Shown here in pieces: positions 1 through 64,000 of a stretch of DNA of 64,000 nt. The position numbers and the translations under genes were made by a program. This DNA is from Patella caerulea. Its lineage: Eukaryota. Where the stretch lies: contig JAZGQO010000002.1 in NCBI GenBank assembly GCA_036850965.1, forward strand, positions 27,060,901 through 27,124,900, read 5' to 3'. Every line of letters starts with the position of its first letter. Positions within the stretch are counted from its first letter, which is position 1. The notes beneath the pieces are model-generated. The model did no database searches and was not told the origin of the DNA. It worked only from the letters and a program-made list of their open reading frames with translations.

Positions 1-1242
1 ATAGTCTTGTTGATGAGATCACACAATAAAAGATGAAACAATATTTTCATTTTTGTGTTTAATAAGAAAATCCAGAAATTAATTACATTGTATCCAGAAA
101 TGATATATATTAAGACAGTTAACAACCTACAAATCATATATATAAGCATTTCTTACATAAATTGTTTACCCTCTTATTTATTTTGACTAGATATTCTTAT
201 AAAAGAATAACACACAAAGGAAGCACAAATTTACATCTTTCTTATCCATACCTATCCCATGTAAGCATCAAAATCTATTCAAATGACCACTTTCTGGTAC
301 ATTAGGATAATGACCATGAACATATTCTTTTATATGTGACTGTCAAAACAATATGACAAGGCCTTTCAGACCATCTCATCACCAGCCAATGGAATTCTAT
401 ACCTACATTTAATAATAATTATTTCATTGCTCTGTGTTGCTTTACCAAATACTGACAGGACATGGTAAAAATATATAATTTTAAACACTTTATCATTATC
501 ACAGCACTTCATTCATATCACATTGTAATAAAATCAACTATATACATTTATCGTAAAAAAAACAAACATGGATTTTCTCATTCATTGGGTAATTGAAACA
601 ATTAAAGTAGCAGGTGTAATAATTTATAGGGACTTGCGATACCGCGATGTCTAATACGGTAATTCCAATGTGTTAATTTGTTTCTTAAAAAGCTAACGCA
701 AGCACCACATTAGCTCTAATCCTTGATCCTAACTCAATTTGCCTATTACCAGACATTTTTCTGGCTTCAAATGAAATATAAATTATCAATTCAACATTTA
801 TGCAGATGAAACCCATAATAAAATCTGTAGACTATCGAATAGCTAAAATATTGAGTGGATTAGACAGAATCAAGACTCCATTTATTATCATGGCTATGGC
901 ACTTGACAATTAAGAATATTTCTTGTCACTATTATTGTAAAAATAGCCAGCTTTTTCGCTAAATCTTGCATAATGTTTTTTTAAACATAAGACTACTTAC
1001 ATGATAAAGCACTTGGGTAGAAATTAAAAGCACATATTCATAAAATATTTATAAATTTTAAATAAAAATTCTTGAACATGACAATCTTTAGAACAACATA
1101 ACATTGACATACCAAAACCAGATCATATATCATCTGGTGGATCAACATAATACACACAATATTACCCTAATGTCATTTCTAATGGCATTTAAAGCACAAA
1201 TATCTTGGATCACAGCACTATTTAAATATTCCAGCAAACAAA

Positions 1243-1654
1243 TTATAAATCTTTTGTTTTGTATTCGTTCCACAATTCTAATAAACGACCATCACTGTTT
1301 GATACAAACTTCTTAAAATCGGCCAACACGTTATTTTGGAAATGTTCATCTCCAGTGTTTGACGATCTCCAGCGTTTTGACAACATGAAATTCCATGACC
1401 AAAGAAAACCTGTTTCTGTATGTGATTCTTCTGGTTCTTGTTGACGAGCAATGTAATCTTTACAAAGATCTGATGATGATCTTTTTCCAAAGCTTGAGGT
1501 ATAATGTGTTTGAACAGATTTAGGAGATAATAGTTTATAATCTGGTATAATGATGAACATACCACCAGTACAATGTACATATTGGTTAACTTCAGTATTA
1601 GTATCATCAGATATCACACCAGCTGAATATACACCAGCAGGAAGAAAACCAAAC
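1243..1654 (-). CDS. DEPDC5: DEPDC5 terminal coding exon ([42 protein letters not shown]...[52 protein letters not shown])
   Basis: Strong acceptor tttttttcttctttccatacag|G. The frame continues to a stop at about 1243. Similar to human '[36 protein letters not shown]' and '[34 protein letters not shown]'. The upstream 'MKLNL...' part of ORF 1243..1752 is intron read-through, not coding. Confidence 0.9.
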
Positions 1655-4600
1655 CTGTATGGAAAGAAGAAAAAAAAGTTCAGTCTCTTGCTAGTGGTCG
1701 ACAGGTTGGGAGTAAATTGAACAGGTGAAAGAGAGATGAGGTTTAACTTCACTTCTCACAAACCAGATCATTGTGGGACTATTATGGTATAAATTTTTAA
1801 ATTATTTGTTTCATCACTGGAATTACTGCCTGTCTTGTACCAACTTGGGATTGAACCAATGACTTTCATTGATCTACAATTCGTTACATCACATCCTACT
1901 TCACTACACCCAGTCAGTTAAATAAAGAGCAATAAAATTCTGATGAATGTTACAGGATGCAGAACCTAAAATGCCTGAAAACATTCATGTTATTAGATTT
2001 TGGGCACTTTATTTCGGCAACTGATGAATGCTAATTTTTATTTTCTCTTAACCCGTCTGCCCCAAAAAGTCAGATTGCCCAAAAGTTAGTACATAATCTG
2101 TCAAATATATAATATACCAATACTCACTTCTTAATGATAATTTGTTGAAAATGTAGTAACTGTTCTTGCCTGCAGTTTTCAGAAAGGTCTGAAAAGGAAA
2201 ATAATGAATTTTGGAAAAGGTAAGAATATAAACTATCTTTACTGCAAAACATTTATTGTGCAACACCATCCTTGATCCGATTCAGATTTAAATAAGGAAA
2301 TAAAGAGCCAACTCAAATATATTACATCCAGTAGATACAACTGGTTAACAAAGTGTGAAAGGCTCTTTGAAACTTAGTTGAATGTAACTATTTGAGGCTA
2401 TCGATCATACCAATAACCTTTTTGTCAGAGTTGTGCCTACTCATTGAAAACCAAAGTGGCCAGTGCTTGCTTTGCATCATTCTCATAGACGTATATAATG
2501 TGTGTATTTACTGTGAAGACTAACCTTGAATCTCATAATCGTCATTCAATATAGTATCCATCTTCAATGGAACAAATATTGGACCACGAAGAGGATCAGA
2601 ATTTGGAGAATTAGGTAAAGCAAAAGGATCAACTGGAACGGGTAGAAAGTGAAAACCACTAGATCCTGCCTTTCTTGTCCAACTATATACCTGTAAGAAT
2701 ATGGTACAGGTAACTAGATGAAAATCTTAAAATAAAGCTCCAGCCAACCATCAATATTGTTATTCAAAAGGCCGGTAATATTCCTGAAGCATTGGTATGA
2801 GAAATCCCCCTCTAGCCAGTTTTGAGTGCGAAAACTTGATTTTTGATAGTGTTTATTTTTATCACCCAATCAATAGAGTCTGATACAGCACCCACCCACG
2901 TTAGTAGTGACCTGTTGTTACTATGATAATAACTAAAAGTTTATGATTGGATGAATCGGGAGCAAACATTGATACTCAATTCGGTAAATTTGGTCTTCAC
3001 TGAAATTTTTGGACTAATTCTCCGACATAAGTTCTGTAAACATGTCTGTTTGTGCCAACATTAATTACTGAAAACCTTTGTGATGTATTAGTTAATAATT
3101 ATCCATATTTGGGAATAATGTAAAAAATAAACTGTTGGAAGTTGAATTTCTAGTCAGTCTCTTTGATCTGGGGTCTTCCCGAAAGCATTCAAACAGTTGA
3201 TTAAATGTATCAAAATATGGTGAAAATATTTGATGGCTGGTCCATCAAATGATAAAAGATTTCACACAATTAGCTTTTCTGCAATATTCTGTTATGCACT
3301 AGTTAATTGAGCACAATAAATTACGCTCATTGTGACAATATGGTCAATGGTCAATAAACTGTAACGTGGAAATCAAAAGTTTTATCGCCCCGGTTAAACA
3401 AGAATCGCCATACAGGAAAAAGTTACTGCCAAAAATTTCGCCAGATTGAATATTTTATCGCCAAAATTATATTTTTATTGCAATTGGCAGAAATGGTGAT
3501 GGACAGCGTGAGCGCTGAATGTGATCATATACTTTTATGTTAACATATTTACAATTTACAGCTCTATTTAATAACAGTTGTTTTTATACGTTATGTATTG
3601 GTTGTTGACCGGACTGTTGACCAGTCATAATTTGAGACAGAAATTTGCGGTGATCAAGCAGTGTTTGTGTCATCTTCAATAGAAAGCTTGATCTGGCCTT
3701 AACTACGTACATCTTATCAAGCCATTCATGCAATACCCTGCATATTTCGCCACTAAATTCGACTGGGTAACATCAGTTGTCGTGAATACCAAGTCTCGCT
3801 TTCTAGCTAAACTGTTTACATGTGACAATCAAGTTGCAAAGTTCAAAGATCGATCAATGTCAAGGTTGCTGGTTTTCCGTGAGTTTCTCAATTTAAAAAA
3901 AAAACTTTCAACGGCGGTAAACTTGTTTTTACAGTGCGTTATGTGATATGACCTACGATTGGACAATGCCAATCAGTCACGTGGAAACACAAAGGGCGCA
4001 AAAGTTTGAGAATTGTTGAGTATTGAAGCAACGGTTAGATGTTGTAAAACTCACGGACGTTGCTTAAGGAACATGTGTTTGAGTGGGATTAGGTCTAATC
4101 AACCAAAACACTGCAAGGAGTATGAAGGCCAGTGGGAGAATCAAGTCATCAATGGTGAAGTGAGTTTTTTTTTGTTGAAAAATTAAAATACCATCATATT
4201 TCATTAATAAAAAGCTAAATGACTCCCTCTATGTATCATTTTTCATTCATTAGAGTAAGAGTTATGTGGTTTGATTAACATCTACTTAGTACATACATTA
4301 GGTTATTTCAGGACTAACACATCGTACAAATATTACTTCAATATATTCCCCGTGACATGGGGTCTTCATCAGTGGTAGGAAACTGTGTCCATAGAAAAAC
4401 GAGGTTGAGATGGTGCTCTACTCCTTGTAAGGTAGAGACTTGGGATCGAAATCTTACCATTTAACTGAATGGTAGATCTTATTCTTTAAATGGCACGTGT
4501 TAGACCACTTGACACCCCTGTTCATTAGAATAACCAATTTTGAGTCGAAATGGTGGAATAATGTATTATTTATCTGCAGTAGGGATATTTATTTTAAAAT

Positions 4601-7600
4601 TATAAGCTAGAATCTTACCAGGTCGGCAAGAAGACAACCAGTAGCTACCATCCATTGAACTTGTAATTCAAACGCTGTATTTGGGCGATAGTAGGCATGG
4701 TAACGTGCTGTAGCCCATTCTAATCTTTCACTCTTTTTATTAATATCTACATCCACATTGACAAACTTGTTGTGTTTGGTTGCTGAAACAAAATCAAATC
4801 ATTGGTCAATGTGAACAACAAGTCTCATGAATTAAAGTATAAAACCTCCTTCTCTGAGCTAAGCAAGAGGCAATTCATTTTTTATATCACTGTTTGCATT
4901 CAGTCATTGAGATTCATGTGCATTGCTTGGTGGCAAATTCTTGAAGCTAACCATTCATACTCATCCTTAATTTGTTTTGTTGATCTATTATTTCTGTGTA
5001 TTATTCGTTTACATTGTCTATAAAGAGTTAAACTCTTTTTTTGCAATAATCACCTTTCAAGAACACAGATGCATTATGCAAGGGGTAAATTGGCCGGTTG
5101 CAAGTATTTTTTCTTGCTTCAAATGTTAAATAAATTATTATGTACAGCCCATAATGAACTCTCTAAAACATCTAATATCAATTGGATTAGACCATCCACG
5201 GCATATAATATTTCATTAATGTTAAAATGGACATCACTCGATAGAAGGACTGACTAAAGAATTTGTTTATTATCATGGCAATGGTACTCGACAATCAGCT
5301 ATTTCTTGTCAAGACTTCAACCAATCATAACCTTGTTCAGAATAATTAATTTGACTGAAATTTTCAATATAAACATTTTTTATTATGGAACTATTACAGC
5401 AAATATGGCCAGCTCTTACATAATGCACCTTCAAGTTAAGAGTAGTCAAAATTTCAATGGCTACATTGATATGTATTGCATGGGCCTTGGAAGTATATGA
5501 TGTTAAAATGCATTAAGTAACACTGACAAATGAGAAAGTTAATCAATCATGGAAACATGATGGTGGCTAATTCTAGATTATGACACTACACAGCCTTGAA
5601 ACAGTCAGTTAGCCTACATTAATCGCTGAATAATTGGAAGACCAATTAGCATACATTAATGGTAAACCAATTAGCCTATGTCAATGGCAGACCAATTAGC
5701 CTCCATTATTTGTAAATTTAAGAATGCTAAACCACAATATCAACTACCAGTAATTCATCATATTAAGTTTCAATCTATTATCATTTTCAAATTTCACTGA
5801 AATTTAATTCTATTCAATGTGTAATACTGCACTATAAAAATCTGACAATTTCAAACGGGTAAAATACAAAGAAAAAGAATGACATTAATACAGTACATTA
5901 AAAGCTGAAAGATTGAACTGTGCTGAAAACTAAAATAATAACAAAGTGAGATAGTAAATTAATGTGAAGGAAATAAAAAATTCATGTTAATTAATAAGCT
6001 CCAGCACCAATAAACCATAAACTGGTGATAAAACTGACTAATAAGAAGCTCTCTATTGTTGGATATTACAATATAACATACAGACTGTTATACAAGAGAA
6101 GTATTAACAAGTAAAAATCATTCTCTATGTGTTCAATTATTTGGTTTTAAGCTATATATACAAGCTATAGGTTGTTGTTTATTCCTCATTGTCGGGGACA
6201 GATTCACAAAACCTGAATAAAGGGGAATGGAGGAGGGGGTAGTTTGGGACAGGATATCCCCACATAATATTGATTTCAACTGTGACCATTCCCAAATCCT
6301 CCCCTGAACATTATTATACATTTAACCCTTTGAACACTGACTTTACATGGGGTGTTGCACGTCCCACCCTGGATTTACAGGACGTCATATTAATTATGAC
6401 GTCAAAATAATTGGTGTTTGTACACGCCCAAAGCCGCAAAACTGACATTTCGGGTATATGCGATACAACGTCAAGCCGGTTTTGCGGCATTTCGGGTTCT
6501 AAGGGTTAATATCTGCAGGTGTTTACTTATATTTTCAAGTTTCCAGAATACAAAAACAATGGGTAAATATAGATCCATGACAATGTTCAAGACATCAAAA
6601 CAGGACAAAAAATTGATGATAAAACCAAGGGCTCACTGTAACGTAACACATGTACATAAAGCATTAAATTCCTATATTGAGTTTGGTTAGATCGTCAGAT
6701 GTATATATGTGATATTTTTCAATGTTAAACTTGTTTTGATCCAATACATCTGTGTAGGAATAAAACATGGACTGTAAAATTATTTGATGATTATAATGAT
6801 GTCATTTATAGTAAAAACATTATAAGGTCCACGGTAAATAAACATGACTTGAAGTAAAGGATTACAACACAAGTATTGAAGTTACTCTTGACAAATACAG
6901 CCATTGCTTCAAAAGAAAATTTACATAAATAATTACTGGTCCACCATCTAGACTATAATATTATAAGTTTATCTAAGAATTAATCCAACTAAATAAAGAA
7001 TCTATAAGTGAGTGAAGATTATTATTTTGGTGTTGTTTTGCAAGATGAAGACATAACAACATTTGACAAACTATATAATATAAACACCTTGGCCGTACAA
7101 TATTATTATACTTACCTTTAACTTCACATAGATTGACTTTTCCTGTAAAAAATGCACATGGTAACACACAAAAACATGAAGATGAATGAATAATGAAATG
7201 AAATTGTAAACACATAATGGATCATTTCTTTCTATATTCTTTCCTTAAATATTATTTTGAGACTAACAGATGATCATTTACGATTAGGTATGGAATATAT
7301 TTGCACCCACTTTAAATAACAAGGAATGTTTTATATGAACTACCATTTTTCTTCTCATTTGAATGAGAAGATTGACTTTCCTGTAGAAATCAGATTCGAA
7401 AAATTGCAACATTGTATTCTCATATGACAAAAGATTTGAACTTGGGGAGATATCTTAGTTATGACTCCAGAGTTGGAACCACATGATTATGTATTATTAC
7501 GTCTGATGACAAAAGGTAATCCAGATTTCTATTATAACCCATACTTTTCAGTGTATGTATGTAGTATATATGCTGTTTAAATGTATAATATGTAAATTGT

Positions 7601-10600
7601 ATGTAGTTAAACAAAGCAATCAATAAAAAAATAACATTAACAATAAATAAAATCTTAAAACCCATAAAATCATTTAAACCATAAAATCATCCTGATTTTA
7701 TCAAAACTGGATACTACCTAGGGATATATTCAATAACGGTCACCACGGCCACCAAATAAAGAGTATACAACAATAATTTATATAGGTTAGAGATCTACAG
7801 AATATTATACTAGGCCTACACAATGATAACATAACAAACCTTCTGTCAATTTACAAATATATGTATACGGCAGATTGTAACCTAAGTAAAGGTGGAAAAA
7901 TTACAAGCTTTAGTTTGTTTTTTTTTATTAAAGGTATTAATCAAACGACCACAATAAATTTAAACTATAAAAACTATAAAGTCAGCAACTAAATTTAACA
8001 TAGAACACAAAATTTTAATCTCAGCAAATTTTTAAAAACAAATGCATAAACCTCTGGTTTGTAATATGTGACCACAAAGTATTCAGGAAACATCAAAATA
8101 ACATGTTGTTGAATTTTCTAATATTGTCAATTTTTACACCAAAATTGTTTTTAATAAAGGTACTTTTAATCATCTAGTGTCTTAAACTCTGTCTGTGTTT
8201 AACCTTTATTTTGGCATATTGAGGCTTTAACAGGGAAAACAGGAGGAAAAAACTATTTGAAAACTACTGTTAATAAGATTACTTGATAATTTAATTATAT
8301 ATTTAATCTCTTGATATAAATGTATCCAATATGCAATTAGTAACAACCAAACTATTATTCAACAATTCCAAGATACTTTTTAACAAAATATATCAAGTCA
8401 TGTTCTTACCTAACTGTTGACCTTTATCACGACAATTCAATCCAGATAAAACCCGCCAATCATCAGATTCCTCATCAAATGGTTTAAGTTCCTCATCTCT
8501 CAGATAGAATTTTTTCATTTCTTGAATTTCTTCCTCCTCTTGACAGTGTTTTATAGAAACTTCACAGAATTCATTTTGGAAGAACATATTGTATGGTTGT
8601 CCTGTTCCCAGATTTAAATCTGAAAGAGAAATATGAAATGAAGGGCACATTTAATAATCAGCAAATAACATGATCAAAAATAGTGAAATACAGCTTCTAA
8701 CCAACACCAAATTGTTTTGGTTTACAATAATGTATTCATAGAAAAATATATCCTTGAATAAGACACTTATACACGTACAGTATTGCCATCTACCAAGCTG
8801 TGCATATGTACCAACAGGACTATGTATAATATTACACAAAACAACTGCTCTTTCAGGCTTTCTAAGATATAACAAGCCAACATTGAGGCTGATGTCCCCC
8901 GCCGAAATCCAAAAATAAATAGATGACACATTAATTAATCGCACATTTATTTTTTTCAAACGTATCAAGCAATCAAACTGTACACGAAGTGTCATCCAAA
9001 AGTGTTTTATAAAGAAAAATGCTAAAACCGACTAGAAAAATGAAAATGTACCCTAGTTAGGTGGACCCTAAAGGCAGACAAAAGGGCCCCCACGCTTGAC
9101 AAAAGGGCCCCTCTGGCCAAGGGAAAGGGCCCTTGTGTCCGAGTCAATCTTTTCTATACACTGTTACGGTCGAATCCATTACTGAATGAGAATGCAGTCA
9201 TTGTATTGGCATAAAAATCATCAATCAAGATGAACCTAAGTTATCTTGTCCCAAAGTATCAACCAATCAAATTGCTTATCTCTGCCTACCCTAAGAAGAA
9301 AATGCTCATCTTCGAACTCCATGAAGGCATTGACCTTATAAGCATACACACCGATTTTGAACATTTTAACTCAATTCGAAGGAGAGTTATTGTGTTCCAA
9401 AGTCTCGGCAAATCAAATTGCTTATCGCTCTGCTTACCCTGAGCAGAAAATGCTCATTATCGATCTTAGTCAAGGTATTACTGTAATGAAACTATACACC
9501 AAGTTTCATCACTCTCACTTAATTAGAACTAAAGTTATCGTGTCCCAAAGCATCAACCAATCAAATTGCTTATCTCTGCTTACCCTAAGCGGAAAATGCT
9601 CATCTTTGAACTCCATCATGGCATTGATCGAATAAGCATATACACCAAGTTTGAACATTTTAACTCAATTAGAAGGAGAGTTATATTGTGTTCCAAAGTC
9701 TCGACCAATCAAATTACGTATCGCTCTGCTTACCCTGAGCAGAAAATGCTCATTATCGAACTTAGTCAAGGTATTACTGTAATGAAACTATACACCAAGT
9801 TTCATCAATCTCACTTAATTAGAACTAAAGTTATCGTGTCCCAAAGCATCAAACAATCAAATTGCTTATCTCTGCTTACCCTAAGCGGAAAATGCTCATC
9901 TTCGAACTCCATCAAGGCATTGACCTAATAAACACATACAACAAGTTTGAACATTTTAACTCAATTAGGAAGAGAGTTATTGTGTCCCAAAAAGTGTGAC
10001 GGACAGACAGACAGACAGAAGGACAGACAGACAGACGGACGAACCCATTTTAATAGTCCCCCAACTTTCTTTGAAAGGCGGGGTCAAAAAGAGGAGAAGT
10101 ACATTATAAATAAAACATAAGTTTTACAACTGATTGTAATGCATATTCCGAGATATAATCTTACCTTGTGTTTTTTGTTTAGATGAAGGTGTAACAACCA
10201 TGTAAATATAAAATCCATAAATAAATCTATGTTTAGGATTCCCTGATGCATGAATTATTAATTGATCATCTAATAATTTCTGTAAAAATAAATAATGTTA
10301 TTAAAATATTACTTATAAACTGTCACAGAAAAATGCACTTCACAGAAAAACATCATTGTGTATTCTTAAAAATAAAGATGTTCTTAGTTGATATTTTGGA
10401 GTTCTATTTGCATACTTAAGACCCATTATCAGCAAAAATGACATCATGAAAATTTCTGCTGGGTCATTGATGATGAAAGTAGTTTCAAAACCTTCATTAA
10501 GACCTTTTAATTACATAAAATACATGTATAAGTTCAGACTAATTAAAACGAGGATTATTTGCTGTATCAATCATAATTAGCTATCTTTAGGAAGTCTGCA

Positions 10601-13600
10601 GATATTTACTACATGTACAGCGCTCGAAATTAACCACGGCCAACGGCAAAGCCGTGGTTAAAGCCGACGCAACTCCCATCTGCCACGGCATAATTCATTT
10701 TTTTTTGCCGTGGTAGATCTTACGATCCTTAAAATTATAGTGACACAATGTACCGGTTATAGAATAGTACCAGGAGGATGTCGATTGACCGTGTCATAAC
10801 GTCATGTAAATGTATTATTTTGTATACGAAAGTCTGACAAATATATTGCAATTACAGAATACCGGTACACTTTTAACTAGCATTGCCAAAGGGTTTTTAA
10901 ATACACAAAATGTCTCTAAAATAACTATTTCACTGTCAGTGTCAACTATTTAGATTCAATAATCTGAAAGAATTTTGAAAAAATATTGAAAATTAAAAAA
11001 GTTATGGCATTTTAAAGACGGCGAATTGGAGGCATTAAAATACGGCTTTTTTTAAAAATGCAAAAAACCTGACCAAAGCTAATATCTCAGAAACTATAAC
11101 AGGTACATTCATGTAACTTGCAGAATTTGAAGTTCGAGATGTACTTGATCAGAGAAAATTATCGCGAGACTCCTCGATTATATTGTTTATATACTATAGA
11201 CCGTCGAACTTACGACCGAGACAATTTACGTTCAAGGTCACAGCAAAAAAACGACCTGACAGTTAATAACAAACCATGTAGAATTCTCAGGGCTTTGAAA
11301 TCTTTACCCAACCCATTTCTTGATGTGATGGATACACAAATAATGTTTTCACATTGTTATCGTATTTATTTATTAGACACCAGCTCCTCGAATTGCATTT
11401 CTTGTCAATACCATGTCAAGGTCATACAGAAAGTGTAAGGTCACTGGTCAACTGCAGGTCCGGAGGCTATGGAATTTTCACAGGGTCTTTTCCTGGATAC
11501 ATATACATGCAAAAACACATAGAGTCATAGACTGTGTTCATCTTTTAGCTGACAAAACTAGTTGTTTCGAGAGTGGAAAATCACTACAAGTATTATTATG
11601 ACCAATAAAATTTTTATGAAAAAATATTTTTATTTCAATTAACAACCAAAAATAAATGAAATATCAGAATTTTTCTGGGTCAAAACTTCTGACCAATATC
11701 TAACAATAACAGAAAACAAAACTGTACATCATGATCAACATCAATCATATGAAAAGTAGTTACTACAAAACAAAACTAAAAAATTAAAACTTAAAAAAAA
11801 ATTAACAATATGTGATATAATCATAAGGATTACAAATGACAAAATATTTTTATTTATTTTTTTTTTGGCATTCATGACTGGACAGCATCAAAGTCATCTG
11901 CAAATACAAAACATATAGGTGCATAAGCCAAAGTAATCGAATGTTATGATATTATTAACCAAACAAAGAATCACCCTTCCTCTAAACATAACAAATATCT
12001 CTGGTTTATAAAATTTAAAAAAAAAACATATACAACAATGCTTAATGAGTAAAAACAAATGCATACAATGAGTAAAAACATTGCATACAATGATAAAAAT
12101 ATCAATGCACAAGGCACATTTTCGTTTTGCCTGATGTCAAGTCAGTCTTATGTAGGGATATATTTTTCTCAAAATTCAATGTTTTTACAAGTAACCTTAT
12201 TAAAATAAAATAGAAATTGATACTGACATTTTGCAAAAATCATCTAAATACTTCACACTAAAATAAGTCTGATTTGCAAAGGTTAGATACAAATAATTAT
12301 TCACTGTGGTCTGACCCCCTACACGCATCTACCAAGAGTTGTCTTTCCCCGATTTCTCCCCGGTTCCACTTTCTGTCTTATTGCCAATTCCTACGGGGGA
12401 TTTCGGCAAAACAAAAGCTCAAACTATACAAAATATATATCAGGCTATCCAAAAATGCCGATATCTCGAGCGGAATGCTCTTTTTTTTCAAAGTTTCTAT
12501 TACATTTAAAAATTAAAAACATGAAAAATAAACGAAAATTCGTTCAAAATATTACCTGATATGGCAGTCCGCGAACTTCATCTCACTAGCTCCCGGAAAA
12601 GTGCCACTACACCACGTTTTGACTTCCTGAATATTAGTGAGACCCCGTAATAGAAACGGTACCAGTGTCACAAAGTCATCTTGTATAAATATTGATCAAA
12701 TGCGAATAAATTTGTTAACGTAACTGATATTTTTCAATTTGCATAACCAGGAGATCGTTCGCATGTTTTTGAGCTCGCACGACCACACGTAACCGATTCG
12801 CGTCAAATTTTGTGACGTGAATAAATAAATTTTATCCATCTTGAAATGAATAGTTAAGAAAGGCATTGATCTTGAAATGAAAAAAAAAGGCTGTGGTGCC
12901 GTAGCAATACCATTCTGCCACGGCATTTTTCATTTTTTTGTGCCGTGGTAGAAAATTCTTAATTTCGAGGACTGCATGTATGCCTCTTGAACAAAACCCT
13001 GCTTTATTAAGTGCAAAACACTGATTTTCAGCCTCATGTGTGGACATTTGACATGATTTTACAGCTTATAAAAAAAAATTATATGTCCAATTTTTTTATA
13101 TTGAGTAGAAAACATGTTGGGATAACTTTTGAACACACGTTAATCTCAAGGTCACGAGTTCCACAAGGTCAAGATCAAGGCCAAAGTCTATGTCAATGGG
13201 CCTTCAAAATTCACCCATTGTCAAAAATAAAGATATTTGGAATCCTTGTGGAATTCCCATTCCAGAAATACTCATTATAGCAATTTTGACTTACTGGTTG
13301 CTGAGTAACGGTCAAATAAATAATGGTGGCTACGCTCATTTTGGCCAAAAGCCCCAAAATTGAGACAGTCATATCTCTGCAACCGTTGGTCGGATCAAGC
13401 TAAAATTTGAAATATCAGTTTTTCCTGCCCAAATAAACATATTATACATCAAATTTCAGCTGAATCAATGGGGGTACGCTTTAACTCATTGAGTGATTTG
13501 ACACGGAATGTCCCCCGTTGAAATTTAGAACATCAATCGAAAAAATGGGGTTTAACAGTTATCACTCATCACAGACTTTTCGTGACTAAAATATGGTAAA

Positions 13601-16600
13601 TATTTGCCCTCATGCAGAGACATTTTAGAGAAAGTCCACATGGTTAGGCAGGCAACCATACACAATGTCACATTGAACCACTTAGACACCCATTGCCCCC
13701 CAAACAGTAAGACACATTAGATTAAAAACTTGATTGTCCTGATTACAATTTATAGAGTAATAAGTACAATAGTACCTGCATTAATTGTGAAGCTTCTGGT
13801 ACAGTTTTAACACCATGTATATTCTGTATACACCATGTAACACACTCAGCTGATATAAAACAATTCTCTTGTATTCCAGGTTGTTTAGGTAGAAAACATA
13901 GACCATTTCTATTAAAACATATTTCACAATTATTTATAAATAAGGATTGTATTTACAAAATCCTCATAAGACTATATATAAACCATTTTAAGAGACTATA
14001 ATAGTAGAGTTTTAGACCTTTGTACCGAAGAATGTTGTCGTTGCTGGGCTTTGATCGTGTTTGCTCACCACACTATATTTATCAATTTTCAGCATTTTCC
14101 GAAATTATATCTCGATTATTGCCCTTATTATTGTAAAAAAAGGGACATTTTAACTTGTGATGTCAACTGGCAGATTATCCCCATTCACGAGACTGTCAAA
14201 GCTGGTTGCATTATTTCTATTAGATCTTCCTTGTAAATCATTTATTATTTTTCATTTTGAATTAAGCCTGTATCATTACAGGTCTGGGACTGTACAGTTG
14301 AGTGGGCACTTAAGGCTGGCCTCTTGATTCATTAATTTGATTTGATATTTGTTGTTTATTTCTTGTAATGTCTGTATAGTTTGTCTTGTCTTCAGGTTTG
14401 TCTTATTAGTTTTGTTTGTGTGTAATGTGGTCCTCCTGCACATTACAGTGTAAGCTTGCTGTCTATCGTGGACTGTTAGCAATTGTTGCAAATTACAATG
14501 AAAACAGGAGGTTTATCCACAGCAGATTTAAACCAAGTTTATATATTACAGTAACTAGCAGTCGAAAGGTCTGGGAAATATCTAACTAATAAATAGGATG
14601 TTTCTGATAATTGTAAATTGTATGAGAATAAAAAGAAAGATATGAAACTTACTGTAGATCCATCATAGCTTCTACTATTTTAACTGACGGTGAACTACAG
14701 GTGATTTCTTCTTTGTGTATATGTCTATAATATAAATTGTGATCTAGATGTACATGTATTTTACAATCAAATAACTTTTGTGGTCAGAGAGTTCACAAGG
14801 AAATTTAATAGGCTTCATTCTCTCACTAATCAAATTTGAACAAGTTAGATTTATATAATGATAACATTTGTCACTAGATTCTACAAAGACAACAAGTACA
14901 TGGTTTCTTTGTCTCATTCATCTAAACTCTAGCTGTAATTAATTGAAAAGGTTGAAATTCAATAGGCTTTTTTTTATAATTAACTAAATGATGTATACAA
15001 ATTTCAGGTTTATTGTATTTTCTTAATAAAGAATTCTATCAAGTGATCAAGGACAATAAGTCTAAAAGTGATTATTACAAATCAATGAATTCAAAAGGAT
15101 TCTTTGTCTAACTAAAAATTGCATACATATTTCAAGAAAATCGAATAATAACCTTTGTCACAATATTCTATAACGTGAGCAATAGCCATAACTGCAACAG
15201 TATTATAAAGCACAACTGTTGAAAGTTCATAAGACATGTTTTTCTTATTTACCTGAACAATGAAGATATATTTCAAGCTTGAAGTTATAATCAGTTAGAA
15301 ATTTCTGTAATTTAATAGGCTTTGTCTCACTAATTGTGAATAACATAGAAAAGATTGGAAAATAAATGAAGGCTGTAAGTGTTTCAGGGGGAAAAAGATA
15401 GATGTACGGACGGATGGACAGAACAGTTTCGATACAATTTTCTTCTATTACATGAATTACAAAGTTAAGTTAGAGAATTATATCTTACTTGTCATATTCA
15501 GGTTTATTAGGACTAGAATCAGGTGTTAGATTAACTCCTTCAGGTGGTAAATTCACCTAAAATAGATAAAATACAGATGTATCTGATCATTAAAACTAGT
15601 TTACAAAATTATCTTTAGTGCAATTCTACATCCATTATCCAGTGACGTATGTTGGAACATAATGTTTTGGGTAACAAATTTCATTTTCCTTTTTAATTAG
15701 GATAGGTTTGACAATTGATAATTATGTAATTAGAATTATGTCAAATTTGAACAGAATGACATTGATATCTGTATCAAACTTACTCGAGATTTTCTGGTTT
15801 GTTGTGGTCGTTTGATTTTATTGGCAACTTCTAAAAATCTTTGAAAACCAGAAATAAGTTGTTTTAATTCTGTTTGAGTCTTATCTTCATATACATCACA
15901 CCTAGAAAGTATAGAATATATTTCATGTAATACAGATGTTAAATATTTCCTAAGAATCTACTGGTCTAAATAATATTTCATATACCGGTACATCATATTT
16001 CAAGACATTTATTTCATCACATTGAAGGTATGTATGATTATCCAGTATTCATTTTTGATTGTCAGTAACATTTATCAGGTTGCCAATTCAATTGTTTTAT
16101 AGAGTTAACTTTCAACGCGGTTTAATTATTGAGACTGTTTTAATTTCTTATTTCTTTAGATAAAAAACTGTCATGCGCCTCTTTTTAAGTGACGCAGGAG
16201 TATCTGGTAACCAGAAGATTTTCTACTGAATTAAAAAGCTGTATCAAAGTACAGAAACAGTCAATTTAATACATGCAGATTAAAACATATTTATAACCTT
16301 CTTTTTAGCTTTGCATAACTACACTTAAACTAGCCTTTCTAAATACCAGGCAGCAGAAATCAGATCTTTGGTGAATTGATATCTCCTACATCACTTATTG
16401 ATGTAAAGTACTGAAAACACTATATTATATATTTATTTAAATTTGTTTGATTATGAATCTACTTCTGTAAGTTTATAAACAGATATCTACAAGGTATTTT
16501 TCTATAGCATGTGAACCTACCGTGAACTGCCCTCAATAATCTTCTTTGTAGCCGAATTATTACATGGCAGGAGGAAGAAACGACTTCTCCAAAACTTCAA

Positions 16601-19600
16601 TGACTGTAATTATTGAATATCATTAATATTTAAATGCAGATTCTTGGGAGGAAATACCAGCGATATCATTACTATTAACATATTAAAAACTGTCATTTTT
16701 ATAAGACCACATTTTAAATTTAATATGGATGTAGTCTTATACTACAGTACCTGTTGGTTTTCCTTGTTCACTCTTGCAGGGATTGGTCATTTGGTTAAAA
16801 ATTCCAAAATATTTTGATTGCAAATGTTAGAGTTACCTTCCTATTATGTTTGAATTTAGTAAAACAATACAAAATTCCTTATGGACCGGTATAGGTAATC
16901 AATAGACTGTAAAAACAAACTTAACCAAATTTAAAAACTTGTCATAATATAACATCAGAGAGAGGGAAATGAAAATAAAATGAAGTGTGGTTTAACATCC
17001 TACTGTTTTGTTCCAATTGGGTTACAGTGTGCTACATGAGAGAAATTATGCCTTGACATTGTGCCAAGGTAGACAGATAGAATTTTATCAAAGCTTTGTA
17101 AATACGTAGAAAACAAATATTAGTGGTGGCAGAAACACTTTAATAGATTAAACCATGTATTGTGTGTGTAGTAATAATAACTGGGCTATATTTTTCATAC
17201 AAGTTATAACGGTAATTGAATGACTTGTTGTATTTTAATTAGACCTACAGACATTATTGCATTGATATTATTCTGTTTCTTGATAGGGAATATGAAACAT
17301 TTTTGCATTATGCCAACTTTAATTTTCTGGGTAGAGTGGGCAACTGTTAACAGTAAGCCCTGGTGCTAATGATAAACTAAATGGATATATACCTCCATTA
17401 AATCATAATCTCCTTCACCCCTTGTACATATATATTGGTCTAAATAATTCCAATTATAATTCTCTAATTGTTCATTACTGAATTCTGTCCATGAAACATC
17501 ATAACTATAGGAATCAGGACATTGGAACCGATATAAATATCTATAATGATGTTTTGGCTGCGAATGTCTGCAAATAAATCATAATCAAATCTGGTCAGTA
17601 TTGAACAAAAATCTAACAAAAAAAAAAAAATTTTACCACAAAAATAAATCCCAGCATCATTTCATTAAACATTCAATTTTTTTATAAACTAATTTGCATG
17701 CCACTAAACATGCAGCTATGGCAGGTGTGGCGCCAGACAGGGTAAGCTTACTCTTCCGGACACCTGTTACCACTGTTTGTCGTGTATTTTGTACACGGGG
17801 AGCAGTCCATTTGCTGATTACACTATTTTGCCTATAACCTTTTTAAGGACTTTGAATTCTGTCTTATGGTTTGGATTGTTTGTACTTGGTTTTATTTTAT
17901 TTGTAAATTATGCTCTTCACTATTTCCTGTGAACAGAACAACTATCGACTGTTTAAATAATTGGTTTATAATAATGGGTTGTGCTTTTATGTGTTCAAGT
18001 GCCACCGTCATCCACCGGTTCACTCGCAGTTCGGGTTTAGTTGTATTTATGTTTTAATTCTTTGATAACCATCTAATCATATAATCACTTTAATTTCCTT
18101 TTAGTAAGATTTTACCTCTGCATAAGTCAGGCCACCATAATATGACTGATTACATCTTGTTGTCTAAGGGAGAGGGTTATGGTATCAATAGATCATGGTT
18201 TCTCACTCATAGGTGTTTTGTTAATTTTTTACTCTTTTTTAATCTTTATTTGCAAAATGTAATTAAGGGTTTATTAATATCACTTGTTGTTTCAGCATAG
18301 ATTTGTAAAACTTCATCCTCTTTAAGGGTTTCTCATTGATTAATAACAGTTTACTTGGGTATAGGGTTACTTTGAATGGCTTCGGCCTTATATTATTAAT
18401 TAGTTTATTGTTATCTGCTTGTATATAACCTTCTGTAACATGTTGATTGTATCATTGCTTGATAACGGTGAGAGTGTCCTCATTGAAACATTGCAGTTAA
18501 TAAACCTAGTGAATGTTATCCATAAAGCTGTCTGTTATTATATCTGTAAATTAATTAAATAGAATAAAACCATACCGTGGCCTGTATCGTGTAACTGTTA
18601 TAGTAGGTCCACATAGAGTTAATTTATGGAAGATTCGACCAATACTTAAATAATACTCCTCCTATAATATAAAAAGGTTTTGTCTTTTAAGAAAAATATC
18701 CACAATAATTTGATTTTGATCAAAAAAATCATACTTTATAAATAGTTATACTGATGATTAATCATGTTAATAAAAAGTTTTTACCTGATTTTCTTGCCTT
18801 GGTCTAGCTCGTATTAAACTAGAAGCATGTTGATATTGAGGACTGGTACCCATATTAGCTTCTTTCTGGGTGATAATCTTAGGATTACTGAACAGAATTA
18901 ACTGGAAGCCCTGTTAATGATATGCAGACAACAAATTAGTTAAGAGATACATATTTTCAACACTTGGGAATCTACATTATATATCAAGATCATTACAATT
19001 GTATATTACACCAATATCATACTTGCAGATAAAATTGACTTTAAAGATCCTAGAAGATGACTTCATGATATGGAATATATCACCCACTAACACAATTGAC
19101 AGTAGATATCGCTTGTGTGATAAAATACATAATCTTCTGCAATATCTCCTTAGGAGATATCACTTTACATGAATTAGATTGGTCAATCAAAAAAGAATTA
19201 CTTTCTTTTATTTTAAAGAAACCACTTATTTAAAATAAAGAGTGCCTTTTTTTTTTAGAAAAATAAACTGTTTTTATTTAATTGACCTTGAAGGAAATAC
19301 TATAGGTCAATATATAGGACTTTGAAATAGGTAAACTGCTGTCAAAAAATGATGTATCACTATGCTGTAATGTAGTTAGATTCAGTAAAAAAAGTGAAAT
19401 CTATACCAAATAATTATATTTATTTATTGGTGCATGTAAGAAAGGATTGGCTGATAAATAAAATCTCCAACTCATGTTTTTTGATATCAAAAAATATCAT
19501 CACTCGTTGATAAATAGAGAATCTCCTACAAGTGTTTTTTGATATCAAAAAATATCAACACAAGTTGATAATGTAAAAAAAACGAGGCTCTGCCGAGTTT

Positions 19601-22600
19601 TTTTTTACTTTATCAACGAGTGTTGATATTTTTTGATATCAAAAAACACGAGTTGGAGATTTTATTTATCACCCAATCCTTTCTTACATGCAGAAATAAA
19701 TAAATATAATTCTTTGGTATAAATTTCACCTTTACTGGACCTAATTTCATTACTGCGTAGTGATACATCAGTTTTTTGACTGCAGTTTAGCTATTGCAAA
19801 GTCCTATATATTGACCCAGTATTTTCTTCATAGTCAATTAAATAAAAACAGTTTCTTTTTAACAAGAAAAAAGTCACTTTTTATTTAAAATAAGTGGTTT
19901 CTTTAAAATGAAAGAAAGTAGTTCCTTTTTGATTGACCAATCAAATTCATGTAAAGCAATATCTCCTAAGGAGATATCGCAGTAGATTATGTAATTTATC
20001 ATACAAGCGATATCTACTGTCAAATAAGATATTGGGTGATAAAGTAAAAAAAGACTTGACAGTGCCTGTCATTATGTCATGCATATAGTTAAAACCGTCA
20101 GGTACTAGTTCAGTAGTGTCAGACATTTTATAGAGGATAAATATATTCATTACTTTTAGGACTCATGTATATGGACTTGATTGTACTTACTTCTGCTAAT
20201 CTTTGATTAATCAACTCTTTAAATACTTGTACTGTGGTTATAGGTTCCTGACGATAAAACTTTTCATCTTCAGTACTAGCTGGTCTAAAATAATACATAA
20301 TCAAATCATTGAAAAAAATTTCAATTAGCTATGAAATTTGCACTGAATGATTAATATGTAAGAAATGATTTATTCTTATGTCCAATAGAGAAAGTTTTAG
20401 AAAAGGGTAATATTGTTTAGAAATGCATTCAAACTACATTGTTACACATCTCGCAGTATGACCCTGTCTGCTTCCCATATGTCAAACCTCTAGCCAGACT
20501 ACTTATAGCTAAACCAATAATCACTTAACAGTGAGAGAAATATATATAATATCTCTCAAATAATAGATCACATAACTCTGCTTCATTATTTTAAATTTTC
20601 AAATGTTGTCAATCTGCACAAAGAGAACTATCCTTGCCGTGAATGGCCGCCCAATCTAAACTTTAGTATATCACTTTGTAATACTACAGTTCTACTCCAT
20701 TTCACATTTTCAATTTATCAAATGGAATCTGAATAAATTATATGTCTCAAAAATTGCAAAGAATACATTGTGTTTTTGACTTAAACTGTTGATTTAGGAA
20801 TTGAAGTGTTAGTGCCTGTTTTAATGGAACTAATTGTGACTACAGTATTGAATCATAGAGACCATGATATAAACGGTTAATAAAGGCCTATTTAATAAAA
20901 TTAATATCTTACTTTATCCAGTAATCACTATTAATATCATCTGGTAATAGATTATAGTCTGATACAACATAGTCATAATGTAGACTGTGACTATCGGGGA
21001 AAAAATCAGTTGTTATTGGTAATGATGCTGGGGTAGTCAAAGACTTCCAGTCCACACCTAATAAAATATATATATATATCGGTAAATAATATTTTGAATG
21101 TGTATATATATAACCAACATTATATAATCTCATATTTTCATAGATTACAATATCGATTGAGACATGATTTTAAAGATGGACACAAAATTAGCAAGATACC
21201 ATGTACATTAATTTCTACTGATCTAATAAAAAAATTCTTTTGAACATTTGTTATTTTTATTTCTTTAGATCTTAATCATCGGTTAATAAAAAGGATTCAT
21301 GCAAGAAAGCTTCTCTTTCAAACTTTATAAGAATGCAGGGGGATTAACAAAGGGAGATAATATATATTGATCAGTTATTCAATGATATAAAAGCAGGATC
21401 TTATTTATATATCATAAATAAAAATCAGTAACTACATTTATAATCTACTCATCTACTAATAATGTTACACTACAACTCAAAGCCCAATCAAAATATTATG
21501 TGAGAATATGTAGCTTGGACATCACTTATCCTTATTCACAACCTGTGTCCCATCGTAATCGGTTTGCTGTAGGATCTTTAAAATATTTGATATCTCTGTG
21601 TGTAGAGAACAATACCACTCAATTAGTACATGTAGGACAATTTAATCAAATTTCTGTGAATGTTCCCAAACAAAACCAAAAAATATCCTTTATAATAGAG
21701 AACTTTAAAGAAAATTAACTGAAATTGTGTTTAACCTCCTACTTTTCCACACTGACTAGGCTATAAAGACATGCTTATACTAGGCAGAGTGCTATGAAGG
21801 AAATTTGCCCGAACAGTGGCACTGGCGCTAAGGCTTAGTCTTATTTTGAACAGTGAAGGGTTCCTTTATGTTTCATTTCAAACTATTATAGTAAGAACAG
21901 TCAGCTCTTTATCTAATTCTTATGCATCTTTAACCTTGTAAATCATATTATTTTTTCAGGGACTGTTATTAAAATATTTTACTGGGAAAAAAAGACCCAA
22001 AAATAAAAAAGAATGAAGTGAAATGGCCCTTTTAAGACGTGTTGGCACTACAACCATGTCAAAGTTGTGCTTATGAAATAAAATAGGTTACTTATAGTTT
22101 CCTACCATAAGATTTTTAAAAAAATGAAATCAACTAATAATGCGATAGCAGAAATAAAACTAAGTAGAAAATTCTGGGTCAAAATAAAAAACCATTCATG
22201 AAAAAAAAATATAAAAAATTAAAAGGTCAATACACTACAAAGCAGATTCAGTCAAAAGGGGTTTTAAGTGTGCGAAAAATCCAATGTGTGATAATAACAA
22301 CAGCATATTGGTTTTTAAATAATTAAAAAATTAAAGACAAGGCCGAGCTTGTGAAATTAAGATTTTTTAATCTACAGCAGAAAATACCCAGATAAAATTA
22401 AATAATTTGTTATTCTGAAATCATTTTAATCTTCAAAAAGCCAAATATCTCAAATTTTAATTTTGGGCAATTTTTACATATTTTTTTTAATTTATGCTAA
22501 AGCCCAAAAATGCTGTTTAAAACCCCTTTTGGTCATTTTCTACCATCTCCAAATTACCAGTCAATTAGTAAAACCATAAATGAAAGTTAATACAAGCATA

Positions 22601-25600
22601 TTAAAGTCAGCCATCAACATAAAACCATTGTTCTATAGAAACACATCTACTAATCAATTATACATGTAAACATCAATTCTATAAATCAACTTCATGTATT
22701 CACTGTATTTCATTAAAATAATATTTAAAAGAACAGAAACACCGCTTTCAGAAATACGTCACTTGAGGATGAATTGTTTAAATAATTGGATTCTGTTTGT
22801 GAAGGAATAAATATTAAACCCTTTAAATTTGAGAGTATTAACTGAAAACAAGAGATAGTTCTATTATAGCCAGAAATAACAAAGTTGATTAGAAAAAATG
22901 ATGTTTACATTAATAAGTATACACTCCATACTTATTCCTGAAGAAAAATTCTGAGATTGAATATCTGCAGTTAAAATAGGTTTCATTAGGCGTGATATTG
23001 ACATTCTTTCCTCATTCTTGTCTAATGGTCTCCAATCCCAGCCTACAATCACAAAATACTGTCTTCAAAACCAAATTGTCAATACTATTCCTTGGTGTTC
23101 TATGTCCAATTTACATTACCAATCATTATTAACCATCAAACCCCAAAAAACTATATTTGTTGCTGAAAATAAACCTATCTAAAAGTTATGACAGGTGAAT
23201 CCTATTCTCTATTCAAATCTAAAATTACTGCCATTATGAATAACACCTTCAGTTATCCAGATCAGTCTATAAATAATCAATCTTGTGGGGATTCTAAGTT
23301 TACTTTTTAGATTCAGTTTCTGAAAATTAAACATTTCCAATGGCATTTCAATATGCTGAATATGGTATGGATGTTTTGGGGCATAAAAGATGCACACTGG
23401 GTTTGTTATGGATGTTTTAAGGTTGCACACTGAGTTTGTTATGAATGTTTATGAAGATGGACGCTGAGTTTGCTATGGATGTTTTGGGGTATAACATGCA
23501 TGATGAGTTTGTTATGGATGTTTTGGGGTAAAATATGCACGCAGAGTTTGCTATGGATGTTTTGGTGTATAAGATGTACATTATTGAGTTTGTTATGGAT
23601 GTGTTGGGGGTAATGTTATAATCTAGTGTCAATATTCTTTAGCAATATAAATATATCATGTTTGGGATGCACCAACTTCAGACACCAGAAACTAGGTCAC
23701 TCTTTAGTAACTCTTTATCCCCTTGAAATATTCCTGATAAAGACCTGGGTAGAAATCTGTACATCAGAGAAAATGTAACAAAGATTATGAATTAATTACA
23801 AGCTAGATAAACATAACATGTACACTACCTGTAGTCATATATGGATACCAGCCAGGATCAACACCAACTGGTCTAGAATCTACAAATAATTTCTCTCTTC
23901 CTTTACTACCTCCCTTATAACGCCCTGTTGAATAATATATAGAAAATGAGAAACAAAGAAGAATTATGGACATTGCTTTTCATGTTCATGTTCCAAATTC
24001 TTTTTTACAGACTATTTCATCCCTTAATGAGAATGGATATTGAATTTATTAAAAAGAAATTTGTAGAGTGTACATTGAATTTGCCTAATTTTTTTAAAAA
24101 CACACTCTGATTAAATGTAAAGTTGGATTTACAGCAATAATAATCTTACCATGTTCTGGATTAGTCATAGTTGAGTTTGATAGTGATGAACTTAAACCAT
24201 CATTAGATGATGTTGTATGTTGACTGTGATTAGGTGATACGTTAAATCCATTCAAACTATCAGTACTGTTTAAAATATACATTTTATATATTGTTACAAC
24301 AAGAATCAAACTCTTCACTCAAAGTTATTTTTTGTCTATCAACCAGTAAAATGGCTGCTATTTGAATATAGCACACATTCCAGCACATCTGTATCATTTG
24401 AAAATGACAGGTTTTAAAACAGTTATCTGAGCTTCAAGTCATAGTTAGGCATCATCTACTGAATTGTCTTTGAAGATATAGTACATAAATATATTATTCA
24501 ACAGATACCAGTGTAATTTATTTCAGCAATCTGATTGACTGTAATCTGGAAATTCAAATGAATTATTGTATACTAATTATTACTATGACCCCTGATAAGG
24601 AATTCACATGAATTATGGTAAGTAATTAAGTGTATCACATACCTGTTCTGACAACTTGTTAAATCATGATCTATACTACCTTGTCTGGATATAGATCTCT
24701 GACGTCTAGCTTCTACAGCTCTCTGAGCACCCTGTAATCAACGTAATAAGTACAGACCAAGTCTGACATTCAGTTCAACTCTACTATCCATAGAAATTAA
24801 TGTCCTACTGGTCTGCTCCTAAACTTCCATCCATAGAACTTTAAAGAGAGTTTTGTGGTTTCCCCCTTGCTAGTGATGCAGGGCAGAGGTCCTGGTAAGG
24901 ACAGCTGTCTAGTCATTTGGATGGGACCAAAGATCGCCTGGCAGTTAAAATTCAATTTAAGAGTAAGCTGTAGTGCCAACGTCTGGGCAAAATTCAACTG
25001 ACTCATAGCACACTGTATGGCATATGTATCGACATCATTAAAATTATGTAGACTGATTTGGCTACTTACACTTACAATATCGGTCCATCATGATTTGAAT
25101 ATAAGTTGTGTACTAAAAGGGATATTGCCAGATATTGTAATTCTCCACGCAACAGCATTGTTAGCTGTCAATACCATATATATAGAGGATATTTGTTGTT
25201 TTAGAGTGAATAACATATTTTATTTCATCGAGAAGCAAGAAAACTTATATTTTCACGAATGCGTAGCATGAGTGGAAATATAAACATTTTCTTGCTTAAA
25301 GATGAAATAAAATATGTTATTCACGACAAAACAACAAATGTTCTATTTATTTTATGATTTTACAATCATTTTAGGTTTTCAACATGGACTTCATTGCTAG
25401 CCAGTGGAATAACACTTTTATTTCAAACACTTTCATTTCACTGAAAAAATGCGGTATTCCACTACTGATCATAAAATAAATATATATATATATCATCCCT
25501 ATCTATTCCTTTCTCAAAGATGGATTTATCATGTTTTAAGTCAAGTGTTTGATTATAGAACGATTATGTAGTAGGAAAAAATACATGATAAACACATTAA

Positions 25601-28600
25601 ACAAACTACTGTCTGTATAATACTAACTGACAATTGAGTAATGATTGTACTTTTGTGTAGACCATCATTTCTAAAAGGGACTGACTTCAGTAAGCAACCA
25701 TTTTTGTCAATTGTTTTTACTGTTGGCTTAATATAATAACATATACCTGCAAAACTTCTTTAGTTGGTGTTGTCCATGAATTTTCTTCTTCTTCTTCTTG
25801 GTAACCATAACTCTTCATTATATTAGGTTGAACAGGAGTACCTTTCGGATCTGTTCAAAGATATATTCTCCCAATTATTTCATTTTATAATCATCATAAA
25901 AATAAACCAAAATATAGGTTGCCAGCAATAAAACATACACCCACAGTAGCTCCACAGCAGCTAAGTTCTCCAAGCTGCCAACAAGTTTAATCCTTGAGTG
26001 GCATATTATAGCGACTGAGCACATAAAAAAAACACAAAACAATTTCTATGGAAAATTATCTCTGGTTTATAGCACTTTTCTACAATTATTCTCTTACCAT
26101 TTTTAAGTACAAAATGAAATAAGGGTCTTAACTCTGGCAGTAATTAGGCTGTTTTGCATGATGACTTTGAACACTGTGTATAACTTTCAAGTCAATCGGA
26201 TAATGATTTTAATAATTTTATACTCTGGGGCATTCACAAGTTTTTTTCATAGTTATCAAGTACTCTGGCCGTAGTTATAGAAAATCATTGCAAATTAACA
26301 GGCTTCTTCATCTCATCACCATAAACACTGTGTATAAATCTAAAGTCGGACAGACAGGGGCAATGACAATATACGCCCACATTTCAATGTATGTTATGGT
26401 GTGTGAAATAGATGGACTCAAGATCAGTCATGCGGTGTACAAATAATGACTACAATAGACTTCACGAGCATTAAATGAGTAAAATATATCAGGAAAATAG
26501 ATGGACTCAAAATCATTGAACATAACGCTAACGCTACAATATACGTCCACATTCCTACTTTGATTGATATGGTACTTTGTCAAGAAGGCTAGGCGTTTGG
26601 TTTGTTTAGCGTTGAGGGTCGTGCACCAACATTAATAGTTGCCGTCCTTAGAGTATAAGGAATAACTATACCAAGATAATCCATTCAGAATTGTGCCTTC
26701 CTAACACTAAAGGCAAAAAGTGGGCGTGGCTCTGCCCCTGGGGGTCGGGACATTCATCAAAATCAATAGTGGACGCCCTCAGGCTATAAGGAATACATAA
26801 ACCAAATAGGTGTTGCTGTCCCATGGGGGTCGGGCATGCACCCAAAACAAAAGGGGTCATCCTTAGGGTATAAGGAATAAGTATTTTAAGTTTCAAGATG
26901 ACCGATTAAGAATTGTGGCCTGTAGGTGACACACAAAAAGAAAATGGGCGTGACTCTGCCCCTGGGGGTTGGGCATGCACCCCAAATGACAGAAATGTTC
27001 CTTAGGGTACAAAGCATAATCATTCAAAGTTTCAAGATGATACGTTAAGAAATGTGGCTTGTAGACGACAAACAAATAAATACAAGGAATGGGCGCGGCT
27101 CTGCCATTGGGGGTCGGGCATGCACCAAAAAACAATACGGATCATCCTTAGGGTAAGTAGACAAAGTTTTAAGAAAATACAGTTAGAATTGCGGCTTCTA
27201 GGCGACACAGAGACACACAAAAAGAAAATGGGCGTGGCTCTGCCCCTGGGGGGTTGGGCATGCACCCCAAACGATAGGGATCATCCTTAGAGTATAAAGA
27301 GTAAGTATACAAAGTTTTAAAGAAAATCCAATAAGAATTGCGGCCTGTAGGCGACACAAATACACACGATAAGAAAATGGGTGTGGCTCTGCCCCAGGGG
27401 GTTGGGCATGCACCCCAAATGATAGAGATGTTCCTTAGGGTACAAAGAATGTGTATGCTAAGTTTCAAAATTATAAGTTAAGAAATGTGGCCTGTAGACG
27501 ACAAACAAATACATACTAGAAATGGGCGTGGCTCTGTCCCTGGGGGTCGGGCATGCACCAAAAACAATAGAGATCTTCCATAGGGTATAAGGAATACGTA
27601 TACCAAGTATGAAGAAAATCCAGTAAGAATTGCGCCCTGTAGGCGACACAAAGACACACGAAAAGAAAATGGGCGTGGCTCTGCCCCTGGGGGTGGGGCA
27701 TACACCCCAAACGATAGGGATGTTCCTTAGGGTACAAAGAATGTGTATGCTAAGTTTCAAAATTATAAGTTAAGAAATGTGGCCTGCAGACGACAAACAA
27801 ATACATACTAGAAATGGGCGTGGCTCTGTCCCTGGGGGTCGGGCATGCACCAAAAACAATAGAGATCTTCCTTAGGGTATAAGGAATACGTATACCAAGT
27901 TTGAAGAAAATCCAGTAAGAATTGCGCCCTGTAGGCGACACAAAGACACACGAAAAGAAAATGGGCGTGGCTCTGCCCCTGGGGGTGGGACATACACCCC
28001 AAACGATAGGGATGTTCCTTAGGGTACAAAGAATGTGTATGCTAAGTTTCAAAATTATAAGTTAAGAAATGTGGCCTGTTGACGACAAACAAACAAATAC
28101 CAGAAATGGGCGTGGCTCAGCCCCTGGGGGTCGGGCATGCCCCAAAAACAATAGGGATCTTCCTTGGGGTATAAGGAATAAGTATACCAAGTTTGAAGAA
28201 AATCCATGAAGAATTGCGGCCTGTAGGCGAACCACAGACACACACACACAGACAGGGGCGACGGCATAATACATTCACATTATGAATGTGGACGTATAAA
28301 AATAAGTAAATTGCATAAATTAAATTGACTTAGAAATTATGTAGCCTAATGATCTCTTACAGTTAATTACAGTAGATATATAATATATATATATATATAT
28401 ATATGATACTGCTACCTTTAGGAAAAGCATGAACCCATCTTCTCATGTTAGCTGTCATTTTAAACTGCATTCGAGATGGAGCAAAAGGATTAATGAGCGC
28501 TCGTCGTGGACGATAATTAGCTAATGACTTTCTACTATGACCTATCGGAGATCCAGCACTTCCTACTACTAATCTATTAAACTGTATTTCTTCACTCTCA

Positions 28601-31600
28601 GACGATTCTGTTGATACACGACTCACTCCTCTTTCTGTAACAAAACCAATATAAAGCAATGATAACGGAAATAAATTATTTGACTTTTGCAGAAAAAGTC
28701 TCTTATAATTGAATTTTTTTTTATCGGCTTCAACTGAATAGCATTGAGGATTATAAATATGAATGTATTTTTTTATTTGAAACGAAAAGATGCAACGACT
28801 ACAGTGTAGTCACTACATTACCCATGCTTGGATGTAAACATTCAGCAGCAGATGTACCCATGGTAGGATGAAACATTACATGTAGGTCAAATATCAATAT
28901 TACCCATAATTAGATTACAATATTCAACAGCAGATGCACCCATGGTTAGGTTGAAACATTATTTTGCCTGATTACACTATTTTGCCTATACCGTTTTGGG
29001 GGGGGAATACTACCGGTGGTGTAGGCTATCAGTGATAGTACATGGCCAATCACGCTATTTTACCGAGACAGTTTGGATGCAGATATGGTGGGTGTTGGCG
29101 GTAGACTGGGTAAGCTTACTCTTCCGGACACCTGTTACCACTGTTTGTTGTGTATTTTGTACACGGTGAACAGTCCATTTGCTGATTATACTATTTTGCC
29201 TGAACTATTTTTTCGGACTTTGAATTTTGACTAATGGTTTGGATTGTTCGTACTTAGTTTTATTTAATGGTAGGGGAAAGTAACTATAGTATTACCCATG
29301 ATAGGATTTAAACATCCCATTGAAGAAGCCAAGTCATCACCAAAAGAACCTGGTGGTATGCAGATAGCTTGAGATGAAGATGCCACCTTAGTATTATTCA
29401 TAGCTCTCCCTGAAGCATAGATACCCTCAAAATCATCAGATCTATATCTAGACCTTGTTCTTCGACTAGCATGAACATCAGACTGACTTTTATCTTGAAG
29501 TTTGCGCCTATTGCTATGGTAAAAACTGGAACTTTTCCCCTGCCTTAAAAACAGAAAAACACATTCATTATTTACAGGAGATCTCATAAAATACTTAGAA
29601 TATCTGAATAAGGAGTCTAGGATAAAGAAAGGGATACCGATCTCCAGGATGCATGCAATATGATACAGTGAAAATCTGCAATGTGAAAAATCAGAGCGTG
29701 GTTTTATTTGCAGATCCAACTTCATCCAAAAAAATTTATTTGAAGCTTCTAGAAGGCTTGATATCTATACAATTTGAAATAGAAACTTTCTCCTTTACAG
29801 CAAACAAATAAAATTCCACAATTTGGTATCATATTTATAGTCTACTTAGCTTAATGTACCATAAATTATGTACAAAAAAATAATAATAAAAAAAACTTAC
29901 AACAAAGAACAACAGGTTTTATAATTTAAATCATTTGAATTATTTCATTATGGAGAAGAGATTTTTAACCATCGATAAATTTAGATAATTTTCCATGTAG
30001 AAGTTGCAAACACTTTTATGCACAAGCCATGGTATGCAACGTTCTTATATTATTGCTGTATTTTGTACCATAAAACAAACATTTATATAATCAGATTATC
30101 ATTCACCATAGTAAACAATACAATACAAATAAACAACATTCACAAGCTATTAATGTATCAAGCATATTAATAAAAGCCATAAAAGATGATTGTGAAATCT
30201 AATTACCGGTAGTAAATGATCTTACATCAACAACATATCTATCTTACAGATATCTTTTTTAATTGGAATTAAATTTTCATAAGAATCTCAATCCTAATGA
30301 TACCAGCATAGTACTGTAAATATATATTTTTCACTAGATTTTGTAACCTGCTTGTCTGACTAAACGATGTAAATGTGCTTTTGACCTCAGTTAAAAAATA
30401 AAGTCATGCTTGTGAACTGATTTTATTGAAATTCTGCTTCACAAGATTTGAGCATCTGCTGCACTTCAAGTGAGAGAGAGATTGGTTTTAACGTCCACTG
30501 GGTCAATAATTAGCTTGAGGTAGGGGTCTTCAGCTGTGTGAGGAAATTGATGGACCCAGAGAAAACCCACGCGATTTGACAGACGCCCCTATTGGTTGTC
30601 ATGTCAGACCCCATAATCTCAACGCATGCGTTAGACCATTCAGTCTACAAAGAAAGAGTCTGGTTTAGCTTTAGCTGTACAGATTGTCATAGTTTCCAAA
30701 ATGTGTAATATTCTAAAATTGATACCATCATATTTTGTGTGTATCAAACCATAATATGTTGGAAAGGCTCCATCAACCTGTACCTGACAGTTTCATCAAA
30801 ATATGTTTAGTCATAGAACTCGAAAAAAACAATTATTGATGGAACCAAAAATGATAATACCAGTCAATTTCCAGTTCCTTCATTCCAATTGAAAATAATC
30901 ACCAGGTTTGATATCTAACTGATGTAATGAAAGTGGTATACCTTTCACTTTTCTTCAATTAAGACAAGAATATAGTACCGGTATTCATACACGTTTAAAT
31001 ATTTAAAATAGCATTATGCAAGAGCAAAATCTGCTTTTTACAAGTCTTTCTTTAAGCCTGAGATGTTATCTAAATAATCAATTAGACATTAATTAACACA
31101 TCCAGACCATAATAAACTCGTTATGTCAAGGCTAGCCTTCGATGTTGGCAGATTGAAATCGTATATGCCGCTTAATGGCGGTTGATAATTAAATCAATCA
31201 AGTGGATAATCGAGACTACGCTGTTTATATTAATGATTTGAGTAATGATGACCGAGGCTATGAATATTTTAAATGCTTTTTTCTCGGCTAATAGTGAATC
31301 AATTTGACTGAAATTTTCAGCAAATTATCTTTACACTATCTAGTTTTTAACTATTATAGTGAGAACTGCCATCTCTTTATCTTATCTCCCATAATGTAAC
31401 TTTAAGCATTAATTAATAACGCTAGTGTGGAGTTTTAAATGTAATAATATTTTTCTAAAAATATCTATAATATAACAATTTAAGAAACTCTTGATCTTTT
31501 ATAAAATATATAGAGATACTGGTAAGAATTATATGGGTTTTGAGGGATTTTCTTCTGGGTGTTAAAATAATACATAATATTTTGAGAGGGTATACCAGAA

Positions 31601-34600
31601 AATTGCAAAGCTTATAAATTGACTTGTCTCTAGCTCTTTCATTTGTTACGCAAATAATGAAAACTTTACTTACACTTCCTCAATTTCATCTCTAGTAAAA
31701 AAAAATAAATTATAAAGAAAATGAAATGAGAGGTGAGTATAAGAAAATAATGAGATGATTATAATATTAATGAACTATAATAAATATTAACAATTATAAT
31801 ATGTAGGATGTTAATAATGTATTTATCTTTAACCTACACCAGTGAGGAGTGCGATTTTCTAATGAAGAATCCAAGTTCAGAGTTTCAACAGTATAGCTGC
31901 CAGACACCGTTTATTGTTTCTATACATTAGATGGATACACAATAAATTGTAAGTAATTAAAAGTTTATGATGCATTTGAACTTATATTCTAAATTATTTC
32001 AATATATAGATTTTTGGTACATACAAATAACCTAAATAGAAAGAAGTTTATTCAAAACCTAAAATTTCAATCGTGAATTGTAAATTATTACCATGTTTGT
32101 CACGAAATTGTTCAAGTCCAAACATTCAATGGGCATTTTGTCCAAACACTAGATAGTTACAGTCCGTTATAAGTTAATAAGTTATCAACTACATAATGAA
32201 ATTGAAGTGATTATAGATGATACAAGATGCAAGACAAACTAAACAAGAGTAAGCTACGTATAATATGCAAATTAGGACAAAAACATATACAAAAATACAT
32301 ATCAATAACAAACCCATTTAGTAAATATATACACAGCTTAAAAATAAGAAACTTACAGTGGTCTGGGATTGTTTCGAGACGGAAGTTTGAATACTTGAGC
32401 ATCATATTCATCATACTCCATAAATGGAAAGCTATCATCATCATCTTCAAAATTAGATGGTGTACGGCAAGCTGTAATAAACACAACAATTTACATATTA
32501 TATCTATTCATATTATAATTTTTCATTGCATCTATCCATATTATAATTTTTCATTGCATCTATTTAAAAGAAATGAAACTGTCTTTGGTTAAAGATTATA
32601 AAATGTAGTGATAATATTTCTACATGTTGAACGAGATGGAACATATACATTCTTTGTTATTTTGTTGGCGATGTTGAACAAAAGCAAATCAATGAAATCA
32701 GTCTATTAAGTTAGATGATTAAATACTACACCATTCCCATACACATGGACATTTAAAAGGAAAACATAGAATGAGTTATTGAATGACCAAATATTGAAGA
32801 CAAAAATCAGAAACATAGTTGGAATTTAAATATCCCTTAAAGTTAAAATTCCAGATTTATTTTAGTGAAAAACTCGCGGCTGCCATGCAGGATACACCCA
32901 CATTTTTGAGAGATGGATAGAGAGAGAAAGAAATGAGGTTTAGGTCCACTCAACACAAACTAGGTCATTTCAGGACTAACTTATGGTTTAATTTTATTTC
33001 AATAATTCGCTTGCGCGTAGGGGTCTTTAGCAGTGGGAGGAGACCGGAGTGCCCCAAAGAAACCCATGAGGTTGAGAAGCGCCCCTATCTCCATGTCACA
33101 TACGCTCACACCAGGGCTCGAAACCACACCAGCAAGCCAGAGGTGACCGGTCAGCTAGACGTCGAAGCGCGGCACTCTAGACCACTAGGCCATCCCAAAC
33201 CCCCCGAGAGATGGATAGAGAACAAGCTAAAAAGAGAGGTTTTTTTCCTACAATCAAGGGCTATAATTCATGAAGTTACAATTTGATATGCACAAATATC
33301 AAAAAGAACCAAGATCTTTGGGTTATAAACATGCATTTCAAGTTTCATCAAAATCGGTTCAAACTTGTGACCCCTATAGTGTTACAAGCAAAAACTTGAT
33401 CTTTCGTATAATCAGGGGCCATAATCCATAAAGTTACAGTCTGATACATGCCAATATCGAAAGGAACAGAGATCTTATGGTTATAAACCTATATTTTAGG
33501 TTTCATTGACATCAGATAAAGATAGGTTGCCAGGCAACGAAACATACGCCCACAACAGCTAAGTCGTCCGGGCAGTCAACAAGGGTTGTCGCATATTGTT
33601 TCTTTTATCAGTAAGGAGAACATTAAGTAATTATCAGAATTGATTAGAATAGTTTTGATGGTTTGTCTGAAGGCCTTTGTCCACAAGATATTTCAAAGTG
33701 ATCAAGCGTCAGAAATTATCAGATATCACTGAAAATCAAATAGGATTCTTCGTCTCATGACCCTAACCAAAGTGTACAAATTTAAAGTCAATCTGATATT
33801 AACTTTAGCCTTTAGAGCATTCATAGGGTTTTTCAAAGTGATCAAGGGTCATAACTCTGGTAGTAATTATCGGATATCGCTGAAAATAAATAGGCTATTT
33901 TTATCATGACCGTAAATAGTGTGTATAAATTTAAAGTCAATTGGATATTAACTTTAGATTTTTCAAAGTGATCAAGGATCATAACTCTGGCAGTAATTAT
34001 CTGATATTGCTGAAAATCAATCATGACTTTAAACACCGTGTATAAATTTAAATTCAATCGGATATTAACTTTAGCCTCTAGAGCGTTCACAAGATTTTTC
34101 AAAGTGATCAAGGGTCATAACTCGGGCAGGAATTATCCGATATTGCTGACAATCAACAGGCTTCTTCGTATCATGACCTTTAACACTGTGTATAAATCTA
34201 AAGTCAATCGGATATTAACTTTAGCCTCTAGAGCGTTCACAAGATTTTTCAAAGTGATCAAGGGTCATAACTCTGGTAGTAATTAACGGATATTGCTGAA
34301 AATCAATAGGCTTCTTCGTCTCATGACCTTAAACACTGTGTATAAATTTAAAGTCAATCGGATATTAACTTTAGCCTTTAAAGCGTTCACAAGATTTTTC
34401 AAAGTGATCAAGGGTCATAACTCTGGTAGTAATTATCGGATATCACTGAAAATCAATAGGCTTCTTTGCATCATGACTTTAAACACCGTGTATAAATTTA
34501 AATTCAATCGGATATTAACTTTAGCCTCTAGAGCGTTCACAAGATTTTTCAAAGTGATCAAGGGTCATAACTCGGGCAGGAATTATTGGATATTGCTGAA

Positions 34601-37600
34601 AATCAACAGGCTTCTTCGTATCATGACCTTACACACTGCGTATAAATTTAAAGTCAATTGGATATTAACTTTAGCCTCTAGAGCGATCACAAGATTTTTC
34701 AAAGTGATCAAGGGTCATAACTCTGGCAGTAATTATCAGATATCACCGAAAATCATTAGGCTTCTTCGTCTCATGACCTTAAACACTGTGTATAAATTTA
34801 AAGTCAATCGGATATTAACTATAGCCTCTAGAGCGTTCACAAGATTTTTCAAAGTGATCAAGGGTCATAACTCTGGTAGTAATTATCGGATATCGCTGAA
34901 AATCAATAGGCTTCTTTGCATAATGACTTTAAACACCATGTATAAATTTAAATTCAATCGGATATTAACTTTAGCCTCTAGAGCGTTCACAAGATTTTTC
35001 AAAGTGATCAAGGGTCATAACTCTGGTAGTAATTATCGGATATCACCGAAAATCAATAGGCTTCTTCGTCTCATGACCTTAAACACTGTGTATAAATTTA
35101 AAGTCAATCGGATATTAACTTTAGCCTCTAGAGCGTTCACAAGAAATTGTGGACGATGGACGGACGGACGGATGGGCGGACCGACGGACAGACGGACGGA
35201 CGGGGGCGACGGCAATATACGACCACATTTCCATGTGGGCGTATAAAAATTGTGACCTGTAGACTGTTCACAAACAATTGCGGATGGACGGACGTCCCGA
35301 CGAAACAGGGGCGACGACAATATAGAACCACATGAAAATGTGGGCGTATAAAAAGGATTGTTTCTGTGTGAAGGCTTCCAGAACACTTAATGCTACAATA
35401 AAAGTAAAAGCTCTATAATATATATTTAAAAGAAATAACAACTGTTAATGTTAGTTGTCTGGTGCAGTTTAGAAAATATCACTTGCCTATTTCTTCACAT
35501 TTTAAAGTTCACTTTGCTTTTTTAAAATGACGTTTTTCGAAAAGATCACTAGCCTATTTCTCCACATTTTGATGTTCACTTCTTTGCTTTTTTAAATGAC
35601 GTTTGCTTTTAAAGACTCAGTGAAAACTATGACCTTTCCTTTTTAAACATTAATCACTAACCTTTTAGTTTGGGTTTTTCTGCTAATAAATCTAACTGAA
35701 AATCAATGACAATCATGCATTAAAGAGTATGTTTAAGAATAATTAATACAGTGCAGCACTGGATGATTTTGGTTGGCACCACGATCCATTCACTTGATCT
35801 GATATTTATGGGGTTTTTTTAATGAAAGGTGTGGGGGGGTAATGTCCTACCGTTCTGCTCTGACTGAGTTAATGAAGATGGACTTATGCCGCACAATGTG
35901 CTATGAGAGAAATTTTGCACTATTGCCTACTCTTATATCAAATTCCAACTGCCAGGGGATCTTTTACGTGCATGACAATTTACACACAGACTTGGTTTTT
36001 CATCCCATCCCAATGAATAGAATGAACAGACAAGGGGAAATCACATCTGAAAATCACGATGAACTTTCTCGTGCAATGCAGGGATCAACCGCCCGACCTC
36101 TAGGCTAGAAAGCCAGCATGGCACCTACTTAGCCAGCGTGGTTCCAGATATGTATTTTGTTTATTGTAATTACTATTATGCTATTATAGACTTCTTACAG
36201 AGCATATTGTAGATTCAACTCTTTTACTTTCAATATCATCAAAATCAAATAAATTTTTATTAATATCTAACACTTACATATTCTTGTGGTGGTTTTATTC
36301 TTGGTATAAATGACATATTCTTGAAATTCTCAATTTGATTTTTTGAAATATAAAAACTGAAAAAAATCAAATTTGTATTAAACAACAACAGATAATTATC
36401 ACTTATTTATGGCTACAGAGTATATTCTAAACCAAAATATTCAAATGTTTTTTTTTGTTACAGTTACTTTTATTTAAACGGAATTTTACAAATGTGTGAG
36501 AGAATGGGTTTTAACGCCACTCAACACAAACTAGGTCACTTCAGGAATAACACGTGGTTCAATTTCATTTTAATAATTTGTTTGCCCATAGGGGTCTTTA
36601 GCAGTGGGAGGAAATCAGAGGACCCAGAGTAAACCCTTGAGGATTGACGGGTGACCCTACTCCTTGTCACATATACCAAGGTAATCAAAGCCACGCTATT
36701 TGACTCAATGACAGACTTTATGATACAGCATGCACAAGCTAACCATTGGGTCATCCCCCACTAACATTTCCATTTGTTTCAATTTGTTTTATGATACTTC
36801 GTTATTTTTGGTTTTAGATAATCCCCCCCGACACCCTTAATACTTTGAATAATGATCTAAAGAAAATTCATGATTGGTCCGAAAAGTGGAAGGTCGAATT
36901 CAACCCAGATAAAACTATCAGTCTTACATTTAGTAGAAAAAACAACCCAACCTTGCTTGTCGCTTCTTTTAATGATATCCCATTATATGACACAAATACC
37001 CATAAACATTTAGGTGTAATTTTTAACAAACATTGTAAGTGGGACAATCACGTGGATTATTTAATTAGTAAAACCTCAAACATGGTCGACTGTCTGAGAA
37101 GTTTGAAATATAGACTATCATGTAAGTCATTGAGTATTTTGTATAAATCTTTTATTCTTTCTATTTTTGATTACGCTTATATAGTCTGGAATAATACTAC
37201 TGAAATAAATTCGCAAAAATTAGAAAAGCTCCACTTGGATGCGTTACGAACGATAACCGGCCTGCCTCGTGGAACCTCCCATAATGCACATTATACTGAA
37301 TCCGGATTCTCATCTTTATCAGTGTGACATCAAGCTCATAAATTAACATTGTTTTATAAAATGGTAAATAACATAGCCCCCAGTTATCTTTGTTGTTTTA
37401 TCCCACCAATTATCTCTTCCAGCAACCCTTACAACCTACGTAACTCCAACCACATTACACAAATTAAATGTAAAACTAATATTTACAAAAACTCCTTTTT
37501 GCTGTCTGCAATAAAAGCGTGGAATAGTTTAGACAATGAAATAAAAAAAGCCTCGTCTGTCTCTGATTTTAAAACTAAACTGTATCCAACCTTATTTCCC

Positions 37601-40600
37601 AAAGTCAACAAACTGTTCTACTACGGTGAACGACAATTCCAAATTATCCACTGTAAACTACGTAATAATAAAAGTGATTTAAGATACCATAAGTTCCTCG
37701 ATGTGACTGTGATCTCGACCTAGAAACCACCGAACACTTTTTACTCTACTGTCCATACTACGCACTTCAGCGAAATAATACCATTAATTTATTACCAATG
37801 TATTTTAGAAATATCACTTGCCTACTCTATGGTAATGCCGAATTATCTTTAGACGTCAACAGCGATATTTTTAAATGTCTTTACAAATATATTAAAGATA
37901 CGAAACGTCTTACTCTGTAAAATACAACCTTGGGGTGAGGATTATGATTATAATTATTATTATTTTTTTATTCATTTTTTTATTATTTTTTTTTATTTCT
38001 TTTTTTATTCATTTTTTTAAAAAAAAAAAATTTATTTTTTTTATTTATTTATTTATTTTTTTATTTATTTATTTTTTTTAAATTAATTGATTTATTTTTC
38101 TTTTCCTTACTTTTTTATTATTATTCATTTTTTTTTCTATCATTTTTCTTATATATTTTTTTTTATTATTATTATTTTCTAATTATTTATTTATTTACTC
38201 AAAATTAAAATCTTATTTATTTGTTTAATTGTACCATAACTAAAACAAAAAATTAGTTTTTGTCTGTATCATATATAATTCGACATTGTACATGAATTAT
38301 ACACCCAAACCTGAAGGAAGCAAATTAATATAAGCCTACTTGACTTGTTTTTGTATCCTATTATTTATGCTCTTTTATACTGTATAATATTCTCGAAATA
38401 AATACTGTTTATACCAATTTGTTTTAGATCTCTAGAACAATTAAAATTTCTGATAGAGAAAATTCTAATATCTTAATTATCCTGACATATAACTGGCTGT
38501 CTATAATCAAGGTCAAAAAAGGTACATGGAAGTCAAATACACACCTAGAATACAATTTTCTAAAACCATGTATTTTGATATCAATGGAGTGACCATCGGA
38601 ATAAAGAGAATGTACATAACATGATATTTACCTATGATTCATCCAATGTGGTATATTATAATCATCTCCTATCTCAAATGTTGTCTGGGCATCTTTACTA
38701 TGGAACTGTTAAACAAAAATATACATATTCTAGTGTTTTGTACAGTATGAAACTTATTTCTTTGTTTAATGCAAGTGGATTGTCTACTGGAAGGTTTAAA
38801 GTCTGATGAGGAATTAATTAAATGTATTGAATTATATAACAGGAACATATACCTTAAATAGTGGTGCTGCATGCAATGGTTGTTCTCCCATACAAACTAA
38901 ATCACTTCCAACACCTTAAACATACATCATCAAATAATATTTACTCGGCTTACTAGTAATTTATACATCAAATAATAATATGCATACAATCATATGTAAT
39001 ATACTAATACATCATACATCAAATTACAATCTCTTCATAATATATATCATATATCAAATAACAGCAATATTTCTTTTGCTGACAATATAGAGGGCAAAAT
39101 ATTACCGATTTTTCAAAAAGGAAATTTAATAATTTACCTACCACAATCAATAGTACGTTGTTTAGTAATATTAGTTAATTCACGGTCAACTTCAAATACA
39201 CCTGGACCTGGTGTTATCACTACTGACACTTTACCTGTTCTATCAAAATTACGATCCATATAATGGGTCTCAAATACTAAAAAATAAATATAACCAACAT
39301 TTGAATTAGAATACTACTGAATAAAACAAAATACTTATAAAACATAAACCTGTATTATGATAATACAAATACCCATCTTTACGGGGCGATACTGTACACT
39401 ACCTGGGCACTACAATATAATATCTAACAATATAACCACAAATACACATTTTGTCTAGCTCATTATGTTTTTCATTTCATTAAACTGTTCAGAGTATATA
39501 AGCTGAATTTGGGATTATTAGGTGTTTCATGAATAAATCCTACGCCAGCAATACCATTTCTTAAAGAAAACAGACTGAAATATCAAATAATGACATGCCT
39601 ATTATCAATAAAATAAGACACAATAAAATTTTCAAAACTCTATTTTGTAGGGCTACTCCAAGTTTAAATGATTTATAATCAAAATGAACATACTTACAAT
39701 TTAAAGACATGTTTAGAGTTTCTAGAAAGTTGCCTTGAGCAGCTGTAGAGTTATATCCCATGGGTATATGTTTTCTGTTTTTACGATGATAATGTAAGAC
39801 ACGATCAGCATATTTATTAAAGAGAATGCGTAACTCTCGTAACGTATTTGACCATTCTTCATACATATATCTTTCATTCTGAACTACCACTCTGAAAAAT
39901 GTCAGTAAACATATTTTTACTAATAAACCATAACATATACTTATGGAACAACAATTACTGATTGAAAATGTTGAGAGAATACACTTTGAAACATCGCCTA
40001 AATAAATCAGTAATTGTTCTTCCATAAGAATTTGTTATAGTTTATTGTTCTATCCAGTTAATGAATGTCTCTAAAAGATCATATTTTTACACTGATGTCT
40101 TTGATATACAACATCATGAGTTAAAAAAAATACAAGCTGATAATTTCCCATAGTCATTACCTATAAAAATCTTCATATATTCTTCCTTTACAATCAGTTT
40201 GTAAACAATCTCGAATATGTTCTGGGAAATCATCTGAAAATAAAATGGAATAAGTTACTGTAATAAAATATCCATTAATTTGTGCTAATGTGTATACTCA
40301 TTTTTTCTTTGTTGACAACATACAGTTATAATAGTGATTGAAAACAGATGGCAAGTAATAACACTGATGCTATATTAAAAATGGAAGACAAACCCATAGA
40401 CTGTACATCATAGAATGTTCTGGAGAATAATACTATAGTAACATCATGACAACAATTTTGTTCCTGTAATAAAAATAAAAAGTCCATTTTTCATTTTATT
40501 TCATAAAGTATGTCTCATAAAGAGTTATATTTATACAGTCCCATGAAATTCTAATATCAAAACATAACTCTGGAAGTGACTATTGAATTAAGTTAATAAG

Positions 40601-42218
40601 GTTTCTTCTCCTGAATAAAGTAACCATTCCACAATAATTTATATATTTTAGAAAGATAGAACAATAATTGTAGCCTCAGGAGTACAGATTTGGTTGGCCG
40701 TCAGTATGACAGATCTATTGATGTACAATAAACCTACCTTCCATTTGAGAAATAGATCTGTAAGAAAACCATTAACAGCTTTTTCAAAATACAGATCTCC
40801 GCTAATATCAAAATCCCACATTTCAGATGACATCTGGATAAAAATTTGAACAACAGCTGTGGAAGAACGATAGACTACCTGAAAATATGACAAGCCAACA
40901 GTGAGGCTGATGGCCCCCCGCCGAAATCCCAAAATAAATAGATGACACATATTAATAAATCGCACATTTATTTTTTTCAAACGTATCGAGCAATCAAACT
41001 GTCCACAAAGTGTCATCCAAAAGAGTTTTAAAAAGAAAAATGCTAAAACCGACGAGAAAAATGAAAATGTACCCTAGTTAGGGGGACCAAAAAGGAAGAC
41101 AAAAGGGCCCCCACGCTTGACAAAAGGGCCCCTCTGGCCAAGGGAAAGGGCCCTCGTGTCCAAGTCAATCGTTTCTATACACTGTTACTGTCGAATCCAT
41201 CAATCATGATGAACCTAAGTTATCTTGTCCCAAAGTATCAACCAATCAAATTGCTTATCTCTGCTTAACCTTGGCGGAAAATGCCCATCTTCGAACTCCA
41301 TCAAGGCATTGATCTAATAAGCATATACACCAAGTTTGAACATTTTAACTCAATTAGAAGGAGAGTTATTGTGTTCCAAAGTCTCGACCAATCAAATTGC
41401 GTATCGCTCTGCTTACCCTGAGCAGAAAATGCTCATTATCGAACTTAGTCAAGGTATTACTGTAATGAAACTATACACCAAGTTTCATCACTCTCACTAA
41501 TTAGAAGTAAAGTTATCGTGTCTAAAAACATCAACCAATCAAATTGCTTATCTCTGCTTACCCTAAGCGGAAAATGCTCATCTTCGAACTCCATCAAGGC
41601 ATTGACCCAATATACACCAAGTTTGAACATTTTAACTCAATTAGAAGGAGAGTTATTGTGTTCCAAAGTCTCGACCAATCAAATTGCGTATCGCTCTGCT
41701 TACCCTGAGCAGAAAATGCTCATTATCAAACTTAGTCAAGGTATTACTGTAATGAAACTATACACCAAGTTTCATCAATCTCACTTAATTAGAACTAAAG
41801 TTATCTTGTCCCAAGGCATCAAGCAATCAAATTGCTTATCTCTGCTTACCCTAAGCGGAAAATGCTCATCTTCGAACTCCATCAAGGCATTGACCTAATA
41901 AGCATATACACTAAGTTTGAACATTTTAACTCAATTAGAAGGAGAGTTATTGTGTTCCAAAGTCTCGACCAATCAAATTGCGTATCGCTCTGCTTAGCAG
42001 AAAATGCTCATTATCGAACTTAGTCAAGGTATTACTGTAATGAAAGTTATCGTGTCCCAAAGCATCAACCAATCAAATTGCTTATCTCTGCTTACCCTAA
42101 GTGGAAAATGCTCATCTTCGAACTCCATCAAGGCATTGACCTAATAAACACATACACCAAGTTTGAACATTCTAGCTCAATTAGGAAGATAGTTATTGTG
42201 TCCCAAAAAGTGAGACGG

Positions 42219-42254
<36 letters not shown>

Positions 42255-45200
42255 ACCCATTTTAATAGTCCCCCAACTTTCTTCGAAAGGCAGGGGACAA
42301 AAAATCTAAATTACCATACACCATACAGTGAGCTGAACTATGGGGAATATTTTGCCTGTATAGCAATTAAATTCTGTTGTTTTTACATGCACGACACCAT
42401 GAACTATCCTGTCTGAACAACGAGACACGGTTCCTTGCTAGGCGCTTCATTCAGCACCACTCACATGGGGAAGAACATGCTGAAAAATCCTAGAAAACTA
42501 TCTCAGCCAACACTATGATCGAACCCTGGACATTTATAATGGTGACATATGTGATAATATATTTACCCTGGTTGTATCTGATATAACACCACATGTTACT
42601 TTCTCTCCTTTACTCCATAATTCAACTACTTCAGCTCTATAATCATACAAATTAATACAACAATATCGCCATTGTATAACGTTTTCAGCTAAAAATACAG
42701 TAGCAGTATCACATCTTCACTTTTGTACCCAGTCAAATTGGTACCATTAACCGGGGTTGGATGACCGAATGGTTAGCACAATCATGTCCGCTGTAACATA
42801 GGTTCTGCCATTGAGTCAACTGATGTGGTTTCGATTCCTGGGTTGTACCTTGGTATGGGTCCTCTGGTTTCCCCACACTGATAAAGATCCCTATGTGCAA
42901 GCGAATTATTGAAATAAAATTGAACCATAGTTTGTGTCTAGTGGACGTTCGAGTCCATTTCTCTTTCTCTCTGGTACCATTAACAAATACAGCTACCTTA
43001 ATTAGCCATGATACTGTCGCAAGTGTAATGGTTGGCACACAAATATAAATACAATATAATAGACTTAATAAATAGACATAATAATAAGTGAAAAAAGAAA
43101 AATATAAACAGTTGGGTGAATCATTAAAATTTTTAAAAAAGTGTCAAAAGACATGATCAATCAATCCTTGTCTACTATATACATATTACATTAGATTCAG
43201 TATAAAAACAAGAATGAAATAGATGCATAACCACCACGGTTTCACTCAAAACCCATATACAACAAACCACACCAACCTATTTGAACAAAGGCCAAATTCT
43301 CTAACAAGATCTAATTAATGTATCAATTATTACCTCATTTCTGTGTATTCCACCTTTTTATTCAAATAAACACATCCTCCAATCTGATAATCAATACATA
43401 TGTACAAATATTAATATCCCTCAAAGTAAATATATAATAGACATTTTCAGATTCATACACTGTTAATTATAACTGATACATAATTAATACGAGTTAGGAT
43501 ACTGTGTTGTATTATGACTATAGGTCACCATATATTTATCACCATAATTGTATTGCAATATGATTTCAATTACGATGAATTTACAGGTCACAAATTTAAT
43601 AAGTCAATAAGCATACCCAACTTTGATCAGGTCATTATTGCAGACAGGTGAATCATAATACATTGATTCAACAATTTATATTTTGTAATGTAGGCTCTTT
43701 GTTATCAATTATTTATTTCAACAGAGAGCTGATGCCTTTTTGTGTATCTATGGATGGACATAAAGTTATAATTTCTGAAGATCTTTTAAAACCAATGATA
43801 AAGAAGATTTAATTAGAGAGTTTTAACTACAGAATAACCCTATAAGTTGTTAGAATTTTAAAAACAGATGTATGTATGAATAATTGTGAAAACTTACCAG
43901 ACTTTTCCACATTCGATACATGTCACTTCTACTGAAATACTGCTCTTTAAACAATAACTCTACCAAATCTAATGACACATCCTATAATAGTCATATTCAT
44001 AGAAATCATTGCACTTAATATTTCCTACTGAAACGTTTGAATTTTCAAAAGGGTATTATCACTTAAACCAACAAAATAAATGGTTTTAAAGGGCATAATC
44101 ACTTTTACTAGTAAAACAAAACCAGTAAATTTGGTCAAAACAATTCAACTTTTAGTTTTTGGGGTTCAAGATGAATGAAAAAAAATGCACTCAATTCCTG
44201 CCTGTGATTTTTAGACAACATTTCAAATCTTTAATATTTGGAGCAAAAAGCTTTTGAAAAGAGCAACCAGATACTTTTTGTTTTAACATCTAGGATATAA
44301 GACTATCACTTCTAAGAACATTACAATACTGAGCGCCATAGAAAACGCATCACTTAGTTTTTCGTATAACAAAATGATCCTGTAAACATATCTTATTTAT
44401 TTTGCTTCTTATTGTGAACAATATTCAAATGGGAACACATCAATAACAACACATTTGTACACTTATGGATGTTTAATATGTAATCAACGGTACAAAGTCA
44501 GAGGGGTCAAAACCAAAAGTATTACAAAGATGGTTAATTGTCAGTTGCGCGTGTGTCCTCCACTGGCTCTTACGCACACTGTGCAGCACAATTAACAATC
44601 TTTGTCATGCTTTTGTTTGGGTTATGTACAGGAATATATTTGTAAATCATTATCAAATTCTTACCTTTGGATTAACTTTGCTCACATAAACATCTTTATT
44701 TTTCAGGTGAAAGGCAGCTGCAATTGACTGTTCAATACTGATGGCTTCTAAATAATTTTAATTATAAATAAAATCACATTATATGCGATAAGCTTATACA
44801 GTCCAGTTTAAAAATTGAGAAATAAAATATTTACCTTTCTTAATTACTTTATACAAGTTACCTGTTGTCCTCCATATTTAATTCGACACAAGTACTGTAT
44901 TTATGTGGTTAGGTTTTAATGAAATGTAACCTCCTACTTCCCTGCACCAACTAGACTAATATTAAAGATTGACGATCTGGCATACACAGGCAGAAACTGA
45001 CAAAGAGTACTTTAATGTGCATGCCAAAGTGTAATTAAATGGACCCTTGGTTTTTCGAACCATATTCTGAACTACTAGACAATCTCCTTACAAGACCCTC
45101 CCGTACTGCATGGCTGACATGGCATCGAAAGCAGGACCACCATGTTAACAAGCCAGCACCTTATCCTCTGAGTCACTGCGGCTCCGTGTGCTTAGGGACA

Positions 45201-48200
45201 TGCATACAAAACAAGACTCCACTGTCTAGCTACGAACAATTTATTTGTTTTAATGCTCAATTTCCCATAAGTTTATTGCATAGGATATTATTTGGCAAAT
45301 ATAAAGTTAGTCATATTTAACTTGTATTTAATTTGGTATTCTTGTATTACCTTTTTGTTGTGGACATTCATCTTTGACATCTTTAACCTGTTTGACTGGT
45401 TTAACTTGTAGGAGAAGACGACTGAAATCAGACGATAAAATAAAAGTTGAGTTAATATAAAGAAAAGTTGCCAGGCAACAACACATACCCCTACAGCAGT
45501 TAAAGCATTTGAGCAGTTGACAAGGGCTGTCTCATATTAATTGAGGCATTTACAAGACTATTTCAGACAGATTAGGTTATTTTCGTCATTTTTGGGTTCA
45601 CAAATTTCTACAAACTGAAACAACAGTCTCAATAATAGGCGTTTTTGTTTTACTTAATAATGCATTAAAATTTCAAATTTTAACCTGCTATTGTGCTGAT
45701 ATGTGAGGGAATTTTGGTAAGAAGTTGCAGACGATACTAAAAAATATGATATTCTGGAGTGTTGACTTGCACTCAATATTTGACTAAGTCACCTCAAATA
45801 TTAGTCATTTCAGAGGGGGATGGGGGGTGGAGAATAAGTGCATGGATATGCCATTATGATGCATTCAGTTATGCCAGTTATGAAACAAATAAGTATGAAA
45901 CGATATTTATTTTGAAATGAAATGAAGTGCGGTTTAACGTCCTTATCTGCATCTACTGGGCTAATATAGTTTGCCATCAGATGTCAGCACTACAGTCTAC
46001 TTTTATTTTGAATTACGGCTTTAAGAGGTACATTGGACCTTGTTTTTTCGCACCTTCCATTCTGAATCACTGACCAAAGGTAACCAACCAGGCATACCTA
46101 CTTATCTATTATAAACACCAGACATTCATTCCCCGTTCTCCATAGTTCACACACACACTTCGCATCTTACGGCCTTACGCTGTCTTGTTTGTGTTTGACC
46201 CCATCCCATTCTGTCGGACCTATGCATAAGGGTGGATACAGAACTTACCAAAAGGGGTGGGGTGGGGTGAGCCAAAAAAAAGTCCCCTCCAGGGTATCGA
46301 GAACAGCATCAAGATATGTAAGAAATGACAAACAGCCAATCTAGCCGGAACCAACTCAATAATAGTTGTATTTTAGGTCTTTGAAGTTTGATAATTACAA
46401 ATATAATGTTCGTGACAAATGATATTATATCTAATATAAGTCATCAAATTCTGTGTAATTGACACTAAGTTGTATCTATAAAAATTGCAAAAGTAGTATG
46501 TAAACGGCCAATAAAATTCCATTGAAACATGAAACACATTTTATGTTTATATATTACAATGACATGAAAAGCGGAGCTATGCGCCAACCAACCTAATTAA
46601 AAATGATAATAACATTTTCATCTTTGAGGTGATCGGCCTACGCCTGGAGGGCCAAACTCAATTTTGTTTTGGAGAATAATACTGCTTAATTTTGTGTTAA
46701 AAGCTCTTGAAATTCTACCTTAGGGCCAAGCAACTATATTTTGGAGAATAAAATTGTTTAATTTTGTGTGAAAAGCTATTAAAATCCTCTACATTTGGGC
46801 TGAGCAACTAATTAACTCAATATACATGATACGTTTTCAAACAACTTAAACCCGTCAGTTGTCATCCGGAAATGGAGACTGGTGTCTCATGCTGTGTCTG
46901 GATAAAACCAGACTTTTATTTTATAAAATAACGTATTGGTGAAATTTACCTCGGTCATACACTTTATAGACCTCTAAAGGAACAGCAATAGATTATCAGG
47001 TCATCCAACAAAACAAATTGGATGGAAATTTTAAAAGGGTCACGTATCTGCATAAGCGGTTTTGATTTTCATGCCAAAGGACTCAGTATTTCGAACTGAA
47101 ATTTTGAGACAAGGTAAATACATCATTCCTTAATATTTTGGTGCTTATATTTCATATGTACACGGTTGGTTTCTGAGACTGTGTTAAACAGACAAAAAAA
47201 ACATATTAATTCAAACAAAAACAATATTGTTTCACACAAGCTTCACAGAGTGAAACCCTTATATGTTTTATTGTCGCGACTCGCGAAACAAACAGAAGAA
47301 TTCTCCATCACTAAACATTTCTAACCAAATGCACACAATTTGTAAAGTACCTGTCTACCCTAAAGTGACTTGCAAGTGTTCCATTTAACGCAGGCTTAGT
47401 TGTAATGTTTACCTTCTGAGAAAGTGACAGTGTCAGAGAGCGAATGCGATATTTACGTGATATTTACAAGAGAGAATGTGATATTTACAAGATTTACAAG
47501 AGAGAATGTGATATTTACAAGAGAAAAACTTGATTTTATCGGATTTCTAGTCATTTAGGCTATGGGGAGAAATCAAAGGGATGAAAATCCAAGGTATGTC
47601 ACAAAGTTTTAGCCATTTTAATCAAAAAAAGGGCAAGCAATTTTCGAGTCGGAGTATCACCTGGAAAAGACAGTAATTTCAATCATGCATATAAATTCCA
47701 TAAATATCGGATGATAACTTTTTGCACTTTATATAGTCATCAGGAACCATTTTTCAATTTGGTAAGCCCAGGAGAAATGATATATATTATCCAATTCGAA
47801 AATAGCCTATGCCTTGCATCCTCCAAAAAAAGCTAATCAAATCATTTAGAAAGCTGATATTTGGGTAGAAATGTTACAATACAAATAATTGGGCTTTCAA
47901 TGACTGATCCCAACTGAGACACAAATGATATGTCAAGCTGGATAATTTTAAAACTACTTTAAAGCAAAATTTATATTTTTATCTTCAACAAAATGAAATA
48001 AGGTCCATAATTCTATACGAAATTAATGGAAATTGCTGAAATGCAATAAGATTCTTTGTTTCACTAATTTAAAGTAAATGAAGCATAATAACTTTATACA
48101 AATCGGACAATAACTTTTGTCATGAAACAAGAGTCATAACTCCGGAAGGAATTAACAGGAATGAATGAAATTAAAACTTTAGGTTTCTTCATGTCACTGA

Positions 48201-48634
48201 TGTAAACATCCAGGCTGGAAGACATAGTACGGTCGGGACGACGACAATCAACCACTATATTTCCACGTGGGTGTATAAAAATTGATAATTTTATCATGGA
48301 AACAATAATCTTATCTTCTCTTATTTTTAATACTAAGTATACTGGCATGTTTTTTATTATTTTAATCTGTTTTGTGACATAGTAATATTAGTAATAATCT
48401 TTCTTGATGAACGTCTATTCTTTGAAGATTCTTCACACTTCTTTTTGAAATTATTTTTTATATAATCTTAATTAAAAATGATATTCAATTTAATTAAGCT
48501 ATAGCATCAATGCCCTTAAAATATTAGGTTCATTTTCATTACAGACCTATATGCCTCTGCTTGGTCGTAAATCTCTACAACATCTCCAAGATTAATATCT
48601 GGGAATTCTTTAGGATTCAGAACAATATCTGCAT
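1243..48634 (-). CDS. DEPDC5: DEPDC5 ortholog (GATOR1 subunit, DEP domain-containing 5). Multi-exon gene, 35 or more coding exons located; the initiator exon may lie near 49.35–49.41 kb; exons between 32.5 and 38.6 kb are not fully resolved.
   Basis: A chain of minus-strand exons has consensus splice sites and consistent codon phase. Conceptual products match remembered human DEPDC5 blocks (human comparison is from memory). N-terminus: '[24 protein letters not shown]'. Middle: '[39 protein letters not shown]', '[19 protein letters not shown]', '[47 protein letters not shown]', '[29 protein letters not shown]', '[21 protein letters not shown]'. DEP domain: '[55 protein letters not shown]'. C-terminus: '[42 protein letters not shown]', '[15 protein letters not shown]', '[21 protein letters not shown]'. 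Confidence 0.85.
1700..1912 (-). mobile_element. tRNA-derived SINE copy between the last two DEPDC5 exons
   Basis: The reverse complement has a B box GGTTCAATCCC within 'gggtgtagtgaagtaggatgtgatgtaacgaattgtagatcaatgaaagtcattggttcaatccc'. The tail is 'gaaatgaggtttaac'. Confidence 0.55.
2128..2188 (-). CDS. DEPDC5: DEPDC5 exon ([21 protein letters not shown])
   Basis: Acceptor ttttccttttcag| and donor AAGAA|gtgagt. At 61 nt it is exactly the 2+3k+2 length needed to restore phase between the flanking exons. Similar to human 'DRMHLFQEAIAHR'. Confidence 0.75.
2525..2690 (-). CDS. DEPDC5: DEPDC5 exon ([55 protein letters not shown]-)
   Basis: Acceptor attcttacag| and donor TCAAG|gttagt. Similar to human '[49 protein letters not shown]'. 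Confidence 0.9.
4619..4782 (-). CDS. DEPDC5: DEPDC5 exon ([55 protein letters not shown])
   Basis: Acceptor tttgtttcag| and donor ACCTG|gtaaga. Similar to human '[48 protein letters not shown]'. Confidence 0.9.
5585..5700. repeat. Short tandem repeat, about 5 units of ~22 bp (gaccaattagcctacattaatgg)
   Basis: 'cagttagcctacattaatcgctgaataattggaagaccaattagcatacattaatggtaaaccaattagcctatgtcaatggcagaccaattagcctccatta'. Confidence 0.8.
6314..6510. mobile_element. Candidate piggyBac-like MITE, about 190 bp, flanked by TTAA
   Basis: Left end cattTTAA|CCCTTTGAACACTG... and right end ...CGGGTTCTAAGGG|TTAAtatc. Terminal inverted repeats CCCTTTGAAC / GTTCTAAGGG with TTAA on both sides. Internal palindromes 'gccgcaaaactg'/'cggttttgcggc'. 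Confidence 0.5.
8410..8619 (-). CDS. DEPDC5: DEPDC5 exon ([70 protein letters not shown]-)
   Basis: Acceptor tatttctctttcag| and donor GTTAG|gtaaga. The interior lies within the listed ORF 8393..8650. Phase-consistent. Confidence 0.8.
8874..10090 (+). mobile_element. Satellite-carrying nonautonomous element, copy A (pearl/Helentron-like). Structure: 5' arm, about 760 bp of 147-bp x 2 tandem repeats (9230-9990), a (GACA/GACG)n tract (9990-10050), and a 3' arm ending ...GGCGGGGTCAAAAAG.
   Basis: Shares its 5' terminus CAAGCCAAC(A/T)(T/G)TGAGGCTGATGTCCCCCGCCGAAATCC, its GGGCCC-rich arm, its repeat unit and its 3' arm with the copies at 40893-42300 and 58861-60727. An internal 10-bp inverted motif GTCCCCCGCC sits near both ends. 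Confidence 0.7.
10164..10278 (-). CDS. DEPDC5: DEPDC5 exon, second half of the DEP domain ([38 protein letters not shown]-)
   Basis: Acceptor ttatttatttttacag| and donor CACAAG|gtaaga. Similar to human '[29 protein letters not shown]'. Confidence 0.9.
10600..12980. mobile_element. Possible ~2.4-kb nonautonomous element. It is bounded by inverted 'CTCGAAATTAA' ends and by two directly oriented ~45-bp hairpin motifs.
   Basis: 10623 'cgctcgaaattaa' versus 12956 'ttaatttcgagg'. Hairpins 'ctgccacggcataattcatttttttttgccgtggtaga' (10678-10716) and 'ctgccacggcatttttcatttttttgtgccgtggtaga' (12914-12951). Internal ORFs are unconvincing. Confidence 0.35.
13776..13908 (-). CDS. DEPDC5: DEPDC5 exon, first half of the DEP domain ([45 protein letters not shown])
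   Basis: Acceptor atgttttaatag| and donor TGCAG|gtacta. Similar to human '[30 protein letters not shown]'. Fits the DEP-domain pattern CF.G.E.V.W. Confidence 0.9.
15489..15556 (-). CDS. DEPDC5: DEPDC5 exon ([22 protein letters not shown]-)
   Basis: Acceptor ttatctattttag| and donor GACAA|gtaaga. Phase-consistent. Confidence 0.75.
15784..15901 (-). CDS. DEPDC5: DEPDC5 exon ([40 protein letters not shown])
   Basis: Acceptor ctatactttctag| and donor CTCGA|gtaagt. Similar to human 'CDIYGDRP...LLDGFVRFVEGLNRIRR'. Confidence 0.85.
16521..16603 (-). CDS. DEPDC5: DEPDC5 exon ([27 protein letters not shown]-)
   Basis: Acceptor taattacag| and donor TCACG|gtaggt. Similar to human '[26 protein letters not shown]'. 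Confidence 0.9.
17393..17557 (-). CDS. DEPDC5: DEPDC5 exon ([55 protein letters not shown])
   Basis: Acceptor gcagacattcgcag|, phase-selected. Donor GGAG|gtatat. Similar to human '[37 protein letters not shown]'. Confidence 0.85.
18785..18910 (-). CDS. DEPDC5: DEPDC5 exon ([42 protein letters not shown])
   Basis: Acceptor cattaacag| and donor AATCAG|gtaaaa. Similar to human 'GYQIIVQPKTQKPN'. Confidence 0.85.
19060..20060. mobile_element. Foldback element, about 1 kb. Two ~480-bp arms in inverted orientation around a centre at about 19595.
   Basis: Left arm 19060-19590 ('atatcacccactaacacaattgacagtagatatcgcttgtgtgataaaatacataatcttctgcaatatctccttaggagatatc...'). Its near-exact reverse complement is at 19600-20060. 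Centre 'aaaaaacgaggctctgccgagttttttt'. Lies in a DEPDC5 intron. Confidence 0.8.
20191..20284 (-). CDS. DEPDC5: DEPDC5 exon ([32 protein letters not shown])
   Basis: Acceptor gtattattttag| and donor GCAGAA|gtaagt. Similar to human 'MTAQQVFEEFICQRLMQ'. Confidence 0.85.
20913..21057 (-). CDS. DEPDC5: DEPDC5 exon ([49 protein letters not shown])
   Basis: Acceptor atattttattag| and donor ATAAA|gtaaga. Similar to human '[44 protein letters not shown]'. Confidence 0.9.
22932..23042 (-). CDS. DEPDC5: DEPDC5 exon ([37 protein letters not shown]-)
   Basis: Acceptor tgtgattgtag| and donor ATAA|gtatgg. Phase-consistent. Confidence 0.7.
23390..23630. repeat. Minisatellite, about 6 units of ~40 bp ('gcacactgagtttgttatggatgttttggggt...')
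   Basis: Direct tandem copies in a DEPDC5 intron. It generates the listed ORF 23417..23632, a repeat-phase artefact. Confidence 0.85.
23829..23924 (-). CDS. DEPDC5: DEPDC5 exon ([32 protein letters not shown]-)
   Basis: Acceptor tattattcaacag| and donor TACAG|gtagtg. Phase-consistent. Confidence 0.75.
24151..24266 (-). CDS. DEPDC5: DEPDC5 exon ([39 protein letters not shown]-)
   Basis: Acceptor tatattttaaacag| and donor ACATG|gtaaga. Ser-rich linker. Confidence 0.75.
24643..24731 (-). CDS. DEPDC5: DEPDC5 exon ([29 protein letters not shown]-)
   Basis: Acceptor tattacgttgattacag| and donor AACAG|gtatgt. Phase-consistent. Confidence 0.75.
25747..25850 (-). CDS. DEPDC5: DEPDC5 exon ([35 protein letters not shown])
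   Basis: Acceptor ctttgaacag| and donor TTGCAG|gtatat. Phase-consistent on both sides. Confidence 0.75.
25915..26395 (+). mobile_element. Short TIR-bearing satellite element (D1). Contains 2-3 units of a ~150-bp repeat related to the 33.7-35.1 kb array, a short (GACA)2 tract and a degenerate 3' terminus.
   Basis: 5' end GGTTGCCAGCAATAAAACATACACCCACAGTAGC and 3' end ...GACAGACAGGGGCAATGACAATATACGCCCACATTTCAATGT. Shares the ATACRCCCACA terminal motif with the element at 33533-35258. Confidence 0.5.
26520..28297 (+). mobile_element. TIR-bearing satellite element (D2). About 6 units of a 292-bp dimer made of two ~146-bp submonomers, at 26640-28230.
   Basis: Terminal inverted repeats ACAATATACGTCCACATTC (26541-26559) and GAATGTGGACGTATAAAAAT (28277-28296). 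The 3' end is preceded by (CA)n/GACAGGGGCGACGGC. The tandem unit is 'aaatgggcgtggctctgcccctggggg...'. Confidence 0.6.
28416..28634 (-). CDS. DEPDC5: DEPDC5 exon ([73 protein letters not shown]-)
   Basis: Acceptor ttggttttgttacag| and donor TAAAG|gtagca. Similar to human '[30 protein letters not shown]'. Confidence 0.9.
29296..29543 (-). CDS. DEPDC5: DEPDC5 exon ([82 protein letters not shown]-)
   Basis: Acceptor tgtgtttttctgtttttaag| and donor CATGG|gtaata. Phase-consistent. Falls in the Ser/Arg-rich, low-conservation linker. Confidence 0.75.
30470..30660 (-). mobile_element. SINE fragment carrying the family's 'gttttaacgtccactgggtc' tail motif
   Basis: Similar to the heads and tails of the other SINE copies. 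No TSD seen. Confidence 0.4.
32357..32471 (-). CDS. DEPDC5: DEPDC5 exon ([39 protein letters not shown])
   Basis: Acceptor ttgtgtttattacag| and donor CCACT|gtaagt. The frame differs from the listed ORF 32211..32489. Contains the 'DYDAYDAQVFRLP'-like block of human DEPDC5. Confidence 0.8.
32923..33204 (-). mobile_element. tRNA-derived SINE, full-length copy, flanked by a 16-bp TSD GAGAGATGGATAGAGA
   Basis: The same 16-mer occurs at 32907-32922 and 33205-33220. The reverse complement starts with a tRNA-like head carrying an A box TAGTGGTCTAGAGTG and a B box GGTTTCGAGCCC. The tail is ...GAGTGGACCTAAACCTCATTTCTTTCTC. Confidence 0.8.
33533..35258 (+). mobile_element. TIR-bearing satellite element (D3). 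About 10 units of a ~150-bp satellite (33700-35150), a (GGAC)n tract (35155-35205), and a duplicated 3' terminus at 35315-35355.
   Basis: 5' end ...GGTTGCCAGGCAACGAAACATACGCCCACAACAGC and 3' end ...GGGGCGACGGCAATATACGACCACATTTCCATGTGGGCGTATAAAAA. The TIR ATACGCCCACA pairs with TGTGGGCGTAT. ORF 34293..35246 (317 aa) is a repeat-phase artefact of this array. Confidence 0.65.
35662..35695 (-). CDS. DEPDC5: Possible short DEPDC5 exon ([11 protein letters not shown]-). Provisional; part of the unresolved 32.5–38.6 kb interval.
   Basis: Acceptor cattgattttcag| and donor AAAAG|gttagt. Phase 0 in and 1 nt out, which fits the downstream exon 32357-32471. Homology to human 'TPRIKLAGKKP' is weak. Confidence 0.3.
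36497..36775 (-). mobile_element. tRNA-derived SINE copy, reverse orientation
   Basis: Shares the core 'ggtctttagcagtgggagga...' and tail 'gagtggcgttaaaacccattctctc' with the other copies. The reverse complement has a tRNA-like head. Confidence 0.7.
36838..37735 (+). mobile_element. 5'-truncated non-LTR retrotransposon (CR1/L2-like LINE) carrying the C-terminal part of the reverse transcriptase and the ORF2 tail. Followed by an A/T-rich simple-repeat tail to about 38210.
   Basis: Listed ORFs 36845..37327 ('...[62 protein letters not shown]...') and 37349..37723 ('...[23 protein letters not shown]...[10 protein letters not shown]') show the LINE RT thumb motif and the CR1-type C-terminal motif. 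Confidence 0.75.
37900..38210. repeat. A/T-rich low-complexity tract of (TTTA/TTATT)n type, downstream of the LINE fragment
   Basis: 'ttattatttttttattcatttttttattatttttttttatttc...tttatttatttatttattttttt...'. Confidence 0.8.
38632..38705 (-). CDS. DEPDC5: DEPDC5 exon ([24 protein letters not shown]-)
   Basis: Acceptor tttttgtttaacag| and donor CATAG|gtaaat. Similar to human '[25 protein letters not shown]'. Ends with 2 nt of a split codon. Confidence 0.85.
38853..38914 (-). CDS. DEPDC5: DEPDC5 exon ([21 protein letters not shown])
   Basis: Acceptor gtatgtttaag| and donor TTAAG|gtatat. Similar to human '[20 protein letters not shown]'. Confidence 0.9.
39142..39276 (-). CDS. DEPDC5: DEPDC5 exon ([45 protein letters not shown])
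   Basis: Acceptor tatttattttttag| and donor TGTG|gtaggt. Similar to human '[31 protein letters not shown]...TKQRMIDNG'. Confidence 0.9.
39698..39891 (-). CDS. DEPDC5: DEPDC5 exon ([65 protein letters not shown])
   Basis: Acceptor catttttcag| and donor AAATT|gtaagt. Similar to human 'KVVVQNERREEWTSLL...NSTSAQGNYLEAINLSFN'. Confidence 0.85.
40161..40233 (-). CDS. DEPDC5: DEPDC5 exon ([23 protein letters not shown])
   Basis: Acceptor ttttattttcag| and donor TATAG|gtaatg. Similar to human '[23 protein letters not shown]'. Confidence 0.85.
40394..40463 (-). CDS. DEPDC5: DEPDC5 exon ([23 protein letters not shown])
   Basis: Acceptor ttatttttattacag|. Donor ATGG|gtttgt is weak. Phase-consistent and similar to human '[23 protein letters not shown]'. 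Confidence 0.7.
40738..40878 (-). CDS. DEPDC5: DEPDC5 exon ([47 protein letters not shown])
   Basis: Acceptor tcatattttcag| and donor GGAAG|gtaggt. Near-identical to the human '[39 protein letters not shown]' block. Confidence 0.9.
40893..42300 (+). mobile_element. Satellite-carrying nonautonomous element, copy B. Same family as 8874-10090. Repeats at 41200-42200, (GACA)n tract at 42213-42256.
   Basis: Same termini, arms and 147-bp x 2 repeat unit as copy A. Located in the DEPDC5 intron between exons 42567-42636 and 40738-40878. Confidence 0.7.
42567..42636 (-). CDS. DEPDC5: DEPDC5 exon ([24 protein letters not shown])
   Basis: Acceptor tgattatag|A chosen to satisfy phase; a stronger upstream tttttag acceptor breaks the frame. 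Donor CCAGG|gtaaat. Similar to human '[23 protein letters not shown]'. Confidence 0.65.
42754..42972 (+). mobile_element. tRNA-derived SINE, same family, flanked by a 12-bp TSD GGTACCATTAAC
   Basis: TSD at 42741-42753 and 42973-42984. The head has an A box TGGTTAGCAC and a B box GGTTTCGATTCC, then a conserved core '...tgcaagcgaattattgaaataaaattgaacc...' and a tail GAGTCCATTTCTCTTTCTCTCT. Confidence 0.8.
43334..43383 (-). CDS. DEPDC5: DEPDC5 exon ([16 protein letters not shown])
   Basis: Acceptor gattatcag| and donor TGAG|gtaata. Similar to human 'VSTCAYITQKVEFAGI'. Ends with 2 nt of a split codon. Confidence 0.7.
43898..43981 (-). CDS. DEPDC5: DEPDC5 exon ([28 protein letters not shown])
   Basis: Acceptor ctattatag| and donor TCTG|gtaagt. 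Similar to human '[28 protein letters not shown]'. Phase 0 at both ends. Confidence 0.85.
44665..44747 (-). CDS. DEPDC5: DEPDC5 exon ([27 protein letters not shown])
   Basis: Acceptor ttatttag| and donor AAAG|gtaaga. Similar to human '[28 protein letters not shown]'. Confidence 0.8.
45040..45200 (-). mobile_element. tRNA-derived SINE-like fragment of a different subfamily; related copy at about 46020-46150
   Basis: The reverse complement contains 'GGTGGTCCTGCTTTCGATGCC', which is B-box-like. 'ggacccttggtttttcgaacc' resembles 'ggaccttgttttttcgcacc' at 46038. Listed ORF 45039..45320 is probably spurious. Confidence 0.4.
45351..45421 (-). CDS. DEPDC5: DEPDC5 exon ([25 protein letters not shown])
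   Basis: Acceptor gatttcag| and donor AAAAG|gtaata. Phase fits both flanking exons. Similar to human 'PLLLQVKSLKEDLQKE'. Confidence 0.7.
46640..47165. repeat. Interspersed repeat of unknown class; second copy at about 50760-51135
   Basis: Shared blocks 'ttggagaataa.a.t..t.aattttgtgt.aaa.gc.ct.aaaat' and 'gggt.acgt.tctgcat.agtg.ttttgat...ctgaaattttgaga.aaggtaaa.aca.cattc.t.atattttgg.gc.taaatttcata'. Confidence 0.5.
47930..48295 (+). mobile_element. 3' fragment of a related TIR/satellite element, with a ~150-bp repeat remnant and the terminus ...GACGACGACAATCAACCACTATATTTCCACGTGGGTGTATAAAAA
   Basis: The terminus is homologous to the 3' ends at 35200-35258 and 28250-28297. The internal unit resembles the 33.7-35.1 kb satellite. 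Confidence 0.45.
48547..48634 (-). CDS. DEPDC5: DEPDC5 exon, N-terminal region ([28 protein letters not shown])
   Basis: Acceptor tttatttatttcag|AT and donor ATAG|gtctgt. Matches human '[24 protein letters not shown]'. Begins with 2 nt and ends with 2 nt of split codons. Confidence 0.8.
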
Positions 48635-49349
48635 CTGAAATAAATAAAAGTGTTATGTTGTTAATTATGTCAAAAATCTCTCCCAAGGATAAGCACCAAG
48701 TCTGATACCCTTCACATAATATAAACAATAGAACTTCAGGTATGTGTTTAAAATGAAAGAGGGTTTAAAGTCCACTCAACACCAATAAAAGCGACTGTAC
48801 AATCAAATATCCCAAAGCATAAAATAGTGTATTTAAAAAATCAACCTATTTACTTGTAAATGTTGCGTACTTAGTTTTATCGAACTGCTGGGTGACTTTT
48901 TCACAGCAACTCAAATCTTGTATGGTGGGACTGACTACACATGTAAATTAAAGTTGCAATGTATTTGTCTCATCTCGCTGTTGAGTTTGGGCGGTTACAC
49001 ACATAAATTATTCATCTGTCTGCGTTCTGTAATTGCCATTTTTCCTCCTCTCTATTTTATCCGAGTTGGATGGGATGCTTTTCTTAGTTTTAGAGGCCTT
49101 TAAATTCACCTTTTAATAATATCTTTACATGGTCATGCTGGTATGTTGGCTATATGCACCCACCAAATAGACATTTTCAGACTTAAGGAATACGCCTGTT
49201 GAATGTTATGAAAACAGTTTTCTTTGGCTCAAAAGAAGGACAGAAATTTGGCAATCTACAGTAAAACTTTATTGTAAAATTTGTTTCAAAGACAAGGAAA
49301 GTTGACTGAATTCCTACTGTGCAATCAGTAGACTCGTGATCAATTGAAC

Positions 49350-49407
49350 TTTTAATCTGTGTTGTAACAGCCTTTAGTTTATATTTCTCACGGACTAAAC
49401 CAAACAT
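49350..49407 (-). CDS. DEPDC5: Candidate initiator exon of DEPDC5 (MFGLVREKYKLKAVTTQIK...). The donor (GTTCAA) is weak, so the exact 3' end is uncertain.
   Basis: The ATG at 49407 (minus strand) opens a frame with the 'KYKL' motif, compared with human 'MRTTKVYKLVIHKK'. The phase-1 donor after 'QIK' would join exon 48547-48634 to give 'N-ADIVLNPK'. No better candidate lies upstream within 3 kb. Confidence 0.3.
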
Positions 49408-49800
49408 GTGCTTGACAAACTCACTGCCAAACTTTATCTACGGTAACAACAGCTTTTGTATTGATTTTTCAAGTGAGTAGGCCTACTAGTATGATGCATT
49501 GGGGTATTTAATTGTACAATGGATTTTGTTAACCGGAGGTAATTTCAACAAACAGGTAGGTTTTTAATAACTGTAGTTTACATACATAGTAGAGCCAAAA
49601 AGCATAAATTATGGGTTATCAGCCAATTCGGGCAAGGTTCTTGACTCAGAAATTATTACAGCTCATTATTTTAATGGCAATTGTTACATTATCGGAGATT
49701 TTTATAAAGAGTTAGCCATTCTTGAGTGACAGTTCAAAAACAGATGATAAAAGAAGTAAAAAATTTCAGTACCATTGGGGCTGCAATTCAATTCGTATTA
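49390..49800. repeat. ~410-bp segment duplicated at 51790-52006 plus 54473-54680, where the DNA transposon interrupts it
   Basis: Direct alignment of 'gtgcttgacaaactcactgccaaactttatctacggtaacaacagcttttgtattgatttttcaagtgagtaggcc...' in both copies. The second copy resumes after the transposon at 'ggttcttgactcggaaattattacagctcattatt...'. Confidence 0.8.
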
Positions 49801-49854
49801 CATGTACATTTATTTTTCACTACAAATTAAAAAATGAGACTTTTCATATATATA

Positions 49855-50170
49855 TCTCCTTACTGCTAAATGGCCGCATGTCAGTCCATGTGAACGCCTG
49901 AACAATGTAAATGAACATCTTAGTGAGAAAATAAGAGTTTGATTACCTCGCTAGAACCAGTATGTCCGAAACAACACGCTGTTCTAAACTGTATCCATGG
50001 CATCAACCAAGTTGTTTAGAAGACAGAGACGTATTTTTTAACAGCGTGTTGTGTCGGTCATATACTGGTTCTTATAGCGAGTTAAGCAAGGCCTTATTTT
50101 CTCACTAAGATTCATGTTCATTTACATTGTTTAGGTGTTCACATGTGGCCGTTTAGCAGTAAAAAGTTGC
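49855..50170. mobile_element. MITE-like inverted-repeat element, about 315 bp, with ~120-bp imperfect TIRs
   Basis: 'ttactgctaaatggccgcatgtcagtccatgtgaacgcctgaacaatgtaaatgaacatcttagtgagaaaataag...' at 49860-49960 pairs with its reverse complement at 50060-50170. Sits about 450 bp upstream of the candidate DEPDC5 start. Confidence 0.7.
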
Positions 50171-52413
50171 CCAGTAAAATTGACTGGGGCAGATTCCAGT
50201 TTCGACACGAACGGTATTGAATGACATGGGACCTGGCAAGTGTAATGAGACCTGCATTCAAATTCAGAGCTGAACTAGAGACTTAGCTACTTTAAACTAA
50301 AATGTTTTTCAATAAAAAGAACAACAATTGATTGCTAGCTATCTAGTTCTGTTGTGGACGACATTAGACTGTACTTTTACTACTGAGACCCAGACCAGAC
50401 GATTGTTCTGATCGACAGAAGGCCGGAGTCCATGTAGAGATCAGAGAGGGCTTATTATTAGGCTATCAATCACTGATCAGTCAAATATATTGAAACAAAA
50501 TTTTTAATTTTATGTAGGACTTCATGTGTCTCTTTAATGTACTAGCGTGCAAAAATGCATAATTTCTTATTACCTTTCTGTGTCTTGCTATGAAGCGATA
50601 ATTTATAGGTTTTCATTTTCTAGGTTTCTGACACTACACTACTGACACTGACAGTCGACCGTTCGCCTCCATTTTGACTACTAGAGTTACCTGCCCTTTA
50701 GTGTTTAGAATATTATCTAAATATAAAGGGCCAATCTCATACTCTATGTCCAATCTCGATTAGGCCTATATATTGGAGAATAAAACTTCGTAATTTTGTG
50801 TTAAAGGCCCTAAAAATTATCTACCTAAAGGGGGGGGGTACGCGGCACAGTCTACTGTAGGTATTTAAGAGTTATGGTCGGCATATCTGGGGGGGGGGGG
50901 GCAATTACGGGTCTGACTTAATTAAACCCACCAGATTTCACTGTATTGAACTCTGAATAAAAACGGGCAAACAACGAAATCTTAAAGGGGTTACATGTCT
51001 GCATTAGTGATTTTGATGTTCACGTCCAAACGACTCAATATTTTAAGCTGAAATTTTGAGATAAGGTAAAAACACCATTCATATATTTTGGCGCCTAAAT
51101 TTCATACCTAGCCTACATGGAATTTTATTTTAGAGACTATTAAAATCTGGATTGTCCGGGCCTTTAATTTAAGAGCACCTACAAATTTCGTACTCTTGAT
51201 AGCGAAATGTAGCCTATAAGGGTAGGGGTTCTGTTTACAATTCGTGACCTTGACTTTAAGCTTATTTATCATAGGGCCATACATGTATCTACAATTTGAC
51301 AAGCTCCCATTGAGACTGATTTACATTGGTAGGCCTATTATCCCATTTGTTTATAGTATAAAAGTACATTTAAATAAACTTTGATATGTATAGTATACTC
51401 GTATACACAGACACGTATAGGCTTACCGTATCGGATATAGGCTAGGCCTAATTAACTAATATTAAAAGACGTTTTATGCCTGCTGAGGCGCTGGAGGCGC
51501 GAGCCTCCTCGTAAAAATAAAATCAAAGAAATTGAACAAATAAAACGGGAGAAAAATGCTATAGGCCTAACCAATGAGAAAAAAGAAATGTACCGTAGTT
51601 GGGGGGTGGGGCTAAGGACAGACAAAAGGCCCCCGAGTCTGACAAAAGGCCCCCTCTGGCCCGTGAAAGAGGGCCCTCAAATAGTATAGCCTCCTCGTGA
51701 AAGAAAATCAAAGAACTTGAACAAATAAAACTGGGAAAAATGCTAAAACCAATGAGAAAAATGAAATGTAGGCTACCCTAGTTAGGAACATGTGTTTGAC
51801 AAACTCACTGCCAAACTTTATCTACGGTAACAACAGCTTTTGTATTGATTTTTCAAGTGAGTAGGCCCTATGATGCATTGGGGTATTTAATTGTACAATG
51901 GATTTTGTTTAACCGGAGGTAATTTCAACAAACAGGTAGGTTTTTTTATAACTGTAGTTTACATAGAGCCAAAAAGCATAAATTATGTGTTATCAGCCAA
52001 TTCGTGCAAATTTGGGTGAAACCATTGTGCAAATTTGGGGAAAAGCATGAAATTTGGCACAAACATACTTTAGACTATACTGATCAATCGTGGGGTAAGG
52101 GCCAAAAATATTTCCCACTATTTTTCAAAATGGCCGCCATTTTCAAAATGACCACTAATTATGCTTTAAAATGTTGAGGAGATTGATGATATTGGTTTAC
52201 GGTACCTATATATTGCTTTATGTTATCTCAGAATCATCTTGAATTGCATACTGATGAATGTTTTGATGTTTACAATATCATTTGGTGATTCAAGATGGCT
52301 GCCGAATTCAAAATGGCCGCCGATTCCATAAAAATGTTTAAATGATAGTGAGTAATATCGTCCTGTAGTTTTAATCAAAACTCAATACCAAAATCATCTG
52401 AATATAAATTTAG

Positions 52414-53254
52414 GTGAATGCTTTTTATCTGTTAAAGGTGTTTCTGAAATCAAGATGGCTGCCAAATAAGGTTGCCACGCTCAAAATGGCTGCCAAGTGT
52501 TATATGCTGCGAACTGTTGACACAGATGTAGTTGTCCTATCTACAGCATTGTTCAACCGGATCAATGTGACCGAACTTTGGGTGTCATTTGGTACTGGTA
52601 AGAATTGCAGACTAATTCCAGTTCACACCATTTCCAAGACATTAGGTCCACAGAAATCAATGTCTCTTCTAATGTTCCACGCCTTCACCGGTCGTGACCA
52701 GACTTCTTTCTTTCTTAATCGAGGAAAGAAAACTGCCTGGCAAACAAGCAAAGTATACAAGGATGCTGACGAATCCTTTGCAGTTCTTAGTAGAGCTCCA
52801 CCATCAGTAGAAGAGTTGCATAATCATGTCAACAATTGGGAGATTTGTTATCCTCGTGTATGACAGGACAAGTTCGTGTGAAAGTGTTGATGAAGCCCGC
52901 CAAGAACTTTTTACTCATAAGGGAAGGGCAATTGAGCCAATCCCACCAACCTCAGCAGCACTTTTTCAGCATGCGAAAAGAGCTCTATTTCAGGCCGCCT
53001 ATGTATGGGGCCAAGCCTTGCTACGGACCCCCGAGTTGCCAGACCCATCAGATTGGGGATGGAGAAAAGGAACTTCAGGCATGTGGGAGCCTCTATGGAC
53101 AACTCTACCTGAGGCTTGTAAATCCTGCCAGGAGCTAATCAAATGTGGCTGCAATGTAGATAAAGGATGCCGTGGTCGATGCAAATGTGTCAAGGCAGGG
53201 GTTGCATGTACAACGTACTGCAAAGGCCATGGGGATTGTGAACGCCCCTCTTAG
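52414..53254 (+). pseudogene. Frameshifted ORF of a widely distributed metazoan transposon-type protein. N-terminal region '...RLIPVHTISKTLGPQKSMSLLMFHAFTGRDQTSFFLNRGKKTAWQ...'. Cys-rich CxC-like C-terminus 'CKSCQELIKCGCNVDKGCRGRCKCVKAGVACTTYCKGHGDCE'.
   Basis: Two overlapping listed ORFs, 52414..52863 and 52826..53254, are out of frame with each other, which implies one frameshift. The 'HAFTGCD..SxFxGxGKK.AW' motif and the Cys cluster are typical of a repetitive TE-borne ORF seen in many invertebrate and fish genomes. This is pattern recognition, not a database hit. Confidence 0.55.
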
Positions 53255-53380
53255 TGCCAGAAGGGCATTTGGTAGTGTGACTTCACTTATTTTGGCCTTT
53301 CGACATTTGAATGACACATACCAAATGAGGTGAGAAGCAACAGTAACTTGGAACTGTATATGATATAAGAGAGGTTGCGG

Positions 53381-53533
53381 AATCCCGTACGGCAGGCATT
53401 TTCATACGGGATACAGCATGTTTTCATAGTGATTCAATGAACTGTGACCCATAGTTCATTGAATCACAATGAAAACATGCCACATCCCGTATGAAAATCC
53501 TGCCGTACTGGATTCCGCAACCTCTGTATTATC
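53381..53533. repeat. Near-perfect 153-bp palindrome. Hairpin with a ~72-bp stem and a ~9-nt loop.
   Basis: gaggttgcggaatcccgtacggcaggcattttcatacgggatacagcatgttttcatagtgattcaatgaact-gtgacccat-agttcattgaatcacaatgaaaacatgccacatcccgtatgaaaatcctgccgtactggattccgcaacctc. Confidence 0.9.
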
Positions 53534-53799
53534 TTTCTAGTTAAGACTGAGTATTATTGATCAAGGTACTAATCTGCAACAACGTCTGTCATTTTAAATT
53601 AAATGACCATATTGAATTATAATTAATTTTCTGATTAAGCTAGTTTAAACATAAGAATCCACATCAAAACTAAAGTTTGTGGCCAGTAAATTCACATGAA
53701 AGGGACTCGTTTATGGTACCTGGTGAACATTTTTGATTCGAAAGCCATGTTGGATTTTGAATCCCCTGTTTAGTTCGATTTGATCTAATAAGCCCTTAC

Positions 53800-54330
53800 A
53801 ATAAGCCAAATTACTGTAATAATGGCGGCCATTTTCAATTTGGCGGCCATATTGGATTTTAGAACATACCTTGTTTACTTGAACTTAAAAAGATATGTCG
53901 ATCCTACATTTAGATGTATATTTAGTCAATTGTAAGCGCATCATGCATAATGAACATCATAATTACTGTAATAACGGTGGCCATTTTGAATTTGGCGGCC
54001 ATATTGGATCTTAGAATATCCTGTTTACTTCAATATGGTCAGATATGTCATATCCTGCATGAAAATGTATATTTAGTTAATTGTAAGGACACTACAGATA
54101 ATAAGCTCTTGCTAAAAACAATATTACTGTAATAATGGTGGCCATTTTGAATTTGGCGGCCATATTGGATTCTAGAGTACCCTGGTTACTTGAATTTGGT
54201 CAGATATGTCAGATCCTGCATTTATATGTATATTTGGTCAATTCTAAGCACATCACAGGTAATAAGCTCTTACAGTAGACAAAATTACTGTAATAATGGT
54301 AGTCATTTTGAATTTGGCGGCCATATTGGA
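53800..54330. repeat. ~120-bp x 4 tandem array inside the DNA transposon. Each unit has paired ATGGCGGCCAT motifs ('taataatggcggccattttgaatttggcggccatattggat').
   Basis: Four direct units. Related isolated motifs: 'aaaatggccgccatttt' (52131), 'caagatggctgccgaattcaaaatggccgccg' (52288) and 'caagatggctgcc...caaaatggctgcc' (52449-52492). Confidence 0.8.
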
Positions 54331-56749
54331 TTTACAGACAGAAACTCAATAGGCCCTTACCCACAAGTTAATAAGCACGTAAAAAGCTACCTTTGTGCCA
54401 ATTTTCACGCTTTTCCCCAAAAGTGCACAATTTTCTTGTATTGACTCACCATATTGCAGTACTACAAGGTTCTTGACTCGGAAATTATTACAGCTCATTA
54501 TTTGAATGGCAATTGTATTTAAAGATACATAATGGGAGATTTTTATAAATAGTTGGCCATTCTTGCTATGCCAGTTCAAAAATAGATCATAAAAGAAGTA
54601 AAAAAATTCAGTACCGTTAGCTTATTCGGTTTTAGATGGGTCTGCAATTCAATTCGTATTACTATGTGGCACCGTTCAGTTAAAATGGAATTAAATAGGA
54701 ATTTACTGCTGATTTGATATCAATATTAATGAGGTTGGATGGATTTTAAACATGTTTAAGATTCACGAGAGTTTAATATTAGAATGGTCCATTAAATTTA
54801 ATATCGCCATTATAATAATATGCTTCAGTCAGTACTGGACGGGATTTTTCCAAGCCAGGTTGGTTTAATCTTTTATAATTGAGTAGCATTCTACATGTAT
54901 ATCCGAGCTCTGCAAGGTTTTTATTGTTGTTTTGTTGTTAATTCTAATATTATTAAATCAGAGACATATAAACCAATACAGTTTAATTAGTGCTTCTGTT
55001 GGTAATTGATGAGGGGCGCATACTTTGCTTGTAATGCTATACAAGACTCGGCTTGCCTTTTTTACAAAGGTCAGATGAATATAGCTGCTTCAAGAAAAAG
55101 TATTATTTGTTATATTTATCCTAAATGAGAATTAATAAATATCCAGACAAGCATCACAAAAAGTAAAATTTACATTTTTTCGCCGGGTTCTATGATCAGA
55201 TGGTACGTTTATGAAATACACGTGGGTTTACTGTTAATTTGCACTTAGTTTAAATTCATTCAGGCGGCTACGTTGTTTTTGAAGATCTTGCAATGAATTT
55301 GGAAATAATAAAGAAGTGAATGGCCTAAGTGAATGGCCTATGAGCAACTGCATATGCAGTTCTTGGTGTTAGAAGCAATTTAAACACAGATAGGCATAAT
55401 ATTCTAAATTCTATCCGTACAATGACTGGTAACCAGCAACTACTTTAAAGCCCCAATAACACTCTTGTTGTTACTAATTAATATATCCCAATCTTCATTC
55501 TGGTCAACAAATTGTATTATTTTAGAACATTCCAATTAAATGATGATATAAATTTCATCTTAACACACCTATTTGGAAAAATTGGAAAAATTCAACCAAT
55601 TGATTTGAAAAGTCTAACGTAAGCCTTTTCAAATGTGACTTGGATTTTGAAATATTTTCGAACCATCTGGACAAGTAAAATAGGTTGTAATGGATAATTT
55701 ACACAACAGGTAGGACACTTAAACATCTAGTACTTAGAATATGGGTATTATTTATTTTCTGGAGCTACCAAGCCACCAAGAATGTTATTGTCCCTTTAAG
55801 ACAAGGGTGATGTGCTCATGGGATGATGCACGACTTACAATACGGGCAGCTTTGTTTTGGGTGTTCTGCAGTATTTGGAGCGATTTGTTTGGAAGACCAT
55901 AAGCAAGTTGTAGTAGTCTAGTTTGGATGTCATAAAGACGAAGTTTACATTTTTTTTATAGAGATGATAGTTACCTCATTTACAAATATTAGTAATGTGA
56001 CCAAGCAGAGACATGTTAGTTAAGTTTAATCAATATTCTATTCAATAAGCTGAATTGGATTGAACAACAGGCAAAGGCCTATATGGTGAACATATGTACC
56101 AACAGTGTGTTACAAACAAATGATATATTACCTGGAGTGTAGTTTAAGTTTTAAATGTTAAAGTGTTAAAATCTCTTGCTGTCTTTCACGTTTGCACTAT
56201 TTCGCACATGTTAGAATTGGTATTATCTGAAAGATCAGGACTGCCATAAATATATAAGATCAGGTCAGTTGTAATATTTTGTTTAAGGTGGTGTAGATTA
56301 TTTTTGACATTTGTTTTGGGGGCAGAGTATGCTGGACATATGAAAAATAATATTTTATGTAGAATTACGCTTAGGACACTCTTTTGTTTTACTAATAAAA
56401 TGGTAAAATAAGTGATTGTTTAAATTACTAGCCTTTTTTCTTAATTGACAATGGATAATATTGTCTTTCCTATTTCCAGTATTATAACAGCGTAGTGGGC
56501 TTATTACAGGATACCCACGTGAAAGTCACAATTTAAGTGCACTTAACGTTTGTGCGGTTTTAATAATTTCAGGTAAGTTGTTCCGAAGTTTAATTGTGCA
56601 GGGAAAGAACAATTAGAATATGAACTTGGTTTACAAAATGGTAGATTGAGGTTCAGATTTTCATTATGAAGGTTACAATTTGACACTGACAGATAAATTA
56701 GACTTAGGTTTAACAAAATGGTAGATTGGGCTCAGATTTTTATTATGAA

Positions 56750-58400
56750 GGTTATAATGACGGTTCAAATTTCTTAAAGGCTTCAGACAGATAAGTGGGA
56801 CTTAGATTATTCTTTATTTTATGTAAATAATTTAATTTGTGTTTTATTCTGCGATTAGACAATGATTCCCAACCAAGCTCTTTGTATAAATTATTTTTAG
56901 ATGAATTTCTTCTGAGGCCAGTTATTATTCTACCTGCTTCAGTTTGTACACTTTCTAATAGTTCAAAATCCTTCTTAGAACAGTTATTCCATACAATATC
57001 AGCATATTCTAAGATGGGACCAATAAAAGCAAGATATAATATATTAAATGAAATTCTATTAATTTTATATTTCAGTATACGCAAAATATTAGGTCAACCT
57101 CAAGCTTTCTGGACCCTGTTTCTCGAAATCTTAACTAAAGATACAGTCCAAATTTTAGTAGATATTTCAGTTTTAATTGGCTAAGCACTAAAATGAATCT
57201 AATATTATCCAATCAAATTAACAAAATGTGGATTTTATCTTAGTTAAAATTTCGTGAAACAGGTCCCTGATATATATTTGAAACATATTCTGACCATAAT
57301 GCATTAGACTGAAAAGTTAATCCCAAATGACAATGAGTAGTTACGTTTTCAATTTTTTGTATTTTCAAAAATAACGTCTGGATGGATTGTAGTTTTCCGA
57401 GTAAAAGTAATATGTTTAGTTTTATTTGGGTTAAAAGTTACACACCATTGTTTAGCCCAAGATGAGATAATAATCAGATCTTCAGTTATAGAGTTCGCGC
57501 TACTAAGATGATCATTATGAATAATTGTAACAGTTGCATGTTGTTAGTAATATTATCGGAGATTTCATTTAGATAAATTAAAAATAGGAAAGGACCAAAC
57601 ATACGTCCTTGGGGAACACCAGAATCGGTATGTTTGATTTGAAACCTTCGAAAACTACACATTGTTTTCTATTAAAAAGTGTCCAATCCATTTACATAAT
57701 ATTTGATTCATTCCATATTGTTTTAATTTAGACAATAAACCTATATGACAAACTTTATCAAAAGCTTTTGATACATCACAAAATATAAATCGAATTTGCT
57801 ATCCTTTATCAAGATTAATAATTATAACATCTTTAGGTTGAAAACCAGACATATGCTTATATAACAGGTTATTTTCTTTTATAAAATTATAAAGCTTTTT
57901 GAATAAGATTTTCTGTAGTATTTTACATAATGAGCATGTTAATGAAATTGGTCTATGTTGTGGGACTGAGGGTCACACTTTCCTTTATACACTGCAATGC
58001 TAATGTGAAGTCTATGTTAGAATCGAATTGAACGCCAAGATTCTTAAAGATGGAATGTCAGAATTACCACTGAATTAGTCTCTAATTTACAGAGTTGATT
58101 ATTACGACCAAATTTGGTAACTTCTTTTTGTCATCGTTAAGTTTATTCACATTACTAGCCAGAGATGACTGCTTTATAATATATATAATTCCGAGTCATC
58201 TGCGTACAAATGAAAGTCAGTCCCATGGTTACGGATTATATGTCATATGGGAGTTGTGTACACAGTAAAAAGTAATGTCCTAATACTGTTCTGGGGGACA
58301 CCATTATTGAACCCAATTGATTCAGAAACAGTTTTGTTAACTGAGGCCATTTGAGTACGTTCATAGAGATAAGATTAGAACCACCCTAGTGTCGCATCTA
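56750..58400 (-). mobile_element. Degraded CR1-like LINE fragment in reverse orientation. Contains an RT core with frameshifts plus the C-terminal region, and a 3' UTR with a ~75-bp tandem duplication at 56620-56760.
   Basis: Listed ORF 56752..57084 (-) gives 'YLAFIGPILEYADIVWNNCSKKDFELLESVQTEAGRIITGL...'. The reverse complement of 57560-57640 encodes 'GVPQGRMFGPFLFLIYLNEI', the canonical RT motif. Confidence 0.7.
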
Positions 58401-58439
58401 CAATTCCAAATCTCTCAGACAACCTATTTCGTAGAATTG

Positions 58440-58860
58440 GTGTGTCAATGGAGCTACATCGCTAATATTAGAGACCTGTAATTGACACAGATGGGTCGCA
58501 ACGCATATCATAATGCAAAATGTAAATAAACTGATTTACATTCAACCTTTTCTGTTTTTACTGTAATTTCTAATCAGTTATGTTCGGCGAAATACGCTAG
58601 AAATCTCAATCGAATGGCTATTTCTGGTGTCTGGCTATTCCAGTCTACACCGAAAGTATTTATTGCACACGCTCTCCAGATAAGAACATAGGGTCACCGT
58701 TTGATATTACTTATGGAATATTTCTAGCCTAGTTATTCGAATCCCTTGTTACAAATGGCGCAGATTCGTGTGCCAATGGTAAAATGTTTATTTTGTCTTA
58801 AATATTGGATATCAGACGTCCATCTTTTCCTGGTAAGATCACAAAATTAATGTTTATTGT
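58440..58860. repeat. ~420-bp segment duplicated at 61240-61620. The upstream copy is where satellite element C inserted.
   Basis: 'tgggtcgcaa...tgatttacattcaa...cagttatgttc.gcgaaata...ctggttattccagtctaca...ggatatcaga.g.cca.cttttcc.gtaagatcacaa...aatgtt' aligns between the two copies. Confidence 0.75.
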
Positions 58861-58909
58861 CCCCCGCCCTTTCGAAGAAAGTTGGTGGACTATTAAAATG
58901 GGTTCGTCC

Positions 58910-58959
<50 letters not shown>

Positions 58960-60727
58960 CTGTCCGTCTGTCTGTCCGTCACACTTTTTGGGACACAATA
59001 ACTCTCTTCCTAATTGAGCTAGAATGTTCAAACTTGGTGTATGTGTTTATTAGGTCAATGCCTTGATGGAGTTCGAAGATGAGCATTTTCTGCTTAGGGT
59101 AAGCAGAGATAAGCAATTTGATTGGTTGATGCTTTGGGACACGATAACTTTAGTTCTAATTAAGTGAGATTGATGAAACTTGGTGTATAGTTTCATTATA
59201 GTAATACCTTGACTAAGTTCGATAATGAGCATTTTCTGCTCAGGGTAAGCAGAGCTATACGCAATTTGATTGGTCGAGAATTTGGAACACAATAACTCTC
59301 TTTCTAATTGAGTTAAAATGATCAAACTTGGTGTATATGCTTATTAGGTCAATGCCTTGATGGAGTTCGAAGATGAGCATTTTCCGCTTAGGGTAAGCAG
59401 AGATAAGCAATTTGATTGGTTGATGCTTTGGGACACGATAACTTTAGTTCTAATTAAGTGAGAGTGATGAAACTTGGTGTAGAGTTTCATTATAGTAATA
59501 CCTTGACTAAGTTCGATAATGAGCATTTTCTGCTCAGGGTAAGCAGAGCGATACGCAATTTGATTGGTCGAGACTTTGGAACACGATAACTCTCCTTTTA
59601 ATTTAGTTGAAATGTTCAAACTTGGTGTATGTGCTTATTAGGTCAATGCCTTGATGAAGTTCGAAGATGAGCATTTTCCGCTTAGGGTAAGCAGAGATAA
59701 GCAATTTGATTGGCTGATGCTTTGGGACACGATAACTTTAGTTCTAATTAAGTGAGATTGATGAAACTTGGTGTATAGTTTCATTATAGTAATACCTTGA
59801 CTAAGTTCGATAATGAGCATTTTCTGCTCAGGGTAAGCAGAGCTATACGTAATTTGATTGGTCGAGAATTTGGAACACAATAACTCTCCTTCTAATTGAG
59901 TTAAAATGTTCAAACTTGGTGTATATGCTTATTAGGTCAATGCCTTGATGGAGTTCGAAGATGAGCATTTTCCGCTTAGGGTAAGCAGAGATAAGCAATT
60001 TGATTGGTTGATGCTTTGGGACACGATAGCTTTAGTTCTAATTAAGTGAGCGTGATGAAACTTGGTGTATAGTTTCATTATAGTGATACCTTGACTAAGT
60101 TCGATAATGAGCATTTTCTGCTCAGGGTAAGCAGAGCGATAAGCAATTTGATTGGTCGAGACTTTGGAACACAATAGCTCTCATTCTAATTTAGTTAAAA
60201 TGTTCAAACTTGGTGCATATGCTTATTAGGTCAATGCCTTGATGGAGTTCGAAGATGAGCATTTTCTTCTAAGGGTAAGCAGAGATAAGCAATTTGATTG
60301 GTTGATGCTTTGGGACACGATAACTTTAGTTCTAATTAAGTGAGAGTGATGAAACTTGGTGTATAGTTTCATTACAGTAATACCTTGACTATGATCGATA
60401 ATGAGCATTTTCTGCTCAGGGTAAGCAGAGCGATAAGCAATTTGATTTGCCGAGACTTTGGAACACAATAACTCTCCTTCGAATTGAGTTAAAATGTTCA
60501 AAATTGGTGTGTCTGCTTCGTAGGTCAATGCCTTGATGGAGTTCGAAGATGAGCATTTTCTTCTTACGGTAGGCAGAGATAAGCAATTTTTGGATGACAC
60601 TTCGTGTTCAGTTTGATTGGTCGATACGTTTGAAAAAAATAAATGTGCGATTAATTACTATGTGTCATCTATTTATTTTGGGATTTCGGCGGGGGACATC
60701 AGCCTCACTGTTGGCTTGTTTAAATTT
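58861..60727 (-). mobile_element. Satellite-carrying nonautonomous element, copy C, in reverse orientation. (GTCT)n tract at 58900-58980 and about 5.5 units of 294-bp tandem repeats at 59040-60600. Insertion is supported by a paralogous empty site.
   Basis: Flank 58440-58860 plus the post-insertion flank 60728 onward ('tttaaatttacaaata') is collinear with 61240-61640 ('...caatgttgatttaaattgacaaata'). The 61240-61640 copy lacks the element. Termini are the reverse complement of copies A and B. Confidence 0.75.
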
Positions 60728-62299
60728 ACAAATATTCTAGAGTAGGTACATATTTATAGTGGATTTATGTCTGAACTTCAGCGAAATTAATATTAACATT
60801 TATCTCCGATGGTTAAAGATAACATGTTTACCGACCGCTGCTACAGATGATATATCTACTATATGAAACAATATTAAAATATTTAATGTCCATATCACTA
60901 TAGATAATGTACTTATTGATTGAACAATATTAAAATATTGGAATGGAATTACCATAAACAAGATATCCACTATAGATAACTATTGTTTAAACGCTATTAA
61001 ATATTTGATCCCCATAAAATTATAGACAGTGTTTTTAAAGTGTCACTTCGCCACTTTAATATTTGATAACCATATTAGTATAATAATACATGTGATCACC
61101 ATATTATTATATCTAATGCACTTACTGTATGGACTATTTTGAAATATGTGTTTACACTAGCAGGGGCTCAATGAGAAGGACGCAATGATGAGCTTTTGCA
61201 TCATGTTTTTTAGTTTTTGCGCCATATTAAAGGGGCTAAATCGCTAACTATTGGGAACTAGATAATTTACACAAATGGGTCGCAATGGATATAATAATGT
61301 AATCTGAATGTATATAAACTGATTTACATTCAAACATTTCCGTCTTTACTCTAATTTCAAATCAGTTATGTTCAGCGAAATATACGAAATATCTAGCGTC
61401 TGGTTATTCCAGTCTACATAGTATTTATTGCGTATTCTCTCCAGTTAAGAATATGCATCACCGTATATCCTCGTTCTTCAAGTCCCTTGTTAAAAATGGG
61501 CCTGAAGCGCATGATGGTACACGATTCATGTACCAATGGTACTTTTTTTTATTTTGTCTTAAAAATTGGATATCAGAAGCCCACCTTTTCCCGTAAGATC
61601 ACAACATCAATGTTGATTTAAATTGACAAATAATTCGTGTTTTCATTGTCGATGATTTTGGATGATATTCAGTGAGAGACTTAGCTACTTTAAGCTTTTG
61701 TGCTCCGTTTCAAATGTCAAAAGATCATGCGGTTTCGATGCGGATTGCAACATTATAATCATGATACTAGATATACCCCGCACGTAATATATATAAATCC
61801 TGGCTCACCACGTCCCTGGCCACAGGAACAGATAGCTGGATGTTTTACTCTAGTATGATATGTGTTGCTATAAGGAAATGTTGGTGGGTGACCGGATGGT
61901 GGAAACTGCATATCTGTCATGGGAGACCAGCCAATAGGAGGGGCTATATCCATGCTTTTTATAACACCGAATGTAAAGCGTGATTATTTGTTGACGTCAG
62001 TCTGTTCAACGTTCAGTTTTCAGATGAATTTGGTGATCCATTGTAGATTAAACTTCTTTCGTCAGCATTAAGATATTCGTTTATTGAGTTATCCTGAGCA
62101 AAGCAACTAAATGATCTGAAATAAAGTTACCATCTGGTTGACAAACCAGGCAGTAATTTCAAAAAGTCGATAGCTGCATTTTGTTGTTCCGTTCGACTTG
62201 TTTCAAATAGCTGCTTTTAATTGTGTGGTGATCTGATACGCATATTTATAGCCCGATCCGCGTCCTCAGTTTAGACGATCTCATCGCGCAGGTTTCAGT

Positions 62300-64000
62300 C
62301 ATTGTTTATTGGTCACTGGGCGAGGAAGGCCGTTTCCCTCTCACAGTTAGTATTTAGTAATTAATAATTATCTAATTTAATTGTACATTTTTAAGAACTG
62401 TAGCTTTGTTATTGTGTCGCCTATATGTTAATGCTTATGTATATTGTTGTTTCATTTTCGTAAATACGTCCTTACACGCGCTGTCATTAGCCCGCTATCT
62501 GTTGGCTGCACGTGGTTGTGATTGATAGGTGTTTCTTGTACCACGTGGTTACATCACGTGATTTTAGGGTATATACCCCATGTCTTGCCTCGTAGCACAG
62601 TAGTCGGAATCTAGTTGTAGTCGGAATGTAGTCGGAGTTGAAGTCGTAGTCTGAATCGAGCCATAGAAGTGGTAAAACAGAGTCTGACCCCGACGTATAG
62701 GGAGCGATTAATAGAGCCCGGTTCGGAGCTATGGAGATAGCCCAACAAGGAGCGTTATAGTCTGACCCCGACTTATAGGGAGCGATATAGAGATAGCCCG
62801 GCAAGTAGCGTTATAGTCTGACCCCGACTTATAGGGAGCGATATAGAGATAGCCCGGCAAGGAGCGTTATAGTCTGACCCCGACTTATAGGGAGCGATAC
62901 AGAGAGCCCTTCTAGGAGCGTTTACAGAGCCCGATAAGAAGCGATTAATAGAGCCCGACAAGGAGCGTTTCGAGAGCCCGACTAGGAGCGTTTAGTGCTG
63001 GCGAGTGTTGGTCGGAAATGAGCTATTTTTGTATTAGGAGATTAATAAAGAGAGTTGCTAGCTATTTTTGTATTTAGGAGAATAATAAAGAGAGTTGCTG
63101 ATTAATCTGGTGTTAGTCTTTCTGAGCCAGCTGCTTGGTTGGCTACTCCCACACCTCTACAGTAGTGAACCCTCAACAGAACCAACGGATAGAGCCAGGC
63201 CCACTCTACCACAGTAATCTGCTCTATCCGGAGATCCAGTTCACTACAGAAGTTTTCTGGTGGCAGAGGTGGGATACAGATTGACAAACCCCGAGACGGA
63301 ACCAGAAAACCCAGGATACAGATAGACCACCCCCAGGATCCAGACAGACAGATCGGATGGAGCCAGATAGCCAGACTTCTCCGAGTTATTTCAGAGCTGA
63401 GAGAGGAGCTGCCCAGTTTGATGTTAGCTCAACTATAGAATCCACAGAAGAGCCAAGGAGGAAGAATGCATTAGAAAGGCTTCGCGATACGATCTCAAGA
63501 CAAAGAGCGAAACCGGTTTGTCCAAATGCACAGAGCCTGATGAATAATTTGTCGGGAGCCAGAGCCAATGCTGAAGAATCATTTGATGCTGGTTTTACAG
63601 AACAGAAGAAAGAACTAAATTATCAACAGTCGGATATGTTGACTCCAAGGAACAGCTCTGAAGCTTCAGTATGTGATAACTGGCGGTCACCAAGTAATTG
63701 TAGAGCCCCCGTCGGAGCGGCGACTCCTGATGTCATGGGAAGTCCGGATTTAATTAGAAATGAGAAACTTTATCACCACGAAATGCCGAAGCCCAGTGAA
63801 GATGAGCAAGATTTTATTTCTGGACCGAGCCGCGGTATAACAGAATTGAATAACACCAAATGGAAAGAGCAGGATCAGAGGAAGTCTAATATGCCCAGAA
63901 GGAACATGATTACTCCTCAGCCATTTGATGGAACGAGCTCAATTATGGATTATCAGATTCATTTCGAGACCTGTGCTGAATTGAATAGATGGGATGAAAC
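62300..64000 (+). mobile_element. 5' portion of an LTR retrotransposon. Putative 5' LTR region with a 58-bp x 4 tandem at 62690-62930, then a gag ORF running beyond the window end.
   Basis: An open frame from the ATG at about 63357 to 64000 with no stop, at least 215 codons. It ends with the gag N-terminal motif 'ITPQPFDGTSSIMDYQIHFETCAELNRWDE', typical of Ty3/gypsy and BEL-Pao capsid N-termini. AATAAA at 63075. LTR boundaries not determined. Confidence 0.6.
63357..64000 (+). CDS. Retrotransposon Gag, N-terminal part; ORF truncated by the window end
   Basis: Translation 'MEPDSQTSPSYFRAERGAAQFDVSSTIESTEEPRRKNALERLRDTISRQRAKPVCPNAQS...KPSEDEQDFISGPSRGITELNNTKWKEQDQRKSNMPRRNMITPQPFDGTSSIMDYQIHFETCAELNRWDE'. 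Absent from the ORF track, presumably because there is no stop inside the window. Confidence 0.6.
   Translation, partial: MEPDSQTSPSYFRAERGAAQFDVSSTIESTEEPRRKNALERLRDTISRQRAKPVCPNAQSLMNNLSGARANAEESFDAGFTEQKKELNYQQSDMLTPRNSSEASVCDNWRSPSNCRAPVGAATPDVMGSPDLIRNEKLYHHEMPKPSEDEQDFISGPSRGITELNNTKWKEQDQRKSNMPRRNMITPQPFDGTSSIMDYQIHFETCAELNRWDE

Follow-up and report, generated by a model that had tools for sequence, protein, structure and literature searches.

The window, as we call the whole 64-kb stretch of Patella caerulea DNA analyzed here, carried a single, complete and intact DEPDC5/Iml1 gene on the minus strand (locus SNE40_002690), a conclusion of which we are practically certain. This is an ordinary conserved gene that is already annotated in GenBank. 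It extended from at least position 50616 down to 1243 and then on into the 3′ UTR (the first AATAAA on the 3′ side of the stop codon was located at position 886), and its model comprised 42 coding exons, from the start codon (ATG, 50616-50614) to the TAA at 1243-1245. The CDS of 4722 nt encoded 1573 amino acid residues, with a stop codon only at the end. Since the translation equaled the deposited protein over 1573/1573 residues (KAK6190928.1, "hypothetical protein SNE40_002690" from P. caerulea; UniRef100_A0AAN8K1J6; genome paper, PMC11003540), the model was not a product of chance: both represent the same gene, without sequence difference.

Gene model and splice junctions

The Iml1 protein (isoform X2) of Patella vulgata was used as the reference; it was aligned to the window, followed by an explicit search for GT/AG junctions. 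Gapped tblastn fused adjacent exons over short in-frame introns, and ungapped HSPs combined with the junction search were therefore used instead. The HSPs formed a colinear minus-strand chain covering the query almost entirely, and the predicted junctions kept the frame and recreated the peptide of the P. vulgata ortholog at each crossing. The coding exons are given below from 5′ to 3′; unless stated otherwise, each is based on ungapped HSPs and the junction search.

Exon 1, 50574..50616, minus: 43 nt, ATG at 50616-50614, aa 1-15 (MKTYKLSLHSKTQK); donor AAG-GTAATA; tblastn, 100% to P. vulgata aa 1-14
Exon 2, 48547..48634, minus: 88 nt, phase 1, in the IML1_N domain (Pfam, aa 1-90)
Exon 3, 45351..45421, minus: 71 nt, insertion of 3 aa (PVK) relative to P. 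vulgata; junction search
Exon 4, 44665..44747, minus: 83 nt
Exon 5, 43898..43981, minus: 84 nt
Exon 6, 43334..43383, minus: 50 nt
Exon 7, 42567..42636, minus: 70 nt
Exon 8, 40738..40878, minus: 141 nt, internal alternative acceptor (first base 40833); isoform KAK6190925.1 also reproduced
Exon 9, 40394..40463, minus: 70 nt
Exon 10, 40161..40233, minus: 73 nt
Exon 11, 39698..39891, minus: 194 nt
Exon 12, 39142..39276, minus: 135 nt
Exon 13, 38853..38914, minus: 62 nt
Exon 14, 38632..38705, minus: 74 nt
Exon 15, 36278..36356, minus: 79 nt, within the earlier gap at 32.5-38.6 kb
Exon 16, 35662..35695, minus: 34 nt, within the same gap
Exon 17, 32357..32471, minus: 115 nt
Exon 18, 31674..31691, minus: 18-nt cassette micro-exon, (L)DEIEE(V); sole in-phase DEIEEV candidate flanked by AG and GT in the intron, isoforms reproduced
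Exon 19, 29296..29543, minus: 248 nt, Ser/Arg-rich linker
Exon 20, 28416..28634, minus: 219 nt
Exon 21, 25747..25850, minus: 104 nt
Exon 22, 24643..24731, minus: 89 nt
Exon 23, 24150..24265, minus: 116 nt
Exon 24, 23829..23924, minus: 96 nt
Exon 25, 22932..23042, minus: 111-nt symmetric cassette exon, 37 aa; isoforms also reproduced
Exon 26, 20913..21057, minus: 145 nt, encodes SDYNLLPDD, holds Tyr857 (human Tyr775; human alignment)
Exon 27, 20191..20284, minus: 94 nt
Exon 28, 18785..18910, minus: 126 nt
Exon 29, 18576..18661, minus: 86 nt
Exon 30, 17393..17567, minus: 175 nt
Exon 31, 16521..16603, minus: 83 nt
Exon 32, 15784..15901, minus: 118 nt
Exon 33, 15489..15556, minus: 68 nt
Exon 34, 14653..14724, minus: 72 nt
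Exon 35, 13776..13908, minus: 133 nt, N-terminal half of the DEP domain (Pfam, aa 1159-1216)
Exon 36, 10165..10279, minus: 115 nt, C-terminal half of the DEP domain (Pfam)
Exon 37, 8410..8619, minus: 210 nt, beginning of the CTD (Pfam)
Candidate cassette exon, 7840..7881, minus: 42 nt, 14 aa, flanked by ttAG and GTTTGT; in phase between exons 37 and 38, stop-free
Exon 38, 7116..7142, minus: 27-nt cassette micro-exon, (G)KVNLCEVK; isoforms also reproduced
Exon 39, 4619..4782, minus: 164 nt
Exon 40, 2525..2690, minus: 166 nt, holds Arg1367 (human Arg1407; human alignment)
Exon 41, 2128..2188, minus: 61 nt, entered in phase 1; coordinates reproduced exactly by the junction search
Exon 42 (coding part), 1243..1654, minus: 412 nt up to and including the stop codon (TAA, 1243-1245), ends KTKDL-stop

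The exons had a median length of 92 nt (range, 18-412 nt), and the introns measured 123-3496 nt each (44.7 kb in sum). All 41 introns were of the GT-AG type and consistent in codon phase; the donor consensus was (A/C)AG-GTAAGT, and the polypyrimidine fraction before the acceptors was 0.68.

A sequence-only reading of the same DNA had described a "near-complete" DEPDC5 (GATOR1) ortholog at 1243-49407 on the minus strand, comprising at least 35 exons with canonical splice sites and consistent phase. The gene itself was confirmed by the present model, Pfam domains, matches to human and yeast PDB entries, and identity with KAK6190928.1; the splicing claim also held, and splice alignment of a DEPDC5 or Iml1 protein, which that reading had proposed as a check and for which P. 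vulgata Iml1 served here, placed the homology at this locus with the junctions in frame. On the other hand, "near-complete" understated the gene because the entire CDS sits in the window, and the 5′ limit of 49407 was wrong, exon 1 lying outside it. The exon count was right but conservative (41 of the 42 coding exons fall within 1243-49407). Exons suspected to be missing at 32.5-38.6 kb and at the 5′ end were found at 36278-36356, 35662-35695, and 50574-50616, and the 18-nt exon 18 was additional to the earlier set. The 61-nt micro-exon, proposed to restore phase between its neighbors, was exact to the base (61 = 2 + 57 + 2). The minus strand encoded every peptide block quoted as DEPDC5-like, arranged as in the gene, at aa 18 (exon 2), 175 (exon 8), 372, 621, 824, and 1522, together with the GVFEVDR block at aa 348 and the DEP block (CFISAE...FIYGFYIY) at aa 1161-1215, divided between exons 35 and 36. 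A metazoan gene of more than 40 exons had thus been rebuilt from raw letters almost correctly.

Protein, domains, and inferred function

Orthology of the locus with DEPDC5/Iml1 is supported by sequence comparison at several levels. Pfam detected IML1_N (PF23013; aa 1-90, 1.8e-25, 89.4 bits, cut-off 27), IML1 (PF12257; aa 102-389, full profile 1-286/286, 8.7e-105, 350.3 bits, cut-off 26.2), DEP (PF00610; aa 1159-1216, 4.7e-10, 39.7 bits, cut-off 32.7), and DEPDC5_CTD (PF19418; aa 1241-1558, 7.5e-60, 203.4 bits, cut-off 27). This corresponds to the layout of the family, in which IML1_N is followed by IML1, and DEP in the C-terminal third by DEPDC5_CTD; in full, the order was an IML1_N double-psi beta-barrel, IML1, a long low-complexity linker, a region aligning with the human Rag-binding part, DEP, and the CTD. 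In a search of 5.8 billion proteins, using a 970-aa concatenated query for full-length homology (a 204-aa query gave only proteins of up to ~350 aa), the top matches were P. vulgata Iml1 (1893 bits) and DEPDC5/Iml1 of Lottia, Gigantopelta, Haliotis, and bivalves; among the matches listed, those named by source were DEPDC5, Iml1, DEP domain-containing, or unnamed/hypothetical proteins.

The "GATOR complex protein Iml1" of P. vulgata (isoforms X1-X4; XP_050411210/212/213/214) was colinear with the P. caerulea gene exon by exon, and its isoform X2 was 96.4% identical to the window protein, from which it differed by ~50 substitutions and the PVK insertion in exon 3. Human DEPDC5, a GATOR1 subunit (PDB 6CES/6CET, 7T3A-C, 8FW5), agreed with the limpet protein in the order of its domains and was of similar length (1603 aa versus 1573 in the limpet); 6ces_D aligned in three stretches (limpet aa 2-669, 786-1111, and 1119-1567; E=0, 1059.7 bits), whereas the linkers at ~aa 440-620, 670-785, and 1100-1150 were divergent and of low complexity. 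Iml1/Sea1 from Saccharomyces cerevisiae (SEACIT; PDB 8ADL) was much more distant, sharing IML1_N, IML1, and part of the CTD, with two aligned stretches (8adl_W, 1.3e-60; C-terminal fragment, 7e-14). Limpet Tyr857 (SDYNLLP) aligned with human Tyr775, and Arg1367 (SWTRKAG) with human Arg1407; in human DEPDC5, Y775A disrupts the inhibitory Rag-binding site, and Arg1407 is located at an auxiliary interface with RagC (PMC10316081).

By analogy with the human and yeast orthologs, the limpet protein would be the scaffold subunit of GATOR1. GATOR1 (DEPDC5-NPRL2-NPRL3) is a GTPase-activating complex for RagA/B that turns mTORC1 off at amino acid scarcity, and human DEPDC5 is a medically important mTORC1 regulator and focal-epilepsy gene. 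As the gene occurs from yeast to animals, an ortholog was to be expected in the limpet. Assembly with NPRL2/NPRL3, Rag binding and GAP activity toward RagA/B, and inhibition of mTORC1 are functions that we only infer for the limpet; the partner genes NPRL2 and NPRL3 lie outside the window. The deposited names are uninformative ("hypothetical protein" in GenBank and "DEP domain-containing protein" in UniRef), and "hypothetical protein SNE40_002690" can be renamed GATOR1 subunit DEPDC5/Iml1; beyond this quality control, the importance of the finding is slight.

Start codon and intactness

The conserved start of DEPDC5/Iml1, MKTYKL, was located 1.2 kb upstream of an ATG at 49407, from which the gene might instead, or alternatively, begin with MFGLVREKYKLKAVTTQIK as the first exon in place of exon 1. 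This ATG opens a 58-nt stretch to a GT in phase 1, compatible with exon 2, and a KYKL motif in MFGLVREKYKLKAVTTQIK resembles the N-terminus of the family. However, its donor (GTTCAA) is weak relative to the GTAAGT consensus of the 41 introns, MKTYKLSLHSKTQK opens both the P. caerulea deposit and RefSeq P. vulgata, with 100% conservation between the two, and a MKT(Y/L/F)KL start was also found in Gigantopelta and Haliotis. None of the five deposited P. caerulea isoforms uses 49407. We rejected this start as spurious in view of the weak donor and the lack of support from annotations, and consider its use very improbable. A decaying duplicate (pseudogene or paralog) in place of a functional ortholog was even less credible: although the gene is full of intronic repeats, nothing specific supported decay, and the 4722-nt reading frame was unbroken over 42 exons with canonical splice sites throughout. 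Further points against decay were the high identity to P. vulgata Iml1, where every indel was a multiple of three nucleotides, the conservation of both functional residues examined (Tyr857 and Arg1367), and the composition of the 90%-identity cluster, all members of which were isoforms either of a single P. caerulea locus tag or of a single P. vulgata gene. The pseudogene reading was rejected because of the intact frame, canonical splicing, and conserved residues.

Isoforms, cassette exons, and repeats

All five deposited P. caerulea isoforms were rebuilt exactly from the exons in the window by skipping of exons 18, 25, or 38, or by the alternative acceptor of exon 8: KAK6190928.1 used all 42 exons (1573 aa), KAK6190929.1 skipped exons 18 and 25, KAK6190926.1 exons 25 and 38, and KAK6190927.1 exon 38, while KAK6190925.1 used the internal acceptor of exon 8 (first base 40833). 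P. vulgata Iml1 shares two of these events: the 111-nt exon (exon 25) is skipped in X4 and the 27-nt exon in X3. Transcript support for the junctions is indirect and comes through the P. caerulea annotation, whose models agree with ours and for which BRAKER1 drew on 200 M RNA-seq read pairs and BRAKER2 on OrthoDB proteins, along with TSEBRA (PMC11003540). Since the deposited models stem from an automatic pipeline, it may have produced the minor isoforms as artefacts of prediction; the most doubtful event is the alternative acceptor of exon 8, by which the conserved IML1 domain loses 15 residues. Exon 18 falls in the long linker. A first model of 41 exons was without the six residues DEIEEV relative to P. 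vulgata, and the 18-nt micro-exon was then found in the intron; an alternative acceptor at 29582 was rejected as their source because the encoded peptide was unrelated.

P. vulgata X1 and X4 carry an insert of 14 aa, the counterpart of which is unannotated in the window. In the 42-nt candidate cassette at 7840-7881, 12 of 14 residues matched the insert of P. vulgata isoform X1, YNLPYTFICKITEG, and this cassette was absent from all five deposited P. caerulea isoforms. It and exon 38 would be adjacent cassette micro-exons within the C-terminal domain region (DEPDC5_CTD, aa 1241-1558). Tentatively, P. caerulea DEPDC5 may have this one alternative cassette beyond the annotation, conserved with P. 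vulgata X1 and paired with exon 38; with exon 18, these could act as regulated, possibly tissue-specific GATOR1 switches, a reading that we regard as conceivable but somewhat doubtful.

Several repeat arrays and elements were located within the introns of the gene, and others upstream of it. The tandem arrays in the window had periods of 146/294, 145/292, 150, 161, and 56 bp; judged by period alone, they are unlikely to be the published satellite PcH-sat, because its monomer is 179 bp. Rfam (gathering thresholds) and tRNA scans found nothing in the 64 kb, and therefore no intronic snoRNAs or tRNAs in the window. In the Pfam analysis of long non-exonic ORFs, those at 36.8-37.7, 52.4-53.3, and 63.3-64.0 kb gave no match, and weak reverse-transcriptase fragments were detected at 57.5-58.0 kb.

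Identification and structure of the DEPDC5/Iml1 gene

The window was AT-rich (about 30-35% GC across most of its length). All of the peptide blocks that the sequence-only reading had quoted as DEPDC5-like were found in minus-strand stop-to-stop frames, in the order expected for a single gene running from high to low coordinates, and the terminal exon peptide ended in ...KTKDL, followed by TAA at 1243-1245 (minus strand). A query of 233 aa, made by joining the most evident exon pieces of the N-terminus and the IML1 domain, matched human DEPDC5 (6ces_D) at E=1.3e-80 and yeast Iml1 at E=6e-19 in a search of solved structures, and a Pfam search using three crude fragments detected IML1, IML1_N, DEP, and DEPDC5_CTD. 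The DEPDC5 observation was, therefore, real and far beyond chance.

Full-length orthologs were obtained with a long concatenated query: the top one, at 1893 bits, was the 1570-aa Patella vulgata 'GATOR complex protein Iml1 isoform X2', and next came those of Lottia, Gigantopelta, Haliotis, and many bivalves. When the P. vulgata protein was placed on the window by ungapped tblastn, the matches formed a strictly colinear minus-strand chain from 50616 down to 1246. For each adjacent pair, every frame-keeping combination of a GT/GC donor and AG acceptor was listed, and candidate junctions were ranked by the score of the joined peptide against the P. vulgata reference. Of the initial 40 junctions, all but the one between 32357 and 29543 were settled as GT-AG pairs by a clear score margin; at the exception, six reference residues (DEIEEV) were absent from the first model. 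A search of this intron revealed one sole in-phase segment flanked by AG...GT that encoded them:

31674-31691, minus strand: 18-nt micro-exon encoding DEIEEV

The final model contained 42 coding exons of 18-412 nt (median 92 nt) and 41 introns, all GT-AG, of 123-3496 nt each (44.7 kb summed), with the donor consensus AG|GTAAGT and pyrimidine-rich acceptors. The CDS of 4722 nt encoded 1573 aa with one stop, which was terminal. Alternative exons aside, the only indel between the P. caerulea and P. vulgata proteins was a 3-aa in-frame insertion (PVK) in P. caerulea exon 3 (45351-45421, minus strand), inside a short repetitive motif.

The estimate of at least 35 exons held, with 41 of the 42 lying within the interval 1243-49407 originally assigned to the gene. 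The proposed 61-nt exon at 2128-2188 was exact (entry in phase 1; 61 = 2 + 57 + 2), and the exons predicted to be missing at 32.5-38.6 kb were located at 36278-36356 and 35662-35695, while the 18-nt exon had been missed. The 27-nt exon at 7116-7142 is easily overlooked.

First coding exon and status of the locus

Two minus-strand segments were relevant to the 5' end:

49350-49407, minus strand: open stretch MFGLVREKYKLKAVTTQIK, with an ATG start at 49407
50574-50616, minus strand: first coding exon MKTYKLSLHSKTQK, 100% identity to P. vulgata

The sequence-only reading took its upper limit of 49407 from the former stretch, which has a superficial likeness to the family N-terminus and closes at a weak GTTCAA donor whose phase fits exon 2. 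However, an alternative first exon at 49407 was not supported, being absent from both the P. caerulea and P. vulgata annotations and having no backing from conservation; this stretch is probably a chance look-alike. A start similar to MKTYKLSLHSKTQK was also found in Gigantopelta and Haliotis. With the first coding exon at 50574-50616, therefore, the gene previously described as near-complete is indeed present, but extends approximately 1.2 kb past the proposed interval and its CDS is complete. It is very unlikely that this locus is a pseudogene or paralog, because the ORF was intact, splice sites were canonical throughout, protein identity to the congener P. vulgata was 96.4%, and the 90%-identity cluster had one locus tag per species.

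Encoded protein and deposited isoforms

The following Pfam domains were assigned to the DEPDC5 ortholog:

aa 1-90: IML1_N
aa 102-389: IML1
aa 1159-1216: DEP
aa 1241-1558: DEPDC5_CTD

DEPDC5/Iml1 occurs from yeast to animals. Together with NPRL2 and NPRL3 it forms GATOR1, in which it serves as the large scaffold subunit, and this complex is a GAP for RagA/B that switches mTORC1 off when amino acids are limiting. Against human DEPDC5, the limpet protein scored 1060 bits over three long aligned segments (aa 2-669, 786-1111, and 1119-1567); its match to yeast Iml1 had E=1.3e-60. Based on this orthology, it may function as the GATOR1 scaffold acting on RagA/B and mTORC1. Two residues whose roles have been tested in the human protein (PMC10316081) were conserved: Tyr775, the mutation of which disrupts the inhibitory Rag-binding site, as limpet Tyr857, and Arg1407, at the auxiliary interface with RagC, as limpet Arg1367.

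An exact-sequence look-up revealed that the 1573-aa product was already public as KAK6190928.1 / A0AAN8K1J6, under the name 'hypothetical protein SNE40_002690 [Patella caerulea]' and located on a 79.7-Mb contig. Our model from P. vulgata homology and splice sites was the same, residue for residue, as the published genome annotation, which used BRAKER1 on RNA-seq data, BRAKER2 on proteins, and TSEBRA (PMC11003540). The reading was correct, but the gene is an ordinary one that was already known, being deposited for P. caerulea and named Iml1 in the sister species. All that is added is a functional name for this 'hypothetical protein', an exon-by-exon explanation of the five isoforms, and a conserved unannotated candidate cassette exon. 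The remaining four deposited isoforms were rebuilt exactly from exons in the window:

KAK6190929.1: exons 18 (31674-31691) and 25 (22932-23042) skipped
KAK6190927.1: exon 38 (7116-7142) skipped
KAK6190926.1: exons 25 and 38 skipped
KAK6190925.1: AG within exon 8 used as the acceptor, first base 40833

The unannotated candidate cassette exon was as follows:

7840-7881, minus strand: candidate cassette exon, 42 nt, AG/GT-flanked, in phase

The candidate, found in none of the five deposited P. caerulea isoforms, corresponds to an insert of 14 aa that P. vulgata Iml1 carries in isoforms X1 and X4; 12 of the 14 candidate residues matched the X1 insert.

Repeats and transposon remnants

No Rfam families or tRNA were found across the 64-kb window. 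Repetitive and transposon-like features were as follows:

26820-28243: intronic tandem array, period 145/292 bp
33604-35219: intronic tandem array, period 150 bp
53953-54332: tandem array, period 161 bp
62730-62905: tandem array, period 56 bp
~8650-10090, plus strand: repeat element copy, 146/294-bp tandem core, DEPDC5 intron
~40950-42300, plus strand: repeat element copy, 146/294-bp tandem core, DEPDC5 intron
58870-60590, minus strand: repeat element copy, 146/294-bp core, inverted, upstream of DEPDC5
36818-37720, plus strand: degraded non-LTR retrotransposon remnant, intron between exons 14 and 15
57489-57972, minus strand: reverse-transcriptase remnant of a degraded non-LTR retrotransposon, weak Pfam RVT_1
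52414-53251, plus strand: two overlapping ORFs ending in a Cys-rich motif, CKSCQELIKCGCNVDKGCRGRCKCVKAGVACTTYCKGHGDC, upstream of DEPDC5
63285-63998, plus strand: 238-aa ORF reaching past the window end, containing ...PFDGTSSIMDYQIHFETCAELNRWDE, upstream of DEPDC5

None of the four arrays, compared by period only, had the 179-bp repeat length of PcH-sat, a satellite published for P. caerulea (PMC11121367). All three copies of the 146/294-bp element had the same order: the tandem core, made up of 2.6 to 5.5 units of roughly 294 bp (similarity between copies 92-96%), a (GACA)n microsatellite, and, at the end, the conserved flank GAACCCATTTTAATAGTCC(C/A)CCAACTTTCTT. This layout may resemble that of the tandem-repeat-plus-microsatellite MITE/Helentron-associated elements described from bivalves.

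The RVT_1 matches at 57489-57972 (E about 5e-4 and 1e-3) were under the cut-off. The segment at 36818-37720, for which Pfam gave no match, resembles the C-terminal portion of a LINE ORF2. Pfam matched neither the ORF at 63285-63998, which resembles a retrotransposon gag on visual inspection, nor those at 52414-53251; a TE origin is probable for all of them. No host gene was recognised nearby. Due to the third element copy, reverse-transcriptase remnants, and ORF upstream, the TE load extends beyond the DEPDC5 introns.

Follow-up and report, generated by a model that had tools for sequence, protein, structure and literature searches.

Within the window analysed here, a 64-kb stretch of an AT-rich animal locus, several sequences share the same end motifs and enclose tandem repeats, which raises the question of what these elements are and how they came to lie there. 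The repeated end-motif elements are very probably non-autonomous Helentron-type rolling-circle transposons (HINEs), of the DINE-1, pearl, DTC84 and Cg_HINE kind; HINEs with short satellite arrays are a class already known in oysters, clams and insects. Family A comprised at least five copies (A0–A4) and one old remnant (A5), and a second HINE family (B) comprised three copies with the same plan and different ends. The majority of the copies lay within introns of DEPDC5.

End motifs and anatomy of family A

A shared end motif had been expected to recur, and this was borne out, beside tandem arrays of ~145–150 bp. With up to one mismatch allowed, ATACGNCCACAT matched 10 times in the window (0.8 expected), and none of the shuffles reached 10. 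Eight of the ten matches were element ends (26371, 26541, 28286, 32892, 33544, 35217, 35233, and 35338). With up to three mismatches, GGGGCGACGGCAATATACG was found at 26357, 28255, 35203, and 35308 (0 expected). The palindrome GTTGCCAGGCAAC was exact at 33526 and at 45467, the latter site being absent from the original prediction. GTCY runs gave 47 matches in the window against 0.4 expected, and nearly all of them adjoined HINE left flanks. The members of family A were as follows:

14926..15419, minus strand: A5, a degenerate remnant with two 150-bp-type monomers (14926-15189) and (GTCC)3 (15408-15419)
25915..26398, minus strand: A1, a short old HINE whose right flank lies at 25917-25945 and whose left flank is decayed, with ~1.4 monomers of the 150-bp satellite
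26520..28302, minus strand: A2, a HINE with a GC-rich 145-bp satellite (292-bp dimer); 5′ subTIR 28286-28297, 3′ subTIR 26541-26552
32868..35354, minus strand: A0, a host HINE broken by A3 and by a SINE, recognised by the shared end motifs and the restored junction
33524..35250, minus strand: A3, a complete HINE of 1727 bp inside A0, with boundaries good to ~1 nt
45463..48281, minus strand: A4, with a decayed left flank (48236-48281), ~2 monomers of 150 bp (47930-48235) and a right flank (45467-45495)

Read on the minus strand, the left flank of family A consisted of a run of four to five T, followed by a 12-bp 5′ subTIR, ATACG(C/T)CCACAT, and, after a loop of 4–5 nt, by an inverted subTIR copy (IR) that completed a 5′ hairpin. 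The interior was arranged in the order of IR, conserved spacer ATTGCCGTCGCCCC, (GTCY)n microsatellite, and repeat array of ~145–150-bp units. The right flank carried the 3′ subTIR TGTGGGCGTAT and a short palindrome (GTTGCCTGGCAAC) before ending in T-rich sequence, and the termini of the family read T5-ATACG... and ...GGCAACCT(A). The complete copy A3 was composed of the following parts:

35203..35250, minus strand: left flank, with the T-run (35245-35249), the 5′ subTIR ATACGCCCACAT (35233-35244), a 4-nt loop, the IR ATGTGGTCGTAT (35217-35228) and then the spacer
35150..35202, minus strand: (GTCY)n microsatellite, which reads (GGAC)n on the plus strand
33690..35144, minus strand: central array, ~10 monomers of the 150-bp satellite (TRF and nhmmer)
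33524..33555, minus strand: right flank, with the 3′ subTIR (33544-33554), a 5-nt spacer, the palindrome (33526-33538) and CT

This anatomy revised several points of the original prediction. What had been described as TIRs with a terminal palindrome was in fact a 5′ subTIR and an internal inverted repeat, not classic TIRs. [quoted passage not shown] In the element at 26520, the inverted complement was present and perfect and the GGTTGCC palindrome was absent. No element ended at 47930; the palindrome end that matches is that of A4 at 45467-45495.

The two subTIRs were complementary at 12/12 positions in A2, 11/11 in A3, and 11/12 in A0, and were decayed in A1 and A4. In A2, both subTIRs carried a private change (C>T and G>A, respectively) relative to A3 and A0, and thus covaried. 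DNA folds of the left-flank hairpins of intact copies were better than those of shuffles (z = -2.7 to -3.2), including A3 (-8.8 kcal/mol, z = -3.1), A0 (z = -3.2), A2 (z = -2.75), and B2 of the second family (z = -2.7). The decayed ends at 26340-26398 and 48236-48281 had each lost one hairpin arm, and their folds were no better than those of shuffles. The 3′ palindrome was exact (GTTGCCWGGCAAC) in A3 and A4, carried one indel in A1, and took the form of CTGC/GCAG in A0 and AGCC/GGCT in family B. These stems were short (4–6 bp) and individually folded no better than shuffles, as was the case for the right flanks of A3 and A2; A2 had no convincing palindrome, and the position of its 3′ terminus is uncertain.

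The decayed and degenerate copies were linked to A3 by similarity searches. Monomers of A1 matched those of A3 at 72–75% (BLAST; nhmmer E = 8e-19 and 3e-15), and the two monomers of A5 were detected with nhmmer at E = 9e-5 and 1e-4. The right flank of A4 shared 78% identity over 82 bp with that of A3 (BLAST) and had the exact palindrome, and its monomers matched the A3 consensus with z = 13. The parts of A4, which are separated by 2.4 kb of unrelated sequence, may represent one candidate element. Between A1 and A2, a "tandem unit" of ~87 bp reduced to a mere 21-nt direct repeat.

Nested insertion, family B and class assignment

The host copy A0 was reconstructed from these parts:

35251-35354, minus strand: left flank, with the 5′ subTIR (35338-35349) and the IR (35322-35333)
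33222-33523, minus strand: ~2 monomers
32924-33205: SINE within A0, with a 16-bp target-site duplication (TSD)
32868-32907, minus strand: right flank, with the 3′ subTIR (32892-32903) and the stem CTGC/GCAG (32880-32890)

A tandem duplication of the 3′ terminus had been proposed at 35315-35355. The second motif copy (35308-35354) was real; it was, however, the left end of A0, which is interrupted by A3. After removal of 33524-35250, the joined flanks (33440-33523 and 35251-35300) could be aligned, with no gap at the junction, to the uninterrupted monomer next to them, and the insertion of A3 into A0 showed no TSD. A3 is a precise insertion into A0 without TSD.

In the dispersed copies, similarity began exactly at the T-run and ended a few nucleotides past the palindrome, and the flanks were unrelated. 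These sharp boundaries, together with the unrelated flanks and the nested insertion, upheld the earlier reading of a non-autonomous mobile family with common ends and differing satellite cargo. They also bear on an explanation without mobility, namely local copying of the arrays and their conserved junctions through segmental or tandem duplications. The copies were indeed clustered, with A1 and A2 adjacent and A0 and A3 contiguous, and all intronic copies had one orientation. However, similarity stopped abruptly at defined ends, the copies, with exons between them, ranged over 50 kb, A3 was precisely inserted into another copy, and B3 lay on the opposite strand, which makes local duplication extremely improbable.

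The copies of family B were 91–95% identical and contained 5, 6, and 11 monomers:

8871..10090, minus strand: B1, with the 3′ subTIR (8893-8903), the stem AGCC/GGCT (8875-8890), a 146/294-bp array (9239-9991), (GTCT)n (9997-10044) and a left-flank hairpin (10050-10090)
40890..42305, minus strand: B2, with an array (41217-42205), (GTCT)n (42213-42256) and the 5′ subTIR (42289-42299)
58853..60720, plus strand: B3, upstream of the DEPDC5 gene, with perfect 11-bp subTIRs (58858-58868 and 60688-60698), (GTCT)18 (58906-58977) and ~11 monomers (58987-60642)

Their termini read TTGTCCCC... and ...GGCTTGT(T), and 15 nt lay between the IR and the subTIR, compared with the 4–5-nt loops of family A. No flank duplication was seen at B1, B2, or B3.

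Because the repeats were not classic TIRs and no TSD was seen, both families were assigned to the Helentron-type rolling-circle class rather than to TIR/DDE MITEs. Published HINEs are described as having subTIRs of 11–13 bp, with an IR at a distance of 1–22 bp from the one at the 5′ end; their left flank holds a GTCY-type microsatellite, the central repeats measure 140–180 bp, the 3′ subTIR is accompanied by a palindrome, and insertion is at T-rich sites without TSD (PMC7492417; PMC4067079). The parts of the present elements agreed with this HINE/DINE-1/Cg_HINE description, clearly so for the subTIRs, the IR, the microsatellite and the central repeats, and less clearly for the 3′ palindrome and the T-rich target.

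In the older model for pearl and DTC84, a cut-and-paste MITE with an AA TSD, a DDE transposase would bind the short inverted repeats, excise the element, reinsert it, and duplicate the target. Inverted repeats of 11–12 bp are present at the ends, every copy starts with a T-run that is an A-run on the opposite strand, and structurally equivalent bivalve elements were first called MITEs with a putative AA TSD (PMC3879986). However, the inverted repeats were subterminal and the ends asymmetric, one forming a hairpin and the opposite one carrying a subTIR with a distinct palindrome, and flank duplication was absent at four insertions (A3 and B1–B3). The T-run, which was found at every 5′ end, was conserved inside every copy, indicating that it is element sequence and not duplicated target. 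Moreover, the identical architecture was moved to Helentrons after autonomous partners had been found (PMC4067079). A MITE origin is therefore very unlikely.

The other possibility is a non-autonomous canonical Helitron of the Helitron1 type, which would have 5′-TC...CTRR-3′ ends and a 3′ hairpin and would insert between A and T. The reconstructed empty site of A3, which is a single paralogous site, read CACAA^TCTTT, with the junction at A^T, and fitted T^T only when a 1-nt indel was allowed; furthermore, Repbase names the oyster equivalents just "Helitron-N" (PMC7492417 supplementary Table S4). Against this, T^T was compatible with most junctions, and neither the family A nor the family B termini were of the TC...CTRR form. 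The subTIRs and the 5′ IR, which define Helentrons and HINEs, are missing in canonical Helitrons (PMC4067079). A canonical Helitron is thus hard to reconcile with these ends and was considered quite unlikely, and the Helentron-type assignment was retained.

Satellite cargo and comparison with known elements

The tandem arrays were recovered where they had been predicted, at 26820-28243 in A2 (145/292 bp, tandem-repeat search) and at 34020-35144 in A3 (TRF, 150 bp × 7.5 at 91%; nhmmer, 10 monomers). Comparison of the cargo across copies, which had been suggested for two satellites, revealed more: the family A scaffold carried a 150-bp satellite in A1, A3, and A4, a GC-rich 145-bp satellite in A2, and one of ~146 bp in A0. 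Such modularity, with common ends and differing satellites, is already reported for Cg_HINE_3/_6 of Crassostrea gigas. A weaker point is that the A0 monomer may be a bridge between the satellites of A2 and A3; if so, this would suggest in situ divergence of the repeats and not capture of unrelated ones.

None of the elements had coding capacity, and no Rep/helicase ORF was found within the 64-kb window. The longest frame was an in-phase read-through of the 150-bp monomers. This 317-aa ORF keeps its phase only because 150 is divisible by 3; it was rejected as coding, as indels in upstream monomers break the frame, and a Pfam search returned no family above threshold and a sub-threshold match only. 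Rfam and ARAGORN scans of the window found nothing. With the left-flank pattern, one scan each of JGI metagenomes and IMG/VR gave a single match in a bacterial coding region, which was at chance level.

Cg_HINE is among the closest known systems (Vojvoda Zeljko et al., 2020; PMC7492417). These elements share with ours a left flank composed of an 11–12-bp 5′ subTIR, an IR at a distance of 1–12 bp and a microsatellite of the GTCY/GTCC/GTCK type; satDNA-like arrays of 2–11 monomers of ~140–180 bp in one orientation; and a 3′ subTIR in the right flank. A frequent location in introns and the absence of a TSD are common to both as well, and the right-flank palindrome and T-rich insertion sites of Cg_HINE are compatible with the present elements. 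Cg_HINE_3/_6 likewise combine common flanks with unrelated repeats. In family B, unlike Cg_HINE, the IR lay 15 nt from the subTIR. The likeness is one of architecture by description, and the window monomers were absent from the C. gigas supplements searched. Searches of the HINE and satellitome supplements of C. gigas and of literature full texts with the monomer and end strings retrieved only unrelated primer matches, and the window monomers had no similarity to Cg170/CL1. The similarity between the CCCCTGGGGGTCGGG box of the A2 monomer and Cg170 was not significant (z = 1.8).

The DINE-1/HINEs of Drosophila, mosquito, and mite (Thomas et al., 2014; PMC4067079) resemble the present elements in their 13-bp subTIRs, the IR nested at the 5′ subTIR, the microsatellite, the central repeats, the boundary T-runs, and the lack of coding capacity and, less clearly, in the 3′ stem-loop and the TT target. 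Their sequences differ, and the 3′ palindrome lies 8–35 nt from the terminus, compared with 2–12 nt here. In the "tandem-repeat-containing MITEs" pearl (Crassostrea virginica) and DTC84 (Donax trunculus), too, a microsatellite comes after the core repeats, namely (ACGG)n, a permutation of GGAC (reverse complement GTCC); one end has an inverted motif of 11 bp in subterminal position, the termini are A-runs or T-runs, and the number of monomers varies (PMC3879986). The view and orientation used for pearl and DTC84 were those of the original prediction; there, AA was read as a TSD and the class as MITE, whereas in the present elements the T-run belongs to the element itself and a TSD was not seen. 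For the ordered monomer variants of DTC84, the only parallel here was the dimeric (292-bp) higher-order unit. As described in later papers, the lepidopteran (GTCY)n MITE-like elements (Coates et al., 2011, via PMC4067079 and PMC3879986) also had a hitchhiking (GTCY)n beside an inverted-repeat flank, and these papers present them as later viewed as HINE-like.

Orientation in DEPDC5 and a possible mechanism

Within the transcription unit of DEPDC5, the left flank preceded the right flank on the sense strand in all eight copies or remnants. In another organism (L001), introns of DEPDC5 contained HINE-like elements with this plan, and 4/4 had the same direction on the sense strand, so that 12 of 12 intronic copies in the two sequences were co-oriented with the host gene. 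The sole copy outside the gene, B3, was on the opposite strand. An apparent satellite homology between the window and L001, seen by eye, was rejected for lack of nhmmer support. Poly(A) and splice motifs showed no difference between the strands that could have caused the orientation bias. It is conceivable, though doubtful, that Helentron-type integration or retention is strand-specific relative to host transcription. Co-orientation matters only if it is genome-wide; it would then point to single-strand-directed integration, and a eukaryotic rolling-circle transposon would resemble bacterial HUH transposases, in which such integration is seen.

By extrapolation from canonical Helitrons and HUH enzymes, we propose that a Rep (HUH)/helicase, possibly with an endonuclease, from an autonomous Helentron elsewhere in the genome would recognise the 5′ T-run and hairpin and the 3′ subTIR and palindrome. 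The intervening DNA would be mobilised as a single-stranded or circular intermediate and re-inserted at T-rich (T^T) sites without TSD. We infer both the dependence on Rep/helicase and the rolling-circle intermediate, and we know of no experimental reconstitution of Helentron transposition. The microsatellite and the satellite array would be passengers, whose array length may afterwards drift through slippage or unequal exchange, resulting in different monomer numbers among copies of one family.

The main value of these findings lies in annotation, as the tandem repeats and microsatellites of the locus are for the most part explained as HINE cargo. The locus also offers clean cases of a nested HINE insertion without TSD, of a compensatory change in the subTIRs, and of one scaffold with three satellites. 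They support, and do not alter, the established picture of Helentron derivatives as agents that seed satellite DNA and spread it.

Ends and anatomy of the family A elements

The end motif ATACGNCCACAT (at most one mismatch) was matched 10 times in the window compared with 0.8 expected, and the longer motif GGGGCGACGGCAATATACG four times with none expected, which bears out the recurring shared end motif of the original prediction. Both tandem arrays that it named (26820-28243 and 34020-35144) were recovered by TRF. The ends at 26340-26398 and 48236-48281 carry the motif in decayed versions. These ends belong to family A.

Copies and remnants of family A
32868-35354, minus: A0
25915-26398, minus: A1
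26520-28302, minus: A2
33524-35250, minus: A3
45463-48281, minus: A4, a putative single element
14926-15419, minus: A5, a remnant

Family A became regular once it was read on the minus strand, with a constant order of parts. The left flank (60 bp) is TTTTTATACGCCCACATGGAAATGTGGTCGTATATTGCCGTCGCCCC and the right flank is TGTGGGCGTATGTTTCGTTGCCTGGCAAC.

Parts of family A, in order on the minus strand
1: T4-5 run, the left end
2: 12-bp motif ATACG(C/T)CCACAT, the 5′ subterminal inverted repeat (subTIR)
3: loop of 4-5 nt
4: inverted copy of the 12-bp motif
5: conserved ATTGCCGTCGCCCC
6: (GTCY)n microsatellite
7: tandem array
8: (A)TGTGGGCGTAT, the complement of the motif in part 2
9: GTTGCCTGGCAAC, 5 nt beyond part 8
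10: 2-3 further bases, then T-rich flank

In alignments of all copies, similarity began exactly at the T-run and stopped just past the palindrome, and the flanking sequences outside these boundaries were unrelated. Compared with dinucleotide shuffles, intact copies form more stable 5′ hairpins (z = -3.1, -3.2, and -2.75); those of decayed copies folded no better than the shuffles, and none of the short 3′ palindromes was individually significant against them. Two right-flank subtypes were distinguished, A1/A3/A4 and A0/A2. The A2 subTIRs ATACGTCCACAT and ATGTGGACGTAT are perfectly complementary to each other, and each has a substitution not seen in A3 or A0, C>T in one and G>A in the other. 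Judged from the aligned ends, this is the kind of covariation that would be expected if both ends must match.

Decayed subTIR variants were found at 32892-32903, 25935-25945, and 48265-48276, where the intact ATACGCCCACA has become ATACACCCACA. The changes are CpG>CpA/TpG, a pattern consistent with decay of CpG sites where the gene body is methylated. The gap that separates A1 (left end) from A2 (right end) holds a 21-nt direct repeat AAATAGATGGACTCAARATCA (20/21) at 26406-26426 and 26495-26515, 89 bp apart; no other similarity was found in the sequence between or after its two copies.

Insertion of A3 into A0

The 1727 bp of A3 were inserted, as a discrete unit, into an older element, A0. On the minus strand, the second end motif (35308-35354) leads into what is left of a microsatellite and then into ~30 bp of monomer sequence that directly abut the A3 T-run. 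Past A3, from 33523 downward, come about two copies of a ~146-bp repeat, then an insertion of 282 bp that has a tRNA-like end and a perfect target duplication of 16 bp, and beyond it the 3′ subTIR with a small stem (32880-32903). When the sequence left of 33524 was joined to that right of 35250, the junction aligned without gaps to a neighboring intact monomer, and it is this gapless join that identifies A3 as an insertion. No target-site duplication (TSD) was found around A3 at the junction 33524/35250, which is compatible with a T^T target only when a 1-nt indel is allowed. The motif at 35308-35354, previously taken for a tandemly duplicated 3′ terminus, therefore belongs to A0, which A3 interrupts.

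The 282-bp insertion within A0 (32924-33205) opens on the minus strand with tRNA-like sequence and is flanked by the perfect 16-bp duplication GAGAGATGGATAGAGA (32908-32923 and 33206-33221). Read by eye, it is a putative SINE, and its relatives were seen at 36503-36673, 42862-42929, 30503-30592, 4291-4410, and 1732-1806. ARAGORN found no tRNA genes in the window. Two open frames, 36818-37720 (plus) and 56755-57093 (minus), resembled by eye the C-terminal region of a reverse transcriptase of the non-LTR retrotransposon type, and neither had a Pfam match at E <= 0.01.

Satellite cargo, a second family and the host gene

A second family, B, follows the same plan as family A with different sequence.

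Copies of family B
8871-10090, minus: B1
40890-42305, minus: B2
58853-60720, plus: B3

Parts of family B
Left end: T-run and TGTCCCCCGCC
Left flank interior: internal CTTTC/GAAAG stem and GGGGGAC
Center: (GTCT)n and 146-bp monomers in 294-bp dimers
Right end: GGCGGGGGACA, then AGCC...GGCT and TGT(T)

Tandem arrays detected by TRF
26820-28243: 145/292-bp array in A2
34020-35144: 150-bp array in A3
9238-9991: 146/294-bp array in B1, abutting a (GACA)n/(GTCT)n tract
41217-42045: 146/294-bp array in B2, abutting a (GACA)n/(GTCT)n tract
58987-60589: 146/294-bp array in B3, abutting a (GACA)n/(GTCT)n tract

The flanks of family B are 91-95% identical between copies, and yet there are about 5, 6, and 11 monomers in the respective arrays. 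Array length thus changes during or after dispersal. In A2 and family B, the 145/146-bp monomers are built into ~292-bp dimers (26820-28243, 9238-9991, 41217-42045, and 58987-60589), with 85-94% identity at the dimer period vs. 74-77% at the monomer period (TRF).

The idea of a common scaffold bearing different satellites was upheld in family A. A 150-bp satellite is the cargo of A1, A3, A4, and the remnant at 14926-15189; A2 carries a GC-rich 145-bp repeat in 292-bp dimers, and A0 a third repeat of ~146 bp. By strict local alignment, the repeats of A3, A2, and A0 were unrelated. Under permissive scoring, the A0 repeat resembled those of A3 (z = 5.2) and A2 (z = 4.8); nhmmer gave weak support for linking A2 with A0 (E = 0.003) and none for linking A3 with A0. 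A common origin of the three was thus treated as unproven.

With a GC content of about 33%, the window is an AT-rich eukaryotic sequence. Domain matches to DEPDC5/IML1 on the minus strand, in exon-like stop-free frames, stand in gene order.

Domain matches of the host gene
48519-48764, minus: IML1_N, stop-free segment matching the domain
39561-40025, minus: IML1, stop-free segment matching the domain
1243-1752, minus: DEPDC5_CTD, stop-free segment matching the domain

From this order, the minus strand from ~1.2 to 48.8 kb (1243-48764) was assigned to the gene of DEPDC5, a GATOR1 subunit, so nearly all elements treated here are intronic. The top match of the last exon in the searched protein collection was 64% identical.

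All eight copies and remnants inside DEPDC5 (8871-48281; A0-A5, B1, and B2) run from left to right flank on the sense strand; B3, the sole copy outside the gene, lies on the opposite strand. A contig of another organism, L001, bears a DEPDC5 with 56% identity over the exon and four intronic HINE-like elements (2975-8920; for HINE, see the next section), also all sense, with the plan TTTTTATGCCCCCGG...CGGGGGCAT-(GTCT)n-monomer-GCCGGGGGGCAT-GTGTTTCACAAACAC. Sense orientation of 12/12 intronic copies is unlikely by chance, and we regard it as a lead only, as one gene was sampled and some insertions are nested or adjacent. Three further DEPDC5 loci contained no HINE-like elements. Counts of poly(A) and splice-site motifs did not differ between strands and do not explain the bias. 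Downstream of DEPDC5, L001 carries a further HINE-like element (18300-19170) with a hairpin (CCGGGAC/GTCCGGG), a microsatellite-like tract rich in GC, and an array of five monomers of 146 bp at 93%; nhmmer found no homology between it and the window satellites.

Classification and proposed mode of spread

Each element is a discrete unit that has matched ends and does not code for protein; the copies are dispersed, and one insertion is precise and lacks a TSD. [quoted passage not shown] Since every part of the window elements appears in this definition, they were filed as probable HINEs, with reservations about the autonomous partner and about the 3′ palindrome and the target dinucleotide. They failed the defining tests of a classical TIR/TSD MITE and of a canonical TC...CTRR Helitron.

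Eleven Cg_HINE elements are known from the Pacific oyster, with 140-180-bp satDNA-like arrays and left-flank microsatellites of the GTCY type; their insertions lie at T-rich sites, lack TSDs, and are frequent in introns, and Cg_HINE_3/_6 form one group with common flanks but unrelated repeats (Vojvoda Zeljko et al., 2020; PMC7492417). The layout of the window elements is exactly alike, including the GTCY-type left-flank microsatellite. The older "MITE" description of pearl/DTC84 places core repeats before (ACGG)n (PMC3879986), in the orientation and wording of the original prediction. The observation behind that prediction stands and its interpretation largely holds, for a kind of element already well described.

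No Rep/helicase gene was found within the window. Scans of JGI metagenomes and IMG/VR with the left-flank pattern gave a single bacterial match at chance level. Outside the arrays, the only stop-free frame >170 aa was one of 238 aa (63285-63998) running off the right edge, with no Pfam match. It follows 56-bp tandem repeats (62730-62905), and an LTR retrotransposon may begin in the region 62490-63998.

The family assignment suggests how these elements would spread. A Helentron Rep/helicase would mobilize them in trans by recognizing the hairpin at the 5′ end and the subTIR/palindrome at the 3′ end, and they would re-insert at T^T after a stage as a circular or single-stranded intermediate. Satellite array and microsatellite are carried as passengers; slippage or unequal exchange then alters their copy number, here apparently by whole dimers.

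Follow-up and report, generated by a model that had tools for sequence, protein, structure and literature searches.

A decayed, internally deleted DNA transposon, very probably of the AcademX type, inserted in one of two paralogous host segments of Patella caerulea

The 2,455-bp insertion at 52010-54464 of the window, by which we mean the whole 64,000-nucleotide stretch of Patella caerulea DNA analyzed here, is very probably a decayed, internally deleted and non-autonomous copy of AcademX (Academ superfamily, DDE cut-and-paste DNA transposons) that is now immobile. BLASTN within the window aligned 49403-49635 with 51787-52009 (92% identity), 49633-49773 with 54465-54615 (85%) and 49778-49805 with 54638-54667 (93%), and the trinucleotide CAA is common to both flank alignments, where they overlap, and to the empty site at 49633-49635. 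Since 49403-49805 thus matches 51787-52009 plus 54465-54667, approximately 2,455 bp (~52010-54464) were inserted at a CAA target. The original prediction, a DNA transposon in one of two paralogous ~400-bp segments with 49390-49800 collinear with the split copy, is borne out by this alignment of filled and empty sites, with the insertion limits shifted from 52007-54472 to ~52010-54464 (plus CAA at 54465-54467) and the start of the host segment from 49407 to 49403. Only two copies of the host segment occur in the window. Because both 49403-49805 and 51787-54667 are repeats, the ATG at 49407, which lies inside the repeat, should be used cautiously in gene models. The features of the insertion and its empty site are as follows.

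49403-49805, forward strand: uninterrupted host-segment paralog, the empty site (BLASTN), with the target trinucleotide CAA at 49633-49635
51787-52009, forward strand: left half of the split host segment (BLASTN, 92% to 49403-49635)
52010-54464, forward strand: non-autonomous AcademX element of 2,455 bp, in which a 159-bp insertion is nested (BLASTN, termini of relatives, published termini)
54465-54667, forward strand: right half of the split host segment (BLASTN)
54465-54467, forward strand: CAA, target-site copy at the right junction (BLASTN); possible left copy at 52007-52009

The bases at 52005-52009 (TGCAA) may belong to either host or element, and homology with other element copies begins at 52005.

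The ends of the element were compared with relatives on contigs from environmental-type assemblies (L001-L005). L001 and L002 start with TAG(C)ACTGCAATATGGTGA, and the right end of the window copy, ...GCAGTACTA followed by CAA, is the exact inverse and fits the terminus defined in the relatives without deviation. The aligned termini read TAGCACTGC in L001, TAGACTGC in L002 and TAGCACGGC / GCGGCACTA in L004. The true element terminus is TAGYAC.../...GTACTA, which the right end of the window copy retains, while the left end has lost ~11-12 terminal bases, TAGYAC(TGCAAT). In the full-length relative L004 (6602-13713, 7.1 kb) the termini TAGCACGGCAGATTGGTGA / TCACCAATCTGCGGCACTA are flanked on both sides by AGC, a 3-bp target-site duplication (TSD). 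Animal AcademX elements make 3-bp TSDs, and their termini have a 5' pyrimidine and a 3' purine (Kojima, 2020, Mob DNA 11:15, PMC7165386); L004 follows both rules with its TAG...CTA termini, of which the window shows the right one only. The published Acropora AcademX families (Academ-4 to 9_ADi and N1-N4_ADi) likewise have 3-bp TSDs, with termini TAGTCYGG...CCRGACTA. The right junction of the window copy is exact (CTA|CAA) and the empty site reads GGCAA|GG; the left CAA is ambiguous as a TSD because the left terminus is truncated, and may be the element's own TGCAA. Right ends were not found for L001, where there is a second, inverted partial copy, or for L002, where homology stops at window position 53170, so that the two-sided TSD evidence comes from L004. 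The trinucleotides flanking the defined termini are CAA in the window, AGC on both sides of L004, and ACT and AAG at the left flanks of L001 and L002, respectively.

Inverted repeats lie inside these termini: 40 nt at 52024-52063 and 54392-54431 are 90% identical and extend to 80 bp at 79% (52024-52103 and 54352-54431), and a 22-mer from them occurs at these two sites only in 64 kb, against an expectation of 0. Subterminal inverted repeats had been reported earlier and are indeed present, with the true termini (TAGYAC.../...GTACTA) located further out.

52024-52103, forward strand: left subterminal inverted repeat (repeat search); its inner 40 nt are the inverted repeat reported earlier
54352-54431, reverse strand: right subterminal inverted repeat (repeat search)
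54446-54464, reverse strand: right terminus, intact (TCACCATATTGCAGTACTA); in reverse complement, TAGTACTGCAATATGGTGA, it matches the left termini of L001, L002 and L004, in agreement with the published AcademX TAG...CTA

Two copies alone give no direction of change, and the left junction is imperfect, so the 2.46 kb might be ancestral and the paralog at 49403-49805 the product of deletion or excision. This is highly improbable, as the extra DNA stops exactly at a terminus defined independently in L001, L002 and L004, and the empty-site junction holds a single CAA. Excision by DDE cut-and-paste transposases usually leaves a footprint rather than one restored copy of the TSD, which again argues for insertion.

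The coding remnant of the element ties it to a known transposase. The window ORF shares 69% identity (E=2e-119) with the last ~240 of the 940 residues of the related protein P0122 (residues 703-939). It retains the second half of an XPG/FEN-like nuclease, with RTVDTDV and HAFTG[C>R]D, and the C-terminal Cys-rich finger; the transposase domain is missing entirely, as is half of the nuclease domain. Compared with three related copies, the ORF has lost 2 bp after 52825 and is thus frameshifted, as predicted, and, with its missing domains, degenerate in coding capacity.

52504-53254, forward strand: AcademX transposase ORF remnant, corresponding to P0122 residues 692-939 (protein comparison), with its stop codon at 53252-53254

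P0122 residues 7-298 are 50% identical to the transposase domain of Academ-2_BF (E=1e-89), with matches also to Academ-5_SP (E=3e-82) and Academ-3_HM (E=1e-74), while other AcademX clades are 22-25% identical (E ~1e-10). The longer relatives P0131 (E=2e-114, against Academ-2_BF) and P0192 (E=2e-101) span the published domain from end to end. These reference domains were taken from machine-read PDF text of Kojima (2020) Data S3 and may contain errors, which are immaterial since the E-values are too strong to be affected. In a Pfam scan of five full-length relatives, weak DUF6589 matches over the transposase region were the only result, with neither KDZ nor any CxC family among them; the ORFs of the window and of L003 yielded no usable Pfam match, PDB sequence searches with P0025 and a family profile returned nothing meaningful, and a literature search for DUF6589 recovered unrelated rust-fungus work only.

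The ORF had been regarded as an unnamed, widely distributed cargo. Its wide distribution stands, with ~940 homologs among database proteins of 240-440 aa, none with a Pfam domain and several beginning with Met, and these matches would suit a TIR transposon of some other, unknown superfamily carrying an independent ~430-aa gene for a nuclease and CxC cluster. We consider that arrangement very unlikely. In L003 the sequence of the ~430-aa "family" runs on upstream into an ORF of 655 aa with the transposase domain, and the L005 "protein" of 433 aa is the final part of a continuous, single-frame tblastn alignment of 1,078 columns to the 1,122-aa P0192, interrupted by stop codons only. Moreover, proteins of ~930-960 aa are the common full form among the relatives, the Met at which the short proteins start lies within the longer P0139, and the architecture agrees with published AcademX, whose animal elements code for a single large protein that combines transposase, XPG nuclease and Cys8 finger (Kojima, 2020, PMC7165386). 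By comparison of these sequences, the ~430-aa database "family" consists of gene-caller fragments of ~940-1,500-aa proteins, and the ORF in the window is the C-terminal ~250 residues of a single large AcademX transposase rather than cargo. Many metazoan proteins of ~240-960 aa annotated as "uncharacterized" or "hypothetical", with no Pfam domain, can accordingly be assigned to the AcademX transposase, which keeps them from being taken for genes of the host or for an ORF family of their own.

The AlphaFold2 model of P0122 (pLDDT 86.4, pTM 0.79) predicts an XPG/FEN-like nuclease domain, of which the window keeps the second half only; Foldseek matched the model to Xrn2, Rad2, XPG, FEN1 and T5 FEN, all of the FEN/XPG nuclease superfamily. 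Sequence searches against Pfam and PDB sequences found no match to XPG, and the assignment therefore draws on the predicted structure and the published description. Identity to the FEN/XPG 5' nucleases (XPG/Rad2, FEN1, EXO1, GEN1, Xrn1/2, T5 exonuclease) is just 9-14%, with no Pfam XPG match, and in contrast to them the domain here is fused to a transposase; the family is not mentioned in a classification paper on the PIN superfamily. The Cys cluster CxxCx6CGCx4-5Cx3CxCx7Cx3CxCx3C forms the C-terminus of all aligned relatives (~53120-53245 in the window) and is the putative Cys8 zinc finger of AcademX; this part of the P0122 model has low pLDDT (50-60). Some sources label the Cys-rich finger Tesmin/TSO1-like CXC.

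Toward both ends the element carries repeat arrays in mirrored orientation. A 120-bp tandem array had been described; its period is in fact 152-161 bp, with four copies at 53786-54337, and it belongs to the element itself, as a subterminal repeat with a mirrored counterpart at the opposite end.

52124-52500, forward strand: left subterminal repeats, three units ~147-165 bp apart, each with (C)AAAATGGC(C/T)GCC in forward orientation
53786-54337, reverse strand: right subterminal tandem array, four units of 152-161 bp with the motif GGCGGCCATTTT in inverted orientation

All 11 matches to the subterminal motif in the window fall within the element, against 0.13 expected. The arrays are shared with L004, and these two AcademX families conserve them although their ORFs are only ~72% identical. 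Because they are mirrored at the two ends and conserved between two families, the (TT)CAAAATGGCGGCC arrays are candidate binding sites of the C-terminal Cys-rich finger, an idea we regard as rather unlikely; if correct, it would make the finger the element's end-recognition module. Another part of the transposase could equally well recognize them as ordinary subterminal repeats. The motif also resembles the metazoan YY1/PHO consensus, AAGATGGCGGC, and contains a CHR-like core, TTTGAA, and through these resemblances a host factor could be recruited instead of the finger.

Among published transposons the closest are the AcademX families Academ-2_BF, Academ-5_SP and Academ-3_HM. They share with the relatives of the window element a single protein with DDE transposase (DNIDHN ... 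FDQP ... GGLH ... HEQ), nuclease and finger, as well as TAG...CTA termini, a 3-bp TSD (in full-length L004) and occurrence in molluscs, whereas the window copy holds only the last ~250 codons, is frameshifted and has lost its left terminus. The long subterminal arrays with the AAAATGGCGGCC motif are not mentioned in Kojima (2020, PMC7165386), which credits Kapitonov and Jurka (its reference 8) with the first description of Academ and characterizes the superfamily further. The nearest published family is ~50% identical at the protein level, which makes the window element a separate family; its annotation is routine. Similar deletion derivatives, ~2.5-3 kb long, that end in TAG...CTA and have TSDs of 3 bp are known from Acropora (Academ-N1 to N4_ADi) and Nematostella (Academ-N1 to N5_NV, formerly DNA-3-x_NV), and the subterminal TGTGCACCTTTGGGCTAAAA of Academ-N2_ADi resembles TTGTGCACTTTTGGGGAAAAGC of the window; these belong to another host phylum. 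AcademH shares the Academ-superfamily transposase and, in several families, TAG...CTA-type termini, but has its own 9-10-bp TSDs and a separate superfamily II helicase, with neither XPG nor Cys8 finger, whereas L004 has a 3-bp TSD and its 7.1 kb holds just two ORFs, both of the transposase protein.

If the insertion were instead a non-autonomous CACTA/CMC or PIF/Harbinger element, both being superfamilies with 3-bp TSDs, that had picked up part of an Academ gene, this would account for the 3-bp junction overlap and for the CACTG-like junction of L001 (C|ACTG). Such an origin is scarcely credible: ACTG is preceded by C, G or T depending on the copy, the terminus is TAG(Y)AC rather than CACTA, none of the flanks CAA, AGC, ACT and AAG is the TWA of PIF/Harbinger, and full-length L004, with identical termini and motif arrays, encodes Academ protein only. 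The CACTA/CMC assignment (EnSpm, Mirage, Chapaev), which arose from the L001 junction, was dropped once four more termini had been aligned, the C before ACTG being present in one copy only, and PIF/Harbinger was rejected as well, there being no Harbinger transposase or Myb-like ORFs. Also set aside were the CxC-carrying KDZ/Zisupton elements, given the Pfam results for the five full-length relatives; Helitrons and hairpin-ended elements, given the TIRs, the mirrored arrays near the ends, the TAG...CTA termini and the nested nature of the large hairpin, described below; and a self-standing ORF family of XPG and finger only, given L003 and L005.

The element had also been credited with a 153-bp perfect hairpin.

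53369-53527, unstranded: nested palindromic insertion, foldback or MITE-like, 159 bp, with no counterpart in L001

This hairpin is 89% self-complementary (fold dG -78 kcal/mol, z = -21), and its absence from the homologous position of the sister copy L001 marks it as a later nested insertion, outside the Academ element proper. Searches for further copies in the window, L001, L002 and L004 gave chance-level matches only (E=0.46).

An autonomous element of this kind is ~7 kb long, has TAG...CTA termini and subterminal arrays of the AAAATGGCGGCC motif as putative transposase-binding sites, and encodes one ~1,500-aa protein comprising DDE transposase, XPG/FEN-like 5' nuclease and Cys-rich zinc finger. 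Taken together, these data suggest that a deletion derivative that lost the transposase-coding part and kept both ends would have been moved by transposase acting in trans into a CAA trinucleotide of one copy of the ~400-bp host repeat, duplicating the 3-bp target as in animal AcademX. Later decay, in an order that we infer, removed another ~500 bp of the ORF, introduced the 2-bp frameshift and the C>R substitution in the TGCD motif of the nuclease, deleted ~11-12 nt at the left junction, probably via GCAA microhomology, and added the nested 159-bp palindrome. The window copy has diverged by ~8-15% from its sister copies.

An AcademX deletion derivative without transposase-coding capacity sits at a CAA trinucleotide in one of two paralogous host segments of the window. 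BLASTN aligned the uninterrupted segment (the empty site) with both halves of the split one, bearing out the collinearity claimed in the original prediction: 49403-49635 matches 51787-52009 at 92%, 49633-49773 matches 54465-54615 at 85%, and 49778-49805 pairs with 54638-54667. A more sensitive search of the window found no third copy of this ~400-bp segment. Both flank alignments share the trinucleotide CAA, which leaves ~2,455 bp (52010-54464) as extra sequence in the second host copy. The main features are:

49403-49805: uninterrupted host segment, empty site
51787-52009 and 54465-54667: host segment split by the insertion
52010-54464: AcademX-type insertion
TAGYACTGCAATATGGTGA: AcademX terminus of this element
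TTCAAAATGGCGGCC: subterminal repeat motif
52124-52500 and 53786-54337 in the window, 6725-6761 and 13231-13584 in L004 (a full-length relative): sites of the (TT)CAAAATGGCGGCC motif

Two related contigs from environmental-type assemblies, L001 and L002, start their homology at window position 52005, both with the sequence TAG(C)ACTGCAATATGGTGAAACC, and the right end in the window, ...TCACCATATTGCAGTACTA with 54464 as its last base, is the reverse complement of that start. The previously quoted inverted repeats do exist (40 nt at 90%, reaching 80 bp at 79%, with a 22-mer core confined to these two sites within 64 kb), but because the right end is the inverse of the L001 and L002 start they are subterminal, and the terminus is TAGYAC...GTACTA. 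The right junction reads CTA/CAA/GGTTC in the window and GGCAA/GGTTC at the empty site, which appears to fit exactly the rule of TAG...CTA termini with a 3-bp target site duplication (TSD). The element would have been mobilized in trans by an autonomous AcademX transposase, through cut-and-paste transposition with a 3-bp staggered target cut. Production of the empty paralog by deletion is unlikely, since the extra DNA stops exactly at a transposon terminus defined independently and the empty site holds a single CAA.

The left end in the window (...AATTCG/TGCAAATTTGGGTGAAACC) lacks TAGYAC, which is consistent with a junctional loss of 11-12 nt. A deletion between two GCAA microhomologies may have taken out host GGCAA together with element TAGTAC, or host CAA may have been kept and 12 nt of the element lost. 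This copy is now immobile because its left terminus is gone. A single unit stands in two tandem variants at 52004-52048 (GTGCAAATTTGGGTGAAACCAT / GTGCAAATTTGGGGAAAAGCAT, 86%), one forming the terminal ~22 bp and the other the adjoining 22 bp, an arrangement also seen in L001 and L002; similar to these units is the subterminal TGTGCACCTTTGGGCTAAAA of the coral element Academ-N2_ADi. CACTA, PIF, KDZ and Helitron were considered, and the defining features of each are missing here.

The joined ORF of the window has 941 homologs at E<=0.001, none of them with a Pfam domain, and its best named homolog is a Patella caerulea protein at 95% identity. Related DNA copies were retrieved through exact-protein look-ups of close homologs; L001 and L002 share 85-92% identity with the window copy across the ORF region. 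By reference to L001, L002 and L004, the frameshift is caused by a 2-bp deletion after 52825, and a further ~500 bp of ORF present in L001 (3224-3722) is missing from the window copy. In another related contig, L003, a 655-aa ORF lies upstream of the homologous ORF; residues 1-500 of this ORF make up a further conserved domain, and its C-terminus is the N-terminal part of the ~430-aa "family". Used as a query, it returned 984 proteins, typically 930-960 aa (largest 1,122 aa), from sources including cnidarians, crustaceans, Ciona, hagfish, teleosts and Patella, with weak DUF6589 matches in a few of the long relatives. A tblastn alignment to another relative, P0192, runs in a single frame over 1,078 columns with intervening stop codons, and the 433-aa relative P0025 is just its final open stretch. 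Together with the upstream continuation in L003 and the 930-960-aa relatives, this alignment indicates that the ~430-aa ORF is no independent gene.

Transposase-domain sequences of published Academ families, copied from Data S3 of Kojima (2020; PMC7165386), were compared by BLASTP with the retrieved proteins. Academ-2_BF matches P0122, a 940-aa Academ protein encoded on L004, at 50% identity (E=1e-89) and another relative, P0131, at E=2e-114, and P0122 is also matched by Academ-5_SP (E=3e-82) and Academ-3_HM (E=1e-74); more distant AcademX clades (Academ-1_CGi, Academ-2_Lgigantea) reach ~23% identity at E ~1e-10. The window ORF is 69% identical to P0122 residues 703-939 (E=2e-119), and Academ coding sequence in the window is limited to this remnant. 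These matches, with the L003 ORF, the long relatives and the P0025 alignment, contradict the proposal that the transposon carries an independent cargo ORF of an unnamed family. What the window holds is a decayed, non-autonomous AcademX copy of an ordinary kind, which adds a new family member to a superfamily that is known but little studied. Two Academ transposase fragments among the database proteins, P0164 and P0198, carry bacterial labels from their source, as MAG proteins of Desulfocapsa sp. and Sedimenticola sp., probably reflecting animal DNA that contaminates metagenome bins.

An AlphaFold2 model of P0122, with 67 aligned relatives as input (pLDDT 86.4, pTM 0.79), gave Foldseek matches to Xrn2, Rad2, XPG, FEN1 and T5 FEN, while Pfam and PDB sequence searches returned no match to XPG nuclease; the predicted fold supports the published "XPG nuclease" label. 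A coupling of this nuclease to the cell's DNA-repair proteins while the element transposes has been put forward as speculation (Kojima, 2020; PMC7165386).

L004 encodes P0122 and an upstream 588-aa ORF bearing the first catalytic motif, AVDNIDHNPSS. Its element, placed by inverted repeats at 6602-13713 (7.1 kb), ends in TAGCACGGCAGATTGGTGA and TCACCAATCTGCGGCACTA with AGC at both flanks as a 3-bp TSD; published Acropora AcademX elements have TAGTCYGG...CCRGACTA termini and 3-bp TSDs. Reverse-transcriptase (RVT_1) ORFs adjoin the Academ copies of L002 (3291-4310) and L004 (13711-14331), indicating repeat-rich neighborhoods. On L001 the ORF region is partly repeated in inverted orientation (6021-6889, minus strand), tail-to-tail with the first copy and separated from it by >1 kb of 150-160-bp repeats, which is either a real nested/inverted arrangement or an artefact of the low-coverage (2x) assembly.

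The motif AAAATGGCGGCC occurs 11 times in the window, all within the element (0.13 expected), in plus orientation on the left and minus on the right, and is found subterminally in L004 as well. (TT)CAAAATGGCGGCC is conserved across two AcademX families whose ORFs are ~72% identical; it resembles the YY1/PHO consensus AAGATGGCGGC and has a TTTGAA core. The conserved, mirrored AAAATGGCGGCC arrays are candidate binding sites and the sole mildly novel thread here. The tandem array, put at 120 bp in the original prediction, has four copies with a period of 152-161 bp.

Likewise, the supposedly perfect 153-bp hairpin is a palindrome of ~157-159 bp, 89% complementary, which folds at dG -78 kcal/mol (z = -21; 53369-53527). 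No second copy of it was found in the window, L001, L002 or L004, and its absence from L001 indicates a nested insertion in the window copy; its flanks (TATAA/G...G/TATTA, vs TTATTA in L001) are compatible with a TA, TWA or 5-bp TSD.

The host segment itself is a two-copy repeat bounded at both ends by ACATGT-like sequence. The ATG at 49407, which the original prediction tied to DEPDC5 in a link that looks doubtful, is part of this repeat; it reappears at 51791 and opens a short ORF that ends at a donor-like CAAG/GTGAGT. Directly downstream of the empty segment, 49860-50162 forms a ~300-bp inverted repeat or palindrome (74% over 323 columns).

Follow-up and report, generated by a model that had tools for sequence, protein, structure and literature searches.

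The long hairpin at positions 53369-53526 of the 64-kb stretch of Patella caerulea DNA analysed here (64,000 nucleotides, hereafter the window) is very probably a decaying copy of a 158-bp non-autonomous palindromic MITE that lies nested in an older, dead transposon. This reading is built on its structure, an insertion polymorphism between paralogous copies of the host transposon, the occurrence of copies with identical ends at dispersed loci, the flanking TA dinucleotides and a lack of coding capacity. The self-complementary unit is a near-perfect inverted repeat of 158 nt, and it is 96.2% identical to a consensus of eight copies. The left arm (53369-53446, plus strand) is a TIR that fills the whole half-element, begins with GAGAGGTTGCGGAATCCCGTACGGCAGG, and contains three (G/A)TACGG motifs. 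These TACGG repeats may be transposase-binding sites. A 3-nt loop (ACC, 53447-53449) lies at the centre of the palindrome, and the reverse complement of the right arm (53450-53526, minus strand) begins with CAGAGGTTGCGGAATCCAGTACGGCAGG. The window copy has kept 71 of the 76 bp of the family-consensus stem, with 5 mismatched pairs, and the 1-nt bulge formed by the C at 53397 is a feature of the family. A first-pass annotation of this DNA had described a hairpin of 153 nt at 53381-53533, with arms of ~72 bp, 3-4 mismatches and a 9-nt loop, immediately downstream of a transposon ORF. These figures are slightly off. The unit extends over 158 nt from 53369 to 53526, its arms measure ~77 nt (77-78) with 5 mismatched pairs and 1 bulge, and the loop has 3 nt instead of 9. 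Nor is the hairpin immediately downstream, as the stop codon of the ORF is at 53252-53254 and the hairpin starts 114 bp further 3'.

RNA folding, one of the checks that had been proposed, was run and confirmed the long near-perfect hairpin. The minimum free energy (MFE) of positions 53355-53545 was -123.8 kcal/mol, with a single uninterrupted stem-loop. Dinucleotide-shuffled sequences had a mean of -39.3 kcal/mol (sd 3.7), giving a z-score of -22.7, and none of the 200 shuffles was equally stable. The same structure was obtained when the segment was folded as single-stranded DNA (-78.1 kcal/mol, z = -22.1). The stability of the hairpin is far above chance expectation. Stop codons were present in all six frames of the 158-bp element, which is thus without coding capacity. 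Searches with the arms (up to 3 mismatches) and blastn-short searches with the hairpin found no further copy of the arms in the 64-kb window.

The window is AT-rich, with a GC content of ~30-40%, and it contains many tandem repeats and fragments of retroelements. A minus-strand self-comparison revealed at least four other self-complementary segments, at 19078-20041, 25178-25350, 39922-40046, and 49860-50162, with identities of 73-84% over 125-976 bp. Palindromic segments are common here, and the hairpin is not very unusual. The segment at 49860-50162, with arms of ~130 nt, looks like another palindromic MITE. A 146/294-bp satellite array occupies 58987-60589 (5.5 copies of the 294-bp unit, 94% matches), and related units with similar spurious ORF translations are found at 9566-9928 and 41518-41898. 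In addition, the 317-aa open frame at 34293-35246 consists of ~57-aa tandem repeats and is probably a translated satellite, not a gene, and two adjacent ORFs at 36845-37723 look like the C-terminal end of a reverse transcriptase of the non-LTR (LINE) type.

An empty site was found in a second contig. In the contig L002 (ENA assembly ERZ26858995), the repeat around the hairpin is present twice, as inverted copies that are ~90% identical to positions 52015-53366 and 53527-53593 of the window. In both copies, the equivalents of 53366 and 53527 are directly joined and the 158 bp are absent. Since both host copies run through without the hairpin, the hairpin is separate from the host repeat. The empty site reads ...ACTGTACATGTTA|TTATCTTTCTAG..., and in the window ...ACTGTATATGATATAA is followed by the element (GAGAGGTTGCGG...CCGCAACCTCTG) and then by TATTATCTTTCTAG.... 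At the right junction, the fit to a TA target is exact: the right TA flank, a putative target-site duplication, lies at 53527-53528, and the onward sequence TATTATCTTTCTAG matches the empty site exactly. The left TA flank, likewise a putative target-site duplication, lies at 53366-53367, as indicated by the alignment of eight junctions, TA statistics, and the empty site. Compared with the empty site, the left junction contains 3 extra nucleotides (TAA or ATA) in an AT-rich stretch, so the insertion site in the window is not reconstructed base-perfectly. The extra A at 53368, between the left TA and the element, occurs only in the window copy among the eight aligned copies. The empty site comes from a paralogue or a different sample, with host copies ~10% diverged, and need not be an orthologous allele; formally, the L002 lineage could instead have lost the element by a precise deletion. 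In L002 itself, the segments 3722-4578 and 6021-6889 show the host element duplicated in inverted orientation over a large stretch, the two ORF copies being separated by tandem repeats; this duplication could be real or, given the 2x coverage, an artefact of long-read assembly.

The host element is an insertion of 2455 bp at 52010-54464 (plus strand), ~90% identical to L002 and L001, with CAA at 52007-52009 and again at 54465-54467. Positions 49403-49635 match 51787-52009 (92%) and positions 49633-49805 match 54465-54667 (78%). Because the two flank matches adjoin there, the flanks of the host are contiguous in a paralogue 2.4 kb upstream (49403-49805). The CAA is present on either side of the host, and one empty-site paralogue is internal to the window; this is a single instance, in which 3 bp can match by chance. 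A left subterminal inverted repeat (52024-52155, plus strand) bears AAAATGGCCGCC motifs and pairs at 74% with an imperfect right one of ~130 bp (54299-54431, minus strand). Tandem repeats of 161 bp, ~3.4 units, lie at 53786-54340 (plus strand), and each bears TGGCGGCCATTTTGAATTTGGCGGCCATATTGGAT. The motif AAAATGGCCGCC (complement GGCGGCCATTTT), which we take to resemble a YY1-type binding motif, recurs many times in opposite orientations at the ends of the host, at 52100-52500 and 53720-54340, with the right-end copies located within the 161-bp repeats.

The ORF of the host (52486-53254, plus strand, stop codon included) is a pseudogenised remnant with a +1 frameshift near 52830 and a 5' deletion of ~500 bp relative to L002. 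It spans the C-terminal two-thirds of a FEN/XPG-like nuclease and a Cys-rich tail. Its best match is a hypothetical Patella caerulea protein, with 95% identity, and there are homologues in Mytilus, Holothuria, Myxine, corals, and insects, and the family (homologues P0001-P0120) is metazoan-wide, multi-copy, and ~420 aa in length. Sequence-profile searches of this family against Pfam and PDB gave no match. The AlphaFold model of the full-length homologue P0046 (pLDDT 81.5) matched the folds of T5 5'-exonuclease, Rad2/XPG, and XRN in Foldseek, with E-values down to 3.5e-4 and a probability of 1.00, and in the family alignment the acidic motifs DG, EEAD, and DTD are conserved, as is a Cys-rich C-terminus. 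These results suggest that the family encodes a predicted FEN/XPG/T5-exonuclease-like nuclease. An XPG-type nuclease remnant with a Cys-rich tail, as indicated by the P0046 model match and the conserved Cys-rich C-terminus, is a feature that the host shares with AcademX elements, and the 3-bp CAA flanks may be a further likeness. It differs from them in that its outermost termini are not clean inverted repeats. Neither the 2.45-kb host nor the homologues of ~420 aa, whose gene calls are possibly fragmentary, contained an Academ-type DDE transposase domain. The host is plausibly an internally deleted non-autonomous AcademX derivative. As the host is plausibly AcademX-derived, the earlier label of a transposon ORF appears reasonable, although the ORF is a frameshifted and truncated remnant within an insertion bounded by TIRs.

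The palindrome is dispersed as a family. Six-frame peptides of the hairpin were concatenated and searched against a protein collection that includes spurious ORFs from eukaryotic contigs (ENA assemblies). In total, 42 distinct predicted ORFs were matched, and tblastn places a stretch of each on the hairpin. Among these ORFs, 317 of the 339 significant pairwise similarities were confined to the element-derived stretch, indicating that their flanks are unrelated. The copy number is thereby bounded loosely at no fewer than 42, each copy lying within an ORF of at least 150 aa. All nine of the contigs fetched carry the element amid unrelated flanks, as seven full-length or nearly full-length copies and two more divergent ones, and their similarity to the window is restricted to 53357-53548. 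The unrelated flanks exclude that these loci are assembly duplicates of one locus. The whole palindrome is present at L003-L009 (ENA ERZ25070167), with 84-93% identity, while L011 and L012 (TARA metagenome ERZ28653815) contain one divergent copy with an internal duplication and one truncated copy. No further chance copies were found in the ~145 kb of flanking DNA that was fetched.

Element length is constant among the copies, and individual copies carry other changes. In L004, the MITE forms a tandem arrangement of 1.9 copies (10131-10440) whose duplication took in 10 bp of flank (TAATAGTTTA); the copy in L006 contains a 65-bp internal insertion (7259-7323) bounded by a 7-bp GTACGGC repeat; and that in L003 has a 10-bp deletion. 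These variants are typical transposon debris. An exact 22-mer match in JGI metagenome contigs (L010) was rejected as chance, the locus being GC-rich and bacterial-looking with no surrounding palindrome, and an exact 22-mer scan of viral contigs gave no match. In the nine fetched contigs, translation of the called gene with table 11 does not give the protein used as query. Because the ORFs cross stop codons in the element, the source assemblies probably used another genetic code in gene calling.

The ends of the family were defined by aligning eight copies with their flanks, namely the window copy and the seven of L003-L009. The left junction is TA|(G/C)AGAGGTTGCGG, with TA in all eight copies and one substitution each in the terminal hexamer of L006 and L009. 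The left end reads GAGAGG in five copies, GACAGG in one, and CAGAG in L007 and L009. The right junction, CCGCAACCTCT(G/C)|TA, was found in six of the eight copies, the other two being one base off (AA, TG). Read inward, the right end is CAGAGG in six copies, and in L007 and L009 both termini are TA|CAGAG. Given a TA dinucleotide frequency of 0.081 in this DNA, finding TA at 14 or more of 16 flanks has a probability of ~5e-14. A CAG terminus inside TA is usual for Tc1/mariner/pogo elements, and the target of the human element Made1 is also a mariner-type TA. Its small size, TIRs over the whole length, TA duplication, CAG-type terminus, and lack of an ORF together make it reasonably probable that the MITE belongs to the Tc1/mariner type (Stowaway/Made1-like). 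No autonomous element that shares the termini was found in the rest of the 64-kb window or in the ~145 kb of the fetched loci, and Pfam searches of 10 MITE-containing ORFs, including single-arm matches, for an adjacent transposase were negative; the sole significant Pfam match was Solute_trans_a in P0130 (residues 8-92), in an exon-like part outside the MITE-derived stretch. Because no autonomous partner was found, we infer the superfamily only from the TA flanks and the CAG-type terminus. A different superfamily, either another family reported with 2-bp target-site duplications or PIF/Harbinger with a TWA duplication, is unlikely. It would agree with the missing partner, with left termini that are mostly GAG instead of the CAG typical of Tc1/mariner, and with the 3-nt readings such as TTA...TAA that can be made in single copies. 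However, a 3-bp (TWA-type) target duplication was rejected, as the two sides mismatch as direct repeats in all five copies examined in detail, whereas a 2-bp TA fits 14 of 16 flanks, and the right terminus as well as both termini of L007 and L009 read TA|CAGAG.

The eight-copy consensus is a nearly perfect 158-nt palindrome with an MFE of -142 kcal/mol. Its centre is GAACTGTGA-C-TCATAGTTC, and three asymmetries are shared by the family: the terminal G/C, a central G/A, and a left arm that is longer by one C. Compared with this consensus, the window copy has 6 one-sided substitutions, 2 of which are CpG transitions; 5 pairs are broken and there are no compensatory changes. As the six differences are uncompensated, pairing at this locus shows no sign of selection. 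The six substitutions are as predicted by neutral decay after insertion, which argues against selection for pairing here.

Across the family, a second pattern was observed. In the eight copies, 93.8% of the cells are paired, and in 24 pairs the only departures are unpaired cells. Two-sided changes affect 9 pairs and 13 cells, compared with 3.3 +/- 1.4 pairs and 3.8 +/- 1.6 cells in 500 shuffles, none of which had as many. Counted per copy against the consensus, 11 of the 13 compensatory cells are in L008 and L009. Four of the nine mirrored pairs lie at CpG-palindromic sites, at which transitions can readily be mirrored, and the other five are non-CpG. In L008 (2888-3044) and L009 (10124-10281), a change from GGAATCC to GGACTCC is mirrored by one from GGATTCC to GGAGTCC, and in L009 GAGG to GAGC is accompanied by CCTC to GCTC on the opposite arm. 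These symmetric substitutions are not predicted by simple neutral decay and need an explanation by subfamilies or arm conversion. As a lead, not a result, the mirrored substitutions might reflect subfamily structure, in which the TIRs of a source element changed in concert, or copies were born independently from variant parental TIRs, and one-sided decay followed. It is unlikely that the palindrome is actively maintained during propagation, either by arm-to-arm correction via an extruded hairpin or by selection on a hairpin intermediate or RNA. If this were true, the family would propagate or function via its folded form.

Three other origins of the hairpin were weighed against the nested MITE. 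A local, non-mobile inverted duplication, for instance by a replication template switch, would explain why the arms are not repeated within the 64-kb window, and fold-back replication errors can create palindromes. However, the complete palindrome occurs with the same ends and TA flanks at seven or more unrelated loci. The copies also share the extra left-arm C, the central G/A, and the terminal G/C, and because these family-specific asymmetries are common to the copies, the palindrome is older than this insertion. The first-pass annotation had foreseen that many dispersed single arms, together with a lack of small RNAs, would point to a trivial inverted duplication of a MITE. It is instead the complete palindrome that is dispersed, which identifies it as the mobile unit, and a local duplication is thus extremely improbable. 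It is just as improbable that the hairpin belongs to the structure of the host transposon itself, serving as a replication origin, a transposition hairpin, or a signal for 3' processing. Such a part might be expected from its location inside the host element, 114 bp 3' of the ORF stop, but it is absent from both L002 host copies with a clean junction, and the element is found at other loci without the host. The earlier suggestion of a replication or transposition structure of the transposon fails on the same two L002 copies.

A functional small-RNA locus, either an hpRNA/endo-siRNA source or a miRNA precursor, perhaps MITE-derived and kept for diced regulatory or silencing RNAs, is very unlikely. 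The extremely stable fold would suit such a locus, as would the pairing-preserving two-arm changes in some family members and a sub-threshold resemblance to miRNA precursors on the minus strand (MIR6140, mir-1397, bantam). Palindromic MITEs are also known to have founded miRNA families (PMC1784062; PMC9641971). However, an Rfam scan of window positions 50000-57000 at a permissive E-value found no family at threshold, the best match being MIR6140, which scored 63.7 bits where the gathering score is 140. Matches of this kind to long plant and animal miRNA models are far under the gathering scores and reflect generic long hairpins, as any long hairpin is expected to give them. Furthermore, the 77-bp stem far exceeds that of an animal pre-miRNA, all six substitutions are one-sided with 5 pairs broken and none compensated, and the copy lies within a dead transposon, outside any recognisable gene, and is one among many similar decaying copies. 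The nested palindromic MITE, which the first-pass annotation had listed among its possibilities, is the reading borne out by the empty site in the host paralogue, the dispersed palindromes with the same ends, and the TA flanks.

The nested MITE may have arisen in the following way, in which we infer the superfamily, the mobilisation in trans, and any fate as RNA. Because its two TIRs adjoin at the centre, the element as a whole is palindromic. Both identical ends would be recognised by a transposase, most likely a Tc1/mariner/pogo one, whose gene would lie elsewhere in the genome. The MITE would be excised and then integrated at a TA, which would be duplicated on either side. The window copy appears to have landed in the 3' non-coding part of the older, already degenerate 2.45-kb transposon, and would have acquired its six substitutions after landing. 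The potential to form a hairpin is a consequence of the architecture of the MITE and did not evolve at this locus. A transcript, if made, would fold into a duplex of ~77 bp that could be cleaved by Dicer-type enzymes.

With a length of 158 bp (below ~600 bp), TIRs, no coding capacity, dispersed copies with the same ends, and a TA duplication with an empty site, the element has the characters of a MITE. The closest architectural parallel is Made1, an 80-bp mariner-derived element in which a 6-bp spacer separates two TIRs of 37 bp and from which mir-548 arose (PMC1784062). Both elements are non-coding, have TIRs that make the whole element a palindrome with a tiny spacer, occur in many dispersed copies, and would form a stable hairpin if transcribed (PMC1784062). 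They differ in size, 80 bp compared with 158 bp here (77-78-nt arms plus 1-3 nt), and Made1 has an autonomous parent, Hsmar1, and documented miRNA products, neither of which is known for the family described here. The likeness is one of architecture, and sequence similarity is not expected. The element also resembles Stowaway-like and Tc1/mariner MITEs in its small size, TIRs, TA target-site duplication, lack of an ORF, and nesting in repeats, and the origin of such an element through internal deletion of a Tc1/mariner element is documented in a mosquito (PMC3814204). However, Stowaway-like MITEs typically have short TIRs (10-30 bp) and an unrelated interior, while here the inverted repeat is the entire element. 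Long inverted repeats that nearly fill the element and can form a hairpin or cruciform are shared with Foldback (FB) elements. The arms of FB elements are hundreds to thousands of bp long and variable in length, with tandem subrepeats. By comparison, the arms here are 77 nt, fixed in length, and without tandem subrepeats, and the TA flanks point to integration of the Tc1/mariner type. The absence of tandem subrepeats in the arms and the constant copy length speak against a Foldback element.

These results call for caution in annotation, as a near-perfect 77-bp hairpin beside an ORF mimics a regulatory RNA or a transposition structure, yet here it is a nested MITE copy. The hairpin in the window is an ordinary genomic parasite of a known type and not a special RNA gene, a role for which there was no support. 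The host may be of more interest to transposon specialists, since it combines a probable AcademX-derived non-autonomous element with a widespread metazoan family of FEN/XPG fold that has no Pfam model. The TA-flanked palindromic MITE family of limpet (patellogastropod) genomes is apparently undescribed so far, and its consensus can be used for repeat masking in limpets, for insertion-polymorphism markers, and as a pre-filter for calls of novel miRNAs and hpRNAs.

Follow-up and report, generated by a model that had tools for sequence, protein, structure and literature searches.

The stretch of Patella caerulea DNA studied here, a window of 64 kb, holds three copies of a short satellite-bearing element, referred to as A, B and C. 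Searches with nhmmer, using one profile for each arm, matched exactly three paired places (E 1e-18 to 1e-44), with envelopes at 58857-58908/60592-60719 on the plus strand and at 10089-10038/8997-8872 and 42301-42250/41018-40890 on the minus strand, and no solo arms were found in the window. Copy C is complete and spans 1,862 bp (58858-60719, plus strand), as delimited by an empty-site alignment and by the limits of the three-copy homology. Copies A (1,219 bp; 8872-10090, minus strand) and B (1,415 bp; 40890-42304, minus strand), located by nhmmer and copy alignments, comprise five and seven monomers, respectively, one of those in B being truncated, and each lies between unrelated flanks in an intron of a DEPDC5 orthologue. 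A preliminary description of this DNA had rightly recognised that the three copies share their termini; its limits for C (58861-60727), A (8874-10090) and B (40893-42300) are corrected here to those just given. The copies are non-coding, the longest ORFs inside them measuring 112-126 aa; ORFs in the array represent periodic read-through of the satellite, and a 124-aa array read-through ORF found no match among 5.8 billion proteins.

Read from 5′ to 3′, the element consists of a T-run, a 5′ subterminal inverted repeat (subTIR), a complementary inverted repeat that forms a hairpin with it, a (GTCT)n microsatellite, a tandem array, and a right arm with the 3′ subTIR, a weak palindrome and a final T. 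Motif counts and copy alignments place the 5′ subTIR GTCCCCCGCC of copy C at 58859-58868, 1-2 nt from the 5′ terminus, and its counterpart GGCGGGGGAC at 60688-60697, ending 22 nt short of the 3′ terminus (both plus strand). The presence of a 10-bp inverted motif near both ends, already pointed out in the preliminary description, is borne out by five matches at no more than one mismatch, all of them inside the three copies, against 0.23 expected; complementarity of the two subTIRs is 10/10 in copy C, with one mismatch or indel in A and B. Directly behind the 5′ subTIR, DNA folding and copy alignment delineate the left-arm inverted repeat (58869-58890, plus strand), made of an inner palindrome CTTTC-GAA-GAAAG followed by GGTGGAC. 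This last motif (GGGGGAC in A and B) lies 15 nt after the subTIR and is complementary to it, and the resulting 5′ hairpin folds as DNA with -5.1 to -7.9 kcal/mol and z-scores of -1.6 to -2.9 in the three copies. The right arm (60598-60719, plus strand; copy alignment and nhmmer) ends in a 3′ palindrome, ACA-tc-AGCC-(N8)-GGCT-TGT (60696-60719, plus strand), which copy alignment shows to be kept in all three copies and which is weak as a DNA fold, its 4+3 bp yielding -3.2 kcal/mol at a z-score of about -0.6, no better than shuffled sequence. The 5′ boundary T-runs measure 5, 6 and 2 nt, a T stands at the 3′ boundary of every copy, and the termini read T(n)GTCC...GGCTTGT.

Between the arms, tandem-repeat analysis of copy C found 18.8 units of the (GTCT)n, or GTCY, microsatellite (58906-58980, plus strand) and, at 58987-60597 on the same strand, an array of 11 monomers of 147 bp that begins and ends with the type termed a. 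Monomers of types a and b, about 78% identical, alternate to give a 294-bp higher-order unit, scored with 94% matches and 10.9 monomers over 58987-60589, in agreement with the doubled 147-bp satellite initially described, and the accompanying (GACA)n is the same microsatellite in reverse complement, present with about 10 units in A and B. The order and orientation of microsatellite and a/b array are alike in all three copies, and the element has a GC content of 38%. The arrays of A, B and C count 5, 7 and 11 monomers, with a variable interior and orthologous edges, all three starting and ending on the same monomer type. Every 147-bp monomer contains a hairpin, which is perfect in type a (8-bp stem and 3-nt loop, TCTGCTTA-GGG-TAAGCAGA, z -2.6) and has one mismatch in type b (TCTGCTCA). 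A decayed monomer also makes up the proximal right arm, where about 60609-60656 is a degenerate monomer junction, and positions 17-61 of the right-arm profile weakly match every monomer junction in nhmmer (E 0.005-1).

The site of copy C can be compared with an uninterrupted version of itself. The host segment, about 430 bp long, occurs just twice in the 64-kb window according to nhmmer, once split by the element into a left part (58447-58857) and a right part (60720-60739), and once, 2.8 kb away on the same plus strand, as a continuous paralogue (61229-61637) defined by its alignments to the filled copy. The left flank (58447-58858 against 61229-61618) aligns with 72% identity over 424 columns (E 3e-62). 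On the right, the match covers about 20 nt (TTTAAATTtACAAAT-ATTC, 60720-60739 against 61618-61637), and homology past this point was not significant (local score 23 against 16.1 ± 2.6 for shuffles, with a maximum of 26.5), so that of the flanks of about 0.4 kb previously proposed to align on each side only the left one stands. Homology was also looked for upstream of the host segment, and none was found. A chimeric empty construct, joining the flank up to 58857 with the flank from 60720, aligned to 61558-61637 in a colinear manner with zero gap at the junction. The insertion-equivalent point falls between T61617 and T61618, in ...AATGTTGAT^TTAAATTGAC..., with ...GTTGAT^TTAAATT... as the sequence of the empty site. 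The limits of copy C are ambiguous by ±2 nt owing to the flanking Ts, 58857-60718 and 58859-60720 being equivalent. Insertion of copy C was precise and left no target-site duplication (TSD) in this gap-free alignment to its one empty site, the initial remark having been that no obvious TSD is visible; in place of the ragged-ended deletion that had been named as the finding that would speak against transposition, the boundary is colinear. The target is T-rich and, depending on where the junction is set within its 2 nt of ambiguity, reads T^T or A^T; target preference rests here on one empty site and three T-rich boundaries, in which T^T and A^T are not separated. The description of an empty site in the same window holds in so far as the segment reads straight through; judged by its 72% identity, it is a diverged paralogue and no allele.

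In this regard, homology among A, B and C ends exactly at (T)nG[T/A]CCCC and GGCTTGT, with flanks that are unrelated right up to these points, and the two independent definitions of the ends, one from the filled and empty paralogues and the other from the limits of homology among the three copies, agree within 2 nt. Such a coincidence is what a mobile unit predicts, and neither local amplification nor a ragged deletion does. The arms are 94.8-95.4% identical between copies and the interrupted host paralogues 72%, which indicates that the insertion is younger than the host duplication. Moreover, the edge monomers are positionally orthologous (A1/B1/C1 96-98%, A4b/C10b 99.3%, A5a/C11a 94.3%), which argues that the array travelled with the arms and that the whole composite moved. 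Altogether, these comparisons support the view that left arm, (GTCT)n, 147-bp a/b array and right arm form one mobile unit, and uphold the original proposal of mobility against local amplification.

The anatomy of this unit is that of HINEs, the non-autonomous Helentrons including DINE-1, which are characterised by subTIRs, an inverted repeat near the 5′ subTIR, a microsatellite, central repeats and a 3′ stem-loop (Thomas et al. 2014, PMC4067079). Their boundaries show T-runs of variable number, a preference for TT and no TSD, and were confirmed via paralogous empty sites (PMC4067079). Their subTIRs typically measure 11-15 bp, the 5′ one lying 2-4 nt from the terminus (PMC4067079), and the 10 bp found here are slightly below this length. 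The HINE substructures listed in PMC4067079 and in PMC7492417 (Vojvoda Zeljko et al. 2020) are all there, in canonical order and orientation, the sole weak one being the 3′ palindrome, which is conserved but folds no better than shuffles, a pattern that fits this class and lends support to the tentative Helentron-associated, pearl/CvA-like assignment first suggested. On this basis A, B and C are very probably HINEs ('Helitron-N' in Repbase usage) carrying a satellite-like array as internal cargo. No autonomous Helentron with a Rep/helicase ORF was found in the 64-kb window, where no ORF outside the satellite arrays exceeds 169 aa, and since such an ORF is missing from the window the link to a Helentron transposase is one of architecture only. 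Further copies were sought in metagenome contigs with the 3′-terminus pattern CATCAGCCTCANTGTTGGCTTG, whose one match (L001) lies in a bacterial membrane-protein coding region with dissimilar surroundings and was discarded as chance.

From the biology of Helitrons and Helentrons, a Rep/helicase(-endonuclease) supplied by an autonomous Helentron at another place in the genome would recognise the ends, the candidate signals being the T-run with the subTIR hairpin at the 5′ side and the subTIR with the short palindrome at the 3′ side. The protein would nick one strand, rolling-circle replication would peel this strand off as far as the 3′ signal, and the peeled single strand would be pasted into a T-rich target; paste-in of this kind would account both for the asymmetry of the ends and for the missing TSD. 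As for the array, it is likely to be passive cargo, in which slippage or unequal exchange would alter the length of the interior and leave the orthology of the edge monomers intact. A rather improbable extension is that, besides unequal exchange, the transposition machinery itself changes the length of the array: the monomer hairpins might serve as alternative pause or termination signals for the rolling circle, and a/b dimers could then be gained or lost at each round of Helentron replication. If this were true, HINEs would be active generators of satellite arrays, beyond mere carriers.

Other readings of the same features have to be weighed. The one that fares best, decidedly unlikely as it is, takes the copies as non-autonomous derivatives of a canonical Helitron (Helitron1 type) and not of a Helentron, a reading with which the absence of a TSD would agree, as would the junction, whose 2 nt of ambiguity allow A^T (58856|58857), and the filing of the oyster equivalents under DNA/Helitron in Repbase. 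However, the termini are T(n)GTCC...GGCTTGT and not 5′-TC...CTRR-3′, DNA folding reveals no GC-rich palindrome of 16-20 nt about 11 nt from the 3′ end, and subTIRs, inverted repeat, microsatellite and boundary T-runs mark Helentrons/HINEs and do not belong to canonical Helitrons (PMC4067079). We give very little credence to a cut-and-paste MITE, as pearl and DTC84 were first classified, with GTCCCCCGCC and GGCGGGGGAC as terminal inverted repeats for a DDE transposase: DDE transposons create TSDs, yet the one testable junction has zero gap and no TSD, and the 10-bp inverted repeats near both ends of this short, non-coding element, which otherwise invite such a reading, are subterminal, and unequally so, with 1-2 nt to one end as against 22 nt to the other. 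Pearl itself was later moved to the non-autonomous Helentrons (PMC7492417). Less credible still is that nothing moved, the copies being segmental duplications and the 'empty' paralogue having lost the block by deletion; filled and empty segments 2.8 kb apart on the same strand do look like a local duplication and only three copies are visible in the window, but A, B and C have no flanking similarity up to the very borders of the element, a deletion would need to match both ends to the nucleotide, and divergence is much lower between the arms (95% identical) than between the host paralogues (72%). Least probable of all is retroposition of a SINE-like element, read on the opposite strand with CAAGCCAAC as its head and GGGGGACAA(A)n as its tail. 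Although the copies, read in this direction, do finish in short A-runs (AAAAA, AAAAAA and AATAAA), there is no TSD, no tRNA-like, 5S or 7SL head was found in the window (ARAGORN 0, Rfam 0 matches), an A-run of 2-6 nt equals the variable T-run typical of HINE 5′ ends (PMC4067079), and retroposition leaves the subTIR and hairpin anatomy unexplained.

HINEs of this kind, which thus remain the preferred reading, have been amply documented from oysters, clams and flies, and the present element is a clean example: a filled site, its empty paralogue and two more copies within 64 kb make a self-contained demonstration. Copy B fills 84% of the DEPDC5 intron at 42566-40879, with its 3′ end 11 nt upstream of the splice acceptor of the exon; constituting most of an intron and abutting its acceptor, it is a candidate case of transposon-supplied splice signals. 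For the C-terminal exon of DEPDC5, the best match reached only 64% identity, among unnamed fragments. The genome is evidently rich in HINE-like elements. An additional 161-bp array (53961-54332) was considered as a HINE and rejected, as it belongs to a TIR DNA transposon, whose 40-nt terminal inverted repeats lie at 52024-52063 and 54392-54431 and whose subterminal repeats it makes up. On the other hand, at least two further elements in the window resemble HINEs and form a different family; they combine arrays of 145-150 bp and a microsatellite with a palindromic subTIR and a T5 run at their 5′ boundary. For annotation, the 147-bp, 145-bp and 150-bp arrays in the window should be masked as transposon interiors and not as satellites. 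The satellite-like array described here appears dispersed as cargo of a Helentron-type element, which is the mechanism proposed for the unusually scattered satellites of oyster genomes.

Several bivalve elements known as 'MITEs', namely pearl/CvA of oysters, MgE of mussel and DTC84 of Donax, are built from an arm, a microsatellite, core repeats of about 150-170 bp and a second arm. Compared by description, they have the same layout as the element reported here. Pearl, since re-categorised as a non-autonomous Helentron, has core repeats with a relative in the ~166-bp Cg170/HindIII satellite (PMC7492417), as against monomers of 147 bp here, in a comparison of length alone. The DINE-1/HINE elements (PMC4067079) are alike in their subTIRs, 5′ inverted repeat, microsatellite, central repeats, boundary T-runs, target (TT there, T-rich here), lack of a TSD and boundaries confirmed by empty sites, and differ in their 3′ stem-loop, which is here a very weak palindrome; in mite HINEs, moreover, the 3′ subTIR lies about 38-60 bp from the end, compared with 22 nt (PMC4067079). 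The lepidopteran (GTCY)n-microsatellite 'MITEs' (Coates et al. 2011, as cited in PMC4067079), DINE-1-like elements with a hitch-hiking GTCY microsatellite, belong to another phylum and, likened by what that citation describes, have this microsatellite in common with our element.

The closest counterpart is offered by the Cg_HINE elements of Crassostrea gigas, which carry GTCY-type microsatellites, prefer TT or T-rich targets, lack a TSD and are often inserted into other repeats, as their paralogous empty sites revealed (Vojvoda Zeljko et al. 2020, PMC7492417). When the subTIR, 3′-end and monomer-core strings were looked for in full texts, only unrelated primer or oligonucleotide matches appeared, with nothing in the supplements on Cg_HINE or the oyster satellitome, the Cg_HINE consensus being printed as figures. 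By description, Cg_HINE, and especially Cg_HINE_6 (Repbase Helitron-N18_CGi), is alike in the left arm, with its 5′ subTIR, complementary inverted repeat and GTCY-type microsatellite, in the short satellite-like array of fixed orientation (2-11 monomers), and in the right arm with its 3′ subTIR, followed by a palindrome that is weak here. The likeness extends to the T-rich or TT target, the missing TSD and the insertion into repeats shown by paralogous empty sites. The subTIRs of Cg_HINE measure 11-12 bp against 10 bp here, and the a/b dimer higher-order repeat is a feature of the present array. The Cg_HINE cluster CL6, with monomers of 147 bp and 39.6% GC (PMC7492417), stands beside the monomers of 147 bp in an element of 38% GC reported here, a resemblance in length and GC content.

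The satellite-bearing element at 58858-60719 (copy C) is a real unit whose termini are shared by two further copies, as TRF, BLAST and nhmmer all indicate. TRF detected a (GTCT)18.8 run at 58906-58980 and an array at 58987-60589 (146/294-bp repeats, 294-bp period, 94% matches, 10.9 monomers), together with matching arrays and tetranucleotide runs on the opposite strand at 9238-10040 and 41217-42252. In this regard, searches of the window with BLAST and with nhmmer profiles of both arms returned exactly three paired places (E 1e-18 to 1e-44) and no match elsewhere: 58857-58908 and 60592-60719 on the + strand for copy C, and, on the - strand, 10089-10038 and 8997-8872 for copy A (8872-10090), and 42301-42250 and 41018-40890 for copy B (40890-42304). 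The inverted 10-mer GTCCCCCGCC/GGCGGGGGAC, already noticed near both ends, occurs five times with at most one mismatch, always within these copies, where 0.23 occurrences were expected.

The preliminary description had placed the element at 58861-60727, with about 0.4 kb on each side aligning to an uninterrupted copy of its surroundings; the core of that observation was right, whereas the coordinates and the extent of the right flank were wrong. When the flank ending at 58857 was joined to that beginning at 60720 and aligned with the uninterrupted copy, the gap at the junction was 0 (...AATGTTtA|TTTAAATTtAC... vs ...AATGTTgA|TTTAAATTgAC...). The inserted block is thus 58858-60719 (1,862 bp), with a 2-nt sliding ambiguity due to the flanking Ts, and such a gap-free junction means neither footprint nor target-site duplication (TSD), the latter as first reported. 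The left flank does align (58447-58858 vs 61229-61618, 72% identity over 424 columns, E 3e-62), but on the right just ~20 nt match (60720-60739 vs 61618-61637, TTTAAATTtACAAAT-ATTC), the best local score beyond them (23) lying within the range of shuffled sequences (16.1 ± 2.6, maximum 26.5). Copy C therefore went into a duplicated segment of ~430 bp, about 20 nt before its end. In the window this host segment occurs just twice, in direct copies that are 72% identical (58447-58857 plus 60720-60739, and 61229-61637), now 2.8 kb apart and 0.92 kb before the insertion. The empty site is present as a diverged paralogue and not as an allele. The limits of homology are sharp, without obvious terminal inverted repeats (TIRs) or TSD, and the segment may be a repeat in decay or the product of an old duplication in place. 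The insertion point reads T^T (61617^61618), and a shift of the boundary by one would make it A^T; T-runs of 5, 6 and 2 nt mark the 5′ boundary in copies A, B and C, and a T follows or lies within the 3′ end in all three.

Homology among the three copies ends exactly at (T)nG[T/A]CCCC and at GGCTTGT, and these ends coincide within 2 nt with those independently defined by the empty site. A ragged deletion from the paralogue would not bring both definitions together, and since they agree this explanation has a low probability. Segmental duplication of the three copies is rated equally low, as it does not predict that agreement and the flanks of the three copies are mutually unrelated. Transposition, as originally proposed, is thus supported. 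Moreover, the arms retain 94.8-95.4% identity between copies, much more than the 72% found for the interrupted segment; the composite unit was therefore copied whole, after the host duplication.

Taking the + strand of copy C as the sense orientation, the element starts with a T-run and the 5′ subterminal inverted repeat (subTIR) GTCCCCCGCC (58859-58868), followed by a nested palindrome (CTTTC-GAA-GAAAG) and an inverted repeat complementary to the subTIR (GGGGGAC, in copy C GGTGGAC), whose pairing closes a 5′ hairpin (-5.1 to -7.9 kcal/mol, z -1.6 to -2.9). A spacer of about 15 nt then leads to the (GTCT)n run, the array and a right arm of 122-128 nt, its proximal part a decayed monomer junction, which carries the 3′ subTIR GGCGGGGGAC (60688-60697). 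The final palindrome ACA-tc-AGCC-N8-GGCT-TGT (60696-60719) is kept in 3/3 copies, with a folding energy like that of shuffled sequence (z about -0.6). None of the copies has coding capacity, their open reading frames (ORFs, ≤126 aa) being periodic read-through of the array.

The array alternates two kinds of 147-bp monomers, a and b, ~78% identical to each other and 87-100% within a type, arranged as a-b-a-b-a in copy A, a-b*-a-b-a-b-a in copy B (b* truncated) and (a-b)x5-a in copy C. The first monomers share 96-98% identity, against ≤95.7% with internal type-a monomers; the penultimate ones of A and C share 99.3%, and the last ones 94.3% against ≤93.2% with others. Judged from these sequences, edge monomers are positionally orthologous, the array moved together with the arms, and its length has changed in the interior. 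The proximal right arm (60609-60656, AGTTTGATTGGTCGATACGTTTGAAAAAAATAA) is similar to the junction between b and a monomers (AATTTGATTGGTCGAGACTTTGGAACACGATAA), and every junction is weakly matched by the right-arm profile (E 0.005-1); apparently the array either grew out of arm sequence or decays into it. A hairpin, TCTGCTTA-GGG-TAAGCAGA, recurs in every 147-bp monomer of the three copies (e.g. 59089-59107), with a perfect 8-bp stem in type a (-6.3 kcal/mol, z -2.6) and one mismatch in type b.

The surroundings are AT-rich, transposon-dense metazoan sequence (29-44% GC), and the window contains no tRNA gene or Rfam family. Most of it is occupied by a DEPDC5/Iml1 orthologue on the - strand (1243-48764), with a C-terminal exon in 1243-1752 (Pfam DEPDC5_CTD, E 7e-17) and IML1-domain exons at ~48629, 43981, 42636-42567, 40878-40738, ~40442, ~40231 and 39561-40025, which once joined match IML1 positions 1-155 as one stretch (E 6.5e-47). 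The closest protein match to its C-terminal exon was only 64% identical. Its introns harbour copy A and the elements D and E described below, and copy C is situated upstream, ~10 kb from the most N-terminal of the coding exons detected. Copy B (42304-40890), in gene-sense orientation, makes up 84% of a 1,688-nt intron (40879-42566, -), with just 11 nt (CATATTTTCAG) separating its downstream, 3′ terminus GGCTTGT from the acceptor of exon 40878-40738. The Pfam IML1 match of this exon starts at the first residue and covers positions 64-110 (E 1e-19). Because copy B ends so close to the acceptor, the branch point of this intron must lie inside its right arm; a candidate is CTCAC in the loop of the 3′ palindrome, which fits the yUnAy consensus and whose A is 24 nt away from the AG.

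At least two further elements of similar build but another family, with palindromic subTIRs, are found in the window, both on the - strand. Element D (~26540-28303) has the head TTTTT-ATACGTCCACAT..ATGTGAATGTAT..GCCGTCGCCCC, then a (GTCT/GT)n run, a 145/292-bp array of 9.8 monomers (26820-28243) and the 3′ subTIR ATGTGGACGTATA (26552-26540). Element E (~33543-35350) has a head of the same family (TTTTT-ATACGCCCACATGGAAATGTGGTCGTATA..GCCGTCGCCCC), which leads through (GTCC)n into a 150-bp array (34020-35144) continued by degenerate monomers to ~33700; a second, truncated head directly upstream (35350-35262) makes this a head-to-tail or nested double insertion, and an E-type head fragment also occurs at ~26385-26300. 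Monomers of D (GGGGT.GGGCATGC.ACCCC) and E (CTCTAGAG) likewise contain palindromes. The repeat at 52024-54431 was rejected as an element of this kind, being a DNA transposon with 40-nt TIRs (90% complementary). It has inverted repeats of the GGCGGCCATTTTGAA type in subterminal position, among them a 161-bp x2.3 array at 53961-54332, and its internal ORFs (52414-53254) encode a Cys-rich protein with no Pfam match. The ORFs at 36845-37723 (+) and 56752-57084 (-), without Pfam match at E≤0.01, we take to resemble the C-terminal region of LINE reverse transcriptases (e.g. ...ILEYADIVWNN...). The stretch 62001-64000 is the most GC-rich (44%) and holds, at 62730-62994, tandem repeats with units of 56 bp (x3.1, 95% matches), 30 bp and 23 bp.

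Altogether, a non-coding composite unit precisely inserted without TSD at a T-rich site, in several copies with conserved asymmetric ends, is very probably a non-autonomous Helentron (HINE), which supports the tentative family assignment of the preliminary description. A canonical Helitron is unlikely, since neither TC...CTRR termini nor a strong 3′ hairpin is present; so are a TIR MITE, for lack of a TSD, and a SINE, for lack of both a TSD and a pol III head. By analogy with Helitron and Helentron biology, a Rep/helicase(-endonuclease), for which the 64-kb window has no ORF, would act in trans, nicking one strand at the 5′ end; rolling-circle displacement would proceed as far as the 3′ signal and the single strand would integrate at TT, the array being presumably passive. 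The order of parts (5′ subTIR, complementary inverted repeat, microsatellite, central repeats, 3′ subTIR and a palindrome that is weak here), the boundary T-runs, the T-rich/TT target and the absence of TSD are those of HINE/DINE-1 elements (Thomas et al. 2014, PMC4067079), and the palindromic subTIRs of element D recall mite and Culex HINEs. In the Pacific oyster, eleven Cg_HINE elements show this architecture too, several families of which have GTCY/GTCC/GTCK microsatellites, and whose insertions into other repeats were demonstrated, as for copy C, by paralogous empty sites (PMC7492417). The 'pearl' elements, to which the preliminary description compared the architecture, are now classed as non-autonomous Helentrons too (PMC7492417). 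The Patella element is a new member of this well-known kind, or possibly an already named family. Among the oyster families, Cg_HINE_6 likewise has monomers of 147 bp.
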